Assembly (NCBI GenBank): GCA_965205975.1
Contig: OZ242195.1
Span: 640,001 to 704,000 of the forward strand
DNA length: 64,000 nt
Direction of reading: 5' to 3'
Source of the DNA: Candidatus Latescibacterota bacterium
GTDB lineage: Bacteria; Latescibacterota; UBA2968
Shown: piece after piece, positions 1-64,000 of the stretch
Position numbering within the stretch: position 1 is the stretch's first letter
Layout: every line of letters begins with the position of its first letter
The notes under the pieces: generated by a model
Told to the model about the DNA's origin: nothing
The model's database searches: none
What the model saw: the letters and a program-made list of their open reading frames with translations, nothing else
Made by a program: the position numbers and the translations under genes

Positions 1-575
1 CGGACTTCGCCATCGCCTGCGCCTGAAATTCCCTCATAATAATCTATCTCGATCCCTTCCATATTTGACCGGGTGATGATATTGACCACGCCCCCAATAG
101 CGTCTGATCCATATACGGCCGAGGCGCCATCCTTGAGTACTTCGACGCGTTCGATGATTGAAGTGGGAATAGAATTGAGATCAACGGATGAATTTGCGCC
201 TGTTCCGCCCGGCACGAAGCGACGTCCGTTGACCAATACCAGGGTGCGATTAGAGCCGAGTCCGCGCAGATTAATCCGGGTAGAGCCATCGCCGCCGTTG
301 TTGGACTGGGTATTGGTCGCGTTGGACTGTACTGTGAGTGTTTGTAGCACATCTCCAATGGAGGTCAATCCCCGCGCTTTGATTTCGTCACCAGATAGGA
401 CGACGACTGGCGCAGGCGAAAGACTCTCCGCGCTTTTGATGCGGGATCCGGTTATGACGATTTCTTCAAATTCGTAGATTTTCGGCTCGTCGGGTGATTC
501 TTTAACATCCTCTGCGAACACTTCCGCAATAAAGACAATGGCCACTATTTGCCAGAATATGTGCTTCACACTCAT
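1..575 (-). CDS. TonB-dependent receptor, N-terminal part (runs off window edge)
   Basis: Manual translation MSVKHIFWQ...EEIVITGSRI...INLRGLGSNRTLVLVNGRR...IERVEVLKDGASAVYGSDAIGGVVNIITR: signal peptide, TonB box, plug motifs. Confidence 0.92.
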   Translation of the reverse strand, partial: MSVKHIFWQIVAIVFIAEVFAEDVKESPDEPKIYEFEEIVITGSRIKSAESLSPAPVVVLSGDEIKARGLTSIGDVLQTLTVQSNATNTQSNNGGDGSTRINLRGLGSNRTLVLVNGRRFVPGGTGANSSVDLNSIPTSIIERVEVLKDGASAVYGSDAIGGVVNIITRSNMEGIEIDYYEGISGAGDGEV

Positions 576-606
576 CCGTACCTCGCGATTGGAGAATGGC
601 AATTTT

Positions 607-1563
607 TTAGTCACTGCACGCATACGCATCAAATACAATTTGTAAATCGCGTTTTGCGCGTGCAAAATCCGAATATGGCTGACGCGAGCGGTTTTGAAGG
701 CAGGATAGAAAATCAGCCATCATCGCGCGATAGCCCATCAAATCTTTCAGACCCGGCCAGAGAATCCGAAAGCCTTTCTGGGGTTTGCGTATGTAAATGC
801 CGTTGCTTTCAAAAACAATGCGTCCGTGCGTGCCTTCGATATAAGAGTGCTGAAAAACGCCTTTTGTCAAACTGGGCGTTTGCCACGAGTAATGCAATTC
901 GGCAATTGCGCTGGTGGGATAGACCATTCTCACGACAGATTCGCGCTCTGGTGTACTGCTGGAAGAGCCAGGGAATATCGCTTCGACCTGTTCGGGCACT
1001 GCATCGAATAGATCTGAAATCAGGGCGATAAAATGAATACCGCCTTCCAACAAAGCACCATGAGCACTTTTCCAACCCTGCGCTTGCTGCGTTGTGAGCT
1101 TTTTTACTGAGACTGAACGCATTTCGCCGATATCGCCCTGGGCGACCATGTGCTTGATGTACGATAGCGAGGGTTTGTAATAATAATTCTCCGCGATCAT
1201 CAATAGGGGGGGCTCGACCCGTTCCAGCACGGTCTCTATTTCGACAATTTCCTCTGGCGAGATGCACATCGGTTTTTCGACGAGTACGGCTTTGCCAACT
1301 TCTAATAGTGCGATTATCTGGTCTTTGTGATGCTCTGGCGGGGAAGCGATCACCACGGCGTCCACATCGCTTTCCAATACGGCGTTCAGGTCGTCAAAAA
1401 TGCCCTGCCCCTTAAATTTGAGATTGAACTTGTACGCGCTTACCCGCGAGCGACTGCAAAAATACAACGCCGCCCGCCATTGCAAATTTTTCGCATGAAG
1501 CGCGCCGATATTCCCACACCCCAGGATGCAGATACGCGGTTTTTTATACGTCAGATGATCCAT
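607..1563 (-). CDS. Gfo/Idh/MocA family oxidoreductase
   Basis: GCGNIG Rossmann motif, EKP motif. Confidence 0.9.
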   Translation of the reverse strand: MDHLTYKKPRICILGCGNIGALHAKNLQWRAALYFCSRSRVSAYKFNLKFKGQGIFDDLNAVLESDVDAVVIASPPEHHKDQIIALLEVGKAVLVEKPMCISPEEIVEIETVLERVEPPLLMIAENYYYKPSLSYIKHMVAQGDIGEMRSVSVKKLTTQQAQGWKSAHGALLEGGIHFIALISDLFDAVPEQVEAIFPGSSSSTPERESVVRMVYPTSAIAELHYSWQTPSLTKGVFQHSYIEGTHGRIVFESNGIYIRKPQKGFRILWPGLKDLMGYRAMMADFLSCLQNRSRQPYSDFARAKRDLQIVFDAYACSD

Positions 1564-1606
1564 TTTGATTATTCTGCATCTAATAATAGAGAATCATATC
1601 GTTTTT

Positions 1607-1873
1607 TCATTCCTCAAAGCTGAGGACAGGAACAGAAATATGGGGGGCGGTTGCTATCAGCTCGGGATTATTCAGTAAATCTGCGATGCGAGATCCCACA
1701 TCGGCTCGTACGACTTTGGCCCCACATTGAGGACAAACACCCGCCAGAACATTGTCTAAAACGATGAGTTCATCGCGTATCCAAAAGTCCTGTTTAATAC
1801 GCTGTTCTTGCAGGGGTGTGTCACAGTTTTCACATTCCCCATAATCGTAAGCATTCATGTTGTCTTTGGGCAT
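1607..1873 (-). CDS. YgiT-type zinc finger / MqsA-like antitoxin (orphan)
   Basis: CENC...DNVLAGVCPQCG; start set at ATG 1873 after GGAG. Confidence 0.75.
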   Translation of the reverse strand: MPKDNMNAYDYGECENCDTPLQEQRIKQDFWIRDELIVLDNVLAGVCPQCGAKVVRADVGSRIADLLNNPELIATAPHISVPVLSFEE

Positions 1874-1905
1874 GGCTACTCCAGAGCGTAAGTTGATACT
1901 GACGT

Positions 1906-2295
1906 TTATACCCGTTGACCAAGGCAATAGCACAACTCGTCCGGTGCTATTACGAAGAATATGCGGAAGGATTTATCGCCGTGTTGCTCGATCCGATAAT
2001 TGGGATCGTCATTTTGCAGTCCATTGTTCTTTAATTCATTGAAGGCGACTTCGACATCATCCACTTCAAAAAAACAACCCTCCTGGGTCGGATCACCACC
2101 ATTTTCCGCCAGGCCGATCTGGATATCGTCTCTTGCGAGTATCGCGGATTTACAGGGCGCATCCTGCCGAGATACGACCTGAAATCCCATGATTGTTTCG
2201 TAAAAAGGGATGGCTTCTTCCAGGTTCTCAACGGGAAGGTTCAGGGCGTCTTGCAAGTAGGGCGAGGCTGTTTTGAATACAGCTTTGGTTTTCAT
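1906..2295 (-). CDS. VOC/glyoxalase family protein
   Basis: LPVENLEEAIPFY...FEVDDVE...F.VIAPD pattern. Confidence 0.85.
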   Translation of the reverse strand: MKTKAVFKTASPYLQDALNLPVENLEEAIPFYETIMGFQVVSRQDAPCKSAILARDDIQIGLAENGGDPTQEGCFFEVDDVEVAFNELKNNGLQNDDPNYRIEQHGDKSFRIFFVIAPDELCYCLGQRV

Positions 2296-2317
2296 ATTTA
2301 CTCCTTAAAGATTGAGC

Positions 2318-2725
2318 CTATACGAATACTGAGGGTGAGACACCAAATCGTTCGGACAAAGCACGTATTTGACGGATGTTCAGCTTCCGCTTTTCAGCCA
2401 AAATCTCCGAAACCACTCCTTGCGAACCCACCTCCGGCAAATCCGATTGAGTCAATTCATGCTCTTCCATGAGGAAACGAAGTGAATCCACACCCTCTGA
2501 CCTGGGCAGGGGATGGTGTTGTTCCTCCCATGTGTGGACAACAGTACCCAGTGTATCAAGTAAAGAATAAAGAGGGTGCCGCTCATCAGTACCCACCTCA
2601 TCTATCAGGTCGTTGAGACGCTCTATTGCAAGATCATAGTCCCGTTCGTCCTGAATCATGAGTAAAGGACTCACTTGCGTCCAGGATCGCTGAAGCTGTG
2701 GAGTAATAACACTCATGTCATCCAT
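2318..2725 (-). CDS. higA: HigA-type antitoxin (XRE HTH)
   Basis: LRFLMEEHELTQSDLPEVGSQGVVSEIL..KRKLNIRQIRALSERF; overlaps higB. Confidence 0.88.
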   Translation of the reverse strand: MDDMSVITPQLQRSWTQVSPLLMIQDERDYDLAIERLNDLIDEVGTDERHPLYSLLDTLGTVVHTWEEQHHPLPRSEGVDSLRFLMEEHELTQSDLPEVGSQGVVSEILAEKRKLNIRQIRALSERFGVSPSVFV

Positions 2726-3000
2726 CCTCCACGGTCATAAGCCTGATGTGTAAGTACATGACGGATATATACTTTGCCACGGTTGAAGTGGATCGAGACA
2801 ATCAGGCGGTACTTGTTGCCGGCGATGTTAAACACGACAAAATCTCCGACTTTATCAGCAGAAGGAAAGGTGCGGCGCAATGCCGAGAAACTATGGAACT
2901 GCGTCTGGCTCATGATTTTGAACCAGCGATTCAGAGGCTTCTCGCTGTCGGGATGCTGTGTCCAAAACACTCGCAGGGCTTTGCGTGAGATGATGTGCAT
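2713..3000 (-). CDS. higB: HigB-type mRNA interferase toxin
   Basis: MHIISRKAL...FPSADKVG..VFNIAGNKYRLI...VYIRHVLTH.AYD. Confidence 0.9.
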   Translation of the reverse strand: MHIISRKALRVFWTQHPDSEKPLNRWFKIMSQTQFHSFSALRRTFPSADKVGDFVVFNIAGNKYRLIVSIHFNRGKVYIRHVLTHQAYDRGGWMT

Positions 3001-3009
3001 TTATACAAG

Positions 3010-3038
3010 AATATATCGCAAGTTGAGATATATTGCAA
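3010..3038 (-). promoter_or_regulatory. higBA promoter with overlapping palindromic operator
   Basis: Minus strand TTGCAA-N17-TATATT, 9 nt before ATG (near-leaderless); inverted repeat AATATATCGCAA-G-TTGAGATATATT at 3010-3034. Confidence 0.75.
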
Positions 3039-3050
3039 ATGGGTGACGGT

Positions 3051-4892
3051 TCATTCCTTCTTCTGGGCTGTGGCTCGAGCTGCCCCTTCCGCAGGCACAT
3101 CCACCCTCACAGTCAGCACGGTATATCTCTCATCATCACTGGTGGTCGCCGCTTCCAGGCGCCCGCCATCCACCGCGTACGCTCCTGCTGGTAGCACGAA
3201 TGTTACCCGGCAATCGGGAAATGCGTCTTCCAGCATATTGGTCACTTTGGCTGTCACTTTGTCGTGTTTCCCGTCGTTACCCGGATCGTATGTCACGCTA
3301 AGTGGCGGTGGCCCTGCTCGATCAAAAGGAATGGGAGCAATAGCATCTCCTCGATAGGTCGCCGATGCCACCTGGCCGTTTTTAAACCGCACCACCCGAA
3401 AACTGCTGCTATTGCTTTTGCCTACCCGCGTGGCGGGTGTGGCTCCAATGGTCATCACCTTTTCCCCGGGGCCATGCGCGTCGTGGATCAGCTTTACCTT
3501 ATGCCTATCCAGAAATGCCTTTACCGGCGCATTGTGCTCGAATGCGTTGATTATCTTGATCTTAGCCTTCGCTCGCGAGGATAGAAGCGCGTTGGCTTGC
3601 GATAGATCCACATGCCAGGGATGCCCGAAATTCAGGATGCATAGGTCTGGCCCATAATCGATGATTCCCACCTGATCTCCATACCACCTCTCGTGTCCAT
3701 AAAATTGGTGATTGCCGAATGTAATCGCATAGGGCATCTCCAGTACCAGATGTGATCCCGAGATATACGCCGGATTCACCGCATTGCTAATCAGGACCAT
3801 ATCCGGTGCGATCAGGTTGGCGATCTCCGCCAACCGTCTCTCGTATTCCGCCTGGTACTGTCCCTGCGTGTCCAGGTGTCCAAACGTCATAAATACAGGA
3901 TCTTTCGGATAGTCTCGAACGACGTACACGCTTCTGGGAGACTGTCGCGTGAAATCTCCCCGCGAGCCGGACACCTTTATCGATAGATCGTATAACCCAG
4001 ATGGTATGTCTTGAGGTAGCTTTACCGTACCTTCCCGATCATAATAAAACTTCGCACTCGGATCTTCCTCAAATACTACCGTGCGTGAGATCGTAGCTGG
4101 CCCAACCCGACGCGACAACTTCACTTGCCCTATCGTGTGATCGTAGGCTCCCAACCGCACCCGAAAAGATTCACCGGGCCGACGGATGTCAGGGTGTCCC
4201 AGAACCGGGAATCGGAAGCCTTGTGGTCTGGTCTCCGGGTTCCGGTGTAGATATACTGGTGGCAGGCGCGTTTCTTTTCCTTTTTGAATCGCGATTTCTT
4301 CAATTTTTTGAGACTCCCATCCGTACGCAATCAATTCCAGTGAATATCCCTTTCCTGCGGGTAGGCCGGTCAGACGACACGCCCCCGATAACCAATTCCG
4401 CACCAGCGTGTTCCGCACTATTTGACCACTCTGGCTTACCACCGCTCGTGCATCTACGAAGAATCCATTTTCCTCTCCGTTGAGTACAAATGACAGTTCT
4501 CCAGAATGCTCCGCCAGGACTCGAAAACCAGATATACGGCAGCCCGTCTCGCCCCTGTTCTGACGATGCTCAACGCGTACCCGGTGTTTCCCCAGAGTCA
4601 GTCCCCTCGCCAGTACCACCTCTCGTGCTTCGTTACCCGGATACAAGATGCGCGGACTCCCATCATCTACTGTCACAATTAGTTTTCCCAGAGAAGGTTT
4701 TCCGTAGGCTGACACGGCGTGCTGGCCCAGACCAAGTGCCACTCCTGTACCGGTAAATTCAAACGTCAAGGCAGCACCATTATCCTCCGTCTCCAGACAG
4801 GCTGTCCTGGCATACCGGAACTGGCTCTCCCACCACGTACCTGATTGCAGCACACGGACTGTATCCAGAGCAGATATCCACTCCTTACTCAT
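3051..4892 (-). CDS. Hypothetical multidomain protein (beta-sandwich domains plus possible degenerate metallophosphoesterase-like domain)
   Basis: 613-aa ORF; GNH and DAHG motifs in C-terminal half. Confidence 0.6.
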   Translation of the reverse strand: MSKEWISALDTVRVLQSGTWWESQFRYARTACLETEDNGAALTFEFTGTGVALGLGQHAVSAYGKPSLGKLIVTVDDGSPRILYPGNEAREVVLARGLTLGKHRVRVEHRQNRGETGCRISGFRVLAEHSGELSFVLNGEENGFFVDARAVVSQSGQIVRNTLVRNWLSGACRLTGLPAGKGYSLELIAYGWESQKIEEIAIQKGKETRLPPVYLHRNPETRPQGFRFPVLGHPDIRRPGESFRVRLGAYDHTIGQVKLSRRVGPATISRTVVFEEDPSAKFYYDREGTVKLPQDIPSGLYDLSIKVSGSRGDFTRQSPRSVYVVRDYPKDPVFMTFGHLDTQGQYQAEYERRLAEIANLIAPDMVLISNAVNPAYISGSHLVLEMPYAITFGNHQFYGHERWYGDQVGIIDYGPDLCILNFGHPWHVDLSQANALLSSRAKAKIKIINAFEHNAPVKAFLDRHKVKLIHDAHGPGEKVMTIGATPATRVGKSNSSSFRVVRFKNGQVASATYRGDAIAPIPFDRAGPPPLSVTYDPGNDGKHDKVTAKVTNMLEDAFPDCRVTFVLPAGAYAVDGGRLEAATTSDDERYTVLTVRVDVPAEGAARATAQKKE

Positions 4893-4909
4893 CGGTATTT
4901 ATCCCTCTT

Positions 4910-5803
4910 TTAGACACGCACTTCTCTTGGCACAACATCCAGATCCCACGCCTGCCAGTAGTATTTTACTGGATCGTTCTCGTCCCATTTTTCATACACA
5001 TCTTCCCATGTCAGCCAATTCATATGCGGCTGTAGTGAATCATCTCGAACTGGATGGCTTCGCGGTTGATACCGGTAATCAGATGAAATCCGCAGACGGT
5101 CTGCTGACTCGTTATCGCGTCCCTGATGAATGGTCAGGCTGTGTAAAATAATCACGTCACCGCACATATAGTCGTCGCCGATCCAGACGGAATCCTCTTC
5201 GACGGGAACCTGACGGCCACCTGGTCCCACGCCTTCGAATGTTTCCAGTTTACCTCGCCGGTGCGATCCTCGGGCGACGGCGAGTCCACCGAGTTCTTCT
5301 GGACAGTCACCGCAGGGGATCCATGCTGTCCAGGTTTCGTCCGATCCTCCGATGAAGTAGTTGTCCTGGTGCGGGGGCGTCGAATGGGTATTGGTATTGG
5401 GGAAGACAAGGCGGCAGATGTTTCGGCTGTGCGGGAGTACATGTTCACCGAATAGAACTTCGAACGCCCGAATTAGAGGGGGTTCGAGCGCCAGTGCGTG
5501 AAAGTCTCGAATTTTCAGTACATCACCATAAAATGCCTGCCAGCGCGGGTCTTTGCTCTCGACGACCTGAATGTCGGGGTCTGCAATGCCCTCTGTCAGT
5601 TCGGAGCCGTCCATCAGCCACCCGTGGTCCCGACAGACGTTGAGGATCTGATGTCGGACCTCAATTACACGTTCCGGATCGAGCAGGTTGCGAAAGAACA
5701 GATACCCGTTCTCCTTTGCCTGTTGTCGAAGCTTCTCAGGATTCTGCAACAAATCCGTCGCGTCCTCAAGTGCCTCAATCTGTTTCATCTCAATCATCGC
5801 CAT
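4910..5803 (-). CDS. Phytanoyl-CoA dioxygenase (PhyH) family 2OG-Fe(II) dioxygenase
   Basis: PPHQD...RGSH...H...N...RIS. Confidence 0.9.
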   Translation of the reverse strand: MAMIEMKQIEALEDATDLLQNPEKLRQQAKENGYLFFRNLLDPERVIEVRHQILNVCRDHGWLMDGSELTEGIADPDIQVVESKDPRWQAFYGDVLKIRDFHALALEPPLIRAFEVLFGEHVLPHSRNICRLVFPNTNTHSTPPHQDNYFIGGSDETWTAWIPCGDCPEELGGLAVARGSHRRGKLETFEGVGPGGRQVPVEEDSVWIGDDYMCGDVIILHSLTIHQGRDNESADRLRISSDYRYQPRSHPVRDDSLQPHMNWLTWEDVYEKWDENDPVKYYWQAWDLDVVPREVRV

Positions 5804-5830
5804 TATGATGGTCTCCTTTTTCTGAATGAG

Positions 5831-6199
5831 TCAGGACCCGTACCAGGGATCCAACTCTTGAATTTCGTCTGGTTCAGGCATAGATGGGAATTGGACAGCT
5901 TTTATGGTTTTACGGCCTTCAAGTATTGCTTTGCACAGGCGATGGCCGCCATCCATGAGTGATCCATCTGCATTTAGAATGATAGGATATTTCAGGGAAG
6001 CGTGGTTAATTTTTTTACAATGTCGCGCGATCTCTCTTAGTGTGGGTTTCTTTTGCCCAAACCAGCAATCTTTGTCTAACTCTTTAATTGATGATACTTC
6101 AATTTCAAATGAAGGAAGATCTCTGGACTGTATCCAGAGTTTTTCGGTGTACCACACGAGCCGTTTGCCATCGCGTATTGTACTGTGTTTCTGTGGCAC
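5831..6199 (-). CDS. ParB/Sulfiredoxin-like domain protein
   Basis: YPIIL..DG.LMDGGHRL motif. Confidence 0.7.
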   Translation of the reverse strand: MPQKHSTIRDGKRLVWYTEKLWIQSRDLPSFEIEVSSIKELDKDCWFGQKKPTLREIARHCKKINHASLKYPIILNADGSLMDGGHRLCKAILEGRKTIKAVQFPSMPEPDEIQELDPWYGS

Positions 6200-6212
6200 G
6201 CTTCCTCCTTTT

Positions 6213-6728
6213 TTAAGCCATACTCAGGCTGTATCGAATTTCTCTGCGTTCAACTCCTGCAAGGGGTTCTGATTTTTGTGCGCCATCCGCACTGAATCCA
6301 AATTTTTGATAGAAAGAAATCGCTCTCTGGTTGGTCTCAAGAAGCCAAATTTTTACCATTGAGCAATTCATATCGCGAAGGGCCGTAAGAGATGCCTCCA
6401 TCAGTTTTCGACCAATGCCGCGGTCCCAGAATTCTTCAAGGGCGTAGATTGCATAGACTTCGCCGACGGCGTTTTTATCCAGTCCTTCATCTCGTACGGG
6501 GCCAAAGCTGATGAATGCAACGATCCTTTGCTCTACTTCAGCTACAAGTACTTTGTTGGAGGGGCTGTTGAGGGTCAGGTGCCATTGTTTCTCCCTCTGG
6601 TCAACAGACAAATTATCGAGGATGTCATCGGGCAATTGTCCCTTGTACGCAGCCTGCCATGACCGAACGTGGACCTCAGCCAGGCCTCTGGTATCGTTTT
6701 TGGAAGGTTCTCGGATGATCACTGCCAT
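6213..6728 (-). CDS. GNAT family N-acetyltransferase
   Basis: RGIGRKLM...NQRAISFYQKFGF; start at ATG 6728 after AAGGAG. Confidence 0.9.
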   Translation of the reverse strand: MAVIIREPSKNDTRGLAEVHVRSWQAAYKGQLPDDILDNLSVDQREKQWHLTLNSPSNKVLVAEVEQRIVAFISFGPVRDEGLDKNAVGEVYAIYALEEFWDRGIGRKLMEASLTALRDMNCSMVKIWLLETNQRAISFYQKFGFSADGAQKSEPLAGVERREIRYSLSMA

Positions 6729-6772
6729 GGTTGGAGATCTCCTTAATCTCGAAGTGGCGGATCGCGCTTTCC

Positions 6773-7765
6773 TCATTCTTTGAGCGCGTCTCTTACGGCT
6801 CTGGCGAGTCCAGGGTGCTTCAGCAGGGTACTCAGGCGAGAGATGACGAGATTGCCGCCGCCGTGTTTCAGGGCGATTTCTATCTCTTTGGCAAGGCGTT
6901 CGGGTGTGCGTACGAAGCCAGGCAAGTCGTGAATGCCGATGAAGGAGACAAAGCGGTTGATCTTTGGATTTTCCAGGCGCTTCATTTCGGCGGCTTCCAT
7001 TTCAACGCGTTCGAGTCGCCATTCGGGAGGATAGAACCAGGAGATGGTCTGTGTGCAATAGTCGAGTTTGTATTTGGCGCCAATGTACTCGTCGGGCAGG
7101 AAGTGCGGCCAGACGTGGTTGGTGACAATGGCATTGGGATCTATGGATTTAGCGTGGTCGTAGAGGAGGCGGTGAACGTCAATGAGTGTTTGTTTGGAGA
7201 CTTTTCCCATGATTTCGATATCGGACAGGTCGGGGGTTTGCTCGCGTGTTTCTTTACGGAGGGTTTCACAGCGGTCACAGAAACAGGCGTAGTAGTTGAC
7301 AAAGCCAAAGCCATCGAGGGCGATCCCGTCGGCGATGTCGAGGGCGCGCTCAACCCGTTTCTTGAGTTCGGCTTGCGATTCCGGGTGCTCGAAACAGAGG
7401 GTCGTTCTCGGTAATACGAACGATTGCCAGCGGTAGCTCTCTCCGTGCAACCGGAGCCAGGATTGTCCGGCGATGATGTCCGAGACTTTGTGTTCGAATT
7501 CGCGCATTTTCTGGAGGCAATGCGGATAGGTATTTTCAAAGTCGTCGTCGGAATAGGGGAAGACGGTGGCGATGATCTGAATGTCCCGTTTATGTGCTTG
7601 CGCGACCATTTCAGGCGTGGCGCTATTGGTAATAAGCATGTTGCAGCCAAGGTCCGCCACAAAATCGACGGCTTGTTCGCGTTTGGTGTCGGTTCTAAGA
7701 CGATCGATGGCCCAAACGGCTTTCATAGGGAGATGTCCTTTCTGAAGTTGGGCAACGGTTATCAT
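6773..7765 (-). CDS. Hypothetical protein, possible glycoside-hydrolase-like TIM barrel
   Basis: LCFEHP...DGIALD...CFCDRC pattern. Confidence 0.55.
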   Translation of the reverse strand: MITVAQLQKGHLPMKAVWAIDRLRTDTKREQAVDFVADLGCNMLITNSATPEMVAQAHKRDIQIIATVFPYSDDDFENTYPHCLQKMREFEHKVSDIIAGQSWLRLHGESYRWQSFVLPRTTLCFEHPESQAELKKRVERALDIADGIALDGFGFVNYYACFCDRCETLRKETREQTPDLSDIEIMGKVSKQTLIDVHRLLYDHAKSIDPNAIVTNHVWPHFLPDEYIGAKYKLDYCTQTISWFYPPEWRLERVEMEAAEMKRLENPKINRFVSFIGIHDLPGFVRTPERLAKEIEIALKHGGGNLVISRLSTLLKHPGLARAVRDALKE

Positions 7766-7774
7766 CTGGTTCTG

Positions 7775-8230
7775 TCAGGTAATATCTCCCAGGTATATGG
7801 GAGGTGCTCCGGGTTCAGAGCCAAGATAATCGAGTAAGGGCTTAGGATAGAATCTCAGGTTCTTGAGTTCACTAATGCTCATCCATTTCACCCCAACCTG
7901 GATTGAATCTCCCTCTGGGGCTTTGGAGGCATTATATCTTTCATCAACGGAACATCGGAAGATGAAGTCAATTAAATGGACACCCTTTGTCCGGGAACCC
8001 TCGTGATTGTCTGTGATATATTCTCGAACAAAGTTTAAACCTTCAACTGCGACATCTGCACCTATTTCTTCCTGGCATTCTCGCTTGAGAGCATCTATTA
8101 GTGTCTCTTTGCCGGGGTCCATGCCTCCCCCTGGCAGAATGTACCAAAGACCTTTGTCATCGATATTCTCGGTAACGAGAATTTGGTCGCCTCTCTGAAT
8201 CAGAGCCTTGGCTGCATTTCGCAAGTTCAT
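7775..8230 (-). CDS. NUDIX hydrolase
   Basis: PGGGMDPGKETLIDALKRECQEEIG Nudix box. Confidence 0.92.
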   Translation of the reverse strand: MNLRNAAKALIQRGDQILVTENIDDKGLWYILPGGGMDPGKETLIDALKRECQEEIGADVAVEGLNFVREYITDNHEGSRTKGVHLIDFIFRCSVDERYNASKAPEGDSIQVGVKWMSISELKNLRFYPKPLLDYLGSEPGAPPIYLGDIT

Positions 8231-8260
8231 AATAGATACCTCAAGCGAATCTCACGCTAC

Positions 8261-9604
8261 TCATCTCAGATCATTTTCCCCCAACACGTATTTGATCTGT
8301 ACGTTTCCGTCTTTATCGACGATTTTCATGTTTAGTTCGCGGTTGCCTTTGGGGCCTGAGAAACGGAGCAGTCCGAAGTTGAAACCGGGATAGACGGTTG
8401 CGATACTCTGTGGGTTTCCGCGCCAGCCCGAGCGGGGTCTCTGGACGATTGGATCTGTCCTGACAGCGGCGTTGGAACTGAGCAATTCAAAGAGGGGATA
8501 GGTGTCCTGTCCCTCGCGATAGAGGCGGTTGAGCGTCCCGACGTGCCAATCGCCTGCGATGAAGACGACACCGGTGATGTTTTCGGCGAACATCCATTTC
8601 AGGAAGTCGTCTCGCTCTGTGCCGAAATTGTCCCAGCGCTCGCCACGTCCCGTGAAGTCAACGACCATGCTATTTCCATTGGCGATTACTTTGAATGTCG
8701 CCGTGCTCGCTTTCAGGGATGCTTTCAGCCAGTCGATCTGCCCTTGTCCGAACATGGTCTTGCGGTCTTCTGCCTCGTTTGGGTCCCTATGATAGCGATC
8801 GTCGAGCATGAAGAACTCGACATCGGAAATTCGAAACTTGTGAAAGATTCCCTTTGTCTGGGAAGTGCCCCCGCTCGAGTTCGGCCAGTACCGTCGATAG
8901 AGTTCCAGGGTCTCTTCCCGGTAGGAGAATGTGCGATCGGAGTTGTTGGGGCCATAGTCGTGGTCGTCCCAGATCCCATAGCTGGGCGTCGTTGCCATGA
9001 GTGCTCTGATTTCCGGCACATGTCGTACTTCGCGATGATATCCCGCCATTGCATAGCGGACTGGATCCGGATCCTCCCCATAGTGGCTGGATCGTCCCGG
9101 CATGTAGTTGATGTCGCCAATAAAGAGAAATGCGTTTGGGCGGTGCTGCAAGACTTCTGCAAATGCAGGTTGCATAGGTTGTGTAGCCGGGTTTAGACAG
9201 GAACCGAATCCCACGGAGAAATCAGCGACGTAGGTTGAGTCATTCCGCCGAGGCTGCATCGCGGGCATTGTTCGGAATACCTGGGGAACAAGTGCTCTTA
9301 CCTGTTTCCCATTTACCGAAATCGCGTAGTGAACCCTCGTGTTCTGCACAAGTCCGTTCAGTGTCACCGTGCCGGTGTGGGGATAGCTCTCAGAGGTCAT
9401 CGTTTCTACTGCTGAACGGGTGATCTCCATTGCCCTGCCCGTTTGTGTCCAGTAATCTACTGTGACCTTCGCTGGCGCGTCTGTCTCAACCCAGATTATC
9501 GCCGATGATGTCGTCGTGTGGCTTATCATTGGGCCTGCAAGTAGCTCTGCTGCCATCATCCGCGTTGGAATAAGCATCAGTACTGTTAAGATCAAAATTC
9601 TCAT
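8261..9604 (-). CDS. phoD: Alkaline phosphatase D family protein, secreted
   Basis: FGSC, GD..Y, WDDHD, LDDRYHR, GDWH; signal peptide after GGAGGAG RBS. Confidence 0.85.
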   Translation of the reverse strand: MRILILTVLMLIPTRMMAAELLAGPMISHTTTSSAIIWVETDAPAKVTVDYWTQTGRAMEITRSAVETMTSESYPHTGTVTLNGLVQNTRVHYAISVNGKQVRALVPQVFRTMPAMQPRRNDSTYVADFSVGFGSCLNPATQPMQPAFAEVLQHRPNAFLFIGDINYMPGRSSHYGEDPDPVRYAMAGYHREVRHVPEIRALMATTPSYGIWDDHDYGPNNSDRTFSYREETLELYRRYWPNSSGGTSQTKGIFHKFRISDVEFFMLDDRYHRDPNEAEDRKTMFGQGQIDWLKASLKASTATFKVIANGNSMVVDFTGRGERWDNFGTERDDFLKWMFAENITGVVFIAGDWHVGTLNRLYREGQDTYPLFELLSSNAAVRTDPIVQRPRSGWRGNPQSIATVYPGFNFGLLRFSGPKGNRELNMKIVDKDGNVQIKYVLGENDLR

Positions 9605-9651
9605 TTCTCCTCCTCTTTTACAAAAGTTTTGATAAGTTTTGAGTTGTCCAT

Positions 9652-10641
9652 TTATGACTCCCAGGGTATAGGTACATTGGTATCTGTGGCAATGCGTTGC
9701 AACATGTCGAGATGCTCTTCGGTCAGCGGGATACCGCTTTGCTCGCGCGTTTGTTCGCGTTGCCATTCCAAACTGCCCGGGACTTCGGCGCTCGACAAGC
9801 CCGGCATGGGGTTCAGCGACCGGCTTTCGCGCAAGATGCGAGAGATTTCTGCCTTATAAGCCTCCAGGTCTCCCAGTTGAGCCACATCGATCGCCACAAT
9901 CATAAATCCTCGCGTGGCACTTGAATATTTTGGTTTGTGCGATTCGGGTGTCGCTGTGCCTGCTAAAATACCCGCCAGGAACCACGATGTAAATCGCATT
10001 CCCAAACTTTTAAAAATAAAATCTGGAAATGTCTGCAATGCTTCGGCGAGTTTGCTGCGGTCTTTCAACATGTTTGCGTTCATGTCCAGTACAAAAGGCG
10101 GGCCTTCTGCCGTTGGTATGCCAAAACACATCGGGGGAGCAGACATCGCATCCCATACCGTTGCATCGGGGCGCGTCGGTTTGGCCCAGGCGATTCCCCC
10201 TGCCACGCAAAAGGTCGCCAGATCGCGCGTTAGTGCCAGCCGCGCGTAGATCCCCGCGCTGCCCACATGGCCGTGATTGCGCGTGCTCGCAACGGCAATG
10301 CCATTTGTTTTCGCCTTTTCAATGACGGCCTCTGTTGCCCGCGTTGCCACGAGGTAACCCGCACCGCCATCCCCGTCAAAAATCGCCATTGAAGGGGCAT
10401 CCGTAATCTGGGCAATTTGGGGCTGTGGGTTAATGCGCCCTTCTCGAAACTCAGCCACATACCGCCGCAATTGCCGCGTGCCGTGTGAGGCGACGCCGCG
10501 CAAATCCACCTCTACCAGATAGCGCGCGATCAATGCGGCATCGCCATCGGGCAGACCGACTTTGCACAATGCTGCGGTAGCAAAGTCGCGCAATAGGTCA
10601 GGCATTATACGCCTGGCGTCTTCGGGGATATAAACGGGCAT
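9652..10641 (-). CDS. Ldh_2 (malate/L-lactate/ureidoglycolate) oxidoreductase family
   Basis: DLRGVASHG, DGDGGAG, NHGHVG. Confidence 0.88.
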   Translation of the reverse strand: MPVYIPEDARRIMPDLLRDFATAALCKVGLPDGDAALIARYLVEVDLRGVASHGTRQLRRYVAEFREGRINPQPQIAQITDAPSMAIFDGDGGAGYLVATRATEAVIEKAKTNGIAVASTRNHGHVGSAGIYARLALTRDLATFCVAGGIAWAKPTRPDATVWDAMSAPPMCFGIPTAEGPPFVLDMNANMLKDRSKLAEALQTFPDFIFKSLGMRFTSWFLAGILAGTATPESHKPKYSSATRGFMIVAIDVAQLGDLEAYKAEISRILRESRSLNPMPGLSSAEVPGSLEWQREQTREQSGIPLTEEHLDMLQRIATDTNVPIPWES

Positions 10642-10663
10642 GAGAGTCTCCTGCGAGGTGGAA

Positions 10664-11887
10664 TTACTGTTCTGTCCAAGTGGCGATGAAGTCCGCCGTG
10701 CCGTAGTCCGCGGGCATTTCGTTGAAATAGTGCTTCATAGGGATGGACTGAAAGCCCGGTACAAAGTGCTCTTCGTCCGATTGAAGCAGTGCTTCGAGTG
10801 GGCTGAAGCGATCCCAGAGCAAGCGGGCTTCGTCAGAGGTGAATCGTTCGGCGAATTTCGATTCCCAGTTGAGCGTGATGGGATGTGTTCCCAGAAGGCG
10901 ACGCTGGAGGTCTTCGGCGATGTCCTGAAGCGGGGGATCTTTTCGCAGTCGAATCGCAAGTGCCGCTTTGCAGAGGAATACGGTTGACAGAATTCTACCT
11001 TTTTCGGCCCGCCACGGATGGAGGTTGTCCAGGGCGCTGAGATACGCGCTGCCATCTGCAGAGAGAACGGCTCTCAGGGCGTCTTCCGTATGCTGCTTCA
11101 TCTGTTCGCTGTGGTCGCTCCAGCGCGCGAATGCCTCCTGTGCCTGCGGAGAGATGTGGTCGGCAAACGAGAGGTCGTCAATTGACGTGTGGGTCGAGAA
11201 GCCACCGTGGATGGTTCGCCGCATTTTGGGGCTGTAGTTGCTGCCCCAGTGGAGGATGGGGAGGATATAGACGACGCCGTCACCGGCTTCGAGATGGGTC
11301 TGTACGCCATTGGGCAGCGGGCGGCAGGGGTCTGCCAACAATATTTCGTTCTCTTCGGGGGTGTTCAGTCGCAGATGGCTGCCGGGTATCACCCAGAGGA
11401 CGCTGTCGTCGTAGAGTGGGATGTTCCACTGGACGTAACGCGGGCCTCCTTCGAGGATGTCGTCGATATAGCCCTGGAGCGGTGCTGTGTCGATCGGATG
11501 GTGATCGCGGTGCCACTTTGCCGGGCCGTGATCTCTGACGGGGTTGCACATCATCATCATTTCTGTGGCGGCTCCGTCCGCTACATCGAGAAGTTCTGTG
11601 CTGACTCCGTGGATGTTTTCCTCGAGCCATACTTCGACTGCTGGCGCGGTTTCCTGGTCGATCTGGTTGACGAGCGGTTGCCGTGAGAGTTGTAGGCGAG
11701 GCTGCGGCGCTGTTTCCCATACGCCTCCAGGTGGATCATTTTCCGCGCGCTCGGCCTTCCAATTTTCGCGCTGGCGGTCAACGAGCGTTTCGTACGCCTG
11801 CCGCACGCATTCGAGTTTGTCGCGTGGCACGGCTTCCTTGACGATAAGGTAGCCGGTTTCCAAAAATTCATCGCGGTTGAGTTTCAT
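10664..11887 (-). CDS. PhyH family dioxygenase with C-terminal extension
   Basis: WHRD...IPGSH...ILHWGS..RR. Confidence 0.85.
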   Translation of the reverse strand: MKLNRDEFLETGYLIVKEAVPRDKLECVRQAYETLVDRQRENWKAERAENDPPGGVWETAPQPRLQLSRQPLVNQIDQETAPAVEVWLEENIHGVSTELLDVADGAATEMMMMCNPVRDHGPAKWHRDHHPIDTAPLQGYIDDILEGGPRYVQWNIPLYDDSVLWVIPGSHLRLNTPEENEILLADPCRPLPNGVQTHLEAGDGVVYILPILHWGSNYSPKMRRTIHGGFSTHTSIDDLSFADHISPQAQEAFARWSDHSEQMKQHTEDALRAVLSADGSAYLSALDNLHPWRAEKGRILSTVFLCKAALAIRLRKDPPLQDIAEDLQRRLLGTHPITLNWESKFAERFTSDEARLLWDRFSPLEALLQSDEEHFVPGFQSIPMKHYFNEMPADYGTADFIATWTEQ

Positions 11888-11919
11888 AGCTGACTCCAAG
11901 GTGTTAGGCGAGGGCGTTT

Positions 11920-12387
11920 CTACCCGGTCCGGATAAGTATGAAATCCTCATCATCGCCCGGTGGCTCAAAGCGAGTGATGAATTCTGTAAATGCCTGGTC
12001 GTTGATCCAAAGTGCGTCATGGTCGCTTTTTGAACGAGTGAGGACCCGCTTTCGAAGTACGTCAATGGGAGCGTCGAGGAAATAGAGTTTTGATTCTGCG
12101 TCTATGGCCGCCACCGCTTGCCTGGTATTTTCGCGATCCCTTTTGTACCAGAATCCCTTATCGAGTATGACATCTGTGCCGAGGGCGAGATTGCGCGTGG
12201 CAATGCGCCAGATCAGGTTGGAAACGCGGTTGAAAAGTGCTTCAAATTGCTCGGGCGATCTGCCGTAGAGTTGAACCATCCACTCGTCATAAGTGTATCG
12301 CACAGCCCTATGAGTCTCTTCAAGCTCCCGAGCAAAAGTGGTCTTACCCGAACCCGATCGGCCACAGAGTAGGTGAACAGTCGCCAT
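11920..12387 (-). CDS. AAA_33-type P-loop kinase
   Basis: GRSGSGKTT Walker A, DVILD.GFW. Confidence 0.85.
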   Translation of the reverse strand: MATVHLLCGRSGSGKTTFARELEETHRAVRYTYDEWMVQLYGRSPEQFEALFNRVSNLIWRIATRNLALGTDVILDKGFWYKRDRENTRQAVAAIDAESKLYFLDAPIDVLRKRVLTRSKSDHDALWINDQAFTEFITRFEPPGDDEDFILIRTG

Positions 12388-12410
12388 TGTATCTGATCGA
12401 TACCTCTTGT

Positions 12411-13226
12411 TTAATCGTCAGGTCTTTGTCCGATGTAGAGTATGTGCCTGGATGAGGCCACCGTGCTTTGTTCTGCACTGATTTCGAATAGAATATCTAA
12501 CCAGAGGTCTCTTTGTTTTCCTGTAAGCGTGTTATAGCTTTCGTCGTTTGCGGAGATAGCTGGCTCGACACCTGCAGTTTTGAGGGTGCGAAATCCCACG
12601 CGCTCATGCAGGGGTGCGATTTCTTCCAGCCTAACAAAATAGCCTCGAAAGCCTCCTTTTGGAGCATTGGGGGGGCGGTGGCCTTGTTCTATGTGTGACC
12701 AAACCGCATCCTGGTTCTCAATCCACGAGGGGTTGTCCTTGATGAGGTCCCCAAGAATGCCAAATCTGGAAATCAGTGCAGAGAAGATCACACCCCCTGG
12801 TTTCAGGCAAGCGTAAGCGGACCGCAGAGTTGCTGTTCGGTCGGTTTCAAGTAATAGGTGATACAGAGGCCCCATGAGGAGAACAGCTTCAAACTCGCCG
12901 CGCGGAATCCCATCCAGTTTTCGCGCATCGCCAGTGCGGAAATCGATTTGATCAGAGAGCCCAAGCTCTTCCGCTTTCGCTTTGCATCGGGTGACGTACT
13001 CGTCGGCGAGGTCAATAGCCGTGATCTGGTAGCCTCGTTTTGCCAGGGGAAAGGTGTAAAATCCCGTGCCGAAACCAATTTCGAGGAGCCTACCGCGAGG
13101 TGGGAGGTATAGGTTTAGATAGCGCCAGGTGATATCCGCTTCGAGTTGGTGGCGTTCCAACCTGTTTGCCTCTGCGTCCCAGGCAGCATTGTAAAACTCG
13201 CGTATGTCGGTCAGGTCGTCCGTCAT
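12411..13226 (-). CDS. Class I SAM-dependent methyltransferase
   Basis: LLEIGFGTG, GPLYHL, LKPGG. Confidence 0.9.
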   Translation of the reverse strand: MTDDLTDIREFYNAAWDAEANRLERHQLEADITWRYLNLYLPPRGRLLEIGFGTGFYTFPLAKRGYQITAIDLADEYVTRCKAKAEELGLSDQIDFRTGDARKLDGIPRGEFEAVLLMGPLYHLLLETDRTATLRSAYACLKPGGVIFSALISRFGILGDLIKDNPSWIENQDAVWSHIEQGHRPPNAPKGGFRGYFVRLEEIAPLHERVGFRTLKTAGVEPAISANDESYNTLTGKQRDLWLDILFEISAEQSTVASSRHILYIGQRPDD

Positions 13227-13263
13227 GTCAGAGAATTGCTCTATGTGTCTGTGGCACTTTTCA

Positions 13264-14349
13264 TTACCTCGGTTCGTTGGGATATAAATTCATTACATAT
13301 TGGTCATATCCGTTGAACAGCAGGGTCGGACGTATTTCGGGGTTCGCAGGATCGGTGGTGATAAACCGTTCCTGGGCTTGAGACCACCTGGGATGGTCAA
13401 CCTTGGGATTGACATTGGCAAAGAAGCCGTATTCTCGTGGAACGAGCGTATTCCAGAAGGTTCTCGGCTGTTCGCGGACAAATTCAATACTCACGATCGA
13501 TTTGATGCTCTTAAAACCGTACTTCCAGGGCGCGACCAGGCGGATGGGCGACCCGTGCTGGTTGGGCATTTCGTGACCGTAAATTCCCGTGGCGATAAAA
13601 GCGAGTTCATTTGTCGCTTCTTCCATCGTCAGCCCTTCAACATAGGGCCAGGGATACCTTGGGGTGTTAAACTGTCCAACAGCCTGATTTGGATCCAGGA
13701 AGGTTGTCATCTTGACGAAATTTGCCGTAGAAAGCGGTTGTACCAAATCTATGAGGGCTTTCATTGGAAAACCAGTCCACGGTATCGCCATAGACCACGC
13801 CTCCACACACCGCAAGCGGTAAAGCCGTTCCTCCAGCGGAATAGCGCGAACCAGATCGCCAAAATCGTATGTCTTTTCCTGTGGGACCTCTCCCTTGATT
13901 ACCACTGTCCAGGGATCTGTCATGAAGTTTTCTGACAGAGGCTTTACCAGCGTCTTGTTGGTGCTGAATTCATAAAAATTATTGTACGATCCGGCTACCG
14001 ACTCCTCGGTTAAAGGCCGGTCCAGTTCGTTGAATTGCTCGTTGAGCCCGGCGGGATAAAGCGGTTGCGGTGGTTGTGGTGGTTGTGGCGGCTGTGGTGG
14101 CTCTTGTGGTGGTTGTGGCTGCGGCGGTTGTGGTGGCGTAGTATCCGTGGTTGGTTGCTGAGGGGGTTGCTGAGGCTCCTCAGTCGGCGTAGTGGGTGCT
14201 CTTTCAGCAGGGGTAAAAATCTTCTCATGTCCGCAGCCTGCTAACGCCCCCAGAGCACCTCCTGCGGCTACCATAAACTTTCGCCGGTTCATATAAACAT
14301 CTTCCGGCGTGGCCTCTCTCTCGGGTATTTCCCAACCTCGTTTTGGCAT
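13264..14349 (-). CDS. msrP: Protein-methionine-sulfoxide reductase catalytic subunit MsrP
   Basis: Tat RRKF, YNNFYEF, RLRCVEAWS, PWKYGFKSIKSI, EYGFFANVNP.VDHPRWSQA. Confidence 0.93.
   Translation of the reverse strand: MPKRGWEIPEREATPEDVYMNRRKFMVAAGGALGALAGCGHEKIFTPAERAPTTPTEEPQQPPQQPTTDTTPPQPPQPQPPQEPPQPPQPPQPPQPLYPAGLNEQFNELDRPLTEESVAGSYNNFYEFSTNKTLVKPLSENFMTDPWTVVIKGEVPQEKTYDFGDLVRAIPLEERLYRLRCVEAWSMAIPWTGFPMKALIDLVQPLSTANFVKMTTFLDPNQAVGQFNTPRYPWPYVEGLTMEEATNELAFIATGIYGHEMPNQHGSPIRLVAPWKYGFKSIKSIVSIEFVREQPRTFWNTLVPREYGFFANVNPKVDHPRWSQAQERFITTDPANPEIRPTLLFNGYDQYVMNLYPNEPR
14057..14180 (-). repeat. Low-complexity Pro/Gln-coding tandem repeat in msrP
   Basis: Repeated GGTTGTGG(T/C) units on plus strand encoding PQPPQPQPPQEPPQPPQPPQPPQP. 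Confidence 0.85.
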
Positions 14350-14376
14350 ATAAAACCTCCTTGATCAGGTTCCGGC

Positions 14377-15234
14377 TTATCTCTTAAATGCTATTCCAAA
14401 CAAAAACGTATTTCCCGCAGTGGTGTTGCATCCCGCTGCGATGCGAATCATATCCACGCTCAGTTCCATCCAGTTTGTTAAACGGTAAATAACTCCAGGA
14501 GAGATTTTTAAGACACTCTGGTCACCGATCAATTCAACCTCTCCAACCGGGTTGCAAGTTCCAAAGGTACGGATACCTGAAAGATACCCTTTGAACAGGA
14601 ACCGGTCCACTGTAATCCCGACCTCCAGGGCATAAAACCATTCATTACTGATGTCTCCTCCGCGGACCCGGTAGCCTACCTCTCCAGTTACATAAATCGG
14701 AGCGGGGTAAAGAGATTGGCCCAGTAGCAGCCGAATATCTGCATCCATCTTTTTAGAACTCAGGGGAACCCGCGTGTTGGGGTCGTCATCGTACCACAGC
14801 GGAATTTTGCCTCCCACAGCAATCGATGCGACCACGGGCTTGTTGGCTAAAAGCCACCGCAAACGCATTTCCATGTCGCCAAAACCCCACCGACGCTCCA
14901 GTGCTGTGCCCGTAACAACCAGATCGAGATCTCTCAGGGTGCGGGTATCCCTTAGCTGTTTGTAGGGGACGGACGACACAAGTGTGAGCCGGTCCAGCAA
15001 GCCGTATTCCAGGTAGGTCGAATAATTGAGATCTCTCAGTTCTCCCATATTTGCCTTCTGAATCTGCTTGCCGTTGGCATCAATATCTATGGTCGAGTTC
15101 AAATAGCTGGCTCCGACCTTAAAATAGTAGCCACCCGTATTCTGGGTCCACGCGCCGGCAAAGGCCGTGGATGTCAGACCTGAATAGGTCGCGCAAATAA
15201 GAATAAAAAATAGTTTTCGCATTGGCTTATCCAT
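14377..15234 (-). CDS. Putative outer-membrane beta-barrel protein
   Basis: Signal peptide then AGAWTQ; Y.EYGL.DRLT; GFGD.E; amphipathic strands. Confidence 0.65.
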   Translation of the reverse strand: MDKPMRKLFFILICATYSGLTSTAFAGAWTQNTGGYYFKVGASYLNSTIDIDANGKQIQKANMGELRDLNYSTYLEYGLLDRLTLVSSVPYKQLRDTRTLRDLDLVVTGTALERRWGFGDMEMRLRWLLANKPVVASIAVGGKIPLWYDDDPNTRVPLSSKKMDADIRLLLGQSLYPAPIYVTGEVGYRVRGGDISNEWFYALEVGITVDRFLFKGYLSGIRTFGTCNPVGEVELIGDQSVLKISPGVIYRLTNWMELSVDMIRIAAGCNTTAGNTFLFGIAFKR

Positions 15235-15280
15235 ATTCTATGAGGTTTTATTGATGGTGTCGGTCAGCATTATAAAGCCT

Positions 15281-15299
15281 TATAATCAATTTAAGTTCC
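15281..15299. repeat. 19-bp direct repeat, copy 1 (TATAATCAATTTAAGTTCC)
   Basis: Identical to 17990-18008. Confidence 0.9.
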
Positions 15300-15306
15300 C
15301 CTTCCC

Positions 15307-16800
15307 TCATTCCTCTTCAATGACGGTCGTGTGGGCAATCATCGTCGCACTGGGCGAGAGTCGTGGCCTCAAGCCGCTGGCAGTCGTCAGACCCCGGAGC
15401 CTTACTTGCCGACAAGGGGTGTATGGGAAAGGACGTTCCTCAGACGCAGAGGCCTGTTCGACGCCATCGTGGAAGTCGTCCGGGGCGGTGAAGAAGTACA
15501 TGCCCTGGTAATTATCGGGCGTATTGGAATCATCTACGAATAGTCCGTCGATAACGACTTCTTCGGGCATAGAGCAGGGATATCCGAAATCGTGCGTGCC
15601 GTCGTTGGATACATTGATCATGTGAGGCTGACAGGTGTCTCCACAAGCCGGAATCCATCGGCAGTTGCGGATAGTGAGCGCTCCCTCCCAGGTGCTGCCA
15701 TAGTCGCGCCGAAAGGAGACCAGGCTGCTGCCGTACAACGTAGAATCCTCAAGTGTCAACTGGCCTCGGCCGATCGCGTTCAGCCCCATATGGCCCAGGG
15801 TGCAGCGACGGATGACATAGGTGCCGGAAACGCCCATGTGCGTGTCCATTCTGGAGAGATGGCAGTCCTCGAGCAGGATATCTTTGCAGAAGTTGGATCC
15901 GATTACGCCCCAGCGCGTGCGGTCAGTGATATGGTTCATCCGACATCCAATCATTGTGAATCCCACGACGTTGTTCGCATTGTAGTCGTAGGTGCCCATG
16001 CTGACTGGCTTACCCGCCGCGCCGATGGTTGAGTAGATTTTGTGCCCGGTGGCGAAGCAGTTGCGTAGCGTGATGTGGGCACACTGTTGCACGCTGATGA
16101 ATCCGGAATAGGGACAGCCCACGGCTGTCTCGCCGACGACATAGTGGGTCAGACCCGAGACTTCTGTATTTGATCGGGAGATCACAATATTCCGATTCCA
16201 GTAGTTGTAACCATTCGGGTGGTGCTCGCGGTTGGCAAACGTGGTAAAGACGCCGCCGCGCAGGTAGAGCGTCTGCTCGTCAATCGGCCGCGCTTCCACC
16301 CGGGTGACCTGATCGTATTCCCAGTCGATGTCCGCTTCCACCGAGCCGTCTCGACGCAGGACGAAGCAGTCGTGCTGGGGTGCGCCGTCGTTCTGGTTTA
16401 GTCCCCGCCGGATATACAGCCTCTTGTGCGCGTTTTCCACGAGGATGTGACAATCGCGCTTTGGCCGCACATCCAACTGTCTCTGGTCTCTCGTGAGTTG
16501 ATCGATCTGCAAATCCTCCGGCTCCAACAGCGAGCGTACTTCAAAGAGATGCGCTTTGTGGTCTTCAACCTGTGTGTCGTCGATCGTGAAACGGGAGGTG
16601 TTCCAGTCGGTATCGGTCGCGATCACGGCGGTCAGCGCCTGGCCGCCGAGATGGTACGTCGCGCCAGGCTTTGTCCTGACACTCAAGCCGTGCGCGTTGG
16701 CGTAGGCGTGCGCCTCGCAGATCGCCGGCATGTCATCCGTGACGCCGTCGCCCTTTGCACCGAAAGATTCGTAGTCTATCAGGCCATCTTTGAAATCCAT
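15307..16800 (-). CDS. Pectate-lyase-like right-handed beta-helix protein
   Basis: YESFGAKGDGVTDD N-terminal motif and helix-type repeats. Confidence 0.75.
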   Translation of the reverse strand: MDFKDGLIDYESFGAKGDGVTDDMPAICEAHAYANAHGLSVRTKPGATYHLGGQALTAVIATDTDWNTSRFTIDDTQVEDHKAHLFEVRSLLEPEDLQIDQLTRDQRQLDVRPKRDCHILVENAHKRLYIRRGLNQNDGAPQHDCFVLRRDGSVEADIDWEYDQVTRVEARPIDEQTLYLRGGVFTTFANREHHPNGYNYWNRNIVISRSNTEVSGLTHYVVGETAVGCPYSGFISVQQCAHITLRNCFATGHKIYSTIGAAGKPVSMGTYDYNANNVVGFTMIGCRMNHITDRTRWGVIGSNFCKDILLEDCHLSRMDTHMGVSGTYVIRRCTLGHMGLNAIGRGQLTLEDSTLYGSSLVSFRRDYGSTWEGALTIRNCRWIPACGDTCQPHMINVSNDGTHDFGYPCSMPEEVVIDGLFVDDSNTPDNYQGMYFFTAPDDFHDGVEQASASEERPFPYTPCRQVRLRGLTTASGLRPRLSPSATMIAHTTVIEEE

Positions 16801-16819
16801 GAATGTCTCCTTTTAAATG

Positions 16820-17326
16820 CTATCTCGGTCCCTTGTATTTCCTGCCGCGATCAGCCACACGGCGTTCTCTGAGCAGAGCCATGATTGGGACCCCGTAGCC
16901 ACAACTCGTTTGCGTTTTTTCAATGTTCACTTCAATCACTTGCCGAGGTTTGTTCAGCTCTTGAGCAGGCGTTTCGAGCATCTTACGTGCGAGATGCGAG
17001 TCGTCAAGCTCAACGATCCGTGCATGTCCATAGAGTCGGACAATGCCCGCATCACCTTCCTCAAAGGAGCACACCATGATCGTGATTGGCCCCCCAGAGA
17101 CCGCATGACGCGCTGTCTCATTCCCACTGCCGGGGTAGTCGAGGTAAGCAACGCGATTTGGCGTGAGAATATGCAGGGGCGTTCCACCCTTTGGCGACAA
17201 ATTTAAAGCACCTGTCCCATCGGGTCCGTTTTCCAAATTTGGATCGGCTGTCGCCACAAAGAATAGGGGAGCGTTCTCGATGAGCGCGGCTTGCTCATCC
17301 GTTATAGAAGTGTATTGTGTTGCCAT
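16820..17326 (-). CDS. Pyridoxamine 5'-phosphate oxidase family protein
   Basis: FFVATA, NLSPKG, YLDYPGSGNETA.H, QTSCGYGVP. Confidence 0.88.
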   Translation of the reverse strand: MATQYTSITDEQAALIENAPLFFVATADPNLENGPDGTGALNLSPKGGTPLHILTPNRVAYLDYPGSGNETARHAVSGGPITIMVCSFEEGDAGIVRLYGHARIVELDDSHLARKMLETPAQELNKPRQVIEVNIEKTQTSCGYGVPIMALLRERRVADRGRKYKGPR

Positions 17327-17357
17327 TTTGATTATGTCTCCTTTTGGCGACGGTATT

Positions 17358-17579
17358 TCACACATTAACATTGAGAGGTAGTGTCCGTCCTGCTCTATGT
17401 GCTACAATGGCCTCATCGGCCAACCGCTCCAGTAAATCCTCGGACTCGGGACGGCTAAACAACTCAACCCATCGCTGATCCGACTCAAGTTCGGCCAGCA
17501 GGAAACGCGCAAATTTATCTTGTTCCTCTTGCGAGAGTTTGGTGGCTTTCTCGAAAGCCTTTTGAAGAAGTGGGGTCAT
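17358..17579 (-). CDS. Putative type II antitoxin (orphan)
   Basis: MT.LL.KAF..A.KLS..EQD..A..LL.ELES...W...F...LL.RLADEA pattern. Confidence 0.65.
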   Translation of the reverse strand: MTPLLQKAFEKATKLSQEEQDKFARFLLAELESDQRWVELFSRPESEDLLERLADEAIVAHRAGRTLPLNVNV

Positions 17580-17865
17580 TTGTTTTTTTCCTTCCTATGA
17601 AAACTACCACTTTATATTCAATCTCGATATCTACTTCGCTACCTGGTTTGCGCCCGTTGAGCGTCCAATAAAATGACAGAAGCTCCTGGGCTTCCTCTAT
17701 GGAGTCAAACTTAAAACTGGTCTCCAAAATATGACTCTCAAAACCTCTCTTGTGCCACCAGGATGAATCACTGGAAATATCGCGCTTAAAAAGACCGCAG
17801 AATGCGTCATCTCCTGCATTATCTACAATGCAGATTGGACCTTGAGGCTTGACCACTCTGCGGTA
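17580..17865 (-). pseudogene. C-terminal fragment of SAM methyltransferase
   Basis: RRVVKPQGPICIVDN...F.FDSIEEA..L..FYW; SAM-binding motif I absent; frame runs on into the next gene. Confidence 0.65.
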
Positions 17866-17998
17866 GTGGCATAACCCCCAGATCACCAACCTGAACGACA
17901 AGGTCAAATCGCTTTTTTCGCATTGACTGCCAGGTCAGGAGAATGGCAAGGGCATGGCATGCACGTCCGTGTATATCACCTATGAAACCTATAATCAA
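17819..17998 (-). pseudogene. N-terminal fragment of metallophosphoesterase
   Basis: TTG start after AGAAGGA; MIIGFIGDIHGRACHALAILL...FDLVVQVGDLG then loses frame (59 aa, below ORF-track cutoff). Confidence 0.75.
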
Positions 17999-18008
17999 TT
18001 TAAGTTCC
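17990..18008. repeat. 19-bp direct repeat, copy 2
   Basis: Identical to 15281-15299; spans RBS spacer and first codons of the phosphoesterase fragment. Confidence 0.9.
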
Positions 18009-18079
18009 TTCTACCAAATAGTCCCTTCCGTAGAATGGTATGATTTTGCTTTTATTCATTTAAAGTTTCAGTTGATGTT

Positions 18080-18334
18080 TTATACAGGCTGCGACATGGC
18101 TTCAGTTTCAATTTCCGCGCGCGCTACCTCGTAACCTGCCGATTTTACATTTGCTATGGCTGAACAAATAGCTGCTTCCAGGGAATCTCCCTCTCGGTGA
18201 AAATCAATCGAAAAGACACCATTGCATATCCCCGGTGTTCCATCGTCACAACCGGCCTCGAACAATTCGTCTGCAATTTCTTCTGTTAGTTCGAATTGTC
18301 CTTTGAGAATTAAGGTAAATTCGTATTTGGTCAT
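18080..18334 (-). CDS. Small hypothetical protein, antitoxin-like
   Basis: YEFTLIL...ELFEAGCDDGT...F.RE..SLE.AI.SAI.NV; family assignment from recall. Confidence 0.55.
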   Translation of the reverse strand: MTKYEFTLILKGQFELTEEIADELFEAGCDDGTPGICNGVFSIDFHREGDSLEAAICSAIANVKSAGYEVARAEIETEAMSQPV

Positions 18335-18390
18335 TGGACTTAACCTTTCCAATTTACAGTTTACGACAGATACCGTTCATATCCGGTCTC

Positions 18391-19764
18391 TTATTGCATC
18401 TTTATTTTGTGTGTAGCAATCTCGTACATTTCGTTTGTGCAGGTTTTGAGGACTTTCAAGAGTTCGGGATATGGTTCACCGTAGCCGGTGAGCAATCCGG
18501 AATGCTGGCGGTCCTGTTTTTGGGCGATCAGGTTAGAAGCGTCGATCAGGCCGCAATAGTGCCAGCCAATAAATTCCGGGCGCGCAAAGGCGTTCCGAAA
18601 GAACTCATCGGTCCATTCGGCTCGCTGTTCGATGTTGTCTGCCACGGGACCGTAGGGGCGAGGCATGGTATCTGTGATCATCGTGAATGCAGAATCGCCA
18701 TTGATCAGCGGCTTGTCGGCGATCCTGTACCAGCGATCTAATCCGGGTTTTTGCACTTCGTATCGGGCATACATCTGATAGAATACAATGTCGGTAAACT
18801 GGCTTGTAATGGGCAATAGGGTATCCAGCGCATCTGTGTTGGCATTGATTTTGTCGCCGACGAACAGATGGTTTGGATCGTATCGGCGGATCGCATCTCG
18901 CGTTGTCTGGTAGTATTTTGTGACGACTTTTTGGAGGAATTCAATATTGTCGCGGGTTTCGTTGCCATTAGAAAGATCGGTGTGTGGCCGCCAGTTCTCG
19001 GCTGTTTGGAGCGCGTCAAATGAATCAAATTGCGTGCTATAAGTGGTGTTGAAGTCGCTGATTTGCCCGCGATATATATCGCTCATGGTCTGAACATAAG
19101 CCTTTTTGCCCGGTGCATTGGTACCCAAATTGCACAGCCGCCGCGGCCAGCCGATTCGAGCTTCCCGTCGTGCGCCGCCAATCACGTCGGGGCGTTCCCT
19201 GCAATCTTCTTCTGTAAATAACGGGCAGTCGGTCATGGCATAACCGAGCAGGAAAGGATCATCTTTTGCAGGCGCGGCAAACTTCTTTGCCATCTGATCG
19301 CAGTGTGAGGCAAATGTTTCTGAAAAGACATCCAAAAAATTGCTGTCGGGTATTTCTTTCTGCCAATGCGGGATATCGACAAAGTGAATCGACTGCATAT
19401 AGGGGACAGATGGCTGCGGACGATTGACGGCTGACAACTCTGTGTGTACGCCTACTGTGTTGAAGCCGTATTGACGACATGTTTGCAGGAACCAGGTTTT
19501 GAGGGCGGGTGTGAATTCACGGCTGTCCAGGTTGTCTATGCCCAATCGCTTTTTCCAGGCTTCGCGATTGTAGTCCTGTTTCCACAGATGGGGATGCAGG
19601 TGGTTTATTCCGAAGCTCAGAAATGCATTTCCCTCGGGCGTTACGAGCCACCATCTTTCGTCTTTTTCTACACGAAAAAAGCCAGTTGCCTCAAATTTCT
19701 TGCCTGTCCAGCCGCCGTATTGATCGCGTTCGGCGGTATCTTGATGTCGTTTATGTTTTTGCAT
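18391..19764 (-). CDS. Beta-agarase-like (GH50-related) glycoside hydrolase
   Basis: DQYGGW...ATGFFRVEK..RWWLVTPEG; DDPFLLGY; IRRYDPNHL. Confidence 0.75.
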   Translation of the reverse strand: MQKHKRHQDTAERDQYGGWTGKKFEATGFFRVEKDERWWLVTPEGNAFLSFGINHLHPHLWKQDYNREAWKKRLGIDNLDSREFTPALKTWFLQTCRQYGFNTVGVHTELSAVNRPQPSVPYMQSIHFVDIPHWQKEIPDSNFLDVFSETFASHCDQMAKKFAAPAKDDPFLLGYAMTDCPLFTEEDCRERPDVIGGARREARIGWPRRLCNLGTNAPGKKAYVQTMSDIYRGQISDFNTTYSTQFDSFDALQTAENWRPHTDLSNGNETRDNIEFLQKVVTKYYQTTRDAIRRYDPNHLFVGDKINANTDALDTLLPITSQFTDIVFYQMYARYEVQKPGLDRWYRIADKPLINGDSAFTMITDTMPRPYGPVADNIEQRAEWTDEFFRNAFARPEFIGWHYCGLIDASNLIAQKQDRQHSGLLTGYGEPYPELLKVLKTCTNEMYEIATHKIKMQ

Positions 19765-19835
19765 TTGGATGTCTTTGAATAGGATATCTGTGGGTGGCTT
19801 AATTGCTCAAAGTATTTGACATTGTACGCGGTATA

Positions 19836-20687
19836 TTACTCAGCGGGAATAACTTCTCGCGTGACTTCCTGAACTTTACCGGGGTGGGTTCGTCCTCTTA
19901 TCCACATAATGGGCTGGCCTTTGCCAGCGTTTTCAGGATTCATCCATTCTGCTTGCGCACTTAAGTAATGTGATACATAGCTGCGTCTAAATCGCTGGCT
20001 GTGGTTATTTGTACTTTTGTGCAGCAGATGGGAGTGAAACCAGATGACCGCTCCGGGGGGCGCTTCCACGGGAATGCCGTCCTCATCGCGGGCATTGCGT
20101 GCCAGCTTGAATTCATTTTGCTGTGATCCCTCAATGTCGTCGTGTTCGGAAATTGCCTGTTTGTGACTGCCGGGGATTACGTAGAGGCATCCGTTTTCGC
20201 GATCGGCGGGGTCAATTGCCGTCCATGTGCCGATAGTGGTCGCTGTTTTGAACCGCCTGCCAAAGTAAAATTTGTCCTGATGCCAGGGGAATCCCAATCC
20301 GATTTTTGGGGCTTTCCAGATGAAGAGGTTGTTGATGCCCAGAATGTCTGGCCCGAGAATATCGGCCACCGGGTCTGTCAGGCGTGGATCGCGCACGCGG
20401 GCGAGGAATTCTGGGATGTAGCAACTGGGGTGGTGGATTTTGTGCATGGCGTAGATACCCGATTGCTTGTGTTTGCCGTCGCGGACAAGGGCATTGCGGT
20501 CAATGTGAGCCATTGGCATTTTACGTTTTCCTGCGACAATGTCTTCGGCGACTTGGCGCAGGTCGTCGTTTTCTTCATGTGAAAAGACGTTTTCCCGCAC
20601 AAAATAGCCATTTTGTTCCCAGTGCTGAATTTCATCGGGTGTCATGCGATTGGTATTTATTTTTGATGGTGTTGCTGGGTTTTTCAT
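19836..20687 (-). CDS. PhyH family dioxygenase
   Basis: PWHQD, ENGCL.VIPGSH, HKS..N.S..FRRS. Confidence 0.92.
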   Translation of the reverse strand: MKNPATPSKINTNRMTPDEIQHWEQNGYFVRENVFSHEENDDLRQVAEDIVAGKRKMPMAHIDRNALVRDGKHKQSGIYAMHKIHHPSCYIPEFLARVRDPRLTDPVADILGPDILGINNLFIWKAPKIGLGFPWHQDKFYFGRRFKTATTIGTWTAIDPADRENGCLYVIPGSHKQAISEHDDIEGSQQNEFKLARNARDEDGIPVEAPPGAVIWFHSHLLHKSTNNHSQRFRRSYVSHYLSAQAEWMNPENAGKGQPIMWIRGRTHPGKVQEVTREVIPAE

Positions 20688-21070
20688 ATACGATCTCCTG
20701 AGTTTAAAGAGGTATCGGAAGCCTCACGCGCGCCGATCCAGACCTGATTGCCATCGGGATCGCGAACTCTAAATTCTGTCATGCCGTAAAAGGTTACGCG
20801 GGTAGGATCGGGTTCGAAACCAGCGGCGATCACGCGGTCTCTTAACGTTTCAATATCGGATGTATAGTAGTAAATGACGGTTGAGGCGTTCGATTCCGTG
20901 CGAATCGAACGGTCTATCATCACCTGGCAACCGCGTTCACCTTCCAGCAGGGCATGACCCCACTCGTCTTTGCGTTGGATGATCTTGAGACCCAGGCCTT
21001 GCGAGTAGAAGGTTATGGCTCGATCCAAATCGGTTATTGGAACCATTGCGGTGATGCGATGTATGCTCAC
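20684..21070 (-). CDS. VOC/glyoxalase family protein
   Basis: DLDRAITFY..LG...YGMTEFRVRDPDGN. Confidence 0.9.
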   Translation of the reverse strand: MSIHRITAMVPITDLDRAITFYSQGLGLKIIQRKDEWGHALLEGERGCQVMIDRSIRTESNASTVIYYYTSDIETLRDRVIAAGFEPDPTRVTFYGMTEFRVRDPDGNQVWIGAREASDTSLNSGDRI

Positions 21071-21270
21071 TGTTTTGTCTCTCTAATGATTGATCGGAAG
21101 TGAGAATTGCCTTGTGGTGCTTTGCTATTGAACTCTGGTATTTACGATAGCTGAAATTCCTTTAGACTCGACTTTATTCATTTTAAGAGATATATTCAAA
21201 TTGCGGATGGAGGAAAAGCAAAGAGCGTATCCTTTAATATCTGAAAAAAATAAATATTATGCAATGATCT

Positions 21271-22161
21271 GTGAAGAGATTGCGTTTTAGCACGTTGTCG
21301 ATTTTTGACATGGAGCAGGAGATGGCAAATGCAGGTGTGAGGTCGAAACGGGAGATTTTGCTCGATACCGGTTATTTTATAGAAAAGGGCGTCCTGAGCG
21401 ATTCGGATATTAGGGTTTGTAAGGATCGATTGCGAGAGATTGCGCTCCGTATTGATTTTTATCGCGATAAGATTCGGGCAATTATAGATGTGCAGGACGA
21501 GGCATACCAGAACCATCCCGATCCTCTGTTGCGATTTGATTGGATCAATGAGATTTCGTTTCGAGATCGGGTATTGTGGCAATATTCTGCTGCACACCCC
21601 AGGCTTATCGCATTGGCTATGCAAGTGTTGGGTCCCGATATTTATCCACTTAATGGCGGCGGGTTCTTTATGAAACCTCCCCGTTGTGGCGGTGAGGTCC
21701 CGTGGCACCAGGATGCGAGTCCTTTCGATGGTTCAGAGGATATACCCGTGCCTGTGCTTTTCGATTTCTGGCTGGGACTGGATGCGGCAGATGTTGAAAA
21801 TGGGTGTATGGAACTGATTCCTGGATCGCATACTCTGGGGCGTTTGGAGCACGAGCAGACGGGTAAAATTTTGAGGGAGATGGATCCCTTTAAGCACGGA
21901 TTTACCGAGGAAGATGTGGTGCGTATTGAGACTGATCCCGGCGATGTGATTGTGTGGCATCAAGATTTGATCCACCGATCTTCCGCTAATTTCTCAGATC
22001 GCCCGCGGATTGGCAAAGCGAGTGTTTATATGTCCAAAGCCGATGAAGAGACGATACGGCAAATGTCCGATCCCTGGGGAATGAATCCAAATCGACCACC
22101 GATCTGTTTGGACGGTAAAATCTGTGAGCTGACGCATTTTATAGAAGCACCGGGGCTGTAA
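21271..22161 (+). CDS. PhyH family dioxygenase (start uncertain)
   Basis: PWHQD, ENGCMELIPGSH, HRSSANFSDRPR. Confidence 0.88.
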   Translation: MKRLRFSTLSIFDMEQEMANAGVRSKREILLDTGYFIEKGVLSDSDIRVCKDRLREIALRIDFYRDKIRAIIDVQDEAYQNHPDPLLRFDWINEISFRDRVLWQYSAAHPRLIALAMQVLGPDIYPLNGGGFFMKPPRCGGEVPWHQDASPFDGSEDIPVPVLFDFWLGLDAADVENGCMELIPGSHTLGRLEHEQTGKILREMDPFKHGFTEEDVVRIETDPGDVIVWHQDLIHRSSANFSDRPRIGKASVYMSKADEETIRQMSDPWGMNPNRPPICLDGKICELTHFIEAPGL

Positions 22162-22603
22162 GTGTTGGCAATTTTTTCATCTGAACATGTGTGGAATTTT
22201 CATCGACGATTGAAAATCCCAGTCTCTGGTAGAAGGCGATGCCACGGGTGTTGGTCTTGAGTACTTGTAAGTTCACTGCCTTCCCCGCAGCGTCGGCATT
22301 AGTGAGAATGCGTGTCATGCACGCTGAACCAATCCCTTTACCCTGATACTCTGGATGAATAAAAAACTGATGGACCTTGAGAGAATCGGAAGTACAGGAT
22401 GTGGAGAAGAAGCCAATATTGTTTCCTTGAAATTGGATAATGCAAAAATCCTGCGAATCAAACCGCTTATTGTGTAATTCCCTCTGATGTGTATCGTCCC
22501 AACCCTCGACCTGCTCCACATATTCGCGGAATGCGGCCTTCTTTACGGCAAAGACAAAGTCGCTGTCAATTGCATCCACCTTGAGAATGCTCAACTCTTC
22601 CAT
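22139..22603 (-). CDS. GNAT family N-acetyltransferase
   Basis: IHPEYQGKGIGS...N..GIAFYQRLGF. Confidence 0.9.
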   Translation of the reverse strand: MEELSILKVDAIDSDFVFAVKKAAFREYVEQVEGWDDTHQRELHNKRFDSQDFCIIQFQGNNIGFFSTSCTSDSLKVHQFFIHPEYQGKGIGSACMTRILTNADAAGKAVNLQVLKTNTRGIAFYQRLGFSIVDENSTHVQMKKLPTLTAPVLL

Positions 22604-22620
22604 ATAGGCTTCCCCTCGCC

Positions 22621-23079
22621 TTATTCAGTCCCAATCGGTTTCACCATTTCGAGGTACCAGGGTGTAAACCCACTGTCTCGATAAAATGCGAGAATGTCAT
22701 CGAAATGCTTCGCTGCCGAGTAGAGCCGCATGTGACTGAATCCAGCGGCTTTTGCTTTTGATTGGACAGTTTTGACCAGTTGCCGGCCTATTCCGCTATG
22801 GCGAGATTCGGGACGCACATATAGTTCAATGATTTCGAGAATACGACTACCTTCGGGGAATACACATTCGCCTCGATATGGCCGTTCCTCACAGTAGATG
22901 AACCCAACAGGCTCGTAGCTATCTATCGCCAAAAAGAGCCAATTCAGGTTGCGGTCATTCCACACATCTGCCGAATCGGCCCCATAACCCCATATTGCGC
23001 CTTCGGATGCCAGATCTTGCTGCATTGCAAGGACGGCGGCTATATCCGCCTTGTTTGCCTTACGGATTGTAACGGTCAT
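22621..23079 (-). CDS. GNAT family N-acetyltransferase
   Basis: LYVRPESRHSGIGRQL...FYRDSGF. Confidence 0.9.
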   Translation of the reverse strand: MTVTIRKANKADIAAVLAMQQDLASEGAIWGYGADSADVWNDRNLNWLFLAIDSYEPVGFIYCEERPYRGECVFPEGSRILEIIELYVRPESRHSGIGRQLVKTVQSKAKAAGFSHMRLYSAAKHFDDILAFYRDSGFTPWYLEMVKPIGTE

Positions 23080-23113
23080 ATTGCATCCAGTCCAGTACTG
23101 GCAATTCCTTCAT

Positions 23114-23932
23114 CTAACCGAAATGTTCTTCTAACCATGCAACGGCGAAATCAGTCAGATCCTTAGCGTCGAACAAATAAGAGTCTGCGGCTCCAACCCG
23201 TCCTGTTGCATAGCTTGCCTGGGTCATATATTCCTCTACAATACGAAGGAAATAGTCGCCATTGGGGGGGGCCCAATCGACGATGCCACCAGAAGTGTCA
23301 AATTGCTCAAATTCTATCCATTCGCACTTGCCATCACGCAAGATGGGCCACCGATAGCGCTCAGTTTTCTTGTTGGGCACGTCAGCAATATGCTCTGCGT
23401 AATGTAGAATCGTCAGGCTATCAAAGAGTGGTCCAAGCAGTAGTATTCGCCCCCTGACTTTGCACAATTTTGCGAGAGGGGAGCCTGCACCATAACCAAA
23501 TTGGAGGGGATGATCCGATGTGATCCACTCCGCTTTTGCGCCAATAGCCGCCATTCTTGCTTCGGGATGGTTGCTGCAATACGCGCCGGGCCATGTTCGG
23601 AGGTGCTCGGTGAGGATGCTCCACTTGCGGAAGGCGCGTGTCCGTTTGGGATCAAACGGTGGGCATTCTGCCAGGTACGCTTTTTGCCAGTCCTCTGGCC
23701 AATATTCAATTTCGTTTAGAGGCTCCTCGCATTTTATGTACATCATCAAGGTGCCCGCAGGTCCAATCACGTCCAAAATTGCCTGAATCACAATATCTGG
23801 TCCGCCAACGATCCAGCCGACTGCCTTGACAGACGCGTGCAGCATCAGGGTATCGCCCGGGACAATCCCCAGTTTTGATAAGTCAGATACCAGCTTGCTT
23901 CGCGTAATTACTGGCAAATCTGTTTTCGCCAT
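23114..23932 (-). CDS. Aminoglycoside 3-N-acetyltransferase AAC(3) family protein
   Basis: LG..PGD.LM.HASVKAVG, GTLMM, S.HP, YG..SPL, TILHYAE, FDTS. Confidence 0.88.
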   Translation of the reverse strand: MAKTDLPVITRSKLVSDLSKLGIVPGDTLMLHASVKAVGWIVGGPDIVIQAILDVIGPAGTLMMYIKCEEPLNEIEYWPEDWQKAYLAECPPFDPKRTRAFRKWSILTEHLRTWPGAYCSNHPEARMAAIGAKAEWITSDHPLQFGYGAGSPLAKLCKVRGRILLLGPLFDSLTILHYAEHIADVPNKKTERYRWPILRDGKCEWIEFEQFDTSGGIVDWAPPNGDYFLRIVEEYMTQASYATGRVGAADSYLFDAKDLTDFAVAWLEEHFG

Positions 23933-23938
23933 AATGCT

Positions 23939-24538
23939 TTACTCCTCAGTTTCAGTGTCGCCAAGAGGATGAAGATCAATCGGTGTGAGAATTCCGTAAA
24001 ATCCGTATTTGATACCTGAGCGGTCTCCTTTTCCGGGCGGAAAGTATTCTTCTATAAGTGCCAATAATCGACGACTGAATTCGGATGCCTGTTCTTCAGA
24101 TAGCCGCGCGCGGTTGTGATTGACGGATGTCTGGAATGTCGAACCGTACAGGCCCTCGGCAACTTCGCGAAATGCTTGATTGAACTGGTTGACAACATTG
24201 GTTGGCATGGCCTCTGCAATTTGTTTGTTCGCCAGGAGGTCCTGTCGAACGCGAATATTACCCGCTGCTGGCGAACAACGCCATTCATTGGGGTCGGTTT
24301 CATCTTTCTTCAAATGTACGACACCTGTTTGTACCAGCTTTTTTAAGTGGTATAGCACCCGGGCATCAGTAATTTCCAATGTCTGCGAGATTTCTGCAAC
24401 CGACTTTCCGTCGCCAAGAGTTTCGAGGATGAGCCAACGCAGTGGATCGGCAAGTATGTTCGCACGATCATCCTCAATAACGATTACCGTCTCCTTTAAG
24501 GCGTTGGTCGGGAATGTCAATTCGCGCCACGTACTCAT
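23939..24538 (-). CDS. ArsR-like winged-HTH regulator
   Basis: LADPLRW.IL..L...SV.EI...YHLKKL. Confidence 0.8.
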   Translation of the reverse strand: MSTWRELTFPTNALKETVIVIEDDRANILADPLRWLILETLGDGKSVAEISQTLEITDARVLYHLKKLVQTGVVHLKKDETDPNEWRCSPAAGNIRVRQDLLANKQIAEAMPTNVVNQFNQAFREVAEGLYGSTFQTSVNHNRARLSEEQASEFSRRLLALIEEYFPPGKGDRSGIKYGFYGILTPIDLHPLGDTETEE

Positions 24539-24603
24539 TCAGACTCTCCAGTCGTATAATTGAGATATCTCTCTTTGAGGCGGAAGAACGCGCAAGAAAT
24601 AGG

Positions 24604-25224
24604 TCAGTTCAGGTCTTTCATTCTTTGGCTCAGCTTTGGTATCCACTCGTGTCCGGGATGGCATAGCTCCAAACATCGTCTTAGCCACGCAGCTTCCTCG
24701 TAATTGAGGTGCGGTAGAGTATTCTTGAAGTCGGCGTTATTCCGATCGATCTGTAGATTGTTCGCCTTATAGAGAAGCTGAATCTGCGGAGAGAGGTAAG
24801 GTATTCCGGATTTGGTTATTCGCCCGAGGGAGGAAATTGGCCCAGTGATCTTCGGTTCACGACGGAAAACCCACGAATCTTCGTCTGTTTCCATAAGCAT
24901 TAGCTGGATCGCCCAGGGGGATTCCGGCGTACGGCGCCCCCAAATGTCATTAATGGGTGGATTCAGGAATTCGCCTTTGGACCACGTCGTAAATTCTGGC
25001 GATCTCCTGTCGCTTAGATCCCAATTAGAAAGGTGTTCCTGGAATATGATTTGATCGTCTCTAAGGATCAGAACGTCCAGGTCCCCATGAGGACGTGTCT
25101 GGCGACCGATAAAGAGGTCAATGGCCCATCCGCCAGAAATCCACCAGGGTGCAGATAGCCCAGAGAATAGTTCCTGTGCCTCCGTGGGGGAGAGCGGGTC
25201 CCAAATCTGAGCGTTTTCTTTCAA
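24604..25224 (-). CDS. Nucleotidyltransferase, ANT(2'')/Lnu-like family
   Basis: WWISGGWAIDLFIGRQTRPHGDLD; YLSP.IQLLYKA. Confidence 0.85.
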   Translation of the reverse strand: MKENAQIWDPLSPTEAQELFSGLSAPWWISGGWAIDLFIGRQTRPHGDLDVLILRDDQIIFQEHLSNWDLSDRRSPEFTTWSKGEFLNPPINDIWGRRTPESPWAIQLMLMETDEDSWVFRREPKITGPISSLGRITKSGIPYLSPQIQLLYKANNLQIDRNNADFKNTLPHLNYEEAAWLRRCLELCHPGHEWIPKLSQRMKDLN

Positions 25225-25248
25225 GTGACTTGCTCCTTGTGTGTTACA

Positions 25249-25309
25249 CCAGAACTAAATTTTGCAGAAATCTTATCGCGCGTCTTCTGATTATTAAGGC
25301 TTGTTCAAT
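25249..25309 (-). repeat. Degenerate attC-like element (61 bp)
   Basis: ATTGAAC (overlapping upstream stop) ... GTTCTGG, inner CAGAA/TTCTG pairing; L boxes imperfect. Confidence 0.4.
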
Positions 25310-26075
25310 TTTTGATCGGAATCACGTAGGTCCTGCGGGAGACCTCTCGAAAGCCAAGTTTCGCTGCAACTCGTAAAGAGGCAAAGTTGTCTTCTCCCGT
25401 GCTCCAAATGGGAACGCGTCCTTGTTCTTGAAGCCGATTCGATACTATCGAGGCGGCGGCGCTACACAGACCTCTTTTGCGCCAGGGTTCAAGAGTACCA
25501 ACGCCAATCTCACCATGAAGATCAGTGACGCCACTTGTGTGGGCTATGGACACCAATTGATCCGCATCAATAGCTCCTGCTACAATTCCCTCTGAGAGCA
25601 TTGTTTCCATATCCTCGTAACCACTACCCTGTATTTCGATGGGTGCGGAGGCAATTAAGTTTCGGTCCTGCACGGTCAATTCGCGGACATGGTCATTGGT
25701 GAACAGTTGGACTGGCCTTGTCAACGAATGATAAACGTCGTAGTAGTAGCGCACTTTTACTCCGTTGGAATTCTCTATCAGATCACCAAGCGGTTTGGCG
25801 CATTGTCGATTCACACCTATACAATCCCAACCTTCCACTAACTGAAGCAATTCCCACAGTGCTCGCGCCTCGGTCCCAAATCCTCTGGGTTCTTCTGGAT
25901 CGAAGTGGCCCTGGACGATAGCTGCGCTGAAGGAGGTGGGACTTCCTGCGACAAAAGCCTTGCACAGTTTTTTTCTCAGAAGGTGTACTGCCACTACAGT
26001 CTCGGGGGTATCACCCAGAGTATTCGCGAGTTCGGCGAAATCCGCTGAATCCAGTTGTGCGATGTCGTATGCCAT
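25305..26075 (-). CDS. GNAT family N-acetyltransferase
   Basis: EIGVGTLEPWRKRGL...W.T..DN.ASLRVA.KLGF. Confidence 0.88.
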   Translation of the reverse strand: MAYDIAQLDSADFAELANTLGDTPETVVAVHLLRKKLCKAFVAGSPTSFSAAIVQGHFDPEEPRGFGTEARALWELLQLVEGWDCIGVNRQCAKPLGDLIENSNGVKVRYYYDVYHSLTRPVQLFTNDHVRELTVQDRNLIASAPIEIQGSGYEDMETMLSEGIVAGAIDADQLVSIAHTSGVTDLHGEIGVGTLEPWRKRGLCSAAASIVSNRLQEQGRVPIWSTGEDNFASLRVAAKLGFREVSRRTYVIPIKN

Positions 26076-26084
26076 TGAAATCAC

Positions 26085-26891
26085 TCAGGTCAGTCGACGA
26101 GTTCTTACGACAAGAATCGGGGGGATCTCGCCAAAATTTGTCCAGGAGAGTGATCGTTTTTCATTGGGTTTTGATTCAAATACCGGTTCTTCTAAGCCAT
26201 CGATCACAAACCCAGCGTCAAAGCAGCTTTGAAAAAGCTGACTCAATGGTCTGTGAAAATAGCGTGTGGGCACCGGCTGACCTTTTATACCAATGCCACG
26301 ATATGTGATGGGGGTGATATAAGTTGAAGTTTTGATTGAGCGACGAACCATAATTTCACCGTCACAGTCTTCTTCCTCAACCATTTTAACTGCTCCTGGT
26401 GATTGAAAACAAGGATGTGCCAATGAGAAGACGAAACGTCCCTGCAATTTCAATATGGAACTCAGGGCGGCAAATAGGGGCTGGAGGGTGGTCATATCCA
26501 TAAAAGCCTGGTTGCATACCACCGCGTCAAAATGATTTTCACCGAGACCGAGTAATTGGATCCTATCAGTTGCATCGATGAGTCGATATGTGATTCTGTC
26601 AGTTTGATCGGACGTTCGTTTCCTCGCCTGAGTAACAAATGTTTTGCTAAAATCAATTGCCACAACTTCTGCACCTAATGTGGCAAGTCGTCGAGAAAAA
26701 TTGCCGTTCCCACAGGCAACATCCAGAACCACTTCCCCTGGTTTTATGGCAAGTAGCCTTTCGACGGTCGGCCGAATAAGCTGATTGTGAAAATGGTTGC
26801 CTTCCCCAATATACTCATCCCAAAAGGCAGCATTCTGATCCCAAAACTCCTGTGTTTCGGACGTTAGCTCTGGCCATTCTGAAGTACTCAT
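26085..26891 (-). CDS. Class I SAM-dependent methyltransferase
   Basis: VLDVACGNG, FDAVV, FSLAHPCF, FHRPLS. Confidence 0.92.
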   Translation of the reverse strand: MSTSEWPELTSETQEFWDQNAAFWDEYIGEGNHFHNQLIRPTVERLLAIKPGEVVLDVACGNGNFSRRLATLGAEVVAIDFSKTFVTQARKRTSDQTDRITYRLIDATDRIQLLGLGENHFDAVVCNQAFMDMTTLQPLFAALSSILKLQGRFVFSLAHPCFQSPGAVKMVEEEDCDGEIMVRRSIKTSTYITPITYRGIGIKGQPVPTRYFHRPLSQLFQSCFDAGFVIDGLEEPVFESKPNEKRSLSWTNFGEIPPILVVRTRRLT

Positions 26892-26914
26892 AGTTTATCC
26901 TTTCTGCTATCATT

Positions 26915-28039
26915 CTATTTCTCATTCTCTGTCTCGCTGATCGCAGGCAACACGTGATCAATTGCGATCCGGAACGCCTGATTGGCCACAGACGAACCGT
27001 AGTTGCCGCCTGTGAAGACAATGACCAGAGACAACTTTGGGATAGCGAAGATGAACTGACCGCCGTTTCCTTCGGCAGCAAGAACGTCAACTGATCGCCC
27101 GCGGTATGGAAAATGATCGAGCCACCAGCCAAATCCATATCGGTCATTGCTGTAATGCCCCTTCGCCGACTCGCTGATCCAGGCTGCCGATACAACCTGC
27201 CTGCCCTGAAAACGTCCGTTATCCACATAGAGTTGGCCGATCTTGGCCATGTCGCGCGGCCTGAGTCGCAAGCCAGCATGCGTTTGGGGCAAGCCACTTT
27301 TGGTGTACCACCATTCTGAGTGATCTATTCCGAGTGGCGCAAAGAGATGGTTATCTGCGAATTTGTCCACATGCATACCCGATGCCCGCTTGATTACGCC
27401 GGCGAGCAAGATGAAACAACCGCTGTTGTAGTTGAATCGTGAACCTGGTTCGTCCGACATCTCTCTGGAAAGCACATACTCTATGAAGTCGCTGGCGTTT
27501 TCCATTTGCGCTTCTGAATTGAGAGAACCCGGCTCGGAGTTATGTGTACCAGATTGATCCCAGTTGAATCCGGCGGTCATCGTCAGTAGATGCTTCAGGG
27601 TAATTTGCCCTTTTTCCTCCGTCAGGTGGTGGGCATACTCCGGAAAAAAACGAGCCATTGGTACATCTACGGAGTCAATATACTCCTGATCGATGGCAAT
27701 GCCGATTAGTGTCGATGTGATGCTCTTGGAAACGGACCGTGTATCATGCAGGGTTTGCTCGCCGAATTCGACCACGCCCCTCGCACCATCTGTGCCGGTG
27801 TAATACGCTTCGAATACCAGCTTGCCATTTCTGACGATCAGAAAGCTGTGGATGTTCTCGTACGCCTGGCTGCGTATCTGGTTTGCAACCTGAACAATCG
27901 GTTCTGGATCGATCCCTTCCGATTCAAGTGTTGATAAGGGCCAGTCATCGGGCAGGGTAGATTCTCTGGTTTCTTCCGCCATTGCGATGCTGGGAAGGCA
28001 AACGAACCACAGGAACAGGGCTATAGCTGGTTTCAACAT
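26915..28039 (-). CDS. Serine hydrolase, beta-lactamase (AmpC-like) family, secreted
   Basis: SVSK (SxxK), FNYNS, LRPRDMAKIGQL, GNGGQ; signal peptide. Confidence 0.9.
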   Translation of the reverse strand: MLKPAIALFLWFVCLPSIAMAEETRESTLPDDWPLSTLESEGIDPEPIVQVANQIRSQAYENIHSFLIVRNGKLVFEAYYTGTDGARGVVEFGEQTLHDTRSVSKSITSTLIGIAIDQEYIDSVDVPMARFFPEYAHHLTEEKGQITLKHLLTMTAGFNWDQSGTHNSEPGSLNSEAQMENASDFIEYVLSREMSDEPGSRFNYNSGCFILLAGVIKRASGMHVDKFADNHLFAPLGIDHSEWWYTKSGLPQTHAGLRLRPRDMAKIGQLYVDNGRFQGRQVVSAAWISESAKGHYSNDRYGFGWWLDHFPYRGRSVDVLAAEGNGGQFIFAIPKLSLVIVFTGGNYGSSVANQAFRIAIDHVLPAISETENEK

Positions 28040-28051
28040 GTGGAATCTCTA

Positions 28052-28618
28052 CTATTCTTGAAACGGAGCATCGGGCGACAGTTTAAGCAAAAGGGCAGCC
28101 AGTGAGAATCCATCCCTGAGTTTCTTTTTTTTGATCAGTTGACGGACTTCATCACGAGTAAACCATCTCACACTTTTCACTTCATTCCTGTCAAACTTCC
28201 CCTGAGACCCTGTTGCCAAACATTTCGCAATATGGAACACCTGGTTTGAAATACCATTGGAGGGATGAAAAGTGTAGAGCATTTCCATATTACTCGGATC
28301 ATACCCTGTCTCTTCGATGACTTCGCGCCTGGCAGCTTCCAGCACAGATTCTCCTTTTTCAATTCCTCCTGCTGGAATTTCCCACTCGATAGAGTCGGTC
28401 GTGTATCGGTAAGATTCGATCATCAGGATCTGTCCATCATCATTTTCAACGAGTACAGCGACGGCCTCCTTCTTAAAATCTAAAAAATAATGGCGATCAA
28501 TTATCCTGCCTTGAGGAAACTCCACTTTGTCGGCATAGAGATTCATCCACGATGACTCGTAGATTACCTCTCGAGATAACCGGCGTGGCTTCCGCTGTCC
28601 GTGGCTATCTGTAGTCAT
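28052..28618 (-). CDS. NUDIX hydrolase (ADP-ribose pyrophosphatase-like)
   Basis: EIPAGGIEKGESVLEAARREVIEETG; start set at ATG 28618 after GAGG. Confidence 0.9.
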   Translation of the reverse strand: MTTDSHGQRKPRRLSREVIYESSWMNLYADKVEFPQGRIIDRHYFLDFKKEAVAVLVENDDGQILMIESYRYTTDSIEWEIPAGGIEKGESVLEAARREVIEETGYDPSNMEMLYTFHPSNGISNQVFHIAKCLATGSQGKFDRNEVKSVRWFTRDEVRQLIKKKKLRDGFSLAALLLKLSPDAPFQE

Positions 28619-28631
28619 TCCTGCCTCACTT

Positions 28632-28781
28632 TTAGGAAACTTTCTTCTGGGATAGGCCCTTGTTTTTCCGAGTTTCAAAAATCTTCAAAGAAAATTCTAC
28701 AAGTTGTCTCTCTTCTTCATAAAGTCTTCTAAAACGATCATTCTTGAGTTTTTTATCCAAGTGTTTTCTAAAGGTCTTCAT
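28632..28781 (-). pseudogene. Truncated XRE-HTH antitoxin
   Basis: MKTFRKHLDKKLKNDRFRRLYEEERQLVEFSLKIFETRKNKGLSQKKVS*: stops at the first HTH helix; AAGGAG RBS. Confidence 0.7.
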
Positions 28782-28808
28782 CCATTGTCTCCTTCAACTT
28801 GTTCTCAT

Positions 28809-28850
28809 CAAATTGTAAAGCCCACTACCATTTTGGGGCAGTGGGCGATT
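28809..28850 (+). mobile_element. Isolated IS200/IS605 left-end-like hairpin
   Basis: TCAT|CAAATTGTAAAGCCCACTACC-N7-GGCAGTGGGC; shares ATCAAAT..GTAAAGCCCAC with the IS605 end at 56755-56791. Confidence 0.5.
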
Positions 28851-28886
28851 AGCGGCCTGCTGAACTTCTATATTGCCTCTTTTTTG

Positions 28887-29072
28887 CTATACCGATGTCT
28901 TTTGAATCGAACTTTCAAAAAAGTGAAGGCGTTCTTCCATTGATAAATCTTTGGTCTGCAAATAATGTACTTGCCGAATGAAGTGTATTTCCTGCATCAT
29001 TTCATCATTCGGAAATTCCTTCCGAACATCTTCCCAAATCTTTTCCTGCTCTGCCTGCGTCACTTTCCTCAT
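28887..29072 (-). CDS. Small putative antitoxin partner of PIN gene
   Basis: 61-aa ORF with GGAGG RBS directly after PIN remnant. Confidence 0.6.
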   Translation of the reverse strand: MRKVTQAEQEKIWEDVRKEFPNDEMMQEIHFIRQVHYLQTKDLSMEERLHFFESSIQKTSV

Positions 29073-29081
29073 AATGACCTC

Positions 29082-29275
29082 CTATAACTCCGGCGGAGCA
29101 ATAATCTCTATTGGTCCATAGCCTTTCAACGTATTGATCAGATTAACCTCGCGTCGCGTGTTCACTTTTACCAGATGTGTGAAGTTCCAACTGCAAAAAT
29201 ACCCAATTCCATTGGTCGCCGCAATAGCAACATGGTTGGAACAGTTGAATCCAGATAAACCTTCTGTTTTGCCAT
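29082..29275 (-). pseudogene. PIN-domain (VapC-like) toxin with large internal deletion and frameshift
   Basis: MAKQKVYLDSTVP joined out of frame to HVAIAATNGIGYFCSWNFTHLV...IIAPPEL*. Confidence 0.8.
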
Positions 29276-29287
29276 GTGTAATCTCTG

Positions 29288-29926
29288 CTATGTATTTTCG
29301 ACTCGAAAACCACTAACGAATTCACGAATCACCCAAAGATGTTGATCTGGTTTATAAAGCGTTTGAATGTATCCTGTATCCCCAAAGGAAAATTCAATTC
29401 CCTGACCACTGACTGGTGGCTGTGCACCGACTATACAACGCAACGCGGCATTTAAAATACCTCCGTGTGCGACCACCAGATAGCGCCCTCTTCCCAGTCT
29501 GATCACTTTCTCCAGCGCCCGTGCGGCTCGACAGTGAAATGCCCAGGCACTCTCTCCCGCATCGGCACTTACAACATGGGGTTGAAAGGGATTGTGAAAA
29601 TCAGGTAATGGATATCTGGCTCTGGCGACCTGATGTGGCAAACCCGCAATCGGACCATTATCCTTTTCCATCCAGTCTTCATCGAACTCGACACCTATAC
29701 TCAGGATCTTGCCCACAATTTGGGCTGTCTCGCAGGCACGCTTTAATGGGCTTGCAATAATCCTGTCGAATGTGATCTCTCTCGCCTTCAGTTCCTTTGC
29801 TTGGACTTCAGCTTGTTCACGCCCCATGTCAGTAAGAGGTGCATCATATCGGCCCTCAATGACATTCTCATCATCTGCTCGAGAGCGTCCGTGACGCATG
29901 AACATAATCTTGATATCACCATTCAT
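29288..29926 (-). CDS. Histidine phosphatase family protein
   Basis: RHG, SPLKRA.ETA, VAHGG. Confidence 0.92.
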   Translation of the reverse strand: MNGDIKIMFMRHGRSRADDENVIEGRYDAPLTDMGREQAEVQAKELKAREITFDRIIASPLKRACETAQIVGKILSIGVEFDEDWMEKDNGPIAGLPHQVARARYPLPDFHNPFQPHVVSADAGESAWAFHCRAARALEKVIRLGRGRYLVVAHGGILNAALRCIVGAQPPVSGQGIEFSFGDTGYIQTLYKPDQHLWVIREFVSGFRVENT

Positions 29927-29990
29927 AAAATAACTCCATCATCAATCTTCACATACTTTTACAAGGATCTCCGGTGAGTCCGGAATATTG

Positions 29991-30587
29991 CTACCGTGCA
30001 GTGAAAACCTGCACATCTCTTATCTGATCAAAATGCAATTTCCAGAACGTAGCTTGAATTCGCTTTTTTTCGTAAGGTTCTGAAATTTCGTCATCAACCC
30101 AATCAAGGTCAAATATACGATTCCAACTATCTTCTATGCGTTGATGATATGCACGAACAGGCAGAGGCTGCATCTCGAAAAAAGACAGATTGTGCTCAGA
30201 TAACTCGGCCTCAAATGCTTCTCCATCGGCCACGGTTCGAGGCAGATACCAGTAATTGAGGACATAGTGCCATAGATCAAAATCGGATAACAAAACTTCT
30301 ATGGCTGATTGCTCGAATTCAATTCTTACACCGCGTTGGCCTTTGGGTAAATGACCACTGCTGCGTAAATCGGGTTTACGTCTTTCAACGCCATCCCATT
30401 GATACCAAGCCCATAAAGGCAAAGACACAGTCTCAGATTTAAATTCTATTCGGTGCTCCATTTGCTTAGTCATCCACCTGTAAGCGTCGATAAACAGATC
30501 CTCTGAATATCTCTGATCGGTGAAAAGCACTTGTTCCCGCTGCAAGATCTTCCAGGCAGCCATAGATTGAATTGTCCAAAGCGTCAT
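29991..30587 (-). CDS. DUF3841 family protein
   Basis: LWTIQ, AY.WM..QM, P.WAWY, VLLSDFDLWHYVLN, IQATFW. Confidence 0.8.
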   Translation of the reverse strand: MTLWTIQSMAAWKILQREQVLFTDQRYSEDLFIDAYRWMTKQMEHRIEFKSETVSLPLWAWYQWDGVERRKPDLRSSGHLPKGQRGVRIEFEQSAIEVLLSDFDLWHYVLNYWYLPRTVADGEAFEAELSEHNLSFFEMQPLPVRAYHQRIEDSWNRIFDLDWVDDEISEPYEKKRIQATFWKLHFDQIRDVQVFTAR

Positions 30588-30723
30588 AATTTGTTGGCAG
30601 ATGAGTTTTTAGAGGTTTTCTCTTGACTCTTTGCTTGCTATAGAGTTTATCTTTTTTTTTCAAGATGCTGTTAATATACTGTGATATACAGAGATCTACA
30701 ATGCTAAGAATCGGTGATTTTTC

Positions 30724-31542
30724 ATGGAGAGAGCTATGGCTGGATTTACTTTGAATACACGCATACGCGCGAAAGCTGAGGATAGCACGGACACGTTTGA
30801 CATCGCGACAAAAACAGTAGAATGGGATCCGGCGAGAGTTGCTGTTATCATCTGTGATATGTGGGATACCCATCACTGCATTTCGACTGCCGAACGGGTC
30901 GCTGAAATGGCACCTCGCATGAATGAAGTCGTAGCAAGCCTTCGAAAAGAAGGTGCACTGATCATACACGCTCCCAGCGGCTGTATGGGATTCTACGACA
31001 AGACACCGCAACGCAAACGCGCCGAGGACGCGCCCTTTGTAGAGGCTTCTGTTGAATTCAGATGGAACGGGTGGGAACAATCCCGCGAGATTCGCCAACT
31101 CGAAGAGTCACCATTACCGATTGGAATCACCAATCCAGGACCGTGTTCGTGCCATACCCCTGAGCCTTGCTGTGAAGAGGGGGTCGCTCCCTGGGTTCGC
31201 CAGATTGAGACGATTGAGATTGCTGAGGCGGATGCGATCAGCGACGATGGGCAGGAAGTATATAATCTGCTTCAACGCATTGAGAACGTACTCGTGATGG
31301 GTGTTGCTGCGAACATCTGCGTGCTTGGTCGGCCATTTGGTATTCGTCAACTCGTCTATCTGGGTAAGAAGCCGTTGCTGTGTCGCGATCTGACCGATTC
31401 CCATCACTGTGATCACGGAGGTCATTTCCAGGGCACGGATCTCACGATCGAACATATCGAAAAATACTGGTGTCCAACCGTTACAAGTGATCAACTGGTA
31501 GGAGGCGAAGCATTCCGATTTCGCGATGATAAGCGTGAGTAG
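30724..31542 (+). CDS. Isochorismatase-like cysteine hydrolase
   Basis: AVIICDMWD.H.C, IIHAPS, GVAANICVLGRPFG. Confidence 0.78.
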   Translation: MERAMAGFTLNTRIRAKAEDSTDTFDIATKTVEWDPARVAVIICDMWDTHHCISTAERVAEMAPRMNEVVASLRKEGALIIHAPSGCMGFYDKTPQRKRAEDAPFVEASVEFRWNGWEQSREIRQLEESPLPIGITNPGPCSCHTPEPCCEEGVAPWVRQIETIEIAEADAISDDGQEVYNLLQRIENVLVMGVAANICVLGRPFGIRQLVYLGKKPLLCRDLTDSHHCDHGGHFQGTDLTIEHIEKYWCPTVTSDQLVGGEAFRFRDDKRE

Positions 31543-31588
31543 GATTGATGTTTTTTTGCTTGCACATAATTCATGCGTACTGTAGCTA

Positions 31589-32248
31589 TTAGCCCTCTTT
31601 TTTGATGGCGAAGAAAAAAGGGTGAATCTCTTCCGGCGCACTATCACTTTTGGATCCACTTCCTACGGTGCCTTCCTGTTCAATCTGAAACCCAGTCTCA
31701 GTGAGAAACTTCTTGTAGGTCGAGGGGCCAAAGTTGCTCCAGTACATGGTCCCGCCGAAGAAGTCATCTTCAGTATATCCAGGCCCATCGTCGTACCTTG
31801 CAACCGTAAACAGAAGGAGGCCACCAAGCCGAAGCCATTGTGCAAATCGACGAAAGAGATTCTGGTGTTCTTGTCTCGGGATATGAAAGATGGCGTAAAA
31901 GCTGACAATTGCATCGAAGCTACCTGCAGGGAATTCGGTCTTCATTACGTCGGCGATGATGAATTTGGCTGTGGGAACGTTTTTATTAGCTAAAGCGATC
32001 ATGTTTGAGGAGATGTCGATCCCAGTAAGGCTGAATGTCCCTGCAAGATGTCGTGCGACTGGGATACCAGCACCACATCCAACATCAAGGATCTTTGCAC
32101 CAGGCATCAGATGCTCAGTTATCAAGTTGAGCTCCGCTTCAGGCGTGGTACGCCTTTGCCCCGCATAATCTCTCGCACACCGGTTATAGGCGGTCCTTAC
32201 CAGTTCTCGATAATCGGTCTCTGGATCGTTAGCAATTTTGAATGGCAT
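31589..32248 (-). CDS. Class I SAM-dependent methyltransferase
   Basis: ILDVGCGAG, FDAIVSFYAIFHIP. Confidence 0.92.
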   Translation of the reverse strand: MPFKIANDPETDYRELVRTAYNRCARDYAGQRRTTPEAELNLITEHLMPGAKILDVGCGAGIPVARHLAGTFSLTGIDISSNMIALANKNVPTAKFIIADVMKTEFPAGSFDAIVSFYAIFHIPRQEHQNLFRRFAQWLRLGGLLLFTVARYDDGPGYTEDDFFGGTMYWSNFGPSTYKKFLTETGFQIEQEGTVGSGSKSDSAPEEIHPFFFAIKKEG

Positions 32249-32282
32249 GGGTCTCCTTTGTAATCTGTGTTATGTGTTTCCT

Positions 32283-33191
32283 CTATCCGGTTCCGACGAG
32301 AACGAGTCCTGTGAAGATGATGGCGGTTCCGAGATATTTGGGTGTGTAGCCGGGTTCTTTGAGAAGGAGGATACCGAAAATAGTGCCCAGGGGAATGCTG
32401 ATCTGGCGAAAAGTAACGACATAGCTGACGTTTGAGACAAAGGCCAGGCTGATCAGGACCAGAGTATAAGCGACGGCCATGCCAGCGCCTGCCAGCAGGG
32501 CGCGGGATGCCCGCGTTTTCAGGATTTCCCGCATAAGGATGCGACCGCGTTTTTGAAATAAAACCCAAATGCCCAGCCATAGAGAGGTAATGAGGCCTTC
32601 GAAAAAGGCGTAGAGCATCGTAGCCTGCCAGCCTGCAATGGGAAGGGCGGGAGTATCTCTGAGGAAGCGCAAAGCCTCGTCGTCGATGATCGAATAACCG
32701 GCTGAGGCGAAGGCGGCCATCAATGCAAACAATACCGATACATTCAGGTAGTTGTCAATATGGAAATCACTCAGATGCTTCATGGGCAGGACAAACATTC
32801 CAATGACAACCAGAGCAATGCCCCAAATGCACTGTGCGCTGACCTGGTCGGCACGGTCAAAAAAAAGTGTCACGATAATGACTACGATGACCGGAGAGGA
32901 CCGGGCGATGGGGTAGAGGATTGACAGGTCGCCTCTCTGGTAGGCGTTGGCCAAGCCGAGGATGTAGATGGTCTGAAAAATACCTGTTGCGATAAGCAAG
33001 AGCCATACGGAGGTAGGGAATGTCGGAATTGCCGAACCGAATAGGATGAGTGCAGGAATCAGGCACAGAGTCCCAAATGTGTTGACCAGGAGGAAGAAGG
33101 CGGAGGACGGATGTTCCCGCTTACACAACAGGTTCCAGCCCACGTGAGTGAAGGCGGAGATGAGGATGAGGATGATGGCGGTGAGGGTCAA
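32283..33191 (-). CDS. EamA/DMT family transporter
   Basis: About 10 hydrophobic segments; GDLS.LYPIARS. Confidence 0.88.
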   Translation of the reverse strand: MTLTAIILILISAFTHVGWNLLCKREHPSSAFFLLVNTFGTLCLIPALILFGSAIPTFPTSVWLLLIATGIFQTIYILGLANAYQRGDLSILYPIARSSPVIVVIIVTLFFDRADQVSAQCIWGIALVVIGMFVLPMKHLSDFHIDNYLNVSVLFALMAAFASAGYSIIDDEALRFLRDTPALPIAGWQATMLYAFFEGLITSLWLGIWVLFQKRGRILMREILKTRASRALLAGAGMAVAYTLVLISLAFVSNVSYVVTFRQISIPLGTIFGILLLKEPGYTPKYLGTAIIFTGLVLVGTG

Positions 33192-33256
33192 GGCGACATT
33201 TTTCGAATTATGGAATCAGGAGGGTATCTTATCGTAAAAAACGGGCAAGTCGAGTA

Positions 33257-33559
33257 CTACACTTTATTTCGCGCTTCTAACCATCGCTTTAGCGAACGTT
33301 GGCTCTCTCTCGAAGGTCGGCCAGCCCATACATTTTCGACACTAATATCCTCATCTAAATCAGGCCAATGGATGCCTTCACCCCGACCGATGAGGCGCCA
33401 ATTATTGCGCTCCTGAAGAGTGCCATGCAATAGACGAGGATACCATTCTAAAGGGACGCTTATGCTTCTTCCATCAACTAAGTCTATCATTAGAGACTTA
33501 TCGTCGATAGATATACACTCCGCAAGCGTAGGCTGAATTTCAATCGTTGAAATACTCAT
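33257..33559 (-). CDS. DUF2442 family protein (orphan TA-associated)
   Basis: DGRSISVPLEWYPRLL...IG.GEGIHWPDLDEDISV. Confidence 0.88.
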   Translation of the reverse strand: MSISTIEIQPTLAECISIDDKSLMIDLVDGRSISVPLEWYPRLLHGTLQERNNWRLIGRGEGIHWPDLDEDISVENVWAGRPSRESQRSLKRWLEARNKV

Positions 33560-33627
33560 TGAAATATGATAATTGTCAAGGGGAATGTGTTCAGAGAGCA
33601 GAACAACCAAAGGTAGTAAAGGGGTAT

Positions 33628-34893
33628 TCAGGCCTCTGCCAACTCGAACTCACCCTCAAATGCAGTTAGGGATTCTTGCATTTCACTTGCCAGTGCCCTC
33701 GAGTCGGACGCTTCTGCCAGGTTCCGGGTTTCCCAGGGATCCGCTTTCATATCGAAGAGCTGGATTACTGGATCGTTCTCATAGGTGATGAGCTTGTGTG
33801 TGTTGGTGCGGAGCATTTTACCGCCTCCGGTGGCGTGTGCTACCACAAAATCTCGCCAATCTGGATTTTTCCCCTCAGCAATCGCACGCAGGCTGTATCC
33901 TCGCATCATGGGAGGCGGCGAGATCCCGGCATAATCACAAACTGTCGGAAACACATCTACGCCCGATACGAGATGCTCCTGGTCGATTACCTGTTCTCCG
34001 ATGTGACTGGGCCAACTCATGATAAAGGGCACCCGCACGGCTTCATCGTATAGAAAGCTCTTAAAGACCATCTTGTGTCGAATATGCCCATCCCCATGGT
34101 CGGATGTAAGGATCACGACCGTATTGTCCTTGAATGCTGAGTTCTCGAGCGCGTCCAGGATCAGACCGATCTGCCCATCCACCTTTTCAATGTAGCGGTA
34201 GTAGGTCCAGATATAGTAACGGTAGAGTTTCTCTTCCCACTTTTCCATACCCGATTCTTCGCCTCGATCTGCCAGTTTCTGATTCCGAGAGCTTATGATT
34301 TTTTCCGGTTCCGCCATGTTTGTCTCGAAATTGGGAGGCAGCGGAGGAAGGTCGTCAATATCGGGGAACGGCATTTTCCCATCGTGCATCGTATGCGTCA
34401 GTACGAAAGAGCAGATATCGTGCGGATTCAAGAGTCCGACTGACAGGAAGAAGGGCTCTTTCTCCTGGTAGTTCTGGAGAAATCCGATCGCACTGCGGGT
34501 CGAAGCAATGTCTCCGGTCTCTGCCGTATTCCGCGGATCGGGGCAGATATGGTGAAAACTCTGTGCGACATCTCTGCCGGGAATATGCCATTTTCCGCTG
34601 TAGTAGGCGTTGTAACCGTTTTTGTTCAGCCATTGTCCAAGGTCCGGCATGGTCGGAACCATGTTGGCACCATTGGCCACGACTCCGTTTTCGGGGGTGT
34701 GGCGTCCGGTAAACCAGCTCGCACGCGCCGGACAGCAGACTGGATTGGCGCTATAGGATTTTGTAAAGCTGATTCCCCTTGCTGCAAGCCGATCCATACC
34801 GGGTGTCTTCACGTCATTGCATCCCAGATGTCCAAGGGCTTCCGCGCTATGCTGGTCGGTCGTAATCAGAAGTATATTCGGTCTCTGTTCCAT
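33628..34893 (-). CDS. Sulfatase
   Basis: PNILLI.TDQ, CCPARAS..TG, GKWH, SDHG. Confidence 0.93.
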   Translation of the reverse strand: MEQRPNILLITTDQHSAEALGHLGCNDVKTPGMDRLAARGISFTKSYSANPVCCPARASWFTGRHTPENGVVANGANMVPTMPDLGQWLNKNGYNAYYSGKWHIPGRDVAQSFHHICPDPRNTAETGDIASTRSAIGFLQNYQEKEPFFLSVGLLNPHDICSFVLTHTMHDGKMPFPDIDDLPPLPPNFETNMAEPEKIISSRNQKLADRGEESGMEKWEEKLYRYYIWTYYRYIEKVDGQIGLILDALENSAFKDNTVVILTSDHGDGHIRHKMVFKSFLYDEAVRVPFIMSWPSHIGEQVIDQEHLVSGVDVFPTVCDYAGISPPPMMRGYSLRAIAEGKNPDWRDFVVAHATGGGKMLRTNTHKLITYENDPVIQLFDMKADPWETRNLAEASDSRALASEMQESLTAFEGEFELAEA

Positions 34894-34896
34894 CGC

Positions 34897-35622
34897 TTAT
34901 GACACCTCCCTCTTGAGAATTACAGTCCGACGCGTACTCACCACGAGAAATAATCGGCCATTCGCATCTACATAATAACAGGTGGGGATAACGGATTCTC
35001 CGTAATGGCAATACACATCTGCTGTTATGGCACTTTGATCTGTTGTGATCTCCGATGTCCCGCGATAAATTAGAAACTGGTTTTCCCGGATCATCGAGAA
35101 CTCTTCTATCAGGTCAAATGCGTGCTTTGCAGTGTCCTTTCTGGCACTTAGCCGCTGGACTGCGTCAAAAAGACACCAGTCGGCGGTATAGGGACCAAGC
35201 GTTTTTGAGCGCGCAGGCTCTTTGCCATCCATAAAAAGCTGGCTATTTTGGATTTCCCCTTTCTGGGTGTATTCAACCAGTCCTTTTCCCGCCGCGGTCC
35301 CGTTGGAATACTTTAGCGTCCAGGTCTTTGGAGATGTGAGTGCGTTGTTCTCGCATAGTGCATTAATTTTTGTCGTGTTATCGAACTTCAGGTCCGAGCA
35401 GGTGATTCCCAAATGACGTTCTTCACCCTCATTCATGGCGGAAATCCTGAGCGTGGCCTCAGGCTCGTGAGACCTGCTCCCTCGCTTCGTCCGAATGTTC
35501 ATCCAGTAGATATCGTATGTCTGCTCTCCCGGTGCCTCTGGATCAAAGGCTCCGGTGGGCAAACCGTATTTGTTCAATACCCTCTTTGTGTGGATATATT
35601 CCCATGGCTCAGCCATTTTCAC
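34897..35622 (-). CDS. Hypothetical protein
   Basis: 241-aa ORF with AAGGAG RBS, 3 bp from sulfatase. Confidence 0.65.
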   Translation of the reverse strand: MKMAEPWEYIHTKRVLNKYGLPTGAFDPEAPGEQTYDIYWMNIRTKRGSRSHEPEATLRISAMNEGEERHLGITCSDLKFDNTTKINALCENNALTSPKTWTLKYSNGTAAGKGLVEYTQKGEIQNSQLFMDGKEPARSKTLGPYTADWCLFDAVQRLSARKDTAKHAFDLIEEFSMIRENQFLIYRGTSEITTDQSAITADVYCHYGESVIPTCYYVDANGRLFLVVSTRRTVILKREVS

Positions 35623-35741
35623 GCTCCTTTCTGAGGAAGGCTCTCAATGAAGGACATTCAGATTCTACGACATAGAGGGGGGAAGTGCAAGTATCATCTG
35701 GTAGGGATTTGGAAAGGAGGTCGGAAAACGCCCTATGACCT

Positions 35742-35782
35742 ACTTCGCCGAGCTTGACCTGCAAAGGCGAAGTCGCTATTGT
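35742..35782 (+). promoter_or_regulatory. Putative sigma70 promoter with inverted repeat for plus-strand sulfatase
   Basis: TTGACC-N17-TATTGT; IR ACTTCGCC/GGCGAAGT brackets the -35. Confidence 0.5.
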
Positions 35783-36962
35783 ATTGGGTCACGAATAGTG
35801 CTGTAGGAGCAACTGATGGAGGACCGACGATGTCGCATGAAAAGCCAAATGTGCTGGTGATTCAGCCCGATCAGCACCGCGGAACGGTGATGGGTTGTGC
35901 AGGTGACTCGCAGGTGAAAACGCCGAATCTGGACCGTTTGGCCTCGGAGGGGATCCGGTTCTCGCGCTGCGCCTCGTCCAGCCCTGTGTGTTCCCCATTT
36001 CGGGGGACGATGCAGACCGGATTGTATTGCCATACCCACGGCGTAGATGTGAACAATATTCTGCTGGATCCCGAACTGATCACATTTGCCGACCTGTTTG
36101 CGGACGCCGGATACGCTACAGGCTATATCGGAAAGTGGCATCTGGATGGGGGCAAGCCCAGGGGAGGGGGTGGATTTATTGAGTCTGGTCCCAGGCGAGC
36201 GGGATGGCAGGAATGGCACGGGTACCAGAAGGGGCACGAGTTCTTTGAAGTCTGGGACTACAACGAGAATCGCGAGAGAGTGCAGATCGAAGGCTATGAC
36301 TGGGAACCGATGTGGCATACGGATATGGCTCTGGACTTTGCAAAACGAAATCGCGACGCTGGTCGTCCCTGGCTCTACTATTTGGGATATGGCCCGCCGC
36401 ACAAGCCCGAACAGTGCCCGCAGAAGTATCTGGATATGTACGATCCTGATACCTTTGAACTGCCAGACGATGTGAAGGGACGGTTCGGAGAGGGGGAACG
36501 CCAGCTTCGAGAGATTTATCAGATGTATTACGCTCAGGTAACGGCGGTGGATGTGGAGATTGGACGTGTGATGGACGGCCTGGAGGAACTGGGAATAGCA
36601 GACAATACGATTGTGGTTTATGTAAGTGATCACGGCGACAAGCTGGGCAGTCACTGCGACCCCGATGAGCGCAACTTTCGTGGCAAGGGAAGTCCTTTTG
36701 CGACTGCGTTTCGCATTCCGTTCATCGTGCGATGGCCCGATCGCATCAAACCAAATCAGGTGTGTGACGCGCTGGTGAGTAGCGTGGATCTCACGCCCAC
36801 GATTTTGGACCTGGCGGGACTGGGAATTCCCGATGTGATGCAGGGCGACAGTATGGCGAACTGGTGCCTGGAGGAGAAAGGCGTGGAGAACGACTGTGTA
36901 TATATGGGACTCCGCGGCGCGACCCAGCCCGGTGGATGGCGTGCCGTATGGGATGGCTGCTA

Positions 36963-38356
36963 CTGCATCGTGGCAAAAAAGGTTCCTTGTATGATCAGCA
37001 TTGCTTATCTTTGTGTGTCCGCCAAGCCTTCAGATAAAATTCGATCCCGTTTATAGTGCCTGTCTCATCGAGGTGTCCATGCCCGGTTATTACAAAAAAG
37101 CCAGCCCGTTGCCCATCAGCGTGATGCAACGTAGCGTCTTAGAACACATTGTCCAACGCCATACCAGTCGCCAAGACCATGCCCGCCGTGCGCGTATGAT
37201 CCTGTTAAGCAGTGAAGGGTTAGGCATCGGTCAAGTCAGCGCACAAGTCGGCGCAGATCCAAAGACAGTTTCTACCTGGCGCAAGCGTTGGCTGGCAGGT
37301 TATGAGGCTCTCAAAGCGATGGAAGCCGAGGGCGATAGCCGTGCCTTGTCCGATGCGGTCTTATCCCTCCTATCGGATGCGCCCCGTCCAGGTACGCCTG
37401 TGAGGTATTCGGCACAGGTGGTCACAAAGATTGTGGCCCTCTCCTGTGAAGCCCCCAAAGCGTGTGGGTATCCCATCAGCCATTGGACGCCTCAAGTCTT
37501 GCGTGAAGCAGTCATCGCCCGCGGCATCGTCCCTGATATTTCAGTTCGCAGTGTGGGACGTTTTTTAAAAAGAGGCCGATCTTAAGCCGCATCAAGTCCG
37601 GTATTGGGCGCGTCCCCCTGATGAAGATCAAGAAGCCTTTTACGAGGCAAGTGAAAAGGTCTGTGCCTTATATCAATCTGCTCTTGACCTTCACGAAGAA
37701 GGTGTGCATGTCATCAGCACAGATGAAAAAACGGGCATACAGGCCAAAGAACGTGCCAAACCCACCCTACCGATGAAGCAGGGACGGGTTGAACATCAGG
37801 AGTTTGAATACAAAAGACATGGCACCTGTTGCTTGATTGGCAATTTTGAAGTCGCCACAGGGCAGGTGATTGCCCCAACCTTATCCCTAACACGAACAGA
37901 GAAAGATTTTAAGACGCACATCCAACAGACCTTTGCACAAGACCCAAAAGGTGAGTGGGTCTTTGTCGTGGATCAACTCAATACCCATAAATCGGAAGCC
38001 TTAGTCCGATGGGTGGCTGATGTGTGCGACATTCAAGACGATTTAGGGGAAAAAGGCAAATACGGGATTCTAAAATCTATGCAAACCCGGGCCGACTTCC
38101 TCAGCAATCAAGCCCACCGAGTGCGCTTTGTTTATACCCCTAAACACGCCTCGTGGCTCAATCAGATTGAATGCTGGTTTTCTATTCTCGTGCGACGCCT
38201 ACTCAAAAGAGGGAGTTTTACCTCTGTCCAAGACCTCCAGCAATCGCTTTTGGATTTCATTGCCTTTTTCAACAAAACCATGGCCAAACCGTTTAAATGG
38301 ACCTATACCGGAAGACCCCTTAATCTATAACACCAATGACTTTTGCCACGATGCAC
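36963..38356 (+). mobile_element. IS630-family insertion sequence (1394 bp)
   Basis: TIRs CTGCATCGTGGCAAAA / TTTTGCCACGATGCAC (15/16), TA duplicated at 36961-62 and 38357-58. Confidence 0.93.
37079..38330 (+). CDS. IS630 transposase in two frames (HTH orfA 37079-37585; DDE orfB to 38330)
   Basis: WRKRW, DAPRPG, HWT; STDE..VVDQL..SWLNQIE; frames join at TTTTTTAAAAA 37561-37571. Confidence 0.9.
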
Positions 38357-38551
38357 TACGTGTTTTCACCAGGGATTTACAATGTCCTGTATGACCACGA
38401 ATCCGATCCGCTGGAGATGGAAAATCTCATCGACGCGCCACAGATTTCAGGTGAGAAGAAGCGGTTAGCAGGGCTACTCCTACAGATGGCCGAGAAGACG
38501 GGAGATCCGATGCTGCAGGATGTGAAGGGCCTTTGCGGTATGTGATCCTCC

Positions 38552-39844
38552 CTAATCGCCATCGCGGTCATACGCACGCTCCCACGCTTTCACCCGTTCA
38601 AACAATACGCCCACGCGCTCTTGATATCTTTCATCCTCAATCCGATTATAAAACTCCTTCGAATCCTCCGATAAATCAAAATACTCTCCTGCCTCACCCT
38701 GATATACATTCAACTTTTCCGTCTCCGTCCGAATCATCTGGGTATCACCAATCTGACTGAATACCGCATCCCGCCAATCACCAGGGGCTGTCTCTCCATC
38801 CAGCAAGGGTTTCAACGACCGTCCGTGTACAGAGTCGGGCACCTCAGTTCCGATCAGATCACAAATCGTCGGAAATAAATCAATATGTTCTACCAGTTCA
38901 TCCCGCACCCCCGATTGACTTCTTGGATCAGAAATCAACAACGGCACATGCACCGAAGCCTCTCGCATATTAAACTTCAAAAACATCTCGTGTTCCCACA
39001 TCTGATCGCCGTGATCTGCCGTCCAGATCACAATCGTCTCGTCCCTGATTCCCAACCGATCCAACGCATCTAAAACCATCCCACAATACCCATCCACAAG
39101 TTCAATCATCCCATAATATCCCGCAATCACCTGCCGTAGTTCCACGGGTGTCAAATGCGCCCACTCTTTTCGTTTTCTCAAAATATCACTGTGGGGCAAC
39201 GGCGCATCAGCAGGTGCTTGCTCTGGTAATTCGATCTTTGACTGATCGATCTTTTCATAAATTTCTTTGGGCGGATAAAACGGGGGATGAGGCTCGGTAA
39301 AACTCGTCCAGGACAAAAACTTCTCTCCTTTACTGACGGCTTCTTCAATCTGCCGAATCGACTCTGTTGCCACATGATATCCCCAATACTGCTCCCGACT
39401 TCGCGGACTTGGCCCGCCAGATGACCGCCGCAATACGCCCTCATTTTCCCAATCGTATCGGGCCAGCATATTCTCAGGCATTGTCTCGCGCCACATCTGT
39501 TGTGTAATCTCTGGCTCATAGCCGTTGTCCATATCGGGATCTTTCCAGTGCATATGTCCCAGATGAAAACGACGATAATTCAAGGGTTGCACGGCGTGTG
39601 CGATCGTGTACATCCCCGGATAAGGCATTGAATTATTGGTAAAGACGCCATGTGTATGGACATATTTGCCGGTTGCCAAACTGTGCCGCGCTGGCGAACA
39701 CACAGGCGACTGTGTATAACACTGGTCAAATCGCACACTCTTTTCGGCCAGACGATCCAGATTGGGCGTATGAGCCAGTGGATTCCCCAGGCATCCCAAC
39801 GCATCAAATCTGTGATGATCGCTCATCAAAACAAGCACATTCAT
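38552..39844 (-). CDS. Sulfatase (choline-sulfatase-like)
   Basis: CSPARHS..TG, PHPP, ADHG. Confidence 0.92.
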   Translation of the reverse strand: MNVLVLMSDHHRFDALGCLGNPLAHTPNLDRLAEKSVRFDQCYTQSPVCSPARHSLATGKYVHTHGVFTNNSMPYPGMYTIAHAVQPLNYRRFHLGHMHWKDPDMDNGYEPEITQQMWRETMPENMLARYDWENEGVLRRSSGGPSPRSREQYWGYHVATESIRQIEEAVSKGEKFLSWTSFTEPHPPFYPPKEIYEKIDQSKIELPEQAPADAPLPHSDILRKRKEWAHLTPVELRQVIAGYYGMIELVDGYCGMVLDALDRLGIRDETIVIWTADHGDQMWEHEMFLKFNMREASVHVPLLISDPRSQSGVRDELVEHIDLFPTICDLIGTEVPDSVHGRSLKPLLDGETAPGDWRDAVFSQIGDTQMIRTETEKLNVYQGEAGEYFDLSEDSKEFYNRIEDERYQERVGVLFERVKAWERAYDRDGD

Positions 39845-39862
39845 CGATAAATCTCCTTTCAA

Positions 39863-41110
39863 TCAACTTCTTATTTGGTTTCTCCATTGGTTAAGCGCGA
39901 GGAGCATGCTGTCTCTGGTTTCGCGGTTCAGACTCTGAGCCAGGTTGTTGCGTTCATACGGGTCGTCCGCCAGATCAAAGCAATGCGTAATGTCATTCTC
40001 GTTCCGCTTTGTAATTAGCTTTACGTCGCCCCTGATAATGCAATCATCTTTGTGTTCGATGAAGACATCGGTTGCGATATCTGGTTCTCCAGTCATGCAG
40101 GAGAGTAGAGAGCGTCCTCCAGTGTCTCCGGGATTTTCAGCATCGGCCAGATGGAGAATTGTGGCGAATAGATCTACGGTAGATACTGGTTTCTCAACAA
40201 CACATTGTGCTGTTCCGGGTACGCGGATGAGCAGGGGCACGCGAACAGACTCATCGAACATAACGCCTTTTCCGAACAGGCCATGACAACCGGCCATATC
40301 GCCATGGTCAGATGTGAAGATGACGACAGTATCATCTGCCAGTCCAGTCTTTTCCAGTGTTTTCAATACGCGGCCAAACGCGGTGTCCAACTGAGAGACT
40401 TCCCCAAAGTACCGCTTCCTGAATTCTTCGACGCCGTAGTCCGCATTCCAGCCTGTATTCTTGAACCAGGCGTCGCGGTCCGTGTTAGGCGGATCATCCA
40501 GTACGGACTTGTCATATCGCTGCATGTCGTCCACCGGAGGCGAACACGGGGGGTGGGGTGCTTGATACGATACTGCCATGAAGAAAGGGGACTCCGGGGA
40601 TGATAGCGATTCCAGTTCTTCGCAGACAATATCTGTCAAGCCATCGGTTTCGTGCCCACGAAGCTTTACGGGGGTGTCGGGATCGTCGTACCAGATCAGT
40701 CCGGCATTGTGATCTACATGGTGGCTTTCCCACCCAATGAAGTGTTGAAATCCTCCCCGCAGTTCTGGCGGGACCCACCCGTTCTGTTTTTCACCGCTCA
40801 AATGCCATTTCCCGATATAGTGCGTGTCATAACCCGCCTGGTTCAGGTGATGGGCAATGGTCGGCTGATTCACGGGGAGGCGCATACCATTCCCTGTGAC
40901 GCCGGTCTGGCTCGGGTATTGACCGGTTAATAGACAAGCTCTGTATGGGGTGCAGAGCGGTACATTCGTATAAGCGCGATTGAATTGCGCGTTTTGTGCG
41001 GCGAATTGTGATAGGTTGGGGGCGTGAACGAGATGGTTTCCATAGCACGGCAACCATCTGGCGCTAAGCTGGTCGGGAAATATGAATAGAATATTTGGTC
41101 TGTGTATCAT
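39863..41110 (-). CDS. Sulfatase
   Basis: CTPYRA..LTG, GKWH, PHPP, SDHG. Confidence 0.93.
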   Translation of the reverse strand: MIHRPNILFIFPDQLSARWLPCYGNHLVHAPNLSQFAAQNAQFNRAYTNVPLCTPYRACLLTGQYPSQTGVTGNGMRLPVNQPTIAHHLNQAGYDTHYIGKWHLSGEKQNGWVPPELRGGFQHFIGWESHHVDHNAGLIWYDDPDTPVKLRGHETDGLTDIVCEELESLSSPESPFFMAVSYQAPHPPCSPPVDDMQRYDKSVLDDPPNTDRDAWFKNTGWNADYGVEEFRKRYFGEVSQLDTAFGRVLKTLEKTGLADDTVVIFTSDHGDMAGCHGLFGKGVMFDESVRVPLLIRVPGTAQCVVEKPVSTVDLFATILHLADAENPGDTGGRSLLSCMTGEPDIATDVFIEHKDDCIIRGDVKLITKRNENDITHCFDLADDPYERNNLAQSLNRETRDSMLLALNQWRNQIRS

Positions 41111-41147
41111 GTATTCGGGGTGGGGGAGAGGTTGATTGATCCTTTTA

Positions 41148-43610
41148 TCAGTTGCTTTTGAAAGGGTCGCTCAAAACAACGAGGGTGATAAGATCGCGCA
41201 GACCTTTGTCTTCCTCCTGTACATCTCGAACGATTGCATCAATCCCCGGTCGATCAGTAATTCCCAACTCGCGACCAATCGCATAGGTCAGCAATTTTTC
41301 TGTCAGACAACGCGTGAATTCTGCGTGGCGCTTTGCCATTAACTTGCGAAATTCGACGAAGGATTGAAAGGTTTCGCCACTCGGCAATTGTCCCGAGGGA
41401 TCAATCGCTGCGCTTCTGGTATAGTGGGTTCGCCAGCCGCCGATTGCGTCAAAGTTTTCCAGCGCAAAACCAGGGGGATCAATTTTGTTATGGCATTGGG
41501 CGCAGGTCGGGATCTCGCGGTGCTTGACCAGTTGATCTCTGATGGTCGTTGCGCCGCGTGTGTCTGGCTCAATCTCGGGCACATCGTCCGGCGGTGGCGG
41601 TGGTGTGTATCCCAGCAGATTTTCCAGCACATAAATCCCGCGCACCACAGGCGATGTATCCACGCCATTGGCCGAAGCCATAAGAAAACTGCCCTGGCCC
41701 AGCAGACCACCGCGTGGTGTCCCGGTGAGCGAAATCCGGCGAAAATGATCTCCCTCAATACCTCCTATCCCATAATGCCGGGCGAGTTCCCGATTGAGAA
41801 AGGAATAATCAGCAGAAAGAAATTCGCGGGGCGAGAGATTGTTGTCGAGTACGTGCTGAAAAAACGTCTCTGTTTCAGTCACCATAGCAGGGCCGAGATT
41901 ATCGCGAAAATAGACTCTAAAATCGGGGGAGGGTGGCATCTCTCCAATGTTGTCATAGTGGAGCCATACGCGAATGAAATTTTTAACAAAGCGGTGCGAT
42001 TTTGTATCTTGGAGCATGCGATGGATCTGCTTACTGAGCGTGGCCGGGTCGCTTAGTTTTTTCTGTTGAGCAAGTGCTATCAGTTCATCATCTGGCACAG
42101 AAGACCACAAAAAATAGGATAACCGGGCAGCCAGAGAATAATCGTCCAGAGCGCCCTCGCCTTCATGCAAAAACAGAAAAGCAGGCGAACTGAGAATGGT
42201 CTGAAAACCCAGTTGTAAAGCGGGCAACGGCTCCATGCCATTGCTGAGTTTTTCATGCGCAAGCGACTCAAACGGTGCCAGTTCTCCCGGGCGCAAGGGC
42301 CTGCGAAAAGCGGTTGTGGCAAATACACGCAAACGCTCTGAAATGCGCTTCCGGTCCAAATCTTCAGGTTTTAGATCGCCATACATCAACTGATGTCCGC
42401 GTGGAGGCCAGTCTTTCTCTTGAGGACCACTAACCTGAATTTCCCAAACCCTTAGCTTAGGCCCGCGGTAAATTTTGAGCAGCGCGTGATTTCTCTTATT
42501 ACCCGCTTTCTGATCCACAAAGGGCAGGATTTCGGGTTTTGGATCTTTTGCCTTAGTAAGTTTGCGAACCAGGGCTTTGGTTGCCAGCGTTCCATTGCGA
42601 AACCGAACCTCGGGCTCAAATCCTTTTTCCAGATAAACATCCCATTCAAACCACTGAGGCTCTTCGCGGGTCAGTTCAACAGTTGCAAGCGTGTATTCAC
42701 GAGTAATATTGCCCGTGCTCACTACACTGCCTTTGCGATCTACAGCCGCCAGTTCCAGCACAAGCGGGTCGCCTTTGGGGAAATCGTTGAGTTCTCTGTC
42801 ATAATGGTGATTGCGATCAAGTGCCGCCGCCTGCACCCTTATGGTGTAGGTGCCGCTGAAGGGCGCACCACCATCCACCAGCGGATAAAAGCCAATATGA
42901 CCACCCCGGTAGTGACGTCCAGTGAGATCATCGTATCCCGTATCTGACACAAACCGAAAGCGATCCTCTCTAAAAACCTTGGGCAAGGACAAGGAATTGG
43001 CCTGTTTGTTTGTAAAATAGAAGGGTGATTTTTGCACGTAATTTTGGGCTTCGGGTTTGGATTCAAAATGCGTGGCACGTGTGACGGCTTCTTCTGCAAC
43101 GCGCAAATAGTGATTGAGCAACATGCCCGACGTGACAAGCCCGGCAGCATTGTTATCAAAGCCCTTGACCTTCACTTCGGGTGGAAAATCTTCCGTTGGG
43201 TCCCAGGCTTCCATATTCAGACCGAGTAAATCGCCGAGTGTTTGGCGGTATTCCCAGGCGTTGAGCCTCCTCAGAGGTGTGTGCTGTCCTTTGCCCGACA
43301 ATCGCATACGCGCTTCAGCAATTGATGCTGTAATCACCTGAACAGTGGCGAGTACCTCATCTTTACCCGGCTGCATCTGGCGCTTTGGTGGCATCGACTG
43401 CAGGTTGAGTTGATCGACAATATCCTGCCAGAGTTCTAATTCTTTGAAGTTGGCAATTGTCTCGGAAAACTGATCAAAGCGCCGGTCGGCTTTTTGCACG
43501 CTTGGACCGTGACACTTGACGCAATATTGTGTAAGAAATGCCCTGGGTAGTTCTGCCCAGACAGAATGGGCGAATAGGGTGGAGACAATGACCATCAAAA
43601 TCCGTTTCAT
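41148..43610 (-). CDS. DUF1592/DUF1588 family protein with c-type heme motifs
   Basis: CVKCH, LRRLN..EY, LA.RLSYFLWSS.PD, TSPVVRG, CAQCH. Confidence 0.88.
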   Translation of the reverse strand: MKRILMVIVSTLFAHSVWAELPRAFLTQYCVKCHGPSVQKADRRFDQFSETIANFKELELWQDIVDQLNLQSMPPKRQMQPGKDEVLATVQVITASIAEARMRLSGKGQHTPLRRLNAWEYRQTLGDLLGLNMEAWDPTEDFPPEVKVKGFDNNAAGLVTSGMLLNHYLRVAEEAVTRATHFESKPEAQNYVQKSPFYFTNKQANSLSLPKVFREDRFRFVSDTGYDDLTGRHYRGGHIGFYPLVDGGAPFSGTYTIRVQAAALDRNHHYDRELNDFPKGDPLVLELAAVDRKGSVVSTGNITREYTLATVELTREEPQWFEWDVYLEKGFEPEVRFRNGTLATKALVRKLTKAKDPKPEILPFVDQKAGNKRNHALLKIYRGPKLRVWEIQVSGPQEKDWPPRGHQLMYGDLKPEDLDRKRISERLRVFATTAFRRPLRPGELAPFESLAHEKLSNGMEPLPALQLGFQTILSSPAFLFLHEGEGALDDYSLAARLSYFLWSSVPDDELIALAQQKKLSDPATLSKQIHRMLQDTKSHRFVKNFIRVWLHYDNIGEMPPSPDFRVYFRDNLGPAMVTETETFFQHVLDNNLSPREFLSADYSFLNRELARHYGIGGIEGDHFRRISLTGTPRGGLLGQGSFLMASANGVDTSPVVRGIYVLENLLGYTPPPPPDDVPEIEPDTRGATTIRDQLVKHREIPTCAQCHNKIDPPGFALENFDAIGGWRTHYTRSAAIDPSGQLPSGETFQSFVEFRKLMAKRHAEFTRCLTEKLLTYAIGRELGITDRPGIDAIVRDVQEEDKGLRDLITLVVLSDPFKSN

Positions 43611-44860
43611 GAAATCTCCATCGCAGAAAAGGTCCCTGTGCTTTTGCCAAAGCTATCTCGCTCTACACCAAACCACTGCAAGACAGAAAGCCAGAGGTTT
43701 GACAGTGGGATCCGTTTGTGTGTCTCGGCAGGACACACGAGATGTCCTTGATGTTTCAAACCGCCCCCAGCGAGAATCACCGGCAAATTCCTATTGGAAT
43801 GCCTTGAGCCATCGCCCATACCACTTCCCAGAACGACCAGCGTGTCGTCAAACACTTTTGCTTCTTTGAGGCGATCCAGAAACCTACCAAACTGAGTCAA
43901 CAAATATTTTTCCACTACCTGAAGGTCTTTCAATATCCCCTCCTCCTTGCCGTGGTGCGAAAGGCCGTGATATCCGCCAAGGTTGAGTTCGGACGTCTTA
44001 AAGCCCATGGGGATTTCAAAGGTCACAACCCGTGTCGAGTCTGTCTGTAATGCCAGTGTTAGCAGGTCATAAAAAAGCGGCATTTCCTCAATTTGCATCC
44101 GTTCGAGGTCTTCCACAGGTTCAATTGGGGATTCTGGCTTGGGTTTGTCGAGCCATTCGCGCGACATTTGCAGGCGACGCTCGACGTCGCGCACCGAAGT
44201 CAGGTATTGATCGAGCTTACCGCGATCCGCTGCATTTAACTGACCATCGAGTGTCTTTGCCGACGCGAGTAAGGCGTCGAGCACACTGCCCCGATTTGAT
44301 AGCGTACGACGCTCTGCGCTTCGCATAGCTTCATCATTCTGTACAAATAAAGCCTGAAAAATGCGGGCGGGATTGTTAATCGGTGCCACATTTACGCCCG
44401 ACCGCGTCCATACCATGTCTGTACCTCTGCCCAGCCCTGCAGTAATTGAGGGAAAGCGCGTTGTACTGCCCACATGCTCAGCCGCTATCTGGTCCAGCGT
44501 CATATTCTTTTCGGGGAAACCTGCGGCTTCTTCCTTGCGTATGCTGCTCAGAAATACATGTACGCCGGCGTGTCCACCGCCCGTACCGTGATCGAGATTT
44601 GAAAAGATAGTAAAATCATTTCGGTGTGAATCGATATACTTCAGCGTCAGGCTCGTCTCATAGTCCTTGCCGGACTGCTCGGGAAAAAAACCGCCCGGCC
44701 AAAATCCCAGATGATTGCCCACGCAGACCAGACGCCTCGGATTTGCCGCACCGTACACCATGCTGCTTTCTAAGAAGGGCAAAGATAGTGCCACGCCTGC
44801 ACCCTGTAAGAAGTGTCGGCGATTAACCCGCGCTTGCAAAAGTTCAGAAATGACGTTCAT
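43607..44860 (-). CDS. DUF1552 family protein (Tat substrate)
   Basis: NRRHFL.GAG..LSLPFLES; LALQTDSTRV; H.LSHH; NLP.ILAGG. Confidence 0.88.
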   Translation of the reverse strand: MNVISELLQARVNRRHFLQGAGVALSLPFLESSMVYGAANPRRLVCVGNHLGFWPGGFFPEQSGKDYETSLTLKYIDSHRNDFTIFSNLDHGTGGGHAGVHVFLSSIRKEEAAGFPEKNMTLDQIAAEHVGSTTRFPSITAGLGRGTDMVWTRSGVNVAPINNPARIFQALFVQNDEAMRSAERRTLSNRGSVLDALLASAKTLDGQLNAADRGKLDQYLTSVRDVERRLQMSREWLDKPKPESPIEPVEDLERMQIEEMPLFYDLLTLALQTDSTRVVTFEIPMGFKTSELNLGGYHGLSHHGKEEGILKDLQVVEKYLLTQFGRFLDRLKEAKVFDDTLVVLGSGMGDGSRHSNRNLPVILAGGGLKHQGHLVCPAETHKRIPLSNLWLSVLQWFGVERDSFGKSTGTFSAMEIS

Positions 44861-44911
44861 GGCTTGTCCTCTTCTATATTAAGTTAGGATCTCTATGCCA
44901 AAATCTGTTCT

Positions 44912-44941
44912 AATATAGCAGGAAATAAAATCTTTTGTCAA
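44912..44941 (-). promoter_or_regulatory. Putative sigma70 promoter of DUF1552-DUF1592 operon
   Basis: TTGACA-N18-TATATT. Confidence 0.6.
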
Positions 44942-44944
44942 GCT

Positions 44945-45069
44945 GGCGAACGGGATGACTCTGTCACTTCAACACGTCGAGATGGATGTCGCAGTCTGTC
45001 GTCTTCTTGAAAACGTAGGTTCGGCGCAGGAGTGTGAAAATGGGGTCCGGCAAAGTATCCTCGTTATTA
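44945..45069 (-). repeat. Possible degenerate attC-like inverted repeat (125 bp)
   Basis: TAATAAC at HAD stop ... GTTCGCC; AACGAGGATACTTTGCC pairs imperfectly with GACAGAGTCATCCCGTT. Confidence 0.35.
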
Positions 45070-45672
45070 AAGAAGTCCCAGATGATTCAACTTCTGCTGA
45101 AGACCATCGGCTCCAGCATAGGTGTGTCCGATTATACCCAATCTCGTCGCCGCTGCCACATGCCCGGCGTTGTCGTCTATGAACAGAGCCTGCTCTGGAG
45201 TTGCTTCCACAGTATCTAAGGCTGTGAAGTAGATGTTGGGATCGGGTTTTGCAAACCCGACCTCTGAGGAGTTGATGATGTAATCGAAATCCTCGGCGAT
45301 GCCCAGTCGCTGAAGGTCTGAGTGTAACCTTGAGGTCGCATTGCTGATAAGGACTAAACGCGCCCTCTTTCGACAAGCCCGCAAGATCTCCAGGACCTCC
45401 AAATCGACTTCCCCTGGCGATGCGGACCAGAGTTCAACCGCGCGCTCCGCGTTGGTGTTAGGGAAGTCCTTGCTGAGCAGGTCCGCAATTCTCCGCCGCC
45501 ACTCATCGTCAGAGATTTGTCCTGTGATTACCAGGGGGAGCAAGTCATCTGAGAATGCAGCCCTGGGGATGGCTCCTTCGGGAAGCTCGGTTGCTCGTTC
45601 CGCCTTACGATGTATTTCAGGGGACCAGATCCGAATTACCCCATCGAGGTCTGTCAGGATTACGTTTGTCAT
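45067..45672 (-). CDS. HAD family hydrolase
   Basis: DLDGV, SN, KPDP, FIDD. Confidence 0.92.
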   Translation of the reverse strand: MTNVILTDLDGVIRIWSPEIHRKAERATELPEGAIPRAAFSDDLLPLVITGQISDDEWRRRIADLLSKDFPNTNAERAVELWSASPGEVDLEVLEILRACRKRARLVLISNATSRLHSDLQRLGIAEDFDYIINSSEVGFAKPDPNIYFTALDTVEATPEQALFIDDNAGHVAAATRLGIIGHTYAGADGLQQKLNHLGLL

Positions 45673-45716
45673 TGAGTTTAGTGTTTTCCTGTGTTTTTTA
45701 CACACGATGCTTGCTG

Positions 45717-46550
45717 TCACTTATCCTCATTCTTGGTCGCAATGAAGATCATCTCTTTTTCGTGTTCAGAACTCAGGGTCTCGTCTGTCCAATCGCCTTT
45801 GACATCGACATCTCGAAAGCCTGCCAATTCCAGCATCCACATCAGTTCATTTCGATGGTACCAGTGCGTCTGTCCGGTGTGAATTTCCTCTTTTATGAGA
45901 CGGTCGCCTTCGTATAGTTCATATCGCCGTTCTCGGACAGCATATTGCGCCACCGTATCTTCAAAAATCTTGTGGTGGTAAACCAGTAGGCGCTTTCCGT
46001 CTTCAAGCTCCTTGTTGGCGATCTGTTTCCACTCGCCAGGCCATGCGTGAATCTCTTTGGGGCCCCAGTAATAAAAACTATGGGCTGGAGCAACATTAAA
46101 GGCGAGAATTCCACCAGGCTCCAAATGAGCGTGGCATCGGCGGAGCGTTTCCAATGCCGCTCGCCGCCCCATTACACACTGGAAACCACCGCACGGGATG
46201 TAGATGGCATTAAATCGATCGGGGAGATCCAACTGCTGCATCTGCTGCTCGTAGAGCACGGGATCCAGTCCCATCGCGTTCGCATGCAGGCGACATACAG
46301 ATAGCATATCGCCCGAAATGTCCACCCCCTGCACATCAAATCCTTCTTGCAAAAAGGTCAGTAGTAACCGCCCCGCTCCGCATCCCAGTTCCAGGGTCTT
46401 ACTTCCAGCTTTCTCAAGGATGCCTTTGTAGAATGACTTGTCTATGCGGGGATCTGACGTCGATATCGTAGCCCAATGAAGTGCGGAGAGTCCAGTGTAC
46501 AGATCTCGTTCATCGAATTTCATGAAAATATCCTCATAAAGCGGAGACAT
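45717..46550 (-). CDS. Class I SAM-dependent methyltransferase
   Basis: LELGCGAGR, GVDIS, HLEPGG. Confidence 0.92.
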   Translation of the reverse strand: MSPLYEDIFMKFDERDLYTGLSALHWATISTSDPRIDKSFYKGILEKAGSKTLELGCGAGRLLLTFLQEGFDVQGVDISGDMLSVCRLHANAMGLDPVLYEQQMQQLDLPDRFNAIYIPCGGFQCVMGRRAALETLRRCHAHLEPGGILAFNVAPAHSFYYWGPKEIHAWPGEWKQIANKELEDGKRLLVYHHKIFEDTVAQYAVRERRYELYEGDRLIKEEIHTGQTHWYHRNELMWMLELAGFRDVDVKGDWTDETLSSEHEKEMIFIATKNEDK

Positions 46551-46577
46551 TCAGTATCCGGGTTTTGTTTTTCCGCT

Positions 46578-47804
46578 TCACAGAAGATTCCCTTGTGCGC
46601 GGGAGTTGTGGCCTATCACCGTGATCGGCTCGGTCATTCCTATACAGACATTGCCACTCACGAGGTTCCAGTCACTGTGGCCACTCTCGACGATGCCTCG
46701 CGTCTGGCACGGTGTGTCTCCTCCAACCGTCGGAGATTTGTCAACATTATCGGCGCAACGGTTGCCCTGGACAAGAAATCTTTTGGCATTGTGCAGGCGC
46801 AGGGCGGGATAAGCGCCAGGCTTCTTCCATGAATTGCTCCGAAGGATGTTCCCGACGATCACATTTTCCACGCCATCGCTTGCGTTAATGCCCCATTTGC
46901 CATTCTCTGAGCACACATTGTTGCTGATGATGTTGTGGTGATCCTCCCCATGCCCCACGCCGCCGATGCCACTGTGGTCGTTGCCTGTGAAGACACTGTC
47001 GCTACATATAGAGTCGCGCACATGGCCGCAGAAGTACAGACCGTCTCCGCCGTTTCCAATGGCGATGTTGTGTGACCAAATGCTGCGTTCTATACCAGTG
47101 CCGGGGTGGTATCCGTGTCCGCGACAAAAGCGAACCTGACAGTGGGTGACCTGCGCATCCGAGCCGCCCTGCACGCTGATGCCGTCACTCGGCCAGTCGA
47201 TGACCGCTACATTCTGGATGCGTACACCTCTACAGTAGATAGTGTGTACAGCGCTGTAAGTGAAGTCTTGCCACCAGCGCCCTTTGGGATCTCTCGCCCC
47301 ACGTAGCGTCAAATCGCGCAAGCTCACATCGTCTCTACGGACAGCAGTAATGCCCGGGAAGAGGCCGACGATCTGGGCTCCCTCTTTTACCCTCAGGCCC
47401 CTGTTCAGTGGCTCGCTCAAGCGAACGAGGTCGCCCTTTACCGACTTCACCAGCGCGTGGGTCCCGTCCCACCATTGGCGAGGTCGATCGTTCAGCCCGA
47501 CACCATCGTCTGCTACAAAAGGCACTCGTCCGCGCAAGTAGATGTTGCGGGAACCTTTGCGGGCATCTCGAATCAGGAATAGTGCCTTGGGTGCAGCTAT
47601 CGTCAGTTCAGTCGCTGATCCATCGCCGATGAGGCTTATGCCACTTCGGAGGACAATCGACTGACGTAGCCGCCATTTGCCTGCCGGAATCCGAACGCTC
47701 CCACCTCGCTCGCCAAGGGCGTCAATCGCCTCCTGAATCCCCGAGGTAGCCGAATCCTGATCGAGAGATGCCGTGATTACTTCGTTCATCATGGGCTTAC
47801 TCAT
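46578..47804 (-). CDS. Right-handed parallel beta-helix repeat protein
   Basis: GIQEAID..GG.V.IPAG; repeated N.C..N..GI rungs. Confidence 0.82.
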   Translation of the reverse strand: MSKPMMNEVITASLDQDSATSGIQEAIDALGERGGSVRIPAGKWRLRQSIVLRSGISLIGDGSATELTIAAPKALFLIRDARKGSRNIYLRGRVPFVADDGVGLNDRPRQWWDGTHALVKSVKGDLVRLSEPLNRGLRVKEGAQIVGLFPGITAVRRDDVSLRDLTLRGARDPKGRWWQDFTYSAVHTIYCRGVRIQNVAVIDWPSDGISVQGGSDAQVTHCQVRFCRGHGYHPGTGIERSIWSHNIAIGNGGDGLYFCGHVRDSICSDSVFTGNDHSGIGGVGHGEDHHNIISNNVCSENGKWGINASDGVENVIVGNILRSNSWKKPGAYPALRLHNAKRFLVQGNRCADNVDKSPTVGGDTPCQTRGIVESGHSDWNLVSGNVCIGMTEPITVIGHNSRAQGNLL

Positions 47805-48042
47805 TTCGCGCGGTCGTGTTATGTGTCGTGCAATCCTCTATCCGTCGCCGAATGTGCCAATTGCGATCTCGTAATCGTGCCTGTCGGCGAACCCCACCTT
47901 CGTCTGCGATAGGATGGTGGTAGGCGTAGTCCCGGATCGGCTGTATCCAATTCCAGCCCTTCAGTGGCTGGCAGCATTTTCGCAGGAAGCGACTGACGTC
48001 GTCGAAATCGTCTGCGGGATCGAAAAGTCTTTGAGTTATCAT
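47797..48042 (-). pseudogene. Probable N-terminal fragment of a GNAT-type protein
   Basis: MITQRLFDPADDFDDVSRFL...NWIQP..DYAYHHP then non-conserved tail; family from recall. Confidence 0.45.
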
Positions 48043-48047
48043 AAGAT

Positions 48048-49076
48048 TCATCCGGCACCAGCGCGTGCCAGAGCGCGATCTTCTGCGTCATAGTCGAAGA
48101 TGGACTGGTCGTATTCCTCCGGTGGGTTCTCGCGTGCCCAGTCAACCGTACGCTTCATGCCCACGTTCAAATCCGTCCTGTGTTCCCAGCCCAATTCGTC
48201 GCGAATCCTGCTGACGTCGTAGATGAGGTCTTGCGCGGGGTTCGCCAGTTGTCCGAGATGGTCGGGCAGTTTGTCCTCGGGGAGGGTTCGGATTTCGCCC
48301 TTCCAGCCCGCAGCTTTTGCAATTGATTCAACCCATTCTCGCTCCGTGCAGTAATTTCCGTCTCCCACATTGTAGATTCGTCCGGCAGCTGAGGCGTTTA
48401 CCGTCGCGGCGACAATGGCCTCGGCGACGTCGTCGATATATCCGCGGATGAAGCGCCAGTGCGCGGTCTCTTCACCCAGCAAAATCACCGACCGACCGTC
48501 GAGCATCTTCTTGAGGTATCCCCAGGGACGGTGGTCGCCGGGACCATAAACGGCCGGCAATCTGAGAATTGTCGTGTCGAACGCCTGTGAAAGTATTCGC
48601 TCTATGGGGATCTTGTCGTAGAAATCCAGGTGCTTGTGCGGGTCGTCGTCAGACCGAAGCGATTCGCCGCGGTAGGGATACAGTCGCATTCGGAGGTCAC
48701 CGTCTTCGCGGATGGGGACTTCCTGAAGCGGACCTGTTTCGTATCCTCTCATGATGTCATAGGCGTGATAGACGTCACCGCTCGAGAGGACGACAACTCT
48801 GGGCGCAACATCCTGCATGGTGTCGGTGAATGTCTGCGCGAATTGCTCGTTCATGGCAATCGTGTCAAGGAGGACATCCACTTTCAGCGATAGGAACTGT
48901 TCACGGAAGTCGTCCAGATCCAGTCGATTGCCGTGAATATGCTCGACGCTGTCCGGAACGAGATCGGCGTTGTGCTTCCCCCGGTGGAAGACGGTGACGG
49001 TATGACCGGCTTCAGCCAGCCTGGCGACAGCATGGGCACCGATAAAGCGCGTGCCACCGATGACGAGTATGTTCAT
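48048..49076 (-). CDS. NAD-dependent epimerase/dehydratase family
   Basis: GGTRFIG, SSGDVY, LR.P.VYGP. Confidence 0.9.
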   Translation of the reverse strand: MNILVIGGTRFIGAHAVARLAEAGHTVTVFHRGKHNADLVPDSVEHIHGNRLDLDDFREQFLSLKVDVLLDTIAMNEQFAQTFTDTMQDVAPRVVVLSSGDVYHAYDIMRGYETGPLQEVPIREDGDLRMRLYPYRGESLRSDDDPHKHLDFYDKIPIERILSQAFDTTILRLPAVYGPGDHRPWGYLKKMLDGRSVILLGEETAHWRFIRGYIDDVAEAIVAATVNASAAGRIYNVGDGNYCTEREWVESIAKAAGWKGEIRTLPEDKLPDHLGQLANPAQDLIYDVSRIRDELGWEHRTDLNVGMKRTVDWARENPPEEYDQSIFDYDAEDRALARAGAG

Positions 49077-49183
49077 GATATCATTGCCCTATCTAATAGA
49101 CCTGTTTTTTATGTTTTGCTGTTCAAATGGATTTCGAATCTCCACCAATATTGCCTTGTTTCCTCAGCTTTCATAGCACTTAC

Positions 49184-49555
49184 CTAAACCTTCACATTGG
49201 CATAGAAATTGACGATGTTCCCATCCGGGTCACGAAACCAAACAGATCGGCGCCCCCATGATTGGGTTGTAGGCGGTTTAACAATCTCAACATTCATGGC
49301 TTTCAAACGCTCAAAGTCCCGGTCGACGTCTTCTACCTCAAACTCGATAGTATAGCTACCATATCCAGCTCCCTTCAGGCATCCAGGAGCCATCTTCTCC
49401 GTGCGTTCTGAGGAGAAGATTGACAAATCTGCACCCTCCGTTGGAATGATCTCAAATATATTTCCTTCTTCTGGTTCAAGTTTTAGTATTTCTCTGTAGA
49501 AAGCGCACAATCTGTCCACATTCTGCGTTATTATACAAATGCCAGTGAACTGCAT
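49184..49555 (-). CDS. VOC/glyoxalase family protein
   Basis: EFEVEDVD...WGRRSVWFRDPDGN. Confidence 0.92.
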   Translation of the reverse strand: MQFTGICIITQNVDRLCAFYREILKLEPEEGNIFEIIPTEGADLSIFSSERTEKMAPGCLKGAGYGSYTIEFEVEDVDRDFERLKAMNVEIVKPPTTQSWGRRSVWFRDPDGNIVNFYANVKV

Positions 49556-49573
49556 GATGGACCTCCAGAAGTC

Positions 49574-50008
49574 TCAGTGAAATTCTTTTGGACGGCGCAG
49601 GACGCGTCGCCTCCTTCGAGGTGGGAAAGTCACGGTTTGTGTATAAGGGTGCCAGTCGGTTGCGATGTCCCAACTTTCTCGCTGCTGGGGGAAGGTGTAC
49701 AGCACAATGCCGCGATCTTTCGGAGGACGCCACCGTCCCTGACCGAGCAACTGATCTACCACTGCTGCAAATTCTGCCGTCATGGCTTCTCGAAAGATGC
49801 GAGAGTTTCTCACGGATCGGCTGACGCCACCCGGGTATTTTCGCCAGGTCGCAGGATCATCCCGCAATACGCCCTCTCTCTCCAGCCGACGCCAGATCGT
49901 TGATTCCATCTCAGCGGCGTCTTCGGCTGTAAAGGCGCGCACCTTGACGTAGCCTCGGGTGCAGAGCTGCTCAAGGTCTTGTTCGTTCAGCGGTCCGTCA
50001 GTCGTCAT
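49574..50008 (-). pseudogene. Truncated PhyH family dioxygenase
   Basis: PhyH-like N-terminus ends at DWH; HxD Asp and distal His absent, unrelated basic tail. Confidence 0.7.
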
Positions 50009-50062
50009 GGAATTGCCTTTCTATATCGGTGAATAGAATGAATTCGCCACTGATGTCAATCA

Positions 50063-50167
50063 TGGCAGAGGGTGTGGGGATCGAACCCATATACGGGATA
50101 TCCCACAGGATACCCGTAGCCCTCGGTTTGGAAGCCTCGGGGCCAGCACCACTGGCTCTCACCCCCT
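50063..50167 (-). tRNA. Non-canonical tRNA (allo-tRNA-like 8/4 fold, 8-nt anticodon loop CUUCCAAA)
   Basis: Acceptor AGGGGGUG/CACCCUCU + GCCA; D stem GCCAG/CUGGC; 11-bp variable stem; T arm UGGG-UUCGAUC-CCCA. Confidence 0.8.
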
Positions 50168-50241
50168 GCTCAATAATACGACGATGTCATAAAATGGAAT
50201 GTTTCGGATGGGATAGGGAGGGATTCATATTCCCTGTCTTT

Positions 50242-51378
50242 CTATGGCGTATCGATCCACCAGTGATACACGTTCGTCAAGTGCTGTTCATACGCATGCG
50301 ACGCCTGCAGTAGCAGCCGATTCCGCTTGTGTGGATTCAGCGATCCGACCACGATGCTGTTCGAATATGCTGCGATTCCCTTCTCGCGCATCCTCAAGTA
50401 GATGCCGTCATCCCAGGCAAAGCCATCTCGTGAAGCATATAGAACAAAGTGACCTTTTTCCTCTTTCTTACCCTGCAAGAATGCACTGCGTCCGTGCATG
50501 AAATAACAGCCGTTTAGCACGGCCATCTGAGGGTTTCGGATCTTCTTTTTAAAGTGTGCGATCCTTGGTTCGGACCAGGTCCGACCATCGTCGTCGCTCA
50601 CCACATAGTCCATCGTGTGCTCAGCCTTGCTGTTGTATATGTACACAATGATGTTTCCGTTATCGCGTATCCCCATGGTTCCATACGATTTCCCAATGGT
50701 GTCGAAGGGAAGCTCGCTGCGCTTCTCGAAGGTCCGGCCGCCGTCTCGGCTCACGTGCAACTCGTACACATGCTCGGGCTTGTTGCCCAGGAAATTGATC
50801 TCGTTGTCGTTCCTGAAGTGGAGCGCGAGTATCTCTCCGTTGTGATACTTTGCATCGTAGAGCCTGCCCCGACTGTCGCACAGTGCAGATGGCTCACGCC
50901 ATGTGTACCCTCCATCCGGACTGCTGATGTATGTCGGCACCTGAAATTGCCTCCAAATGACATTGGCCGTGATATCACATACAAGAAAAAAGAGGACGAT
51001 TTCACCCTTGTCCGTTCGAATTGCCTTCTCGGCGAAGGCGGACAATTTCTTGCTGGTCTTCCCGCTCTGTCCGGTGTCGAACAAGTTTTTCGAATAGGCG
51101 ACCACGTTCCGATCGCTCCAGGTCTCGCCGCTGTTTTCCGATCGCTTGTATTCCATCCAGCCTCTAGCCGAGTGGCCCTTGCCAGACTTCTTCGGGTTGT
51201 GGCTTTCGGCGGAGCAGTTCGGATAGAAGGCGAGGATCTTCCCGTCCTCATACTCCACCAGTGCGTGCCCGAGATTTCCACCTCTTTTTGCCGGGGAGTG
51301 ATCGACGAAGAGAATCCCATCGTTCGGTGGGTCTTTGGGGGTGATCTCATAATCTGCTATGTTTGGGTTCGCGTCCAC
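50242..51378 (-). CDS. Sialidase-like BNR/Asp-box beta-propeller protein
   Basis: Asp boxes SENSGETW, SPDGGYTW, SRDGGRTF, SDDDGRTW, SRDGFAW. Confidence 0.85.
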   Translation of the reverse strand: MDANPNIADYEITPKDPPNDGILFVDHSPAKRGGNLGHALVEYEDGKILAFYPNCSAESHNPKKSGKGHSARGWMEYKRSENSGETWSDRNVVAYSKNLFDTGQSGKTSKKLSAFAEKAIRTDKGEIVLFFLVCDITANVIWRQFQVPTYISSPDGGYTWREPSALCDSRGRLYDAKYHNGEILALHFRNDNEINFLGNKPEHVYELHVSRDGGRTFEKRSELPFDTIGKSYGTMGIRDNGNIIVYIYNSKAEHTMDYVVSDDDGRTWSEPRIAHFKKKIRNPQMAVLNGCYFMHGRSAFLQGKKEEKGHFVLYASRDGFAWDDGIYLRMREKGIAAYSNSIVVGSLNPHKRNRLLLQASHAYEQHLTNVYHWWIDTP

Positions 51379-51398
51379 AAGTGCCTCCCTGGATGAAT

Positions 51399-52847
51399 TT
51401 AAATGCCTTTGTAGCTTCTGGCGGAGTACATTTCAAAGCCTTCGGGGCCGGGGTATCCGTCGAAGAGGTTGCATTCGGGTACATTGCCGGGTGCGCCATT
51501 TTTGAGCCAGTCGATGAAGATGGGGTCGGCATTGCGGTGTTCGAGTTCGGCGAGGCCCGATGCGTGAAGGTCTTGAACGCGGTCGGGATTTTCAGAAGCG
51601 ATATTGTCCAGAGAGCCGTAGGAGGTGAGGATGCTGTCTTCGGGGTTGGGGTGCCATTCGAGATAGCCTTCTTGATCGAAGACGGTAAAGTAGCCGCGTT
51701 GAAGATGTCGCATCGCTTTGCCGCGCGCCACGCCTGATAGGGCGATTTTGCGATTGCCCATGCTGTTTTCACGTGCAGCTTTGAGGATGTCATAACTTTC
51801 GATATTGTCGGGAACAGGCGCGCCTGACAGGTTAGCGATGGTGGCGAAGAAATCTTGTGGTTGAAAGATGGCAGAACTGCGACCTGTATCGCCTTCGGGT
51901 GTTTTGATGAAAAGTGGGATGTGGATTTCTTGTTCGCGAACGGGTGCGCCTTTGCCGAATCTGCCGCGTTCACCGACGTTGGTGCCGTGATCGCCTGCGA
52001 CGAGTATGGCGGTGTTTTTATCCAGGCCTGTGGCTTCAAAGGCTTCGAGGAATCGGCCAAAGCAGTGGTCCATCCAGGTGACTTTGGCTGCATAACTCGC
52101 TTTGATGCGTGCTCTGGCTTCATCGGGTAAGTTGGGATTGCTGCGGGCTTGCGTTCCTCCCTTGAAGGTGCGCGGATCGAGCCGACCGTCATAGCCAGGT
52201 GTTTTGTCGTATTTGAGCATGTATTCGGGGGGTACGTCCCAGGGTTCGTGGGGGTCAAAGCAGTCGATCCAGAGGAAGAAATTTTCCCGGTTTTTATTGT
52301 CGCGGAGAAATTCGGCGACGGTGTTGAAGAGTCTGGCGCAGTTCCAGTCGTCTAAGTTTTCACGGCCTCTGTTGGTGCGAGCATATTGTATGGTTGGTAT
52401 TGGGAGTTCGTCTTCAAGGATGTCAAAGAGCGGGTCTTTTGCCCAGTTGCTGGGCCATTTGGCTTCGTCATTCATCCAGGCGCGGTCAACTTCGGCACCG
52501 CGGATGAAGGTCCAGGTGTGAAAGGGATAATCAAAGGCGTGGCCCCCGTTGACGAGGTGGGGGGTGTCGTGCAGGAGTTGCGTTGCGTAGCCTGCTTCGC
52601 CGAGGACATACGGCAGTGCATTGGTGTTGAAGGGCAGTGGTTTCCAGGCGTGAAAGGGGCTGCCGTATTTGCCAGTCATGACGTCGGTGCGATAGGGGAT
52701 GGTGGGGAAGCTCGCTGCGAAGGCACGGTCGAAACACCAGGATTGTGAGGCCAAGCGGTCGAGGTTGGGTGTTTCGATCCAGTCATTGCCGTTGGCACCG
52801 ATATAGTCGTAGCGCATGGTGTCGATGATTAAGAGAATGATGTTCAT
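51399..52847 (-). CDS. Sulfatase-like hydrolase (TxPxR variant)
   Basis: IIDTMRYD, PTIPYR..MTG, DPHEPW, GDHG. Confidence 0.88.
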   Translation of the reverse strand: MNIILLIIDTMRYDYIGANGNDWIETPNLDRLASQSWCFDRAFAASFPTIPYRTDVMTGKYGSPFHAWKPLPFNTNALPYVLGEAGYATQLLHDTPHLVNGGHAFDYPFHTWTFIRGAEVDRAWMNDEAKWPSNWAKDPLFDILEDELPIPTIQYARTNRGRENLDDWNCARLFNTVAEFLRDNKNRENFFLWIDCFDPHEPWDVPPEYMLKYDKTPGYDGRLDPRTFKGGTQARSNPNLPDEARARIKASYAAKVTWMDHCFGRFLEAFEATGLDKNTAILVAGDHGTNVGERGRFGKGAPVREQEIHIPLFIKTPEGDTGRSSAIFQPQDFFATIANLSGAPVPDNIESYDILKAARENSMGNRKIALSGVARGKAMRHLQRGYFTVFDQEGYLEWHPNPEDSILTSYGSLDNIASENPDRVQDLHASGLAELEHRNADPIFIDWLKNGAPGNVPECNLFDGYPGPEGFEMYSARSYKGI

Positions 52848-52904
52848 TGTAAACCTCTGGGGGTGAATAGATGAATCAGGGGTGATATTGTAACACAATA
52901 CTTT

Positions 52905-54143
52905 TCATGGTTCTTTGTCTTCGATACTAACAATAGATGGAATCATCCGGGCAGATGTTCCGAGAATGAGGGTTAGTACTCCCGCTGCTAAGAACCACGG
53001 CTGCGGGCCAAAAATATCGGTTACGGGACCTATCACGATGAGACCAAGCATAGTTGTAAATTGCACGGAACTATGGAGAGCACCAAATACGCGGCCTTGT
53101 AGATGGGGATCGACATTGGCCTGAAGGAGTGCGCGGAGAGGCGCGTTAATTAGCGAGCTACCGACACCGCTTAAAGCTATGCCCGTGATGGCTAAAGCAA
53201 AGCGGGTATGAGGGGCGATACCTACGAGTATTGTTCCAATGCCATACACAATCCAGCCGAAGATCGTCGTCATGATTCGGCGACGGAATCCACCCCAGGC
53301 CCCGACCAGAAGACCTCCCAGGACAATGCCCACTCCCCAGGCAGAATTAAACCAACCAAGTTCGGTAGCACCTCCATTGAAGTGATCTGTTATCAAGAGG
53401 GGCGAGATGGTCATCTTCGTGTTCCCAAATATGTTTAATACGGCAGCAATTAAGATTAAGTTCCGAAGACCAGTCCATCTCCACAAATAACGAAATCCTC
53501 CCAGCATATCAGCCCAGATTCCAACCTCCTGGCTTTGCTTTTCCTCCATCCTTTTTGGTTGTGGAATCATGATGAAGATGAGGGGGCCGATAGCCAGCGT
53601 CGCCGTCAAAACATCGATGGCCAATATGAGATGTATCTCGAACACAGCCAACGCCAGTGCTCCAAGGGGGGGACCTCCCATACTGAGTACTCCATGCAGG
53701 GTTTGATTCGTCCCCTGAATCCTGGCCAGATGTTTTTCGGGTACCATCAAAGGCGTGGAAGTTATCATTGCCAGGCCCTGGAATGCACGGCCTATACTCG
53801 CCAGGAAGTTTACTGCGTAGATATGCCAGATCTCGATAATTTCCATCCAGAAAAGACCAGCAAGACCTGCCATGGCTATTGCAACAAGCGTATCCGAGAC
53901 GAGCATTACAATTCGGCGGTTCCATCTATCATTCAGTGCGCCAATGATGGGAGCCAGGAAGACTTCTGGCAGATAGGCGACAAGGACTGAGGTCGCGAGA
54001 ATGGTCGCAGATCCTGTCTTTTCCGTAAGCCACCACACCAGGGCAAACTGTGCAACTTGGGTTCCAAGAGACGACAGCGTTTGTCCGGTCCAGATGGTAA
54101 AGAAGCCGCCAGCCCATGATCCGTCTCTATTTAGATGAATCAA
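52905..54143 (-). CDS. MFS transporter, Mef/DHA3-like efflux family
   Basis: IWTGQ..S.LG...QFAL.WWL...TGSA; DRWNRR..M; QGRVFG. Confidence 0.88.
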   Translation of the reverse strand: MIHLNRDGSWAGGFFTIWTGQTLSSLGTQVAQFALVWWLTEKTGSATILATSVLVAYLPEVFLAPIIGALNDRWNRRIVMLVSDTLVAIAMAGLAGLFWMEIIEIWHIYAVNFLASIGRAFQGLAMITSTPLMVPEKHLARIQGTNQTLHGVLSMGGPPLGALALAVFEIHLILAIDVLTATLAIGPLIFIMIPQPKRMEEKQSQEVGIWADMLGGFRYLWRWTGLRNLILIAAVLNIFGNTKMTISPLLITDHFNGGATELGWFNSAWGVGIVLGGLLVGAWGGFRRRIMTTIFGWIVYGIGTILVGIAPHTRFALAITGIALSGVGSSLINAPLRALLQANVDPHLQGRVFGALHSSVQFTTMLGLIVIGPVTDIFGPQPWFLAAGVLTLILGTSARMIPSIVSIEDKEP

Positions 54144-54728
54144 TCATCTCTCCTTTTTGTCTGAATCGGCAAGAAAGAATGTTCCCCTCTTTTTGAACTG
54201 AAAACTCTCATCGGGTACGACGAACGCCAGTTTATCACACAAAAAAGAGCCAGACGGAACTGAATTTTGGAGCCGTACACAAAGCTCAAGGCTCTCGTCT
54301 ATGGAGATGAACTCAGCAATGGTCATGTGCGGAGCTATGTTGCGCCTGTGATACGCTTCGCCGGAAAATGCCGATGTACTGTGGAGGATCTGCTTTAAAT
54401 TATCGATAGGCTCTCGTGGCCTTATCGGATACGAGACACCAGGATGCCTCGTTGAGGCATGCGGCTTGTCGTAATGAAGCGTGAATGGCTGGACATCAGT
54501 AAGGACGTTGTTGATTTCATCGATAAGATCAGGCGTCATTTTCCGGCTCAAGGGATCTGACAAAGAGATGTGCGTCGGACAGGAGGTAGCTGAGCGGGGA
54601 TCATACTTTGCCCGCAAGAGATCAATCTCCTGAGATACCTCTGGAGGGGGCATGATAAGGATGAGGCCAAAACAGTAGTCGCGTTGCCAATCTTCCCACT
54701 TCGATGTGTCTTTTACGTATGAAATCAT
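54144..54728 (-). CDS. 2H phosphoesterase (2'-5' RNA ligase family)
   Basis: Two HxS/T motifs: HISL and HMTI. Confidence 0.85.
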   Translation of the reverse strand: MISYVKDTSKWEDWQRDYCFGLILIMPPPEVSQEIDLLRAKYDPRSATSCPTHISLSDPLSRKMTPDLIDEINNVLTDVQPFTLHYDKPHASTRHPGVSYPIRPREPIDNLKQILHSTSAFSGEAYHRRNIAPHMTIAEFISIDESLELCVRLQNSVPSGSFLCDKLAFVVPDESFQFKKRGTFFLADSDKKER

Positions 54729-54760
54729 GAGGAACTCTCACGGGGTGATAGCATAGACGT

Positions 54761-54950
54761 GTTAGCCGATCATGGCGCTTATTTGCGCCGCTGATCAGCA
54801 ATATACTCACGTAGCTTCTCGATCGAGGGAGAATCCACATCCCGCAGCGGTGCACCAGCCGGGTGTTTGTGGAAATTTACCTTTTCGTCCAGTTGGGCTT
54901 CAGCTAGGAAACATGCCGCTTCAGTGTTCTGTAGCGGCATGACGGCTAAC
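54761..54950 (-). mobile_element. Mini cassette-like unit: GTTAGCC - 53-aa ORF (54779-54940) - GGCTAAC
   Basis: Perfectly complementary core/inverse-core heptamers with extended imperfect IR of about 18 bp. Confidence 0.5.
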
Positions 54951-55036
54951 GTCTTCGACTTAAGAAAAAAATACCTGGCTTCGGTTTATACCCCATTTTT
55001 CGATTTACAGCAAGTATTCGTTCATTATTGGCATTA
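54946..55036 (-). pseudogene. C-terminal fragment of GNAT acetyltransferase
   Basis: NANNERILAVNRKMGYKPKPG resembles GNAT motif B; no plausible 5' part. Confidence 0.6.
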
Positions 55037-55588
55037 TAAGCTGTAGATCCATTTGTCCCGATGTAAGAGAAATACAGACCGCTCGGGCAACATGCGGTCC
55101 TTAAATTCGCCTCTACCCGGCCCGGGCGGTACGCGCTCAACTTCCTCGAAACCCAGCCGACGGAGAAGACGGACAGACCGTTTGTTTGCTACAACGCATC
55201 TGGCTTCAATTTCGCCGAGGTCCAAATCTTCAAAACCCACCTGCAAGATGCTCCGGACAGCTTCTGACGCAAAGCCCTGACCCCAATAAACGGGCGACAA
55301 TTCGTAGCCTATGTCACCCTGTCGGCTTTCAATGCTTTCTGTGCGTATTCCGCAATTACCGAGTAATATTCCATTTGAGCGGTCCGTGATGGCCAGCTGG
55401 AATTTGCATCTCGGATTTTCTTTAGACCATGCAATGCATTTATCTACAAAGCGGACGCACTCCTCTCTGGTGTAGGCGGGCCGGTAGTAGTATTCCAGAT
55501 ACTTGGGGTCTCTCCTGTACTCGGCGATGGCATCCACGTCTTGTTTGGTGAACTCTCTCAGAAGCAGGCGTTCAGTCAGTTTTTCCAT
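55034..55588 (-). CDS. GNAT acetyltransferase, RimJ/RimL-like
   Basis: TERLLLREF, IGYEL...WGQGFASEA, N.RS.RLLRRLGF. Confidence 0.92.
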   Translation of the reverse strand: MEKLTERLLLREFTKQDVDAIAEYRRDPKYLEYYYRPAYTREECVRFVDKCIAWSKENPRCKFQLAITDRSNGILLGNCGIRTESIESRQGDIGYELSPVYWGQGFASEAVRSILQVGFEDLDLGEIEARCVVANKRSVRLLRRLGFEEVERVPPGPGRGEFKDRMLPERSVFLLHRDKWIYSL

Positions 55589-55607
55589 ATAGAAAGACCG
55601 TTTTGAA

Positions 55608-56561
55608 TTACGTTTGAAGCCTTTGAAAAGCCTTAAGAGTTGATGGATCAGTGACTATTTCCCTTGCGGCTTCAATAGTCAACCATTTGGCAGCATAAAA
55701 TTCCTGTAGATCAATGTTGAAATTGCTGCCATCTGTAAGAAGTAAATACCAGATGTCATAATGAGACTGGCAGGGTTGCACGGGATTTTCTATTGGTGTA
55801 ATGGTCAACAAAAACGGTTGTGGTTCAGATTTAAAAAAGTTCCATACTCCCAATTCTTCACCTATCTCACGGTTCAAAGCTGCCAAAAGCGTCTCGTCTT
55901 TATCTATATGACCACCAGGAGAAAGCCAAAGACCAGACTTTTTATGGTGGATGACAAATACCTTTTTGCTCTGGGTATCATAGGGCAGAAAATAGACACA
56001 AAAATGGGTCTCCGGATTTTCATCTCGCGTTGGTTTTCCTTCTTTCACTCTTTGTTTATAGAGAGTATAGGTTTCCCCATTGTCACATATATCACGGTCG
56101 ATAACTTTTGCAATTGATTCTTGTGTTTTCATATTGAAGTTTCTGCTCTTATGATACCTGAATACACGCTTGCCGATACGCACTTTGTTACGCTCAAGAA
56201 ATTTGTAGCCTGCCTGTTTCAGCGTATAGGACTTGTATTTGAACTTGCTACGGAATTGTGGCGGTCGCTTGTTGTCTCTGGCAAAGAATCTCTTATAGCC
56301 AAAGTCTATGCGCTCAATCACATTTTGCAATGCCTGAGACGGTAGCAGACGCCAGTGGGCAAAGCGCGGCGTGTCCTTCAGCTTCTTGAGGTGATTGATC
56401 AGTGTGAACTTACTCGGATACTTGCCAAATCGCTGGTAGTATCGCTTATGTAGTGCGATGAAGTGATTATACACTTCGGCAAAGTCGTTTATCTCATGGT
56501 GGAGATACCGATTGCGGTCACACGTTGAATACAACTTGAATTTGTAGGTCAGGTAGTCCAT
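55608..56561 (-). CDS. In-frame fusion: TnpB N-terminal half (56133-56561) + NUDIX hydrolase (55608-56132)
   Basis: YKFKLY...VYNHF...SQALQ...RFF...PQFRSK..Y.SYT.KQ; then PGGHIDKDETLLAALNREIGEELG. Confidence 0.85.
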   Translation of the reverse strand: MDYLTYKFKLYSTCDRNRYLHHEINDFAEVYNHFIALHKRYYQRFGKYPSKFTLINHLKKLKDTPRFAHWRLLPSQALQNVIERIDFGYKRFFARDNKRPPQFRSKFKYKSYTLKQAGYKFLERNKVRIGKRVFRYHKSRNFNMKTQESIAKVIDRDICDNGETYTLYKQRVKEGKPTRDENPETHFCVYFLPYDTQSKKVFVIHHKKSGLWLSPGGHIDKDETLLAALNREIGEELGVWNFFKSEPQPFLLTITPIENPVQPCQSHYDIWYLLLTDGSNFNIDLQEFYAAKWLTIEAAREIVTDPSTLKAFQRLQT

Positions 56562-56791
56562 TATTCTCTTGTTTTTTGTCGGTTTTAGTTTGTATTTTTA
56601 ATGACTTAAACATAAGTAAAATATATACTTATGTATCGTTTTTGTCAAGCAGAAAGAGCACTTGTGCTAAGCATGTTCCGTGACGATTTTACACGGAAGC
56701 AGAAACAAAATCATAAGCCATTGCAAAACAACGCTCGCCAACTCGCGTCTGCTTCCCACGCCTAAAGGCTGTGGGCTTTACGGGCTATTTG
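56133..56791 (-). mobile_element. IS200/IS605-family element, left part only
   Basis: TTTAT|CAAATAGCCCGTAAAG then hairpin CCCAC-A-GCC-TTTA-GGC-GTGGG (56755-56775); tnpB 5' half; no right end or tnpA. Confidence 0.8.
56610..56648 (-). promoter_or_regulatory. tnpB promoter with palindrome over the -10
   Basis: TTGACA-N17-TATATT; IR ACATAAGTA-N7-TACTTATGT at 56610-56634. Confidence 0.7.
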
Positions 56792-56958
56792 ATAAAGTAA
56801 CAATTTCATATGAATCATTCGGTTCTGAAAAAAGTTTCGATGACCTTCTTGAACTGACTGCAAAGGTCTATGAAGGACTCTCCGCTGACGACATCGACGG
56901 CATTGAGAAGATTGCACACGGCCGTCGCGATTTTTTTGGAGATAGAACAGGTGCTTAA
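56792..56958 (+). pseudogene. 3' half of DUF104/AF2212-like antitoxin gene cut by IS605 insertion
   Basis: KVTISY...DDLLELTAKVYEGLS.DDID.IEKIA..R.DFF*; begins exactly at IS left end; family from recall. Confidence 0.55.
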
Positions 56959-57073
56959 CATTCCCATTCTATCAACTAAACATCGGAAAATCAATTTGAT
57001 AATTCGGCTTGCGAGATGTATTTTCGATTATAGATCTCGCTCTGCTTTAAACCTCCCAAACCGAGGAGAAACC

Positions 57074-58684
57074 ATGTTGCGAGTCAGCGACCCCGACCTG
57101 ATCGCCCACTGGCCGTTCCGGGAAGACCTGAAAGACCATTCCGAAAGCGGTCTGCCCATCCAAAATCACGGTGTTGAAATCGGGGAATCAGGTGGACAAA
57201 GAAGCGCCCAATTCGACGGGGCGGAAACCTTTCTGGAAGTTCCCTGCGACCTGTCTATAGGGACAGGCGATTTTTCATGCGCCGGATGGATCTATACGGA
57301 AGAAACTGAAGTGGTCGGCGATATTCTCAGCCAATTCGATCCGGAAACCCGCCAGGGATGGCAGATTTCGGTCCTCACCAATACCGGAATGACCTCCACT
57401 GCCCAATCGAATTACCGCAACCTCCACTTTGGCATCGACAACGGGCATCTCGGGTCCTGGACCGATTGCGGTCGTCCCGGTCAGGCGGTCAAAATATCTG
57501 CACTTTCAACATTAGGTGGACACCTGTACGCCGGCACCTTTGAGAATGGCGAAGAAGAGGTCGGCCACCTGTGGCGCTATGAAGGGGAAAAACGCTGGAC
57601 CGATCTGGGCAATCCAGTCGGATGCAACTCTGTCAACGCCGTCGTCGAATTTCAAGGCGCGCTCTACTGCGCTCTCGGCCGGTATAATAGCATCGGCTCC
57701 GCTCTGGGCGATCCCCTGAACACCACACCCGGTGGCCAGGTTTATCGGGTCGATGCCGATGGTCAATGGACTTTTTGCGGACATCCAGGCATCGAAGACG
57801 CCACACCCGAAGAAACACCCACCACGGGACACAACACGGGCAAAGCCGACAACGCCACCGCGCTCACAGTCTATCAGGGTCGGCTCTACGCCACCAGCCT
57901 CTACCGCGAGGGTGCCTTTGTCTATGATGGCGGCACCACCTGGACGCCCATAGGTCCAGACGTGCGGCTGATGAGTTTCACCGTCTATCGGGACAGGCTC
58001 TACACCCTCGTCAATGGCGGCCCGGTTCTTCGCTACGAAGGCAACGCCGAATGGACCGACTGCGGCTGTCCAGAAACCTCTACCCAGACCTACTCGGCGG
58101 TCACTTTCAAGGGGCAACTCTATGTCGGCACCTGGCCTCAGGGCGAAGTCTATCGATATGACGGCAATACGACCTGGACCTGTCTGGGGCGGGCCGGGTA
58201 CGAACGTGAGATTATGGCGATGGGACTTTACAACGGCAAAGTCTATATCGGCTCGCTCCCAATGGCCAATGTCTGGCGGATGGACGGCAATCGGTTCACA
58301 TTCTTAGAGTCTCTGGACCGCACGTCCGCGCCCCTGCGGCGGGTCTGGTCCATGGCCATTTATGAGGGCCGCCTCTATGCTGGCACCCTGCCGTCTGGAC
58401 ACGTCTATTCGGTCGAAGCCGGAAAAGTCGCCACCTGGGACCGCGCATTTCCCGAAGGATGGCGACACGTAGCCGCTGTCAAGCAGGGCGGCGTTCTGAC
58501 CCTGTACGTCGATGGAATCTCCGTCGCTACAACAGATAGCTTCAATCCAAAACGCTACGACCTCGATCCCAACTGTCCTCTCTTAATCGGCTTTGGTGCC
58601 CACGACTATTTCAAAGGCGCCCTGCGAGACATTCGTATCTATCGCCGGGGCCTCACACAACGGGAAATCCAGCGCCTTCAGTGA
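57074..58684 (+). CDS. LamG/concanavalin-like domain protein with inserted beta-propeller
   Basis: LIAHWPF...FDG; repeated .G.LY.GT blades; WRHVAAV...LYVDG...FKGAL.DIRIY; GAGGAG RBS. Confidence 0.8.
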   Translation: MLRVSDPDLIAHWPFREDLKDHSESGLPIQNHGVEIGESGGQRSAQFDGAETFLEVPCDLSIGTGDFSCAGWIYTEETEVVGDILSQFDPETRQGWQISVLTNTGMTSTAQSNYRNLHFGIDNGHLGSWTDCGRPGQAVKISALSTLGGHLYAGTFENGEEEVGHLWRYEGEKRWTDLGNPVGCNSVNAVVEFQGALYCALGRYNSIGSALGDPLNTTPGGQVYRVDADGQWTFCGHPGIEDATPEETPTTGHNTGKADNATALTVYQGRLYATSLYREGAFVYDGGTTWTPIGPDVRLMSFTVYRDRLYTLVNGGPVLRYEGNAEWTDCGCPETSTQTYSAVTFKGQLYVGTWPQGEVYRYDGNTTWTCLGRAGYEREIMAMGLYNGKVYIGSLPMANVWRMDGNRFTFLESLDRTSAPLRRVWSMAIYEGRLYAGTLPSGHVYSVEAGKVATWDRAFPEGWRHVAAVKQGGVLTLYVDGISVATTDSFNPKRYDLDPNCPLLIGFGAHDYFKGALRDIRIYRRGLTQREIQRLQ

Positions 58685-59682
58685 CGGCTCTTCAGCCACC
58701 AGCGCATGGTATTACTGACCATATCCGCTGCGTCTCGTTGAACCCAATGGCCGCTGCTGGGGATGGTGACGAGTGTGTAGTCTTTGTTGATCCAATTCCA
58801 CGTGTCGCGTAACCCGTCTTTGTCAACAGCCTTGTCTTTCAACCCGTGGAATTGCAATATGGGCATGGTGAGATTGGGCATCTCCAGGCTCTGGCCAGAC
58901 CCCGCAGTTAGACCGCTATAGGCCGCCCGGTAGTAGTCGAGCATGCCCTTGACCGAGGATTGGGAGAACGCATTGATGTAGCGCTGCCGCACTTCGTCTG
59001 AGGCATTACCCACCGAAATACGTGTAAGCACCTCGGGCGAGAACCGTTTTTCGTATCCAGGCGTTTGAAAGTCGGTAATGTATTTAGTATTCCTCTTTTG
59101 CTCTGCCGTCGCGTTACGCAGCACGGTGCCGTAGCCCTTCGGGTGAGTCAGATTGCAGATCACCAGCTTGTTGACGAGTTGCGGATAGTACATGGCGAAC
59201 CGCCACGAAATGGCGCCCCCCCAATCGTGACCAACGAGGGTGACCGAATCGACCGCCAGATCCTTGATTACAGCTTCGACATCCGACATGAGATGGGACA
59301 TGGTGTAGTGTTCCACGCCTTCGGGCTTGCCGCTCTTGTTGTAGGCGCGTGTGTCCATAGCGACGGTCTTATAGCTGTCGGAAAGAGCGGCCATCTGTTC
59401 GCGCCAGGTATACCAAAAATCGGGAAAGCCATGGACAAAGAGAATAACGGGGCCTTCGCCCAGGGTGACGTAGTGGAGTGTCACCCCGTCGTTATCCGTC
59501 TCATGGTGCTCGACGCGGTCAAATACATCTGCCTTGACGTTAGCTATCGGGGATTTGACGGCACCCTTTAGGCGTTCCTGCTGCGCCTGCCCCTGGGCGA
59601 AGAAAATACAGGAGCAAATGACCACCAGTATTGAGCGTGTTATGCGTTGTTTGGTTCGTTGTGATAGTTTCATGGCGTTCAT
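58678..59682 (-). CDS. Alpha/beta hydrolase, epoxide hydrolase family, signal peptide
   Basis: HGFPD, GHDWGG, GHWVQ. Confidence 0.9.
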   Translation of the reverse strand: MNAMKLSQRTKQRITRSILVVICSCIFFAQGQAQQERLKGAVKSPIANVKADVFDRVEHHETDNDGVTLHYVTLGEGPVILFVHGFPDFWYTWREQMAALSDSYKTVAMDTRAYNKSGKPEGVEHYTMSHLMSDVEAVIKDLAVDSVTLVGHDWGGAISWRFAMYYPQLVNKLVICNLTHPKGYGTVLRNATAEQKRNTKYITDFQTPGYEKRFSPEVLTRISVGNASDEVRQRYINAFSQSSVKGMLDYYRAAYSGLTAGSGQSLEMPNLTMPILQFHGLKDKAVDKDGLRDTWNWINKDYTLVTIPSSGHWVQRDAADMVSNTMRWWLKSRH

Positions 59683-59702
59683 CGTTCCAATGGTTTGGGG
59701 GA

Positions 59703-60905
59703 TCAGGCTTTTGATGTTTGTTGGGCTTCACAAGTTTGTTTCCAGACATGGTGTTCTGCCATCATCTTTTCAACTTTTTCAGGGAAGGTGGCGCGCAGGT
59801 CGCGTTGTTCATCGGGATCGGTGCTCAGATCAAACAGGCCATCTGGTTTGCCGTCTGTGGCGTGGAGTTTCAGATTGCCCTCACGGACCGCGTCCTCTGT
59901 TCTATACGTCCAGTGCAGGGTGCGGTCCAGAGGTTGCTCTTTGCCTTTGAAAAGGGGCCACACGTTTTGGGCGTCAATGATGCGGTCGTCGGGCATGGTT
60001 GCACCAGCGAGAGCGGCGAATGTGGCGTAGAGATCGTAGTGTACCCAGGGGGTATGGATTTTTGTATTTGGAGCGATTTTTCCCGGCCAGACCGCGTTGC
60101 AGATGACTCTTAGCGAACGCTCCCAGAGAGTTCGGCCATACCCATTGGTTCGGCTGCCTCCCTGGTCGCTTAAGAAGACGATAAGCGTGTTTTCTGCAAT
60201 ACCGGCATGGTGTACTGCATCCAGCACGCGCCCTACGCACAGGTCCAGATATTCGACCATATACTGGTAGTTTACCATTGGGTCATCGCTGTGATAGTAT
60301 CCGGGTGGGGCCTGATAGGGGCCGTGTGGGGCATAAAAGGGGAGATTCAGATAGAAGGGCTCGGGTTTTTGGGATTGGTGGTTGATAAATTTGATGGCTT
60401 CATCCGTAAACAGAGTGTCGAAGTAACCCTCGTCCGCTATGGGTTCCAGGCCGCGAAAAAAGTGGCTTTTCATGTCGCGGTTGTAAAGGTGGGTGTAATA
60501 GTCGGCATGGCCTGCGTTGCTGCCGTAAAATTCATGAAAGCCGTGGTGTAACGGATTAAATTTTGCGGCATATCCCAGGTTCCATTTTCCAAACAGCCCT
60601 GTTGTGTATCCGGCATTTCGCAAAAGTCTGGCTATAGAGACTTCCCGGAGTGAGAGTCCGGATTCCGGGTCATCTGGACGTGTCTGTGAGTTGATGCCAA
60701 CCCGATATGGATGTCTGCCTGTGTTCCAGGCGCAACGCGCTGGTGAACACAGCGGGGTTGCGATCAGGCAGTTGTCGAATACAACGCCCTTGCTCGCCAT
60801 TGTGTTCAATCTGGGGGTGTCGAATATCCCTTCGCCATAATAATCGACTGCTTCGCAACCGAGGTTGTCGGCGACCATGAAGATGATATTTGGGCGGTTC
60901 TTCAT
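59703..60905 (-). CDS. Arylsulfatase-like sulfatase
   Basis: CSPAR...TG, GKWNLG, APHGP. Confidence 0.92.
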   Translation of the reverse strand: MKNRPNIIFMVADNLGCEAVDYYGEGIFDTPRLNTMASKGVVFDNCLIATPLCSPARCAWNTGRHPYRVGINSQTRPDDPESGLSLREVSIARLLRNAGYTTGLFGKWNLGYAAKFNPLHHGFHEFYGSNAGHADYYTHLYNRDMKSHFFRGLEPIADEGYFDTLFTDEAIKFINHQSQKPEPFYLNLPFYAPHGPYQAPPGYYHSDDPMVNYQYMVEYLDLCVGRVLDAVHHAGIAENTLIVFLSDQGGSRTNGYGRTLWERSLRVICNAVWPGKIAPNTKIHTPWVHYDLYATFAALAGATMPDDRIIDAQNVWPLFKGKEQPLDRTLHWTYRTEDAVREGNLKLHATDGKPDGLFDLSTDPDEQRDLRATFPEKVEKMMAEHHVWKQTCEAQQTSKA

Positions 60906-60965
60906 TGATATTTCCTTAATTGATTGAAAAATATAAACTTATGGTTGTGGAGATCAGAGGCAATA

Positions 60966-62387
60966 TCAGTTCTGGAGCTCGGAATGGGTCGCATTGGCCA
61001 GTTCGCGCAGTACATTGACCGCGAGGAGGACATCCTCCCTGCGACAGTCGAATTGCCCGACCTGGAAGCGAATGACGAACTGTCCTTCATGGATCGTCTG
61101 CGTCAGGTAGATTCGGCCGTCATCATTGACCGCGCGGAGCAGGCGTTCGGTGGCGTCGTTGGCATTCTCACCGTTGGGGGCGTACTGGAACGTGAAGAGA
61201 GAGAGGTGGCAGTCCGTTGTCAGGCGAAAGCCGTCCAGCGATGCGATCGCGGCGGCGGCCTCTTCAGCCCAGGCAATATGGTTCCGGATGCGCTGTCGGA
61301 GGTCTTTGAGACCGTGGGCGCGGAGCAGGAACCAGAGCTTGAGGGCTCGGAATCGGCGCCCCAGGGGGATCGTCCACTCACTGTAATTGGTGATCTCGGT
61401 TTGACCGAGGGTCTGGAGGTAATCCGGACGGATGCCGAGGGTGCGAACCTGTGGTTCCGGGTCCGCGAGAAACTGGATTGAGCAGTCGAACTGCGCACCG
61501 AGCCACTTGTGGGGATTAAAGGCGATGCTGTCGGCTTCCTCGACGCCCTCCCACAACTTCCGTAGCTCGGGACAGATCATCGCGGAACCGGCCCACGCGG
61601 CGTCGATGTGGACGTAGAGATCGTGCTCTCGTGCCACTTCGATGGTCTGGCGCACATGGTCGGATGCGCCAATCGATGTGCCTCCAACACAGAGGACGAC
61701 ACCAGCCGGGAGAAAACCCGCGGCGCGATCTGCGTTGATTGCCCGACGGAGTGCCTCCGGGTCGAGTGCCCAGGAACCATCGGTCGGGACTTTGACCAGA
61801 TTCCGTTGGCCGATACCGGCGATGCGGATCGCCTTGTCAACCGACGAGTGGGTCTCTGGCGATGCGTAGATCCGGAGTTGTTTCTCTCCCGCTATTCCAG
61901 AATCGATTCCCCGCCAGCCAAGTGTGCGCTCGCGCATCGTCAGTACGGCGCAGACATTTGCCGACGTTGCCGTATCCTGAATAACGCCCTGGAATTCTTC
62001 TGGTAGCCCGAGTGCCTGGCGCATCCAGCCGGTCATCCGAGTCTCAATTTCCGTAGCTGCGGGTGAGGTCTGCCAGAGCATGCATTGGGCAGCCATGACC
62101 GCCGTCAAATTTTCGGCGATCATCGAAACCGGCGCAGCGTTAGCGCTAAAGTACGCAAAAAAGCGCCGGTGTTGCCAGTGCGTCATGCCGTCGGGTACGA
62201 TGCGCTCAAAGTCGGCGAAAATCGTCTCCATGCCAGCCGGCTCTTCTGGTGGCGATAGAGGCAGCATCGCAGCGATCTCGCCCGGTTCGGTCTGCGCTCG
62301 TACGGGCCGCTCTTCGAGCGTGGTCAGGTATTCGGCACCCCACCGTGCCGCTCGTTCAGCCCATTGAAAGTAGTCTTCTCGTTTCAA
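60966..62387 (-). CDS. PLP-dependent aromatic-L-amino-acid decarboxylase family
   Basis: THWQH..F.AYF, SPAATE.E, HIDAAWAG, NPHKW, LGRRFRALKLW. Confidence 0.93.
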   Translation of the reverse strand: MKREDYFQWAERAARWGAEYLTTLEERPVRAQTEPGEIAAMLPLSPPEEPAGMETIFADFERIVPDGMTHWQHRRFFAYFSANAAPVSMIAENLTAVMAAQCMLWQTSPAATEIETRMTGWMRQALGLPEEFQGVIQDTATSANVCAVLTMRERTLGWRGIDSGIAGEKQLRIYASPETHSSVDKAIRIAGIGQRNLVKVPTDGSWALDPEALRRAINADRAAGFLPAGVVLCVGGTSIGASDHVRQTIEVAREHDLYVHIDAAWAGSAMICPELRKLWEGVEEADSIAFNPHKWLGAQFDCSIQFLADPEPQVRTLGIRPDYLQTLGQTEITNYSEWTIPLGRRFRALKLWFLLRAHGLKDLRQRIRNHIAWAEEAAAAIASLDGFRLTTDCHLSLFTFQYAPNGENANDATERLLRAVNDDGRIYLTQTIHEGQFVIRFQVGQFDCRREDVLLAVNVLRELANATHSELQN

Positions 62388-62421
62388 TGCATTGCGTCCA
62401 GGTTTTTAGAAATCCAGTTCT

Positions 62422-63399
62422 TCAAAGGTAATCGCTGACGTCCATTTCAGGATATGCGTTCTTTATCAGTTCAACGGAGGTGGGTGTGTACATTGCGTCA
62501 CCGGGTTTCGGCCAGCCGAAGAGACTGCGAACCCTCGATGTCGTTTTTCCCAAAAAGGGTTTCAAGCGCCGAATCACTTCAGCTTCCCTTTTTCCGGTCG
62601 ATGTCCATGGCATGGTGTCTCTGCGTCCTATTGAAAAGAAGATAACGGCACGTTGCCTGTCCTTGTCTGCAAAAGGTTGTGCTGCGTGTGGCGTGTGTCC
62701 ACTGTAGAAGAGAACGCTGCCAGCTTTCCCGGTGATTGAGACGGGTTCCTGCGCGTGAAGAATTTTGCGGATATCGGCAAAGCGGTAGGAGTGAGGCACC
62801 TTGCGGATGTCGCCAAAGCCCAGGCCGTCGTCCTCAATCACACGCAAGATATCGCCCATTTTGTCGTGTACTCCTGGGACCAACCGAACAGGCGCGCAAT
62901 CTTCATCAATATCGTCCAGAAAGACCCAGGCCTGAATATGTCCATACCGCTGCCAATCTGGGTGAGGGGGAATAAAGGGTTTGGCCCAATCCAGGTGAAA
63001 TTCGATTTCCGGCTTCGTTGGGGCTTTTCTATCTATTCTGCCGTTTCGGATATAGACGTAACCGTGGTGGTAGTGTATATCAGGCGTATCCAGAAGCTGT
63101 TCCAGAGCATCCAGAAAAGGATCGTGTTCCAGGACCTGGTCTATGACCTCTACCCCTGTTGGAATGTCACAGAATTCCGCTCTGGGGCCGCCCATCCCGA
63201 GACCTGCTCCGGGCAGGCGTAGCTGATCCTCAAGGTCAGGGTTGGCCTTCAGTTCGGCAATGAACCCGGAAAAAGACTTTCCATAAGCGTTTTGTTCCGC
63301 GGTCTCAAGCGTCTCTGACAATTGGCCGGGTGAAAACAGATCCGGGACCAAGAGGTAGCCTTCTGTTTGATAAAACTCATACTGCTCTTGTGTCAGCAT
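62422..63399 (-). CDS. PhyH family dioxygenase
   Basis: FHLD, LDD, VPG.H, G.AGSV, TPH. Confidence 0.82.
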   Translation of the reverse strand: MLTQEQYEFYQTEGYLLVPDLFSPGQLSETLETAEQNAYGKSFSGFIAELKANPDLEDQLRLPGAGLGMGGPRAEFCDIPTGVEVIDQVLEHDPFLDALEQLLDTPDIHYHHGYVYIRNGRIDRKAPTKPEIEFHLDWAKPFIPPHPDWQRYGHIQAWVFLDDIDEDCAPVRLVPGVHDKMGDILRVIEDDGLGFGDIRKVPHSYRFADIRKILHAQEPVSITGKAGSVLFYSGHTPHAAQPFADKDRQRAVIFFSIGRRDTMPWTSTGKREAEVIRRLKPFLGKTTSRVRSLFGWPKPGDAMYTPTSVELIKNAYPEMDVSDYL

Positions 63400-63423
63400 T
63401 GTGGATCTCCGTTAATAAATCGC

Positions 63424-64000
63424 CTAAATTTCATCGTCATCCAGAGCGCGTTGTCCTTCAAACGGTCCCCAGTGAATACGCGCTCTGGTTCTTCTATCGC
63501 TCTTGTAAATCTCTGGATCATAATCCGGGTTTACCTTCGGGAATCGCGCCTCGACCAGTTCGAGATAGCGCATCATCTCATCGTAGAGTTTCTGGTGTGT
63601 TTCCGGATTCTGCTTTGCAATATTGGTAACCTCGCCAATGTCGCCAGAAAGGTCGAACAACATCGGGATATCCGGTCGTTCGTAAAAATGGATCACCTTG
63701 GATGAACCAGAAATAATGACCGAATGCGGTACAGAATTCCGATAATGGGGATAATGGAAATAGAGATAGCGATTTAGAAAGGCATCGTCCGGCTCTTTCC
63801 CCGCCATGTAATCCGCGAGGCTGACACCGTCGATATTCTGCAATTTTTCCGAGTCGCCACCAGCCCAATCGACGAAGGTGGGTAAGAAATCATAGTTGAT
63901 CACGTTGCCGGTAAAAGCTGAACCAGGTTTGATCCCGGGACCTTTGACAATCATAGGTACCCGGATGCCTCCATCCCACAACCACCACTTTGTTGCGTGT
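63424..64000 (-). CDS. Sulfatase, C-terminal part (runs off window edge)
   Basis: [26 protein letters not shown]. Confidence 0.88.

Follow-up and report, generated by a model that had tools for sequence, protein, structure and literature searches.

A stretch of 64,000 nucleotides (the window) from a complete Latescibacterota chromosome (contig OZ242195.1, positions 640,001 to 704,000) carries almost all of its genes on one strand, although neighbours are unrelated, raising the question of how they came to be lined up in this way. Genes were called with our own hexamer caller, not Prodigal, and 61 of 68 (58 of 65 in a stricter set) lay on the minus strand, confirming the first-pass annotation, which had described a minus-strand array of unrelated neighbours with four host genes on the plus strand. 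The array (607..63999, minus strand) is syntenic in 10 congeners and its products include GNAT, NUDIX, VOC, methyltransferase, PhyH, sulfatase, AAC(3)-like and HigB proteins; the co-oriented run overshoots the window, from roughly window position -9400 to +71700, and GC skew shows it to be transcribed head-on to replication. About 10 gene fragments correspond to genes that are intact in congeners, confirming the fragments reported earlier. One of the plus-strand host genes, a sulfatase (35779..38545), is split by an IS630-like element (37079-38330, a DDE_3/HTH pair) found here in only this genome of 11, while a minus-strand NUDIX gene (55608..56561) is joined in frame to an N-terminal half of foreign origin that gave no Pfam match and is presumably TnpB-like, by resemblance. 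Searches of the window for direct repeats, and with Rfam at gathering score, returned nothing relevant.

Such an array might be no more than the ordinary operon architecture of a genome rich in long one-strand runs, or an artefact of assembly. Genome-wide, adjacent genes share a strand in 79% of cases and there are 21 such co-oriented segments, which comprise 1280 of the 4580 genes and show no bias to the leading strand (50.9%); this favours ordinary architecture, and co-orientation as such is not unique to the window. Of all 70-gene windows in the genome, only 1.8% are equally one-sided. Codon usage of the window is in the lowest 0.2% of genome windows, which argues against ordinary architecture, but the abrupt changes of codon style from gene to gene that had been described were less evident, as GC3 spread is average (50th percentile) and the GC3 change between neighbouring genes only in the top 13%. 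Spacers are not unusually short, as had been claimed (median 35.5 bp compared to 29 bp genome-wide), and the supposed lack of terminators was uninformative, since positions 1-20000, where they were counted, held 26 terminator-like sites compared to 19.6 +/- 4.5 in shuffles. A dedicated antiterminator was rejected, the genome having a single NusG and Rho. An assembly chimera was rejected from synteny with congeners in ten independent assemblies, and this synteny, together with the attC and attI remnants in orthologous arrays described below and a gene-sized turnover that seems (judged by eye) denser than that of two core regions used as controls, makes ordinary architecture or artefact highly improbable; synteny and the recombination-site remnants largely refute it.

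Turnover of the array between species

Besides ordinary deletion, the array was probably reshaped by duplications within it followed by loss, and by sister species exchanging genes. The proportion of genes out of order falls from 21% to 6% to 3% from 5' to 3' along it, and over its 3' two thirds the order is largely conserved, with 3-6% displaced; order conserved across relatives and strand bias elsewhere in the genome had been named in advance as evidence against accretion of single genes, and in this part of the array and in the co-oriented runs genome-wide both are partly seen. Order changed without inversion and remnants of duplicated genes were always in the same orientation. Dollo reconstruction traced 72 of 98 families back to the root, compared to the 39-60 held by each genome. 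Gene trees vary, with some genes near-identical across clades and single genes 97-99% identical between species averaging 92%. ComEC is intact in 21 of 21 genomes of the genus, DprA is present in the source genome, and other genome regions churn likewise. The MsrP-like gene and its upstream partner (A70-A71, 13264..15222, minus strand), a non-cassette pair, occupy another conserved locus in two genomes of the outgroup and so were likely relocated into the array.

All of these observations on duplication, exchange, competence and relocation would suit an integrase-independent accessory hotspot, into which cassettes built elsewhere (at the 851-kb platform described below or in other bacteria) were brought as blocks of DNA through transformation, through homologous recombination at the genes on either side and through duplication followed by loss, with co-orientation selected for expression and no integron ever functional here. 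Integrase-free hotspots of horizontal transfer are known (Oliveira et al. 2017, PMC5635113) and, as described there, resemble this array in their high turnover between conserved anchors, lack of mobile-element proteins, accompanying competence genes and near-identical genes common to different species; the term “orientation” is absent from the main text of that study. Rearrangement by duplication and loss is also known, as SNAP (Brandis and Hughes 2020, PMC7055797), which shares with this array the order shifts without inversion and same-orientation duplicate remnants, but the events here cover few genes rather than large chromosome segments and a selection step here is putative. We nevertheless consider the hotspot unlikely, as the 5'-to-3' gradient of shuffling speaks against it, and the attC and attI remnants here, unlike the published hotspots, point to an integron past.

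The first-pass annotation had also proposed that genes were captured singly and their flanks trimmed, possibly by an undescribed machine taking up bare open reading frames in a fixed orientation and trimming them on entry. Breakpoints do cluster at the ends of genes (of 122 junctions, 61 have their left end at a stop codon and 45 their right end at a ribosome-binding site or start, with about 4% expected), one near-precise insert of 1081 bp sits in a 22-bp spacer in G006, and of 39 genes seen in a single genome 31 share the orientation of the array, all as such a machine would predict. However, the junctions share no common motif, 47 cut inside genes, and 26 have microhomology of at least 4 bp compared to 2.2 expected; deletions with 0-10 bp of microhomology remove genes and shrink spacers stepwise, and erosion at one site is graded between species, in series such as 497-138-133-121-47 bp and 622-342-19-18-6 bp. 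Together these indicate that the trimming is later deletion and not part of capture. Young inserts (x195, x128, x127 and x234) also carry attC halves or donor flanks, and the orientation is explained by known integron parts, leaving a bare-gene machine with very little probability. A protein search with x195 found distant GNATs only.

Recombinase, attC and attI-like sites in relatives

A right-arm motif taken from the array of G016 was found in 41 of 151 genomes of the phylum, in same-strand clusters at gene spacing. In G236, 11 aligned repeat copies occur within 12.3 kb, or roughly one for each gene, next to an integrase in head-to-head orientation, and the cargo of this array resembles that of the window. 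An attC model (R1) built solely from sites of G236 and of the G010 platform gave 10 matches in the orthologous arrays of 4 of 10 congeners, all on the array strand, and genome-wide matched 16 of 20 congeners, clustered behind the platform described below; the attC family is class-wide. Three intact attC all form a long terminal stem, with z of -3.1 (the G010 site, a long hairpin pairing both ends), -1.6 and -1.1 against shuffles, the latter two being not clearly better folded than shuffles, while the attC site of the G016 array no longer forms this fold; RNAalifold found no consensus pairs among the sites. Arms of attC compared to viral and plasmid sequences gave 0, 0, 0 and 2 matches. Poribacteria have similar co-oriented patchy runs in which none of 12 stretches matched the attC model, which counts against an integron origin of the array; a gene order shared with the Poribacteria, hinted at by two gene pairs, found no confirmation across 11 regions.

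A site resembling attI, whose conservation ends at G|TT, with different sequence beyond, adjoins integrases in G010, G005 and G039 and also lies inside the orthologous array of 4 of 10 congeners (G004, G019, G020 and G006). These copies fall in orthologues of the 5' hypervariable zone (45067..59682, minus strand), the most shuffled part of the array, which also holds the best-kept attC (in G016, G010 and G006); the zone in the source genome retains neither. The gene x203 follows attI in G020 and lies behind another gene's attC in G006 and G019, as insertion at attI predicts. That the internal attI-like copies precede different first cassettes, and that the best-kept attC lie at the 5' end, speaks against import into a hotspot.

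Heading attC arrays across the class is a tyrosine recombinase without the insertion specific to IntI, which was absent from the proteins of G010, G185 and G236 and present in the canonical IntI of G125. The G005 recombinase scored 214.2 with TIGR02249, below the cut-off of 265, and this profile exceeded its cut-off in none of five genomes of the class, nor in the source genome; at 1e-45 it matched 2 of 53 genomes and missed the lineage integrase. A HARP domain considered for the G005 integrase gave no Pfam match at E 0.01. Of 21 genomes of the genus, one retains the recombinase at full length. In this genus it is co-oriented with the cassettes, compared to head-to-head in G236, G185, G175 and G199. 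It may recombine attI with attC and attC with attC, an indirect indication being the switch in sequence right behind the G|TT of attI. The combination of recombinase, attI-like site and co-oriented genes with one attC each was found in G236, G010 and G005, although attI was not identified in G236 and G005 gave a single attC match.

Beyond the array's 5' end, where a search for a recombinase had been suggested, a likely platform remnant lies 147 kb past the window (genome 851258-855657, array strand), comprising a conserved gene with a UvrB/C motif, inserted genes, a 158-bp 3' tail of the integrase, which is otherwise lost from this genome, and a truncated attI-like site. The UvrB/C-motif gene is present in 21 of 21 genomes of the genus and has integrase or attI pieces nearby in seven (G000, G003, G005, G006, G007, G016 and G020) plus G010, and so represents a fixed chromosomal platform common to the genus. 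It has the same strand and a fixed order relative to the array in 8 of 10 congeners, which speaks against the hotspot; on the other hand, between window and platform lies a block biased to the plus strand (about 712-750 kb), and congeners G016 and G019 have the platform inverted and at a distance of 1.1 Mb, respectively, all of which count against an integron origin.

Within the window itself, domain and attC-model searches found no integrase, intact attC or attI, in agreement with what had been noted from the sequence. The lineage attC model reached at best E 0.28 in the window, which also counts against an integron origin, and had no match genome-wide among the 150 candidates scored per genome, while R1 had none in 21 stretches of the source genome. 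Neither window nor genome holds a complete integron (an adjacent integrase with attC after genes). Generic attC pattern scans were negative, but the first fold filter also missed the positive controls of G125 and a relaxed scan found two G125 sites and missed the genus's own attC, which have a longer right spacer, making these negatives uninformative for the lineage family. Searches based on 79 environmental attC, with a matrix and with a profile, recovered x127 at most, the full half-site matrix showed no enrichment, and a scan for core/inverse-core pairs gave 13 compared to 13 between strands, being strand-symmetric by construction. The attC-related traces in the window are 8-nt inverse-core (R'') remnants only. 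R''-like octamers were seen for 5.4 of the 78 rare families (p 0.009) and for 0.1 of the 35 common ones, and 9-nt core/inverse-core complementarity for 2 of 145 families compared to 0.12 expected. About 15 of 149 families have some cassette evidence, a proportion that counts against an integron origin for the whole.

Several individual genes, all on the minus strand, count in favour through attC-flanked homologues. The AAA_33 kinase-like gene A73 (11902..12387) has an 8-nt R'' remnant 10 nt past its stop, and at its position in G010 there is a longer attC remnant (L109, 21.4 bits, E 2.8e-4). The GNAT gene A61 (22139..22603) is likely a former cassette, its homologue in G029 being followed by the left half of an attC some 30 nt past the stop (L172 91-133, 31.6 bits), as is the GNAT gene A56 (25305..26075), for which 85% identical DNA lies right behind an attC in G236 (E 3.6e-7), with no attC within 280 bp downstream there. 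A 90% identical homologue of the small gene A66 (18080..18334) terminates a run of 10 attC in G029, and G009 and G006 have A66 at a second position, which we read as duplication with loss. The link is weaker, by proximity only, for A60 (GNAT) and A59 (AAC(3)-like; 22621..23932 together), with homologues on the attC strand of attC-bearing regions in other genera, and for the beta-lactamase-fold gene A54 (26915..28039), with homologues between attC matches in G128 and G028. The 3' remnant of a lost gene (x123, 47793..47900) is followed by an R''-like octamer. No cassette evidence was found for the MsrP pair, a DUF1552/PSD operon and probably many sulfatases.

Origin and decay of the array

We consider it probable that the window is the eroded distal, and oldest, arm of a sedentary chromosomal integron whose integrase has since been deleted here. 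An eroded superintegron was one branch of the earlier interpretation, and the attC remnants and attI-like copies in orthologous arrays, with the integrase-deleted platform at 147 kb, support that branch. The insertion-less recombinase would have inserted cassettes in a single orientation at G|TT, both at what is today the 851-855 kb platform and at the attI copies within the array's 5' zone. Deletions would be halted by selection at stop codons and ribosome-binding sites, and the head-on orientation would place the attC bottom strand on the lagging template, favouring loss of the hairpins. Tandem duplication with differential loss, and homologous exchange, may then shuffle order while preserving orientation, with non-cassette genes arriving as infill that would be retained mainly if co-oriented with read-through transcription.

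As in the sedentary chromosomal integrons or superintegrons described by Loot et al. (2017, PMC5371416), the lineage has a recombinase and attI platform beside a conserved gene, co-oriented single-gene cassettes with a related attC family, its youngest and most shuffled DNA near attI, and GNAT, NUDIX, methyltransferase and toxin-antitoxin cargo. It differs in a recombinase without the IntI insertion (214 compared to the cut-off of 265) that is co-oriented with the cassettes in the genus, in attC erased from the source genome and in the large catabolic genes mixed in. It is also head-on to replication, opposite to 25 of 30 sedentary integrons, in which the attC bottom strand is on the leading-strand template, a trend that is not absolute; arrays in the opposite orientation had at most 22 cassettes (PMC5371416). 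The window also resembles a CALIN, a cassette-type array far from any integrase, whose listed origins include loss of intI and rearrangement away from it (2016, PMC4889954). As two or more recognisable attC are required of a CALIN and the window has none, it is one stage further decayed, whereas the orthologous arrays of G016, G006, G004 and G010, with 2-4 matches each, would qualify given a lineage-specific model.

There is thus a natural series from intact integrons (the G236, G005 and G010 platforms) through part-eroded arrays (G016, G006, G004 and G010) to the site-free window, making it testable how cassettes turn into ordinary chromosomal genes. Since a recombinase without the IntI hallmark heads attC arrays across a bacterial class, surveys by IntI signature would, if it is active, undercount integrons and misfile such arrays as integrase-less. 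No published account of this recombinase or of the erosion series was found in a literature coverage of mostly open-access main texts. A broader proposal, which we offer tentatively, is that class-wide integrons of this type built an array on a 200-kb scale, large catabolic genes included, so that most of the window and of the 750-851 kb run would be domesticated cassettes; if true, many one-strand runs of unrelated genes would be fossil integrons with their sites erased by deletion.

A tRNA-like RNA in the array

The tRNA reported on the minus strand is real but unusual. A tRNA-Sec-like RNA (50063..50168) was missed by ARAGORN and scored 34.6 bits with the Rfam tRNA-Sec model (at 50066-50168), below the cut-off of 47. 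Folds and alignment gave an 8-bp acceptor, a 4-bp T stem, Sec-like D and variable arms and G73, with a CCA end, making it a candidate (8/4) allo-tRNA. It differs from the (8/4) allo-tRNAs of Mukai et al. (PMC5389517) in its 8-nt anticodon loop and weak anticodon stem, and Latescibacterota are not among the hosts noted from that study. Shared with them are the tRNA-Sec-like D arm, long variable arm, 8/4 acceptor branch and G discriminator, as well as a location near toxin-antitoxin-type genes.

Strand bias, codon usage and gene mix of the window

The source genome, from an organism which we take to be sponge-associated, is a single contig of 5.56 Mb with the window at 640001-704000, and genes were called with an in-house hexamer model, A-numbers denoting the families that this genome possesses. 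The minus strand carries 61 of the 68 called genes (58 of 65 in a stricter set), in line with the strand bias noted in the first-pass annotation, and equally one-sided 70-gene windows make up 1.8% of those in the genome; the window is not unique, since 21 segments with at least 87.5% of genes on one strand over 40 genes contain 1280 of the 4580 genes. GC skew, with the origin at ~4156 kb and the terminus at ~1481 kb, shows the array to be oriented head-on to replication, and no genome-wide leading-strand bias of genes was found. Codon usage sets the window apart (lowest 0.2% genome-wide), the mixed, unrelated gene content described earlier was borne out (Pfam on 76 proteins), and neither an integrase nor attC or attI (integron recombination sites) could be detected in the window, but short spacers did not prove distinctive (median 35.5 bp versus 29 bp genome-wide) and neither did the spread of GC3. 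None of 467 intergenic repeat elements lay inside the window.

Minor features include a 9-bp tandem repeat (window 14061-14137) encoding a proline/glutamine-rich linker within an MsrP-like gene, and a NUDIX gene (55608-56561) with a foreign N-terminal half, possibly of IS200/IS605 origin by resemblance, which is unique to this genome among 11; a 42-bp piece upstream of this gene corresponds to an insertion located at window -4870 to -5160. A CRISPR-like repeat-spacer array lies at genome ~19-26 kb.

Order, junctions and erosion in ten congeners

When 100 kb from each of ten congeners (median identity 91.6-94.6%) was compared, the array was found to be syntenic, which excludes an assembly chimera, and patchy in gene content. 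Only 3 of 244 families occurred in both orientations, all three transposase-like by our own reading of their sequences, and out-of-order shared genes numbered 137 of 642 for the 5' third, 61 of 1051 for the middle and 28 of 997 for the 3' third (pairs being non-independent). Among 122 distinct clean junctions, 61 started at a stop codon and 45 ended at an RBS or start (expected ~4%), 47 cut inside genes, no shared motif was found, and microhomology of at least 4 bp occurred at 26 against 2.2 expected. Single sites eroded in graded series (497, 138, 133, 121 and 47 bp between families A75 and A76; 622, 342, 19, 18 and 6 bp between A85 and A87), and thus short spacers are deletion end points. 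The earlier suggestion that single genes are captured and their flanking DNA trimmed in the process is not supported, given this erosion, the absence of a junction motif, the cuts within genes and the excess microhomology.

Where the array holds a remnant of a gene that it also has in intact form, the remnant without exception had the array's orientation (32 listed, 3 being IS-split genes). In G009 and G006, for instance, family A66 also occurs at a second position, at which G019 retains a scrap of A68; we interpret this arrangement as a trace of tandem duplication with differential loss. Dollo parsimony (A36-A87) assigned 72 of 98 families to the root, against 39-60 per genome, and for some genes identity across clades is 97-99%; therefore both loss and, probably, interspecies exchange act. 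All 21 genus genomes have an intact ComEC, and this genome has DprA; the A70-A71 (MsrP) pair occupies a different conserved locus in two outgroups, and similar churn was seen at genome 790-810 kb and 2958-2978 kb. Taken alone, this congener comparison would favour an integrase-free hotspot, and the later remodelling of the array does match such hotspots (PMC5635113) and SNAP (PMC7055797).

An attC family, a lineage recombinase and a likely platform remnant

Pieces resembling attC were found in the flanks of rare genes, with a near-complete site after x127 (x-families were first called only in relatives). Core/inverse-core complementarity of 9 nt flanks x195 and x128 (2 of 145 families versus 0.12 expected; 1 of 300 shuffles), and a 92-nt site lies between x173 and x195 in congener G016; a 20-nt pattern from it occurred in same-strand clusters in 41 of 151 phylum genomes, 21 times in G236, of another genus, where there is about one repeat to each gene and the cargo includes methyltransferases, NUDIX, an aminoglycoside-adenylyltransferase-like gene, GrpB and LysE. 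G236 also has large intact attC arrays (stretches L447-L449) of at least three attC subtypes, and more clusters, remote from its integrase at 2061 kb, between 1038 and 1080 kb and between 2743 and 2747 kb.

An attC model built from 22 sites of G236 and the G010 platform (integrase plus attI region) gave 10 matches when run on 50 stretches from the congeners, every one on the array strand and together spread over 4 of 10 genomes, and none on 21 stretches of this genome. Genome-wide, with 150 candidates scored per genome, matches were found in 16 of 20 congeners, densest behind the platform, and none in this genome. Separately, an isolated codon-atypical gene at genome 4067101-4067974, between a perfect 10-nt core/inverse-core pair, is likely a lone ex-cassette. 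In a sister family, regions of 120-220 kb (G128 C1 ~1451-1671 kb, G039 4638-4758 kb, G025 C5 2210-2360 kb, G129 4559-4731 kb) carry attC matches on one strand together with counterparts of several genes of the window, which suggests similar giant eroded arrays.

An attI-like pattern occurred in 9 of 459 loci (two of the nine being one G004 site), including the 5' zone of the window orthologue in G004, G019, G020 and G006; in G020, x203 stands directly behind the attI-like site, but in G006 and G019 x252 takes the first place and x203 lies behind the attC of another gene. Among window genes, direct evidence exists for A73 (attC remnant in G010, 8-nt remnant in this genome), A61 (its homologue in G029 is followed by an attC half), A56 (85% identical DNA behind an attC in G236) and A66 with the A30 remnant (homologues ending a 10-attC run in G029), and evidence of proximity only for A54, A59, A60, A63 and A72, whose homologues in other genera sit within attC-bearing regions, on the same strand as the attC sites. 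Overall, some 15 of 149 families show cassette evidence, and octamers resembling R'', the inverse-core box, were in excess among rare families alone (5.4 of 78 versus 1.6% genome-wide, p 0.009).

In G236, G185, G175 and G199 the attC clusters adjoin a tyrosine recombinase in head-to-head orientation, which stays under the TIGR02249 cut-off and lacks the insertion present in the canonical IntI of G125. Within the genus it occurs in 2 of 21 genomes at 55-58% identity: the G005 protein (376 aa; L451 1228-2358), the sole full-length copy, has ~95 additional N-terminal residues without a Pfam match, HARP included, and scores 214 against TIGR02249 (cut-off 265) and 215.7 against archaeal XerA NF040815 (cut-off 220), and the G010 copy has an in-frame internal deletion. 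Both are co-oriented with the cassettes and are followed by a site conserved up to G|TT and divergent directly beyond, as would be expected of attI. Although two membership tests place this recombinase outside IntI, its position suggests that it holds the IntI role. Of 53 genomes of the order, two carry canonical IntI genes: G125 (L211, L213), in which short attC sites of the environmental type also lie near 2174-2178 kb, and G023 (L212).

At 851.3-851.4 kb, 147 kb past the window, this genome retains on the array strand a truncated attI-like site with the tail of the integrase, and the platform's upstream gene survives at 854.8-855.7 kb; a plus-strand-biased block separates window from platform, which is inverted in G016 and far off in G019. 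This remnant, with the attC and attI-like sites of orthologous arrays, supports the eroded superintegron, one of two options proposed at first pass, and we consider the window to be probably an eroded arm of a sedentary integron which has lost its integrase, the recombinase activity being putative. Immediately behind the platform remnant, genome 750-851 kb (L149, L150, L460) is the genome's longest co-oriented run, patchy and shuffled in five congeners, with many sulfatase-like and PhyH-like genes and no attC model match in the stretches tested.

Poribacteria have A61, A63, A54, A58 and A65 as single genes (63-85%) and shorter co-oriented patchy runs, and the attC model had no match on any of the 12 poribacterial stretches scanned, so co-orientation is possible without this attC family. 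In G042 and G066 (L168-L170, L208-L209) the shared genes of such runs are shuffled without inversion, with a few R''-like octamers after stops.

Known systems and a tRNA-Sec-like RNA

The window behaves like the far arm of a sedentary integron whose integrase has been lost. Having no recognisable attC, it lies outside both the complete integron and CALIN as defined by Cury et al. (PMC4889954), whereas its orthologues in four congeners would qualify as CALINs, the origins of which are treated in PMC8618304. According to PMC5371416, 25 of 30 sedentary integrons have the opposite orientation to this array, which thus has the minority orientation, and arrays oriented this way hold at most 22 cassettes. 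Head-on orientation promotes attC folding and may therefore lead to rapid attC loss. Cassettes can also insert off-site at attG, according to bioRxiv 2022.09.11.507474, which could account for scattered ex-cassettes, not for the attI copies. In a paper on Latescibacterota and sponges (PMC12993501), the words integron, horizontal, operon and synteny do not appear.

A tRNA-Sec-like RNA lies on the minus strand at window 50063-50168, with an 8/4 acceptor branch, a CCA end and an 8-nt anticodon loop, and the normal tRNA-Sec is located at genome 3425281. It is identical over 127-128 nt in G008, G009 and G010 against a background of 93-94%, shows compensatory D-arm changes in G006 and is damaged in G016 and G015. 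From its predicted fold it is a candidate allo-tRNA, possibly one that reads four bases.

Follow-up and report, generated by a model that had tools for sequence, protein, structure and literature searches.

The window analysed here, a stretch of 64,000 nucleotides from a Candidatus Latescibacterota bacterium, contains a short tRNA-like gene with an enlarged anticodon loop, which raises the question of whether its RNA reads a four-base codon, reads a triplet with the wrong amino acid or serves a purpose outside decoding. A preliminary description of the sequence had proposed an allo-tRNA-like gene with an 8/4 fold, a very long variable arm and a candidate four-base anticodon (UCCA), probably charged with Ser, which would read UGGA or misread Trp or Gly codons and be carried as cargo of a gene array; a pseudogene derived from tRNA-Sec and a decoy for anticodon nucleases were offered as alternatives. 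Every structural element listed in it is present at 50167-50063 (minus), as follows:

50063..50167, minus strand: 8/4 allo-tRNA-like gene, 105 nt, of the long-arm UCCAA-loop type, recognised by its fold, its match to the tRNA-Sec model, its copies and covariation
50160..50167, minus strand: 5′ strand of the acceptor stem, with A1, G2, G3 (of the G3·U70 wobble), G4 and G5
50142..50156, minus strand: D arm, 5 bp with a 5-nt loop (or 6 bp with a triloop), carrying the conserved GG
50120..50141, minus strand: anticodon arm, 22 nt, composed of 3 bp, a tandem G·A, 2 bp and the 8-nt loop
50127..50134, minus strand: 8-nt loop, with the inferred U33 at 50132, CCA at 50131-50129 and A37 at 50128, the spare base lying on the 5′ side
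50092..50118, minus strand: variable arm, 11 bp, with a bulged U at 50098 and a 4-nt loop
50075..50089, minus strand: T arm, 4 bp with a 7-nt loop, the site of a 28-nt insertion in L019, L020 and RNA run X5
50063..50074, minus strand: 3′ strand of the acceptor, discriminator G73 (50066) and encoded CCA

The acceptor branch comprises 12 bp arranged as 8 + 4, as indicated by folding and covariation, and closing the eighth acceptor pair gains 2.9 kcal/mol. Together with the long variable arm and G73, the class having either G73 or U73, and with the closeness to the major 8/4 allo-tRNAs discussed below, this bears out the earlier assignment to the 8/4 class. The acceptor stem also contains the G3·U70 wobble, a feature absent from the preliminary description. 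The class has a tRNA-Sec-like D arm with a long stem and a tetraloop; this arm varies among homologues, with 5 bp and a tetraloop in L108 as opposed to the two arrangements available in the window. The anticodon arm reaches −6.2 kcal/mol with the 8-nt loop versus −4.0 for the best smaller loop, in agreement with the remark that 7-nt registers pair poorly, and the folding energy of the whole RNA is by itself insignificant (z −1.51; 17 of 200 shuffles fold equally well). ARAGORN does not call the gene and no Rfam model matches it at the gathering thresholds; the tRNA-Sec model (RF01852) reaches 34.6 bits (E 8.4e-5) against a cut-off of 47, so that, of the software check proposed earlier, only a sub-threshold selC-like match was obtained.

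A search of 61 genomes, 21 of which belong to the genus, yielded strong matches in 13 of the 21, with 16 copies in total, six of them identical over 105 nt; a long-arm copy was not seen in the remaining eight. The loop CUUCCAAA is found in 16/16 copies. A contig from RNA run X1 covers 49983-50164 with the same loop and a single difference, located outside the gene. The 8-nt loop is therefore no assembly error, given the identical 105 nt in five other genus genomes, the loop in all copies and the independent RNA library contig. Half of the copies (8/16) carry one further G in the 5′ strand of the anticodon stem. Four of the 16 are broken, by one 5′ deletion, one 3′ truncation and two T-loop insertions, and one copy has the T-loop change A58G. 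In the G006 copy (L013), compensatory changes have occurred twice in the D stem and once in the variable stem. In an unfitted MAFFT alignment of ten long-arm members, two-sided changes occur at 7 of 28 pairs, a count reached by 0 of 500 shuffles, and the structure of the long-arm RNA is under selection. The tRNA-like 8/4 gene is thus real and conserved.

The sequencing runs containing the stretch are sponge and coral metagenomes. Both the extra-G form and a form with the T-loop insertion are present in RNA run X5, and contigs of runs X6 and X10 leave the gene uncovered; contigs from these runs are uninformative on strand or level and may include DNA carry-over. The insertion of ~28 nt, with a short AACTTC/GAAGTT hairpin, occupies the same T-loop place in long-arm copies and in one sister RNA (L019, L020, L129) and recurs at two further genome sites (G000 C1:2985366 and C1:4324378); it may have been left behind by a small mobile element. 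Since the host genome (G000) has a full tRNA set, with a canonical selC (70.1 bits) and selA elsewhere, the window RNA is an accessory gene. Replacement of tRNA-Sec and quadruplet Sec coding were both considered and rejected, canonical selC and selA being present.

The loop itself indicates the reading register. A metagenome scan with an unconstrained anticodon arm (8 loci) and a covariance search yielded five distant homologues with a long variable arm (L108, L109, two in L110, and L088). All five keep an 8-nt loop closed by G-C. When the window copy is added, loop positions 3-7 (UCCAA) are invariant in 6/6, and position 2 is U in three, A in two and C in one, so that the base that would serve as U33 in a UCCA register is U in only 3/6. 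U33 is nearly universal in tRNAs. Taken with the invariant UCCAA, this points to the register U33-C34-C35-A36-A37, in which the loop would present the Trp anticodon CCA with a spare base on its 5′ side, and not a four-base UCCA. A Gly register (UCC), which seemed possible in the extra-G form, was rejected because position 33 would then fall on the variable base. Loop conservation among homologues and covariation, both suggested earlier as checks, were thus found, and the four-base register is not supported.

The window RNA belongs to a wider family of 8/4 and 9/3 cloverleaves that have the acceptor end and T arm in common. They often stand two to four in tandem, and their anticodon arms end in 4-, 6-, 10- or 12-nt loops, many of them without an anticodon. 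One such site lies in the host at a fixed intergenic position that holds 1-4 copies across the genus:

G000 C1:5229416-5229613 (L038:7417-7614), minus strand: tandem sister pair, a 9/3 RNA with a 4-nt loop and an 8/4 RNA with a 12-nt loop

Among 43 distinct family sequences, 96.2% of cells pair and two-sided changes occur at 26 of 33 pairs (0/500 shuffles), in an alignment fitted to the model. A1 and G73 are each found in 43/43, G3·U70 in 42/43 and the encoded CCA in 39/43, an invariance that is partly circular because the collecting patterns and both covariance models favour that acceptor; the UCCAA loop is present in 10/43. A search of 132 genomes of the class with the family model gave members in 24, with 21/30 in the bacterial family, 2/22 in the sister family, and 0/76 and 0/3 beyond the order, to which the RNA family appears to be confined. 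Members score 52-86 bits versus at most 36 for the canonical tRNAs of the host.

Some members depart further from the common plan. A 133-nt member (L127:4180-4312) has an extra hairpin inside the anticodon loop, and loops containing UUCAA (opal or Sec-like) or UCCAG occur in sisters at L106:1998-2092, L104:2001-2092, L094:164-259 and L106:2261-2355. L104 lies upstream of an ORF resembling an ECF sigma factor, and L098 adjoins an apparent nucleotidyltransferase-HEPN pair, both named by eye. Phage and plasmid collections gave no blastn match to the window RNA. Scans of viral contigs for the family returned 0, or one unrelated match each, and one further scan of metagenome contigs gave 0; some of the metagenome and viral scan patterns exclude the T-loop variant of the window and sample sisters only. 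Two tRNA-like stretches in a phage tRNA cluster (L174:866-951 and 1517-1621), not called by ARAGORN, are by score unrelated to the family.

Which amino acid the RNA would carry is less clear-cut than its fold. The bacterial Trp identity set comprises G73, A1-U72, G2-C71, G3-C70, G4-C69, G5-C68 and the anticodon CCA, as given in PMC9976931. The window RNA has all of these, with CCA placed in an 8-nt loop, except G3-C70, which is replaced by G3·U70, the Ala determinant. In the host, tRNA-Trp is the only ARAGORN-called tRNA with A1; A1-U72 and G73 are also found in soil allo-tRNAs with non-Trp anticodons. The RNA also bears the Ser marks of a long variable arm and G73, alongside the Ala mark (G3·U70, though with G73). 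A bulge in the variable stem can block SerRS on 9/3 allo-tRNAs, according to PMC7590224. The earlier proposal of Ser charging keeps the support of the long variable arm and G73, and is made less certain by the Ala and Trp identity elements and by the bulge in the variable stem. The host encodes one SerRS, one AlaRS and two TrpRS genes.

No partner protein is linked to the window gene. A search for non-ribosomal users of aminoacyl-tRNA found no FemAB and one PF09924 protein, unlinked to the gene; a lanthipeptide-dehydratase domain gave no match, and the controls were equally silent. The genome has a single T-box riboswitch (G000 C1:3280693-3280943, minus), with a Phe specifier and ahead of pheS, and Trp regulation by T-box was rejected on that ground.

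The second TrpRS is present in 21/21 genomes of the genus. It is full length in ten; in the other 11 an in-frame loss, with three different breakpoints, has removed most of the KMSKS loop together with the anticodon-binding domain, and the copy of the host is of the short kind:

G000 C1:2470713-2471456 (L122:1339-2082), minus strand in G000: short TrpRS2

The dN/dS of the retained part is 0.061 for nine short copies and 0.068 for eight long ones, and the short protein remains under purifying selection. Short and long forms are intermixed on the tree. G050, G051 and G052 have further short or degenerate copies, and in G021 and G026 the gene is broken by stops; a search of 168 genomes of the phylum for its C-terminal piece gave 37 that carry it, of which all except one belong to this order. 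Full-length TrpRS2 has a four-Cys motif in the anticodon-binding domain, which resembles an Fe-S-binding TrpRS, and in the sister family the gene adjoins trpS1. TrpRS2 is more widespread than the RNA family; no family RNA lies within about 8 kb of trpS2 in the host (L123), and none was found in nine closely searched genomes that carry trpS2. Because it is unlinked to the RNA genes and occurs in these nine genomes, TrpRS2 is a lead and not a demonstrated partner. Intact long-arm copies accompany 8 of 11 short forms versus 4 of 10 full-length forms, a comparison that is not decisive, and the genomes are kin. TrpRS binds tRNA across its two subunits, as described in PMC12135181. It is conceivable, as a long shot, that the order has an anticodon-blind Trp system, in which a hypothetical heterodimer of TrpRS1 and short TrpRS2 would load Trp onto allo-tRNA mimics and give a stress-induced pool of Trp-RNA off the ribosome, or a Trp sensor. 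Such an enzyme would offer an active site without an anticodon check, and its substrates would share a Trp-like acceptor and have a variable anticodon or none.

Upstream of the gene there is a candidate promoter, which travels with it within a larger variable region:

50177..50205, minus strand: candidate promoter of the ECF/sigmaE-like type, made up of GAAAC (50205-50201) and GTC (50182-50180), with 18 nt separating GTC from the C of AAC
50039..50218, minus strand: mobile unit of promoter, RNA gene and short tail, 180 bp, which moves as a block among differing neighbours in the sister genomes
44950..59700 (boundaries approximate), no strand assigned: hypervariable array at a single chromosomal site, made of small genes that mostly share one orientation and are reshuffled from genome to genome

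The motif AAC-N18-GYC is located 36-39 nt before A1 in four of the five long-arm loci and in the sister cluster of the host. It occurs in 6 of the 20 upstream regions examined, whereas 48 canonical tRNA genes gave 0 matches and 20,000 random sites gave 0.8%, and the RpoE promoter list in PMC4336711 has the same spacing; as the motif was chosen after inspecting the sequences, the sigmaE-like promoter is a prediction. A scan for sigma70 promoters found none. The strict form of the motif has 24 intergenic matches genome-wide in the host, several of which precede ORFs that by eye look secreted or membrane-bound, and these matches may possibly constitute an envelope-stress regulon.

The array encodes HAD, methyltransferase, epimerase, glyoxalase, BNR, sulfatase, MFS, 2'-5' RNA ligase family, GNAT and NUDIX proteins. 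Its units are gene-sized, starting near a ribosome-binding site and ending near a stop, and they are reshuffled, duplicated and truncated between sister genomes; neither integron-type attC sites nor long repeats were seen in the array. The ORF at 55608-56561 (minus) fuses a NUDIX domain (Pfam match) to an N-terminal half resembling a transposase fragment of the IS200/IS605 type. The RNA unit moves within this shuffled array, as the earlier description of it as array cargo had it.

We tentatively prefer, as a reading somewhat short of probable, that the window RNA is a stress-induced mimic of tRNA-Trp, derived from an allo-tRNA and active mainly outside normal decoding. An ECF (sigmaE-like) promoter would yield a precursor with a short leader under envelope or other stress, which would be trimmed to an L-shaped RNA ending in CCA. 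This RNA would present the A1-U72/G73 acceptor and the CCA loop, the two ends read by proteins that handle tRNA-Trp, on a body whose anticodon arm (7-8 stem positions and an 8-nt loop, 22-24 nt) would be too long and irregular for efficient decoding. It could be a decoy or competitor that occupies TrpRS or tRNA-cutting toxins, or a non-ribosomal carrier of an amino acid; for the sisters without an anticodon, the acceptor half alone would suffice for this job. The over-long arm and the existence of these sisters suggest that the RNA is at best a poor decoder, and the decoy alternative raised earlier is likewise supported. Also in favour of the mimic are the covariation of the sisters as cloverleaves, the Trp identity elements, the promoter-like motif and the bulge in the variable stem. 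Several observations count against it: U33-CCA-A37, the GG of the D loop, the T loop and the CCA end are what a working decoder would keep; a natural tRNA with an 8-nt loop does read triplets; the gene has no linked partner protein; the only T-box is for Phe; the acceptor invariance is partly circular, and soil allo-tRNAs with other anticodons share A1-U72 and G73; the promoter motif was picked post hoc; four of the 16 genus copies are broken; and in eight of the 21 genomes no long-arm copy was seen.

Rather unlikely, in our judgement, is a stress-induced reader of UGG in the zero frame, charged by SerRS or AlaRS, or possibly by TrpRS, which would insert Ser or Ala at Trp codons and, like SufJ, occasionally slip +1 at UGG-N whatever the fourth base. 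The possibility of a Trp-codon misreader, already named in the preliminary description, is kept by the U-CCA-A invariant in 6/6 divergent homologues and by the single SerRS and AlaRS of the host, and there are precedents: in E. coli, allo-tRNAs with non-Ser anticodons inserted Ser, or Ala and Ser when they carried G3:U70, as reported in PMC5389517, and SufJ, with its 5′ insertion, decodes in frame 0, as reported in PMC4238358. The anticodon arm, however, contains non-Watson-Crick pairs and exceeds by 3-5 nt the 19-nt arm found in tRNA-Sec or the major allo-tRNAs. The tolerance of the further stem G in half of the genus copies and the eight stem pairs of the homologue L108 also argue against it. 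Moreover, the sisters cannot decode, which suggests that the job shared by the family is not decoding.

Improbable, to a greater degree, is that the RNA is nearly neutral cargo, an old allo-tRNA in a shuffled array that was retained only because its fold is stable, for instance to stabilise a transcript or signal processing sites, and is now decaying. Its patchy distribution (13/21 genomes), the duplications, the broken copies, the single A58G and the ordinary cover of the gene by RNA contigs, with nothing special over it in four runs, are all in keeping with such a history. The compensatory changes speak against it, as do the unpaired UCCAA, invariant while adjacent loop bases and the tips of the variable arm vary, and the promoter-like motif at the same spacing in distant loci.

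That UCCA reads UGGA and programs +1 frameshifts is very improbable. The 8-nt loop, conserved in all 16 genus copies and the five distant homologues, would suit a four-base decoder, but the variable base at its position 33 would not, and no target was found: no gene needing +1 was found among ten array copies, and in-frame TGG was found at 0 of 3 +1 sites, of 14 frame-change sites detected when 2,561 long ORFs were compared with paralogues, a search that sees genes with paralogues only and is blind to single-copy genes. TGGA makes up 4,951 of 20,003 TGG codons (24.8%, versus 24.3% expected from next-base usage), and the RNA is missing from eight of the 21 genus genomes. The window RNA is no evidence for a natural four-letter code. 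Hardly credible, finally, is a pseudogene of tRNA-Sec with one inserted C, to which the best Rfam match and the distant sister L106 with a UCA loop might point, since that match is under the cut-off, selC (70 bits) and selA lie elsewhere in the host, the RNA aligns to host selC (score 67) no better than to tRNA-Ser (60-67) and better to its sisters (72.5 and 81), and the loop is old, conserved and common to distant homologues.

The family forms a natural series, in near-complete genomes, in which the amino-acid end is fixed and the decoding end varies from an enlarged loop with a Trp anticodon down to no anticodon. What allo-tRNAs do in the cell has been an open question since 2017, and this series, accompanied by a putative stress promoter and a putative anticodon-blind synthetase, makes the question “mistranslator or mimic” directly testable with a few RNAs and three enzymes of the host. 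The genes of the family are invisible to ARAGORN and at Rfam cut-offs, and the scaffold with a long arm and an 8-nt loop may serve genetic-code engineering.

The mostly open-access literature yielded nothing on this RNA family. In the supplement of PMC5389517, a whole-word search gave no UGG codon row, UCC anticodon or UCCA, and no Latescibacterota or sponge entry. The major 8/4 allo-tRNAs of that study share with the window RNA the 12-bp 8/4 acceptor branch, the long variable arm, G73 and A1-U72; by eye, in the supplement rows, 7/8 bases of the acceptor 5′ strand and 8/8 of the 3′ strand match, and the D stem GCCAGU...ACUGG is common to both. They differ in having A3-U70 where the window RNA has G3·U70, and the 22-nt anticodon arm with an 8-nt loop, the 11-bp variable stem and the anticodon CCA are its own. 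The window RNA descends from and works like an allo-tRNA, and is set as a variant of the class because the published rows have a 6-bp anticodon stem and a 7-nt loop, whereas it has 7 stem positions and an 8-nt loop.

The polycistronic irregular tRNAs in PMC5389517, including allo-tRNA(UAU), are likewise tandem irregular cloverleaves, some of them chargeable and unused in translation, and allo-tRNA(UAU) provides a non-translating precedent. As described there, they come from soil acidobacteria and are associated with transposons or toxin-antitoxin systems, in contrast to the Latescibacterota family, which is chromosomal and order-specific and has one shared acceptor end, with many members that have no 7-nt loop.

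An 8-nt loop with the spare base 5′ of the anticodon is also found in tRNA-SufJ, which, according to PMC4238358, shows normal binding to the A site and frame-0 decoding, yet promotes +1 shifts. Yeast mitochondrial tRNA-Thr(UAG) has an 8-nt loop too and is a natural tRNA that decodes triplets (PMC3113583); a 2020 review gives one natural 8-nt loop, that of yeast mitochondria (PMC7609411). SufJ and the yeast tRNA, unlike the window RNA, combine a canonical 7/5 body with a 5-bp stem, and SufJ is a laboratory mutant.

A parallel to the Trp system considered above is offered by the selC* tRNA-Cys and CysRS* reported in PMC5389517, an 8/4 tRNA with A1:U72 and a second synthetase without an anticodon-binding domain. 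CysRS* is encoded beside its tRNA, whereas TrpRS2 is unlinked and more widespread, and in the short form loss extends to the KMSKS loop. tRNAOther of Bacillus cereus, as described in PMC3399842, has a different body and acts through T-box control of trpS1, a route that is closed to the window RNA because the single T-box of the host is Phe/pheS; being a pseudo-tRNA that carries a Trp anticodon and functions outside translation, it is the closest functional precedent.
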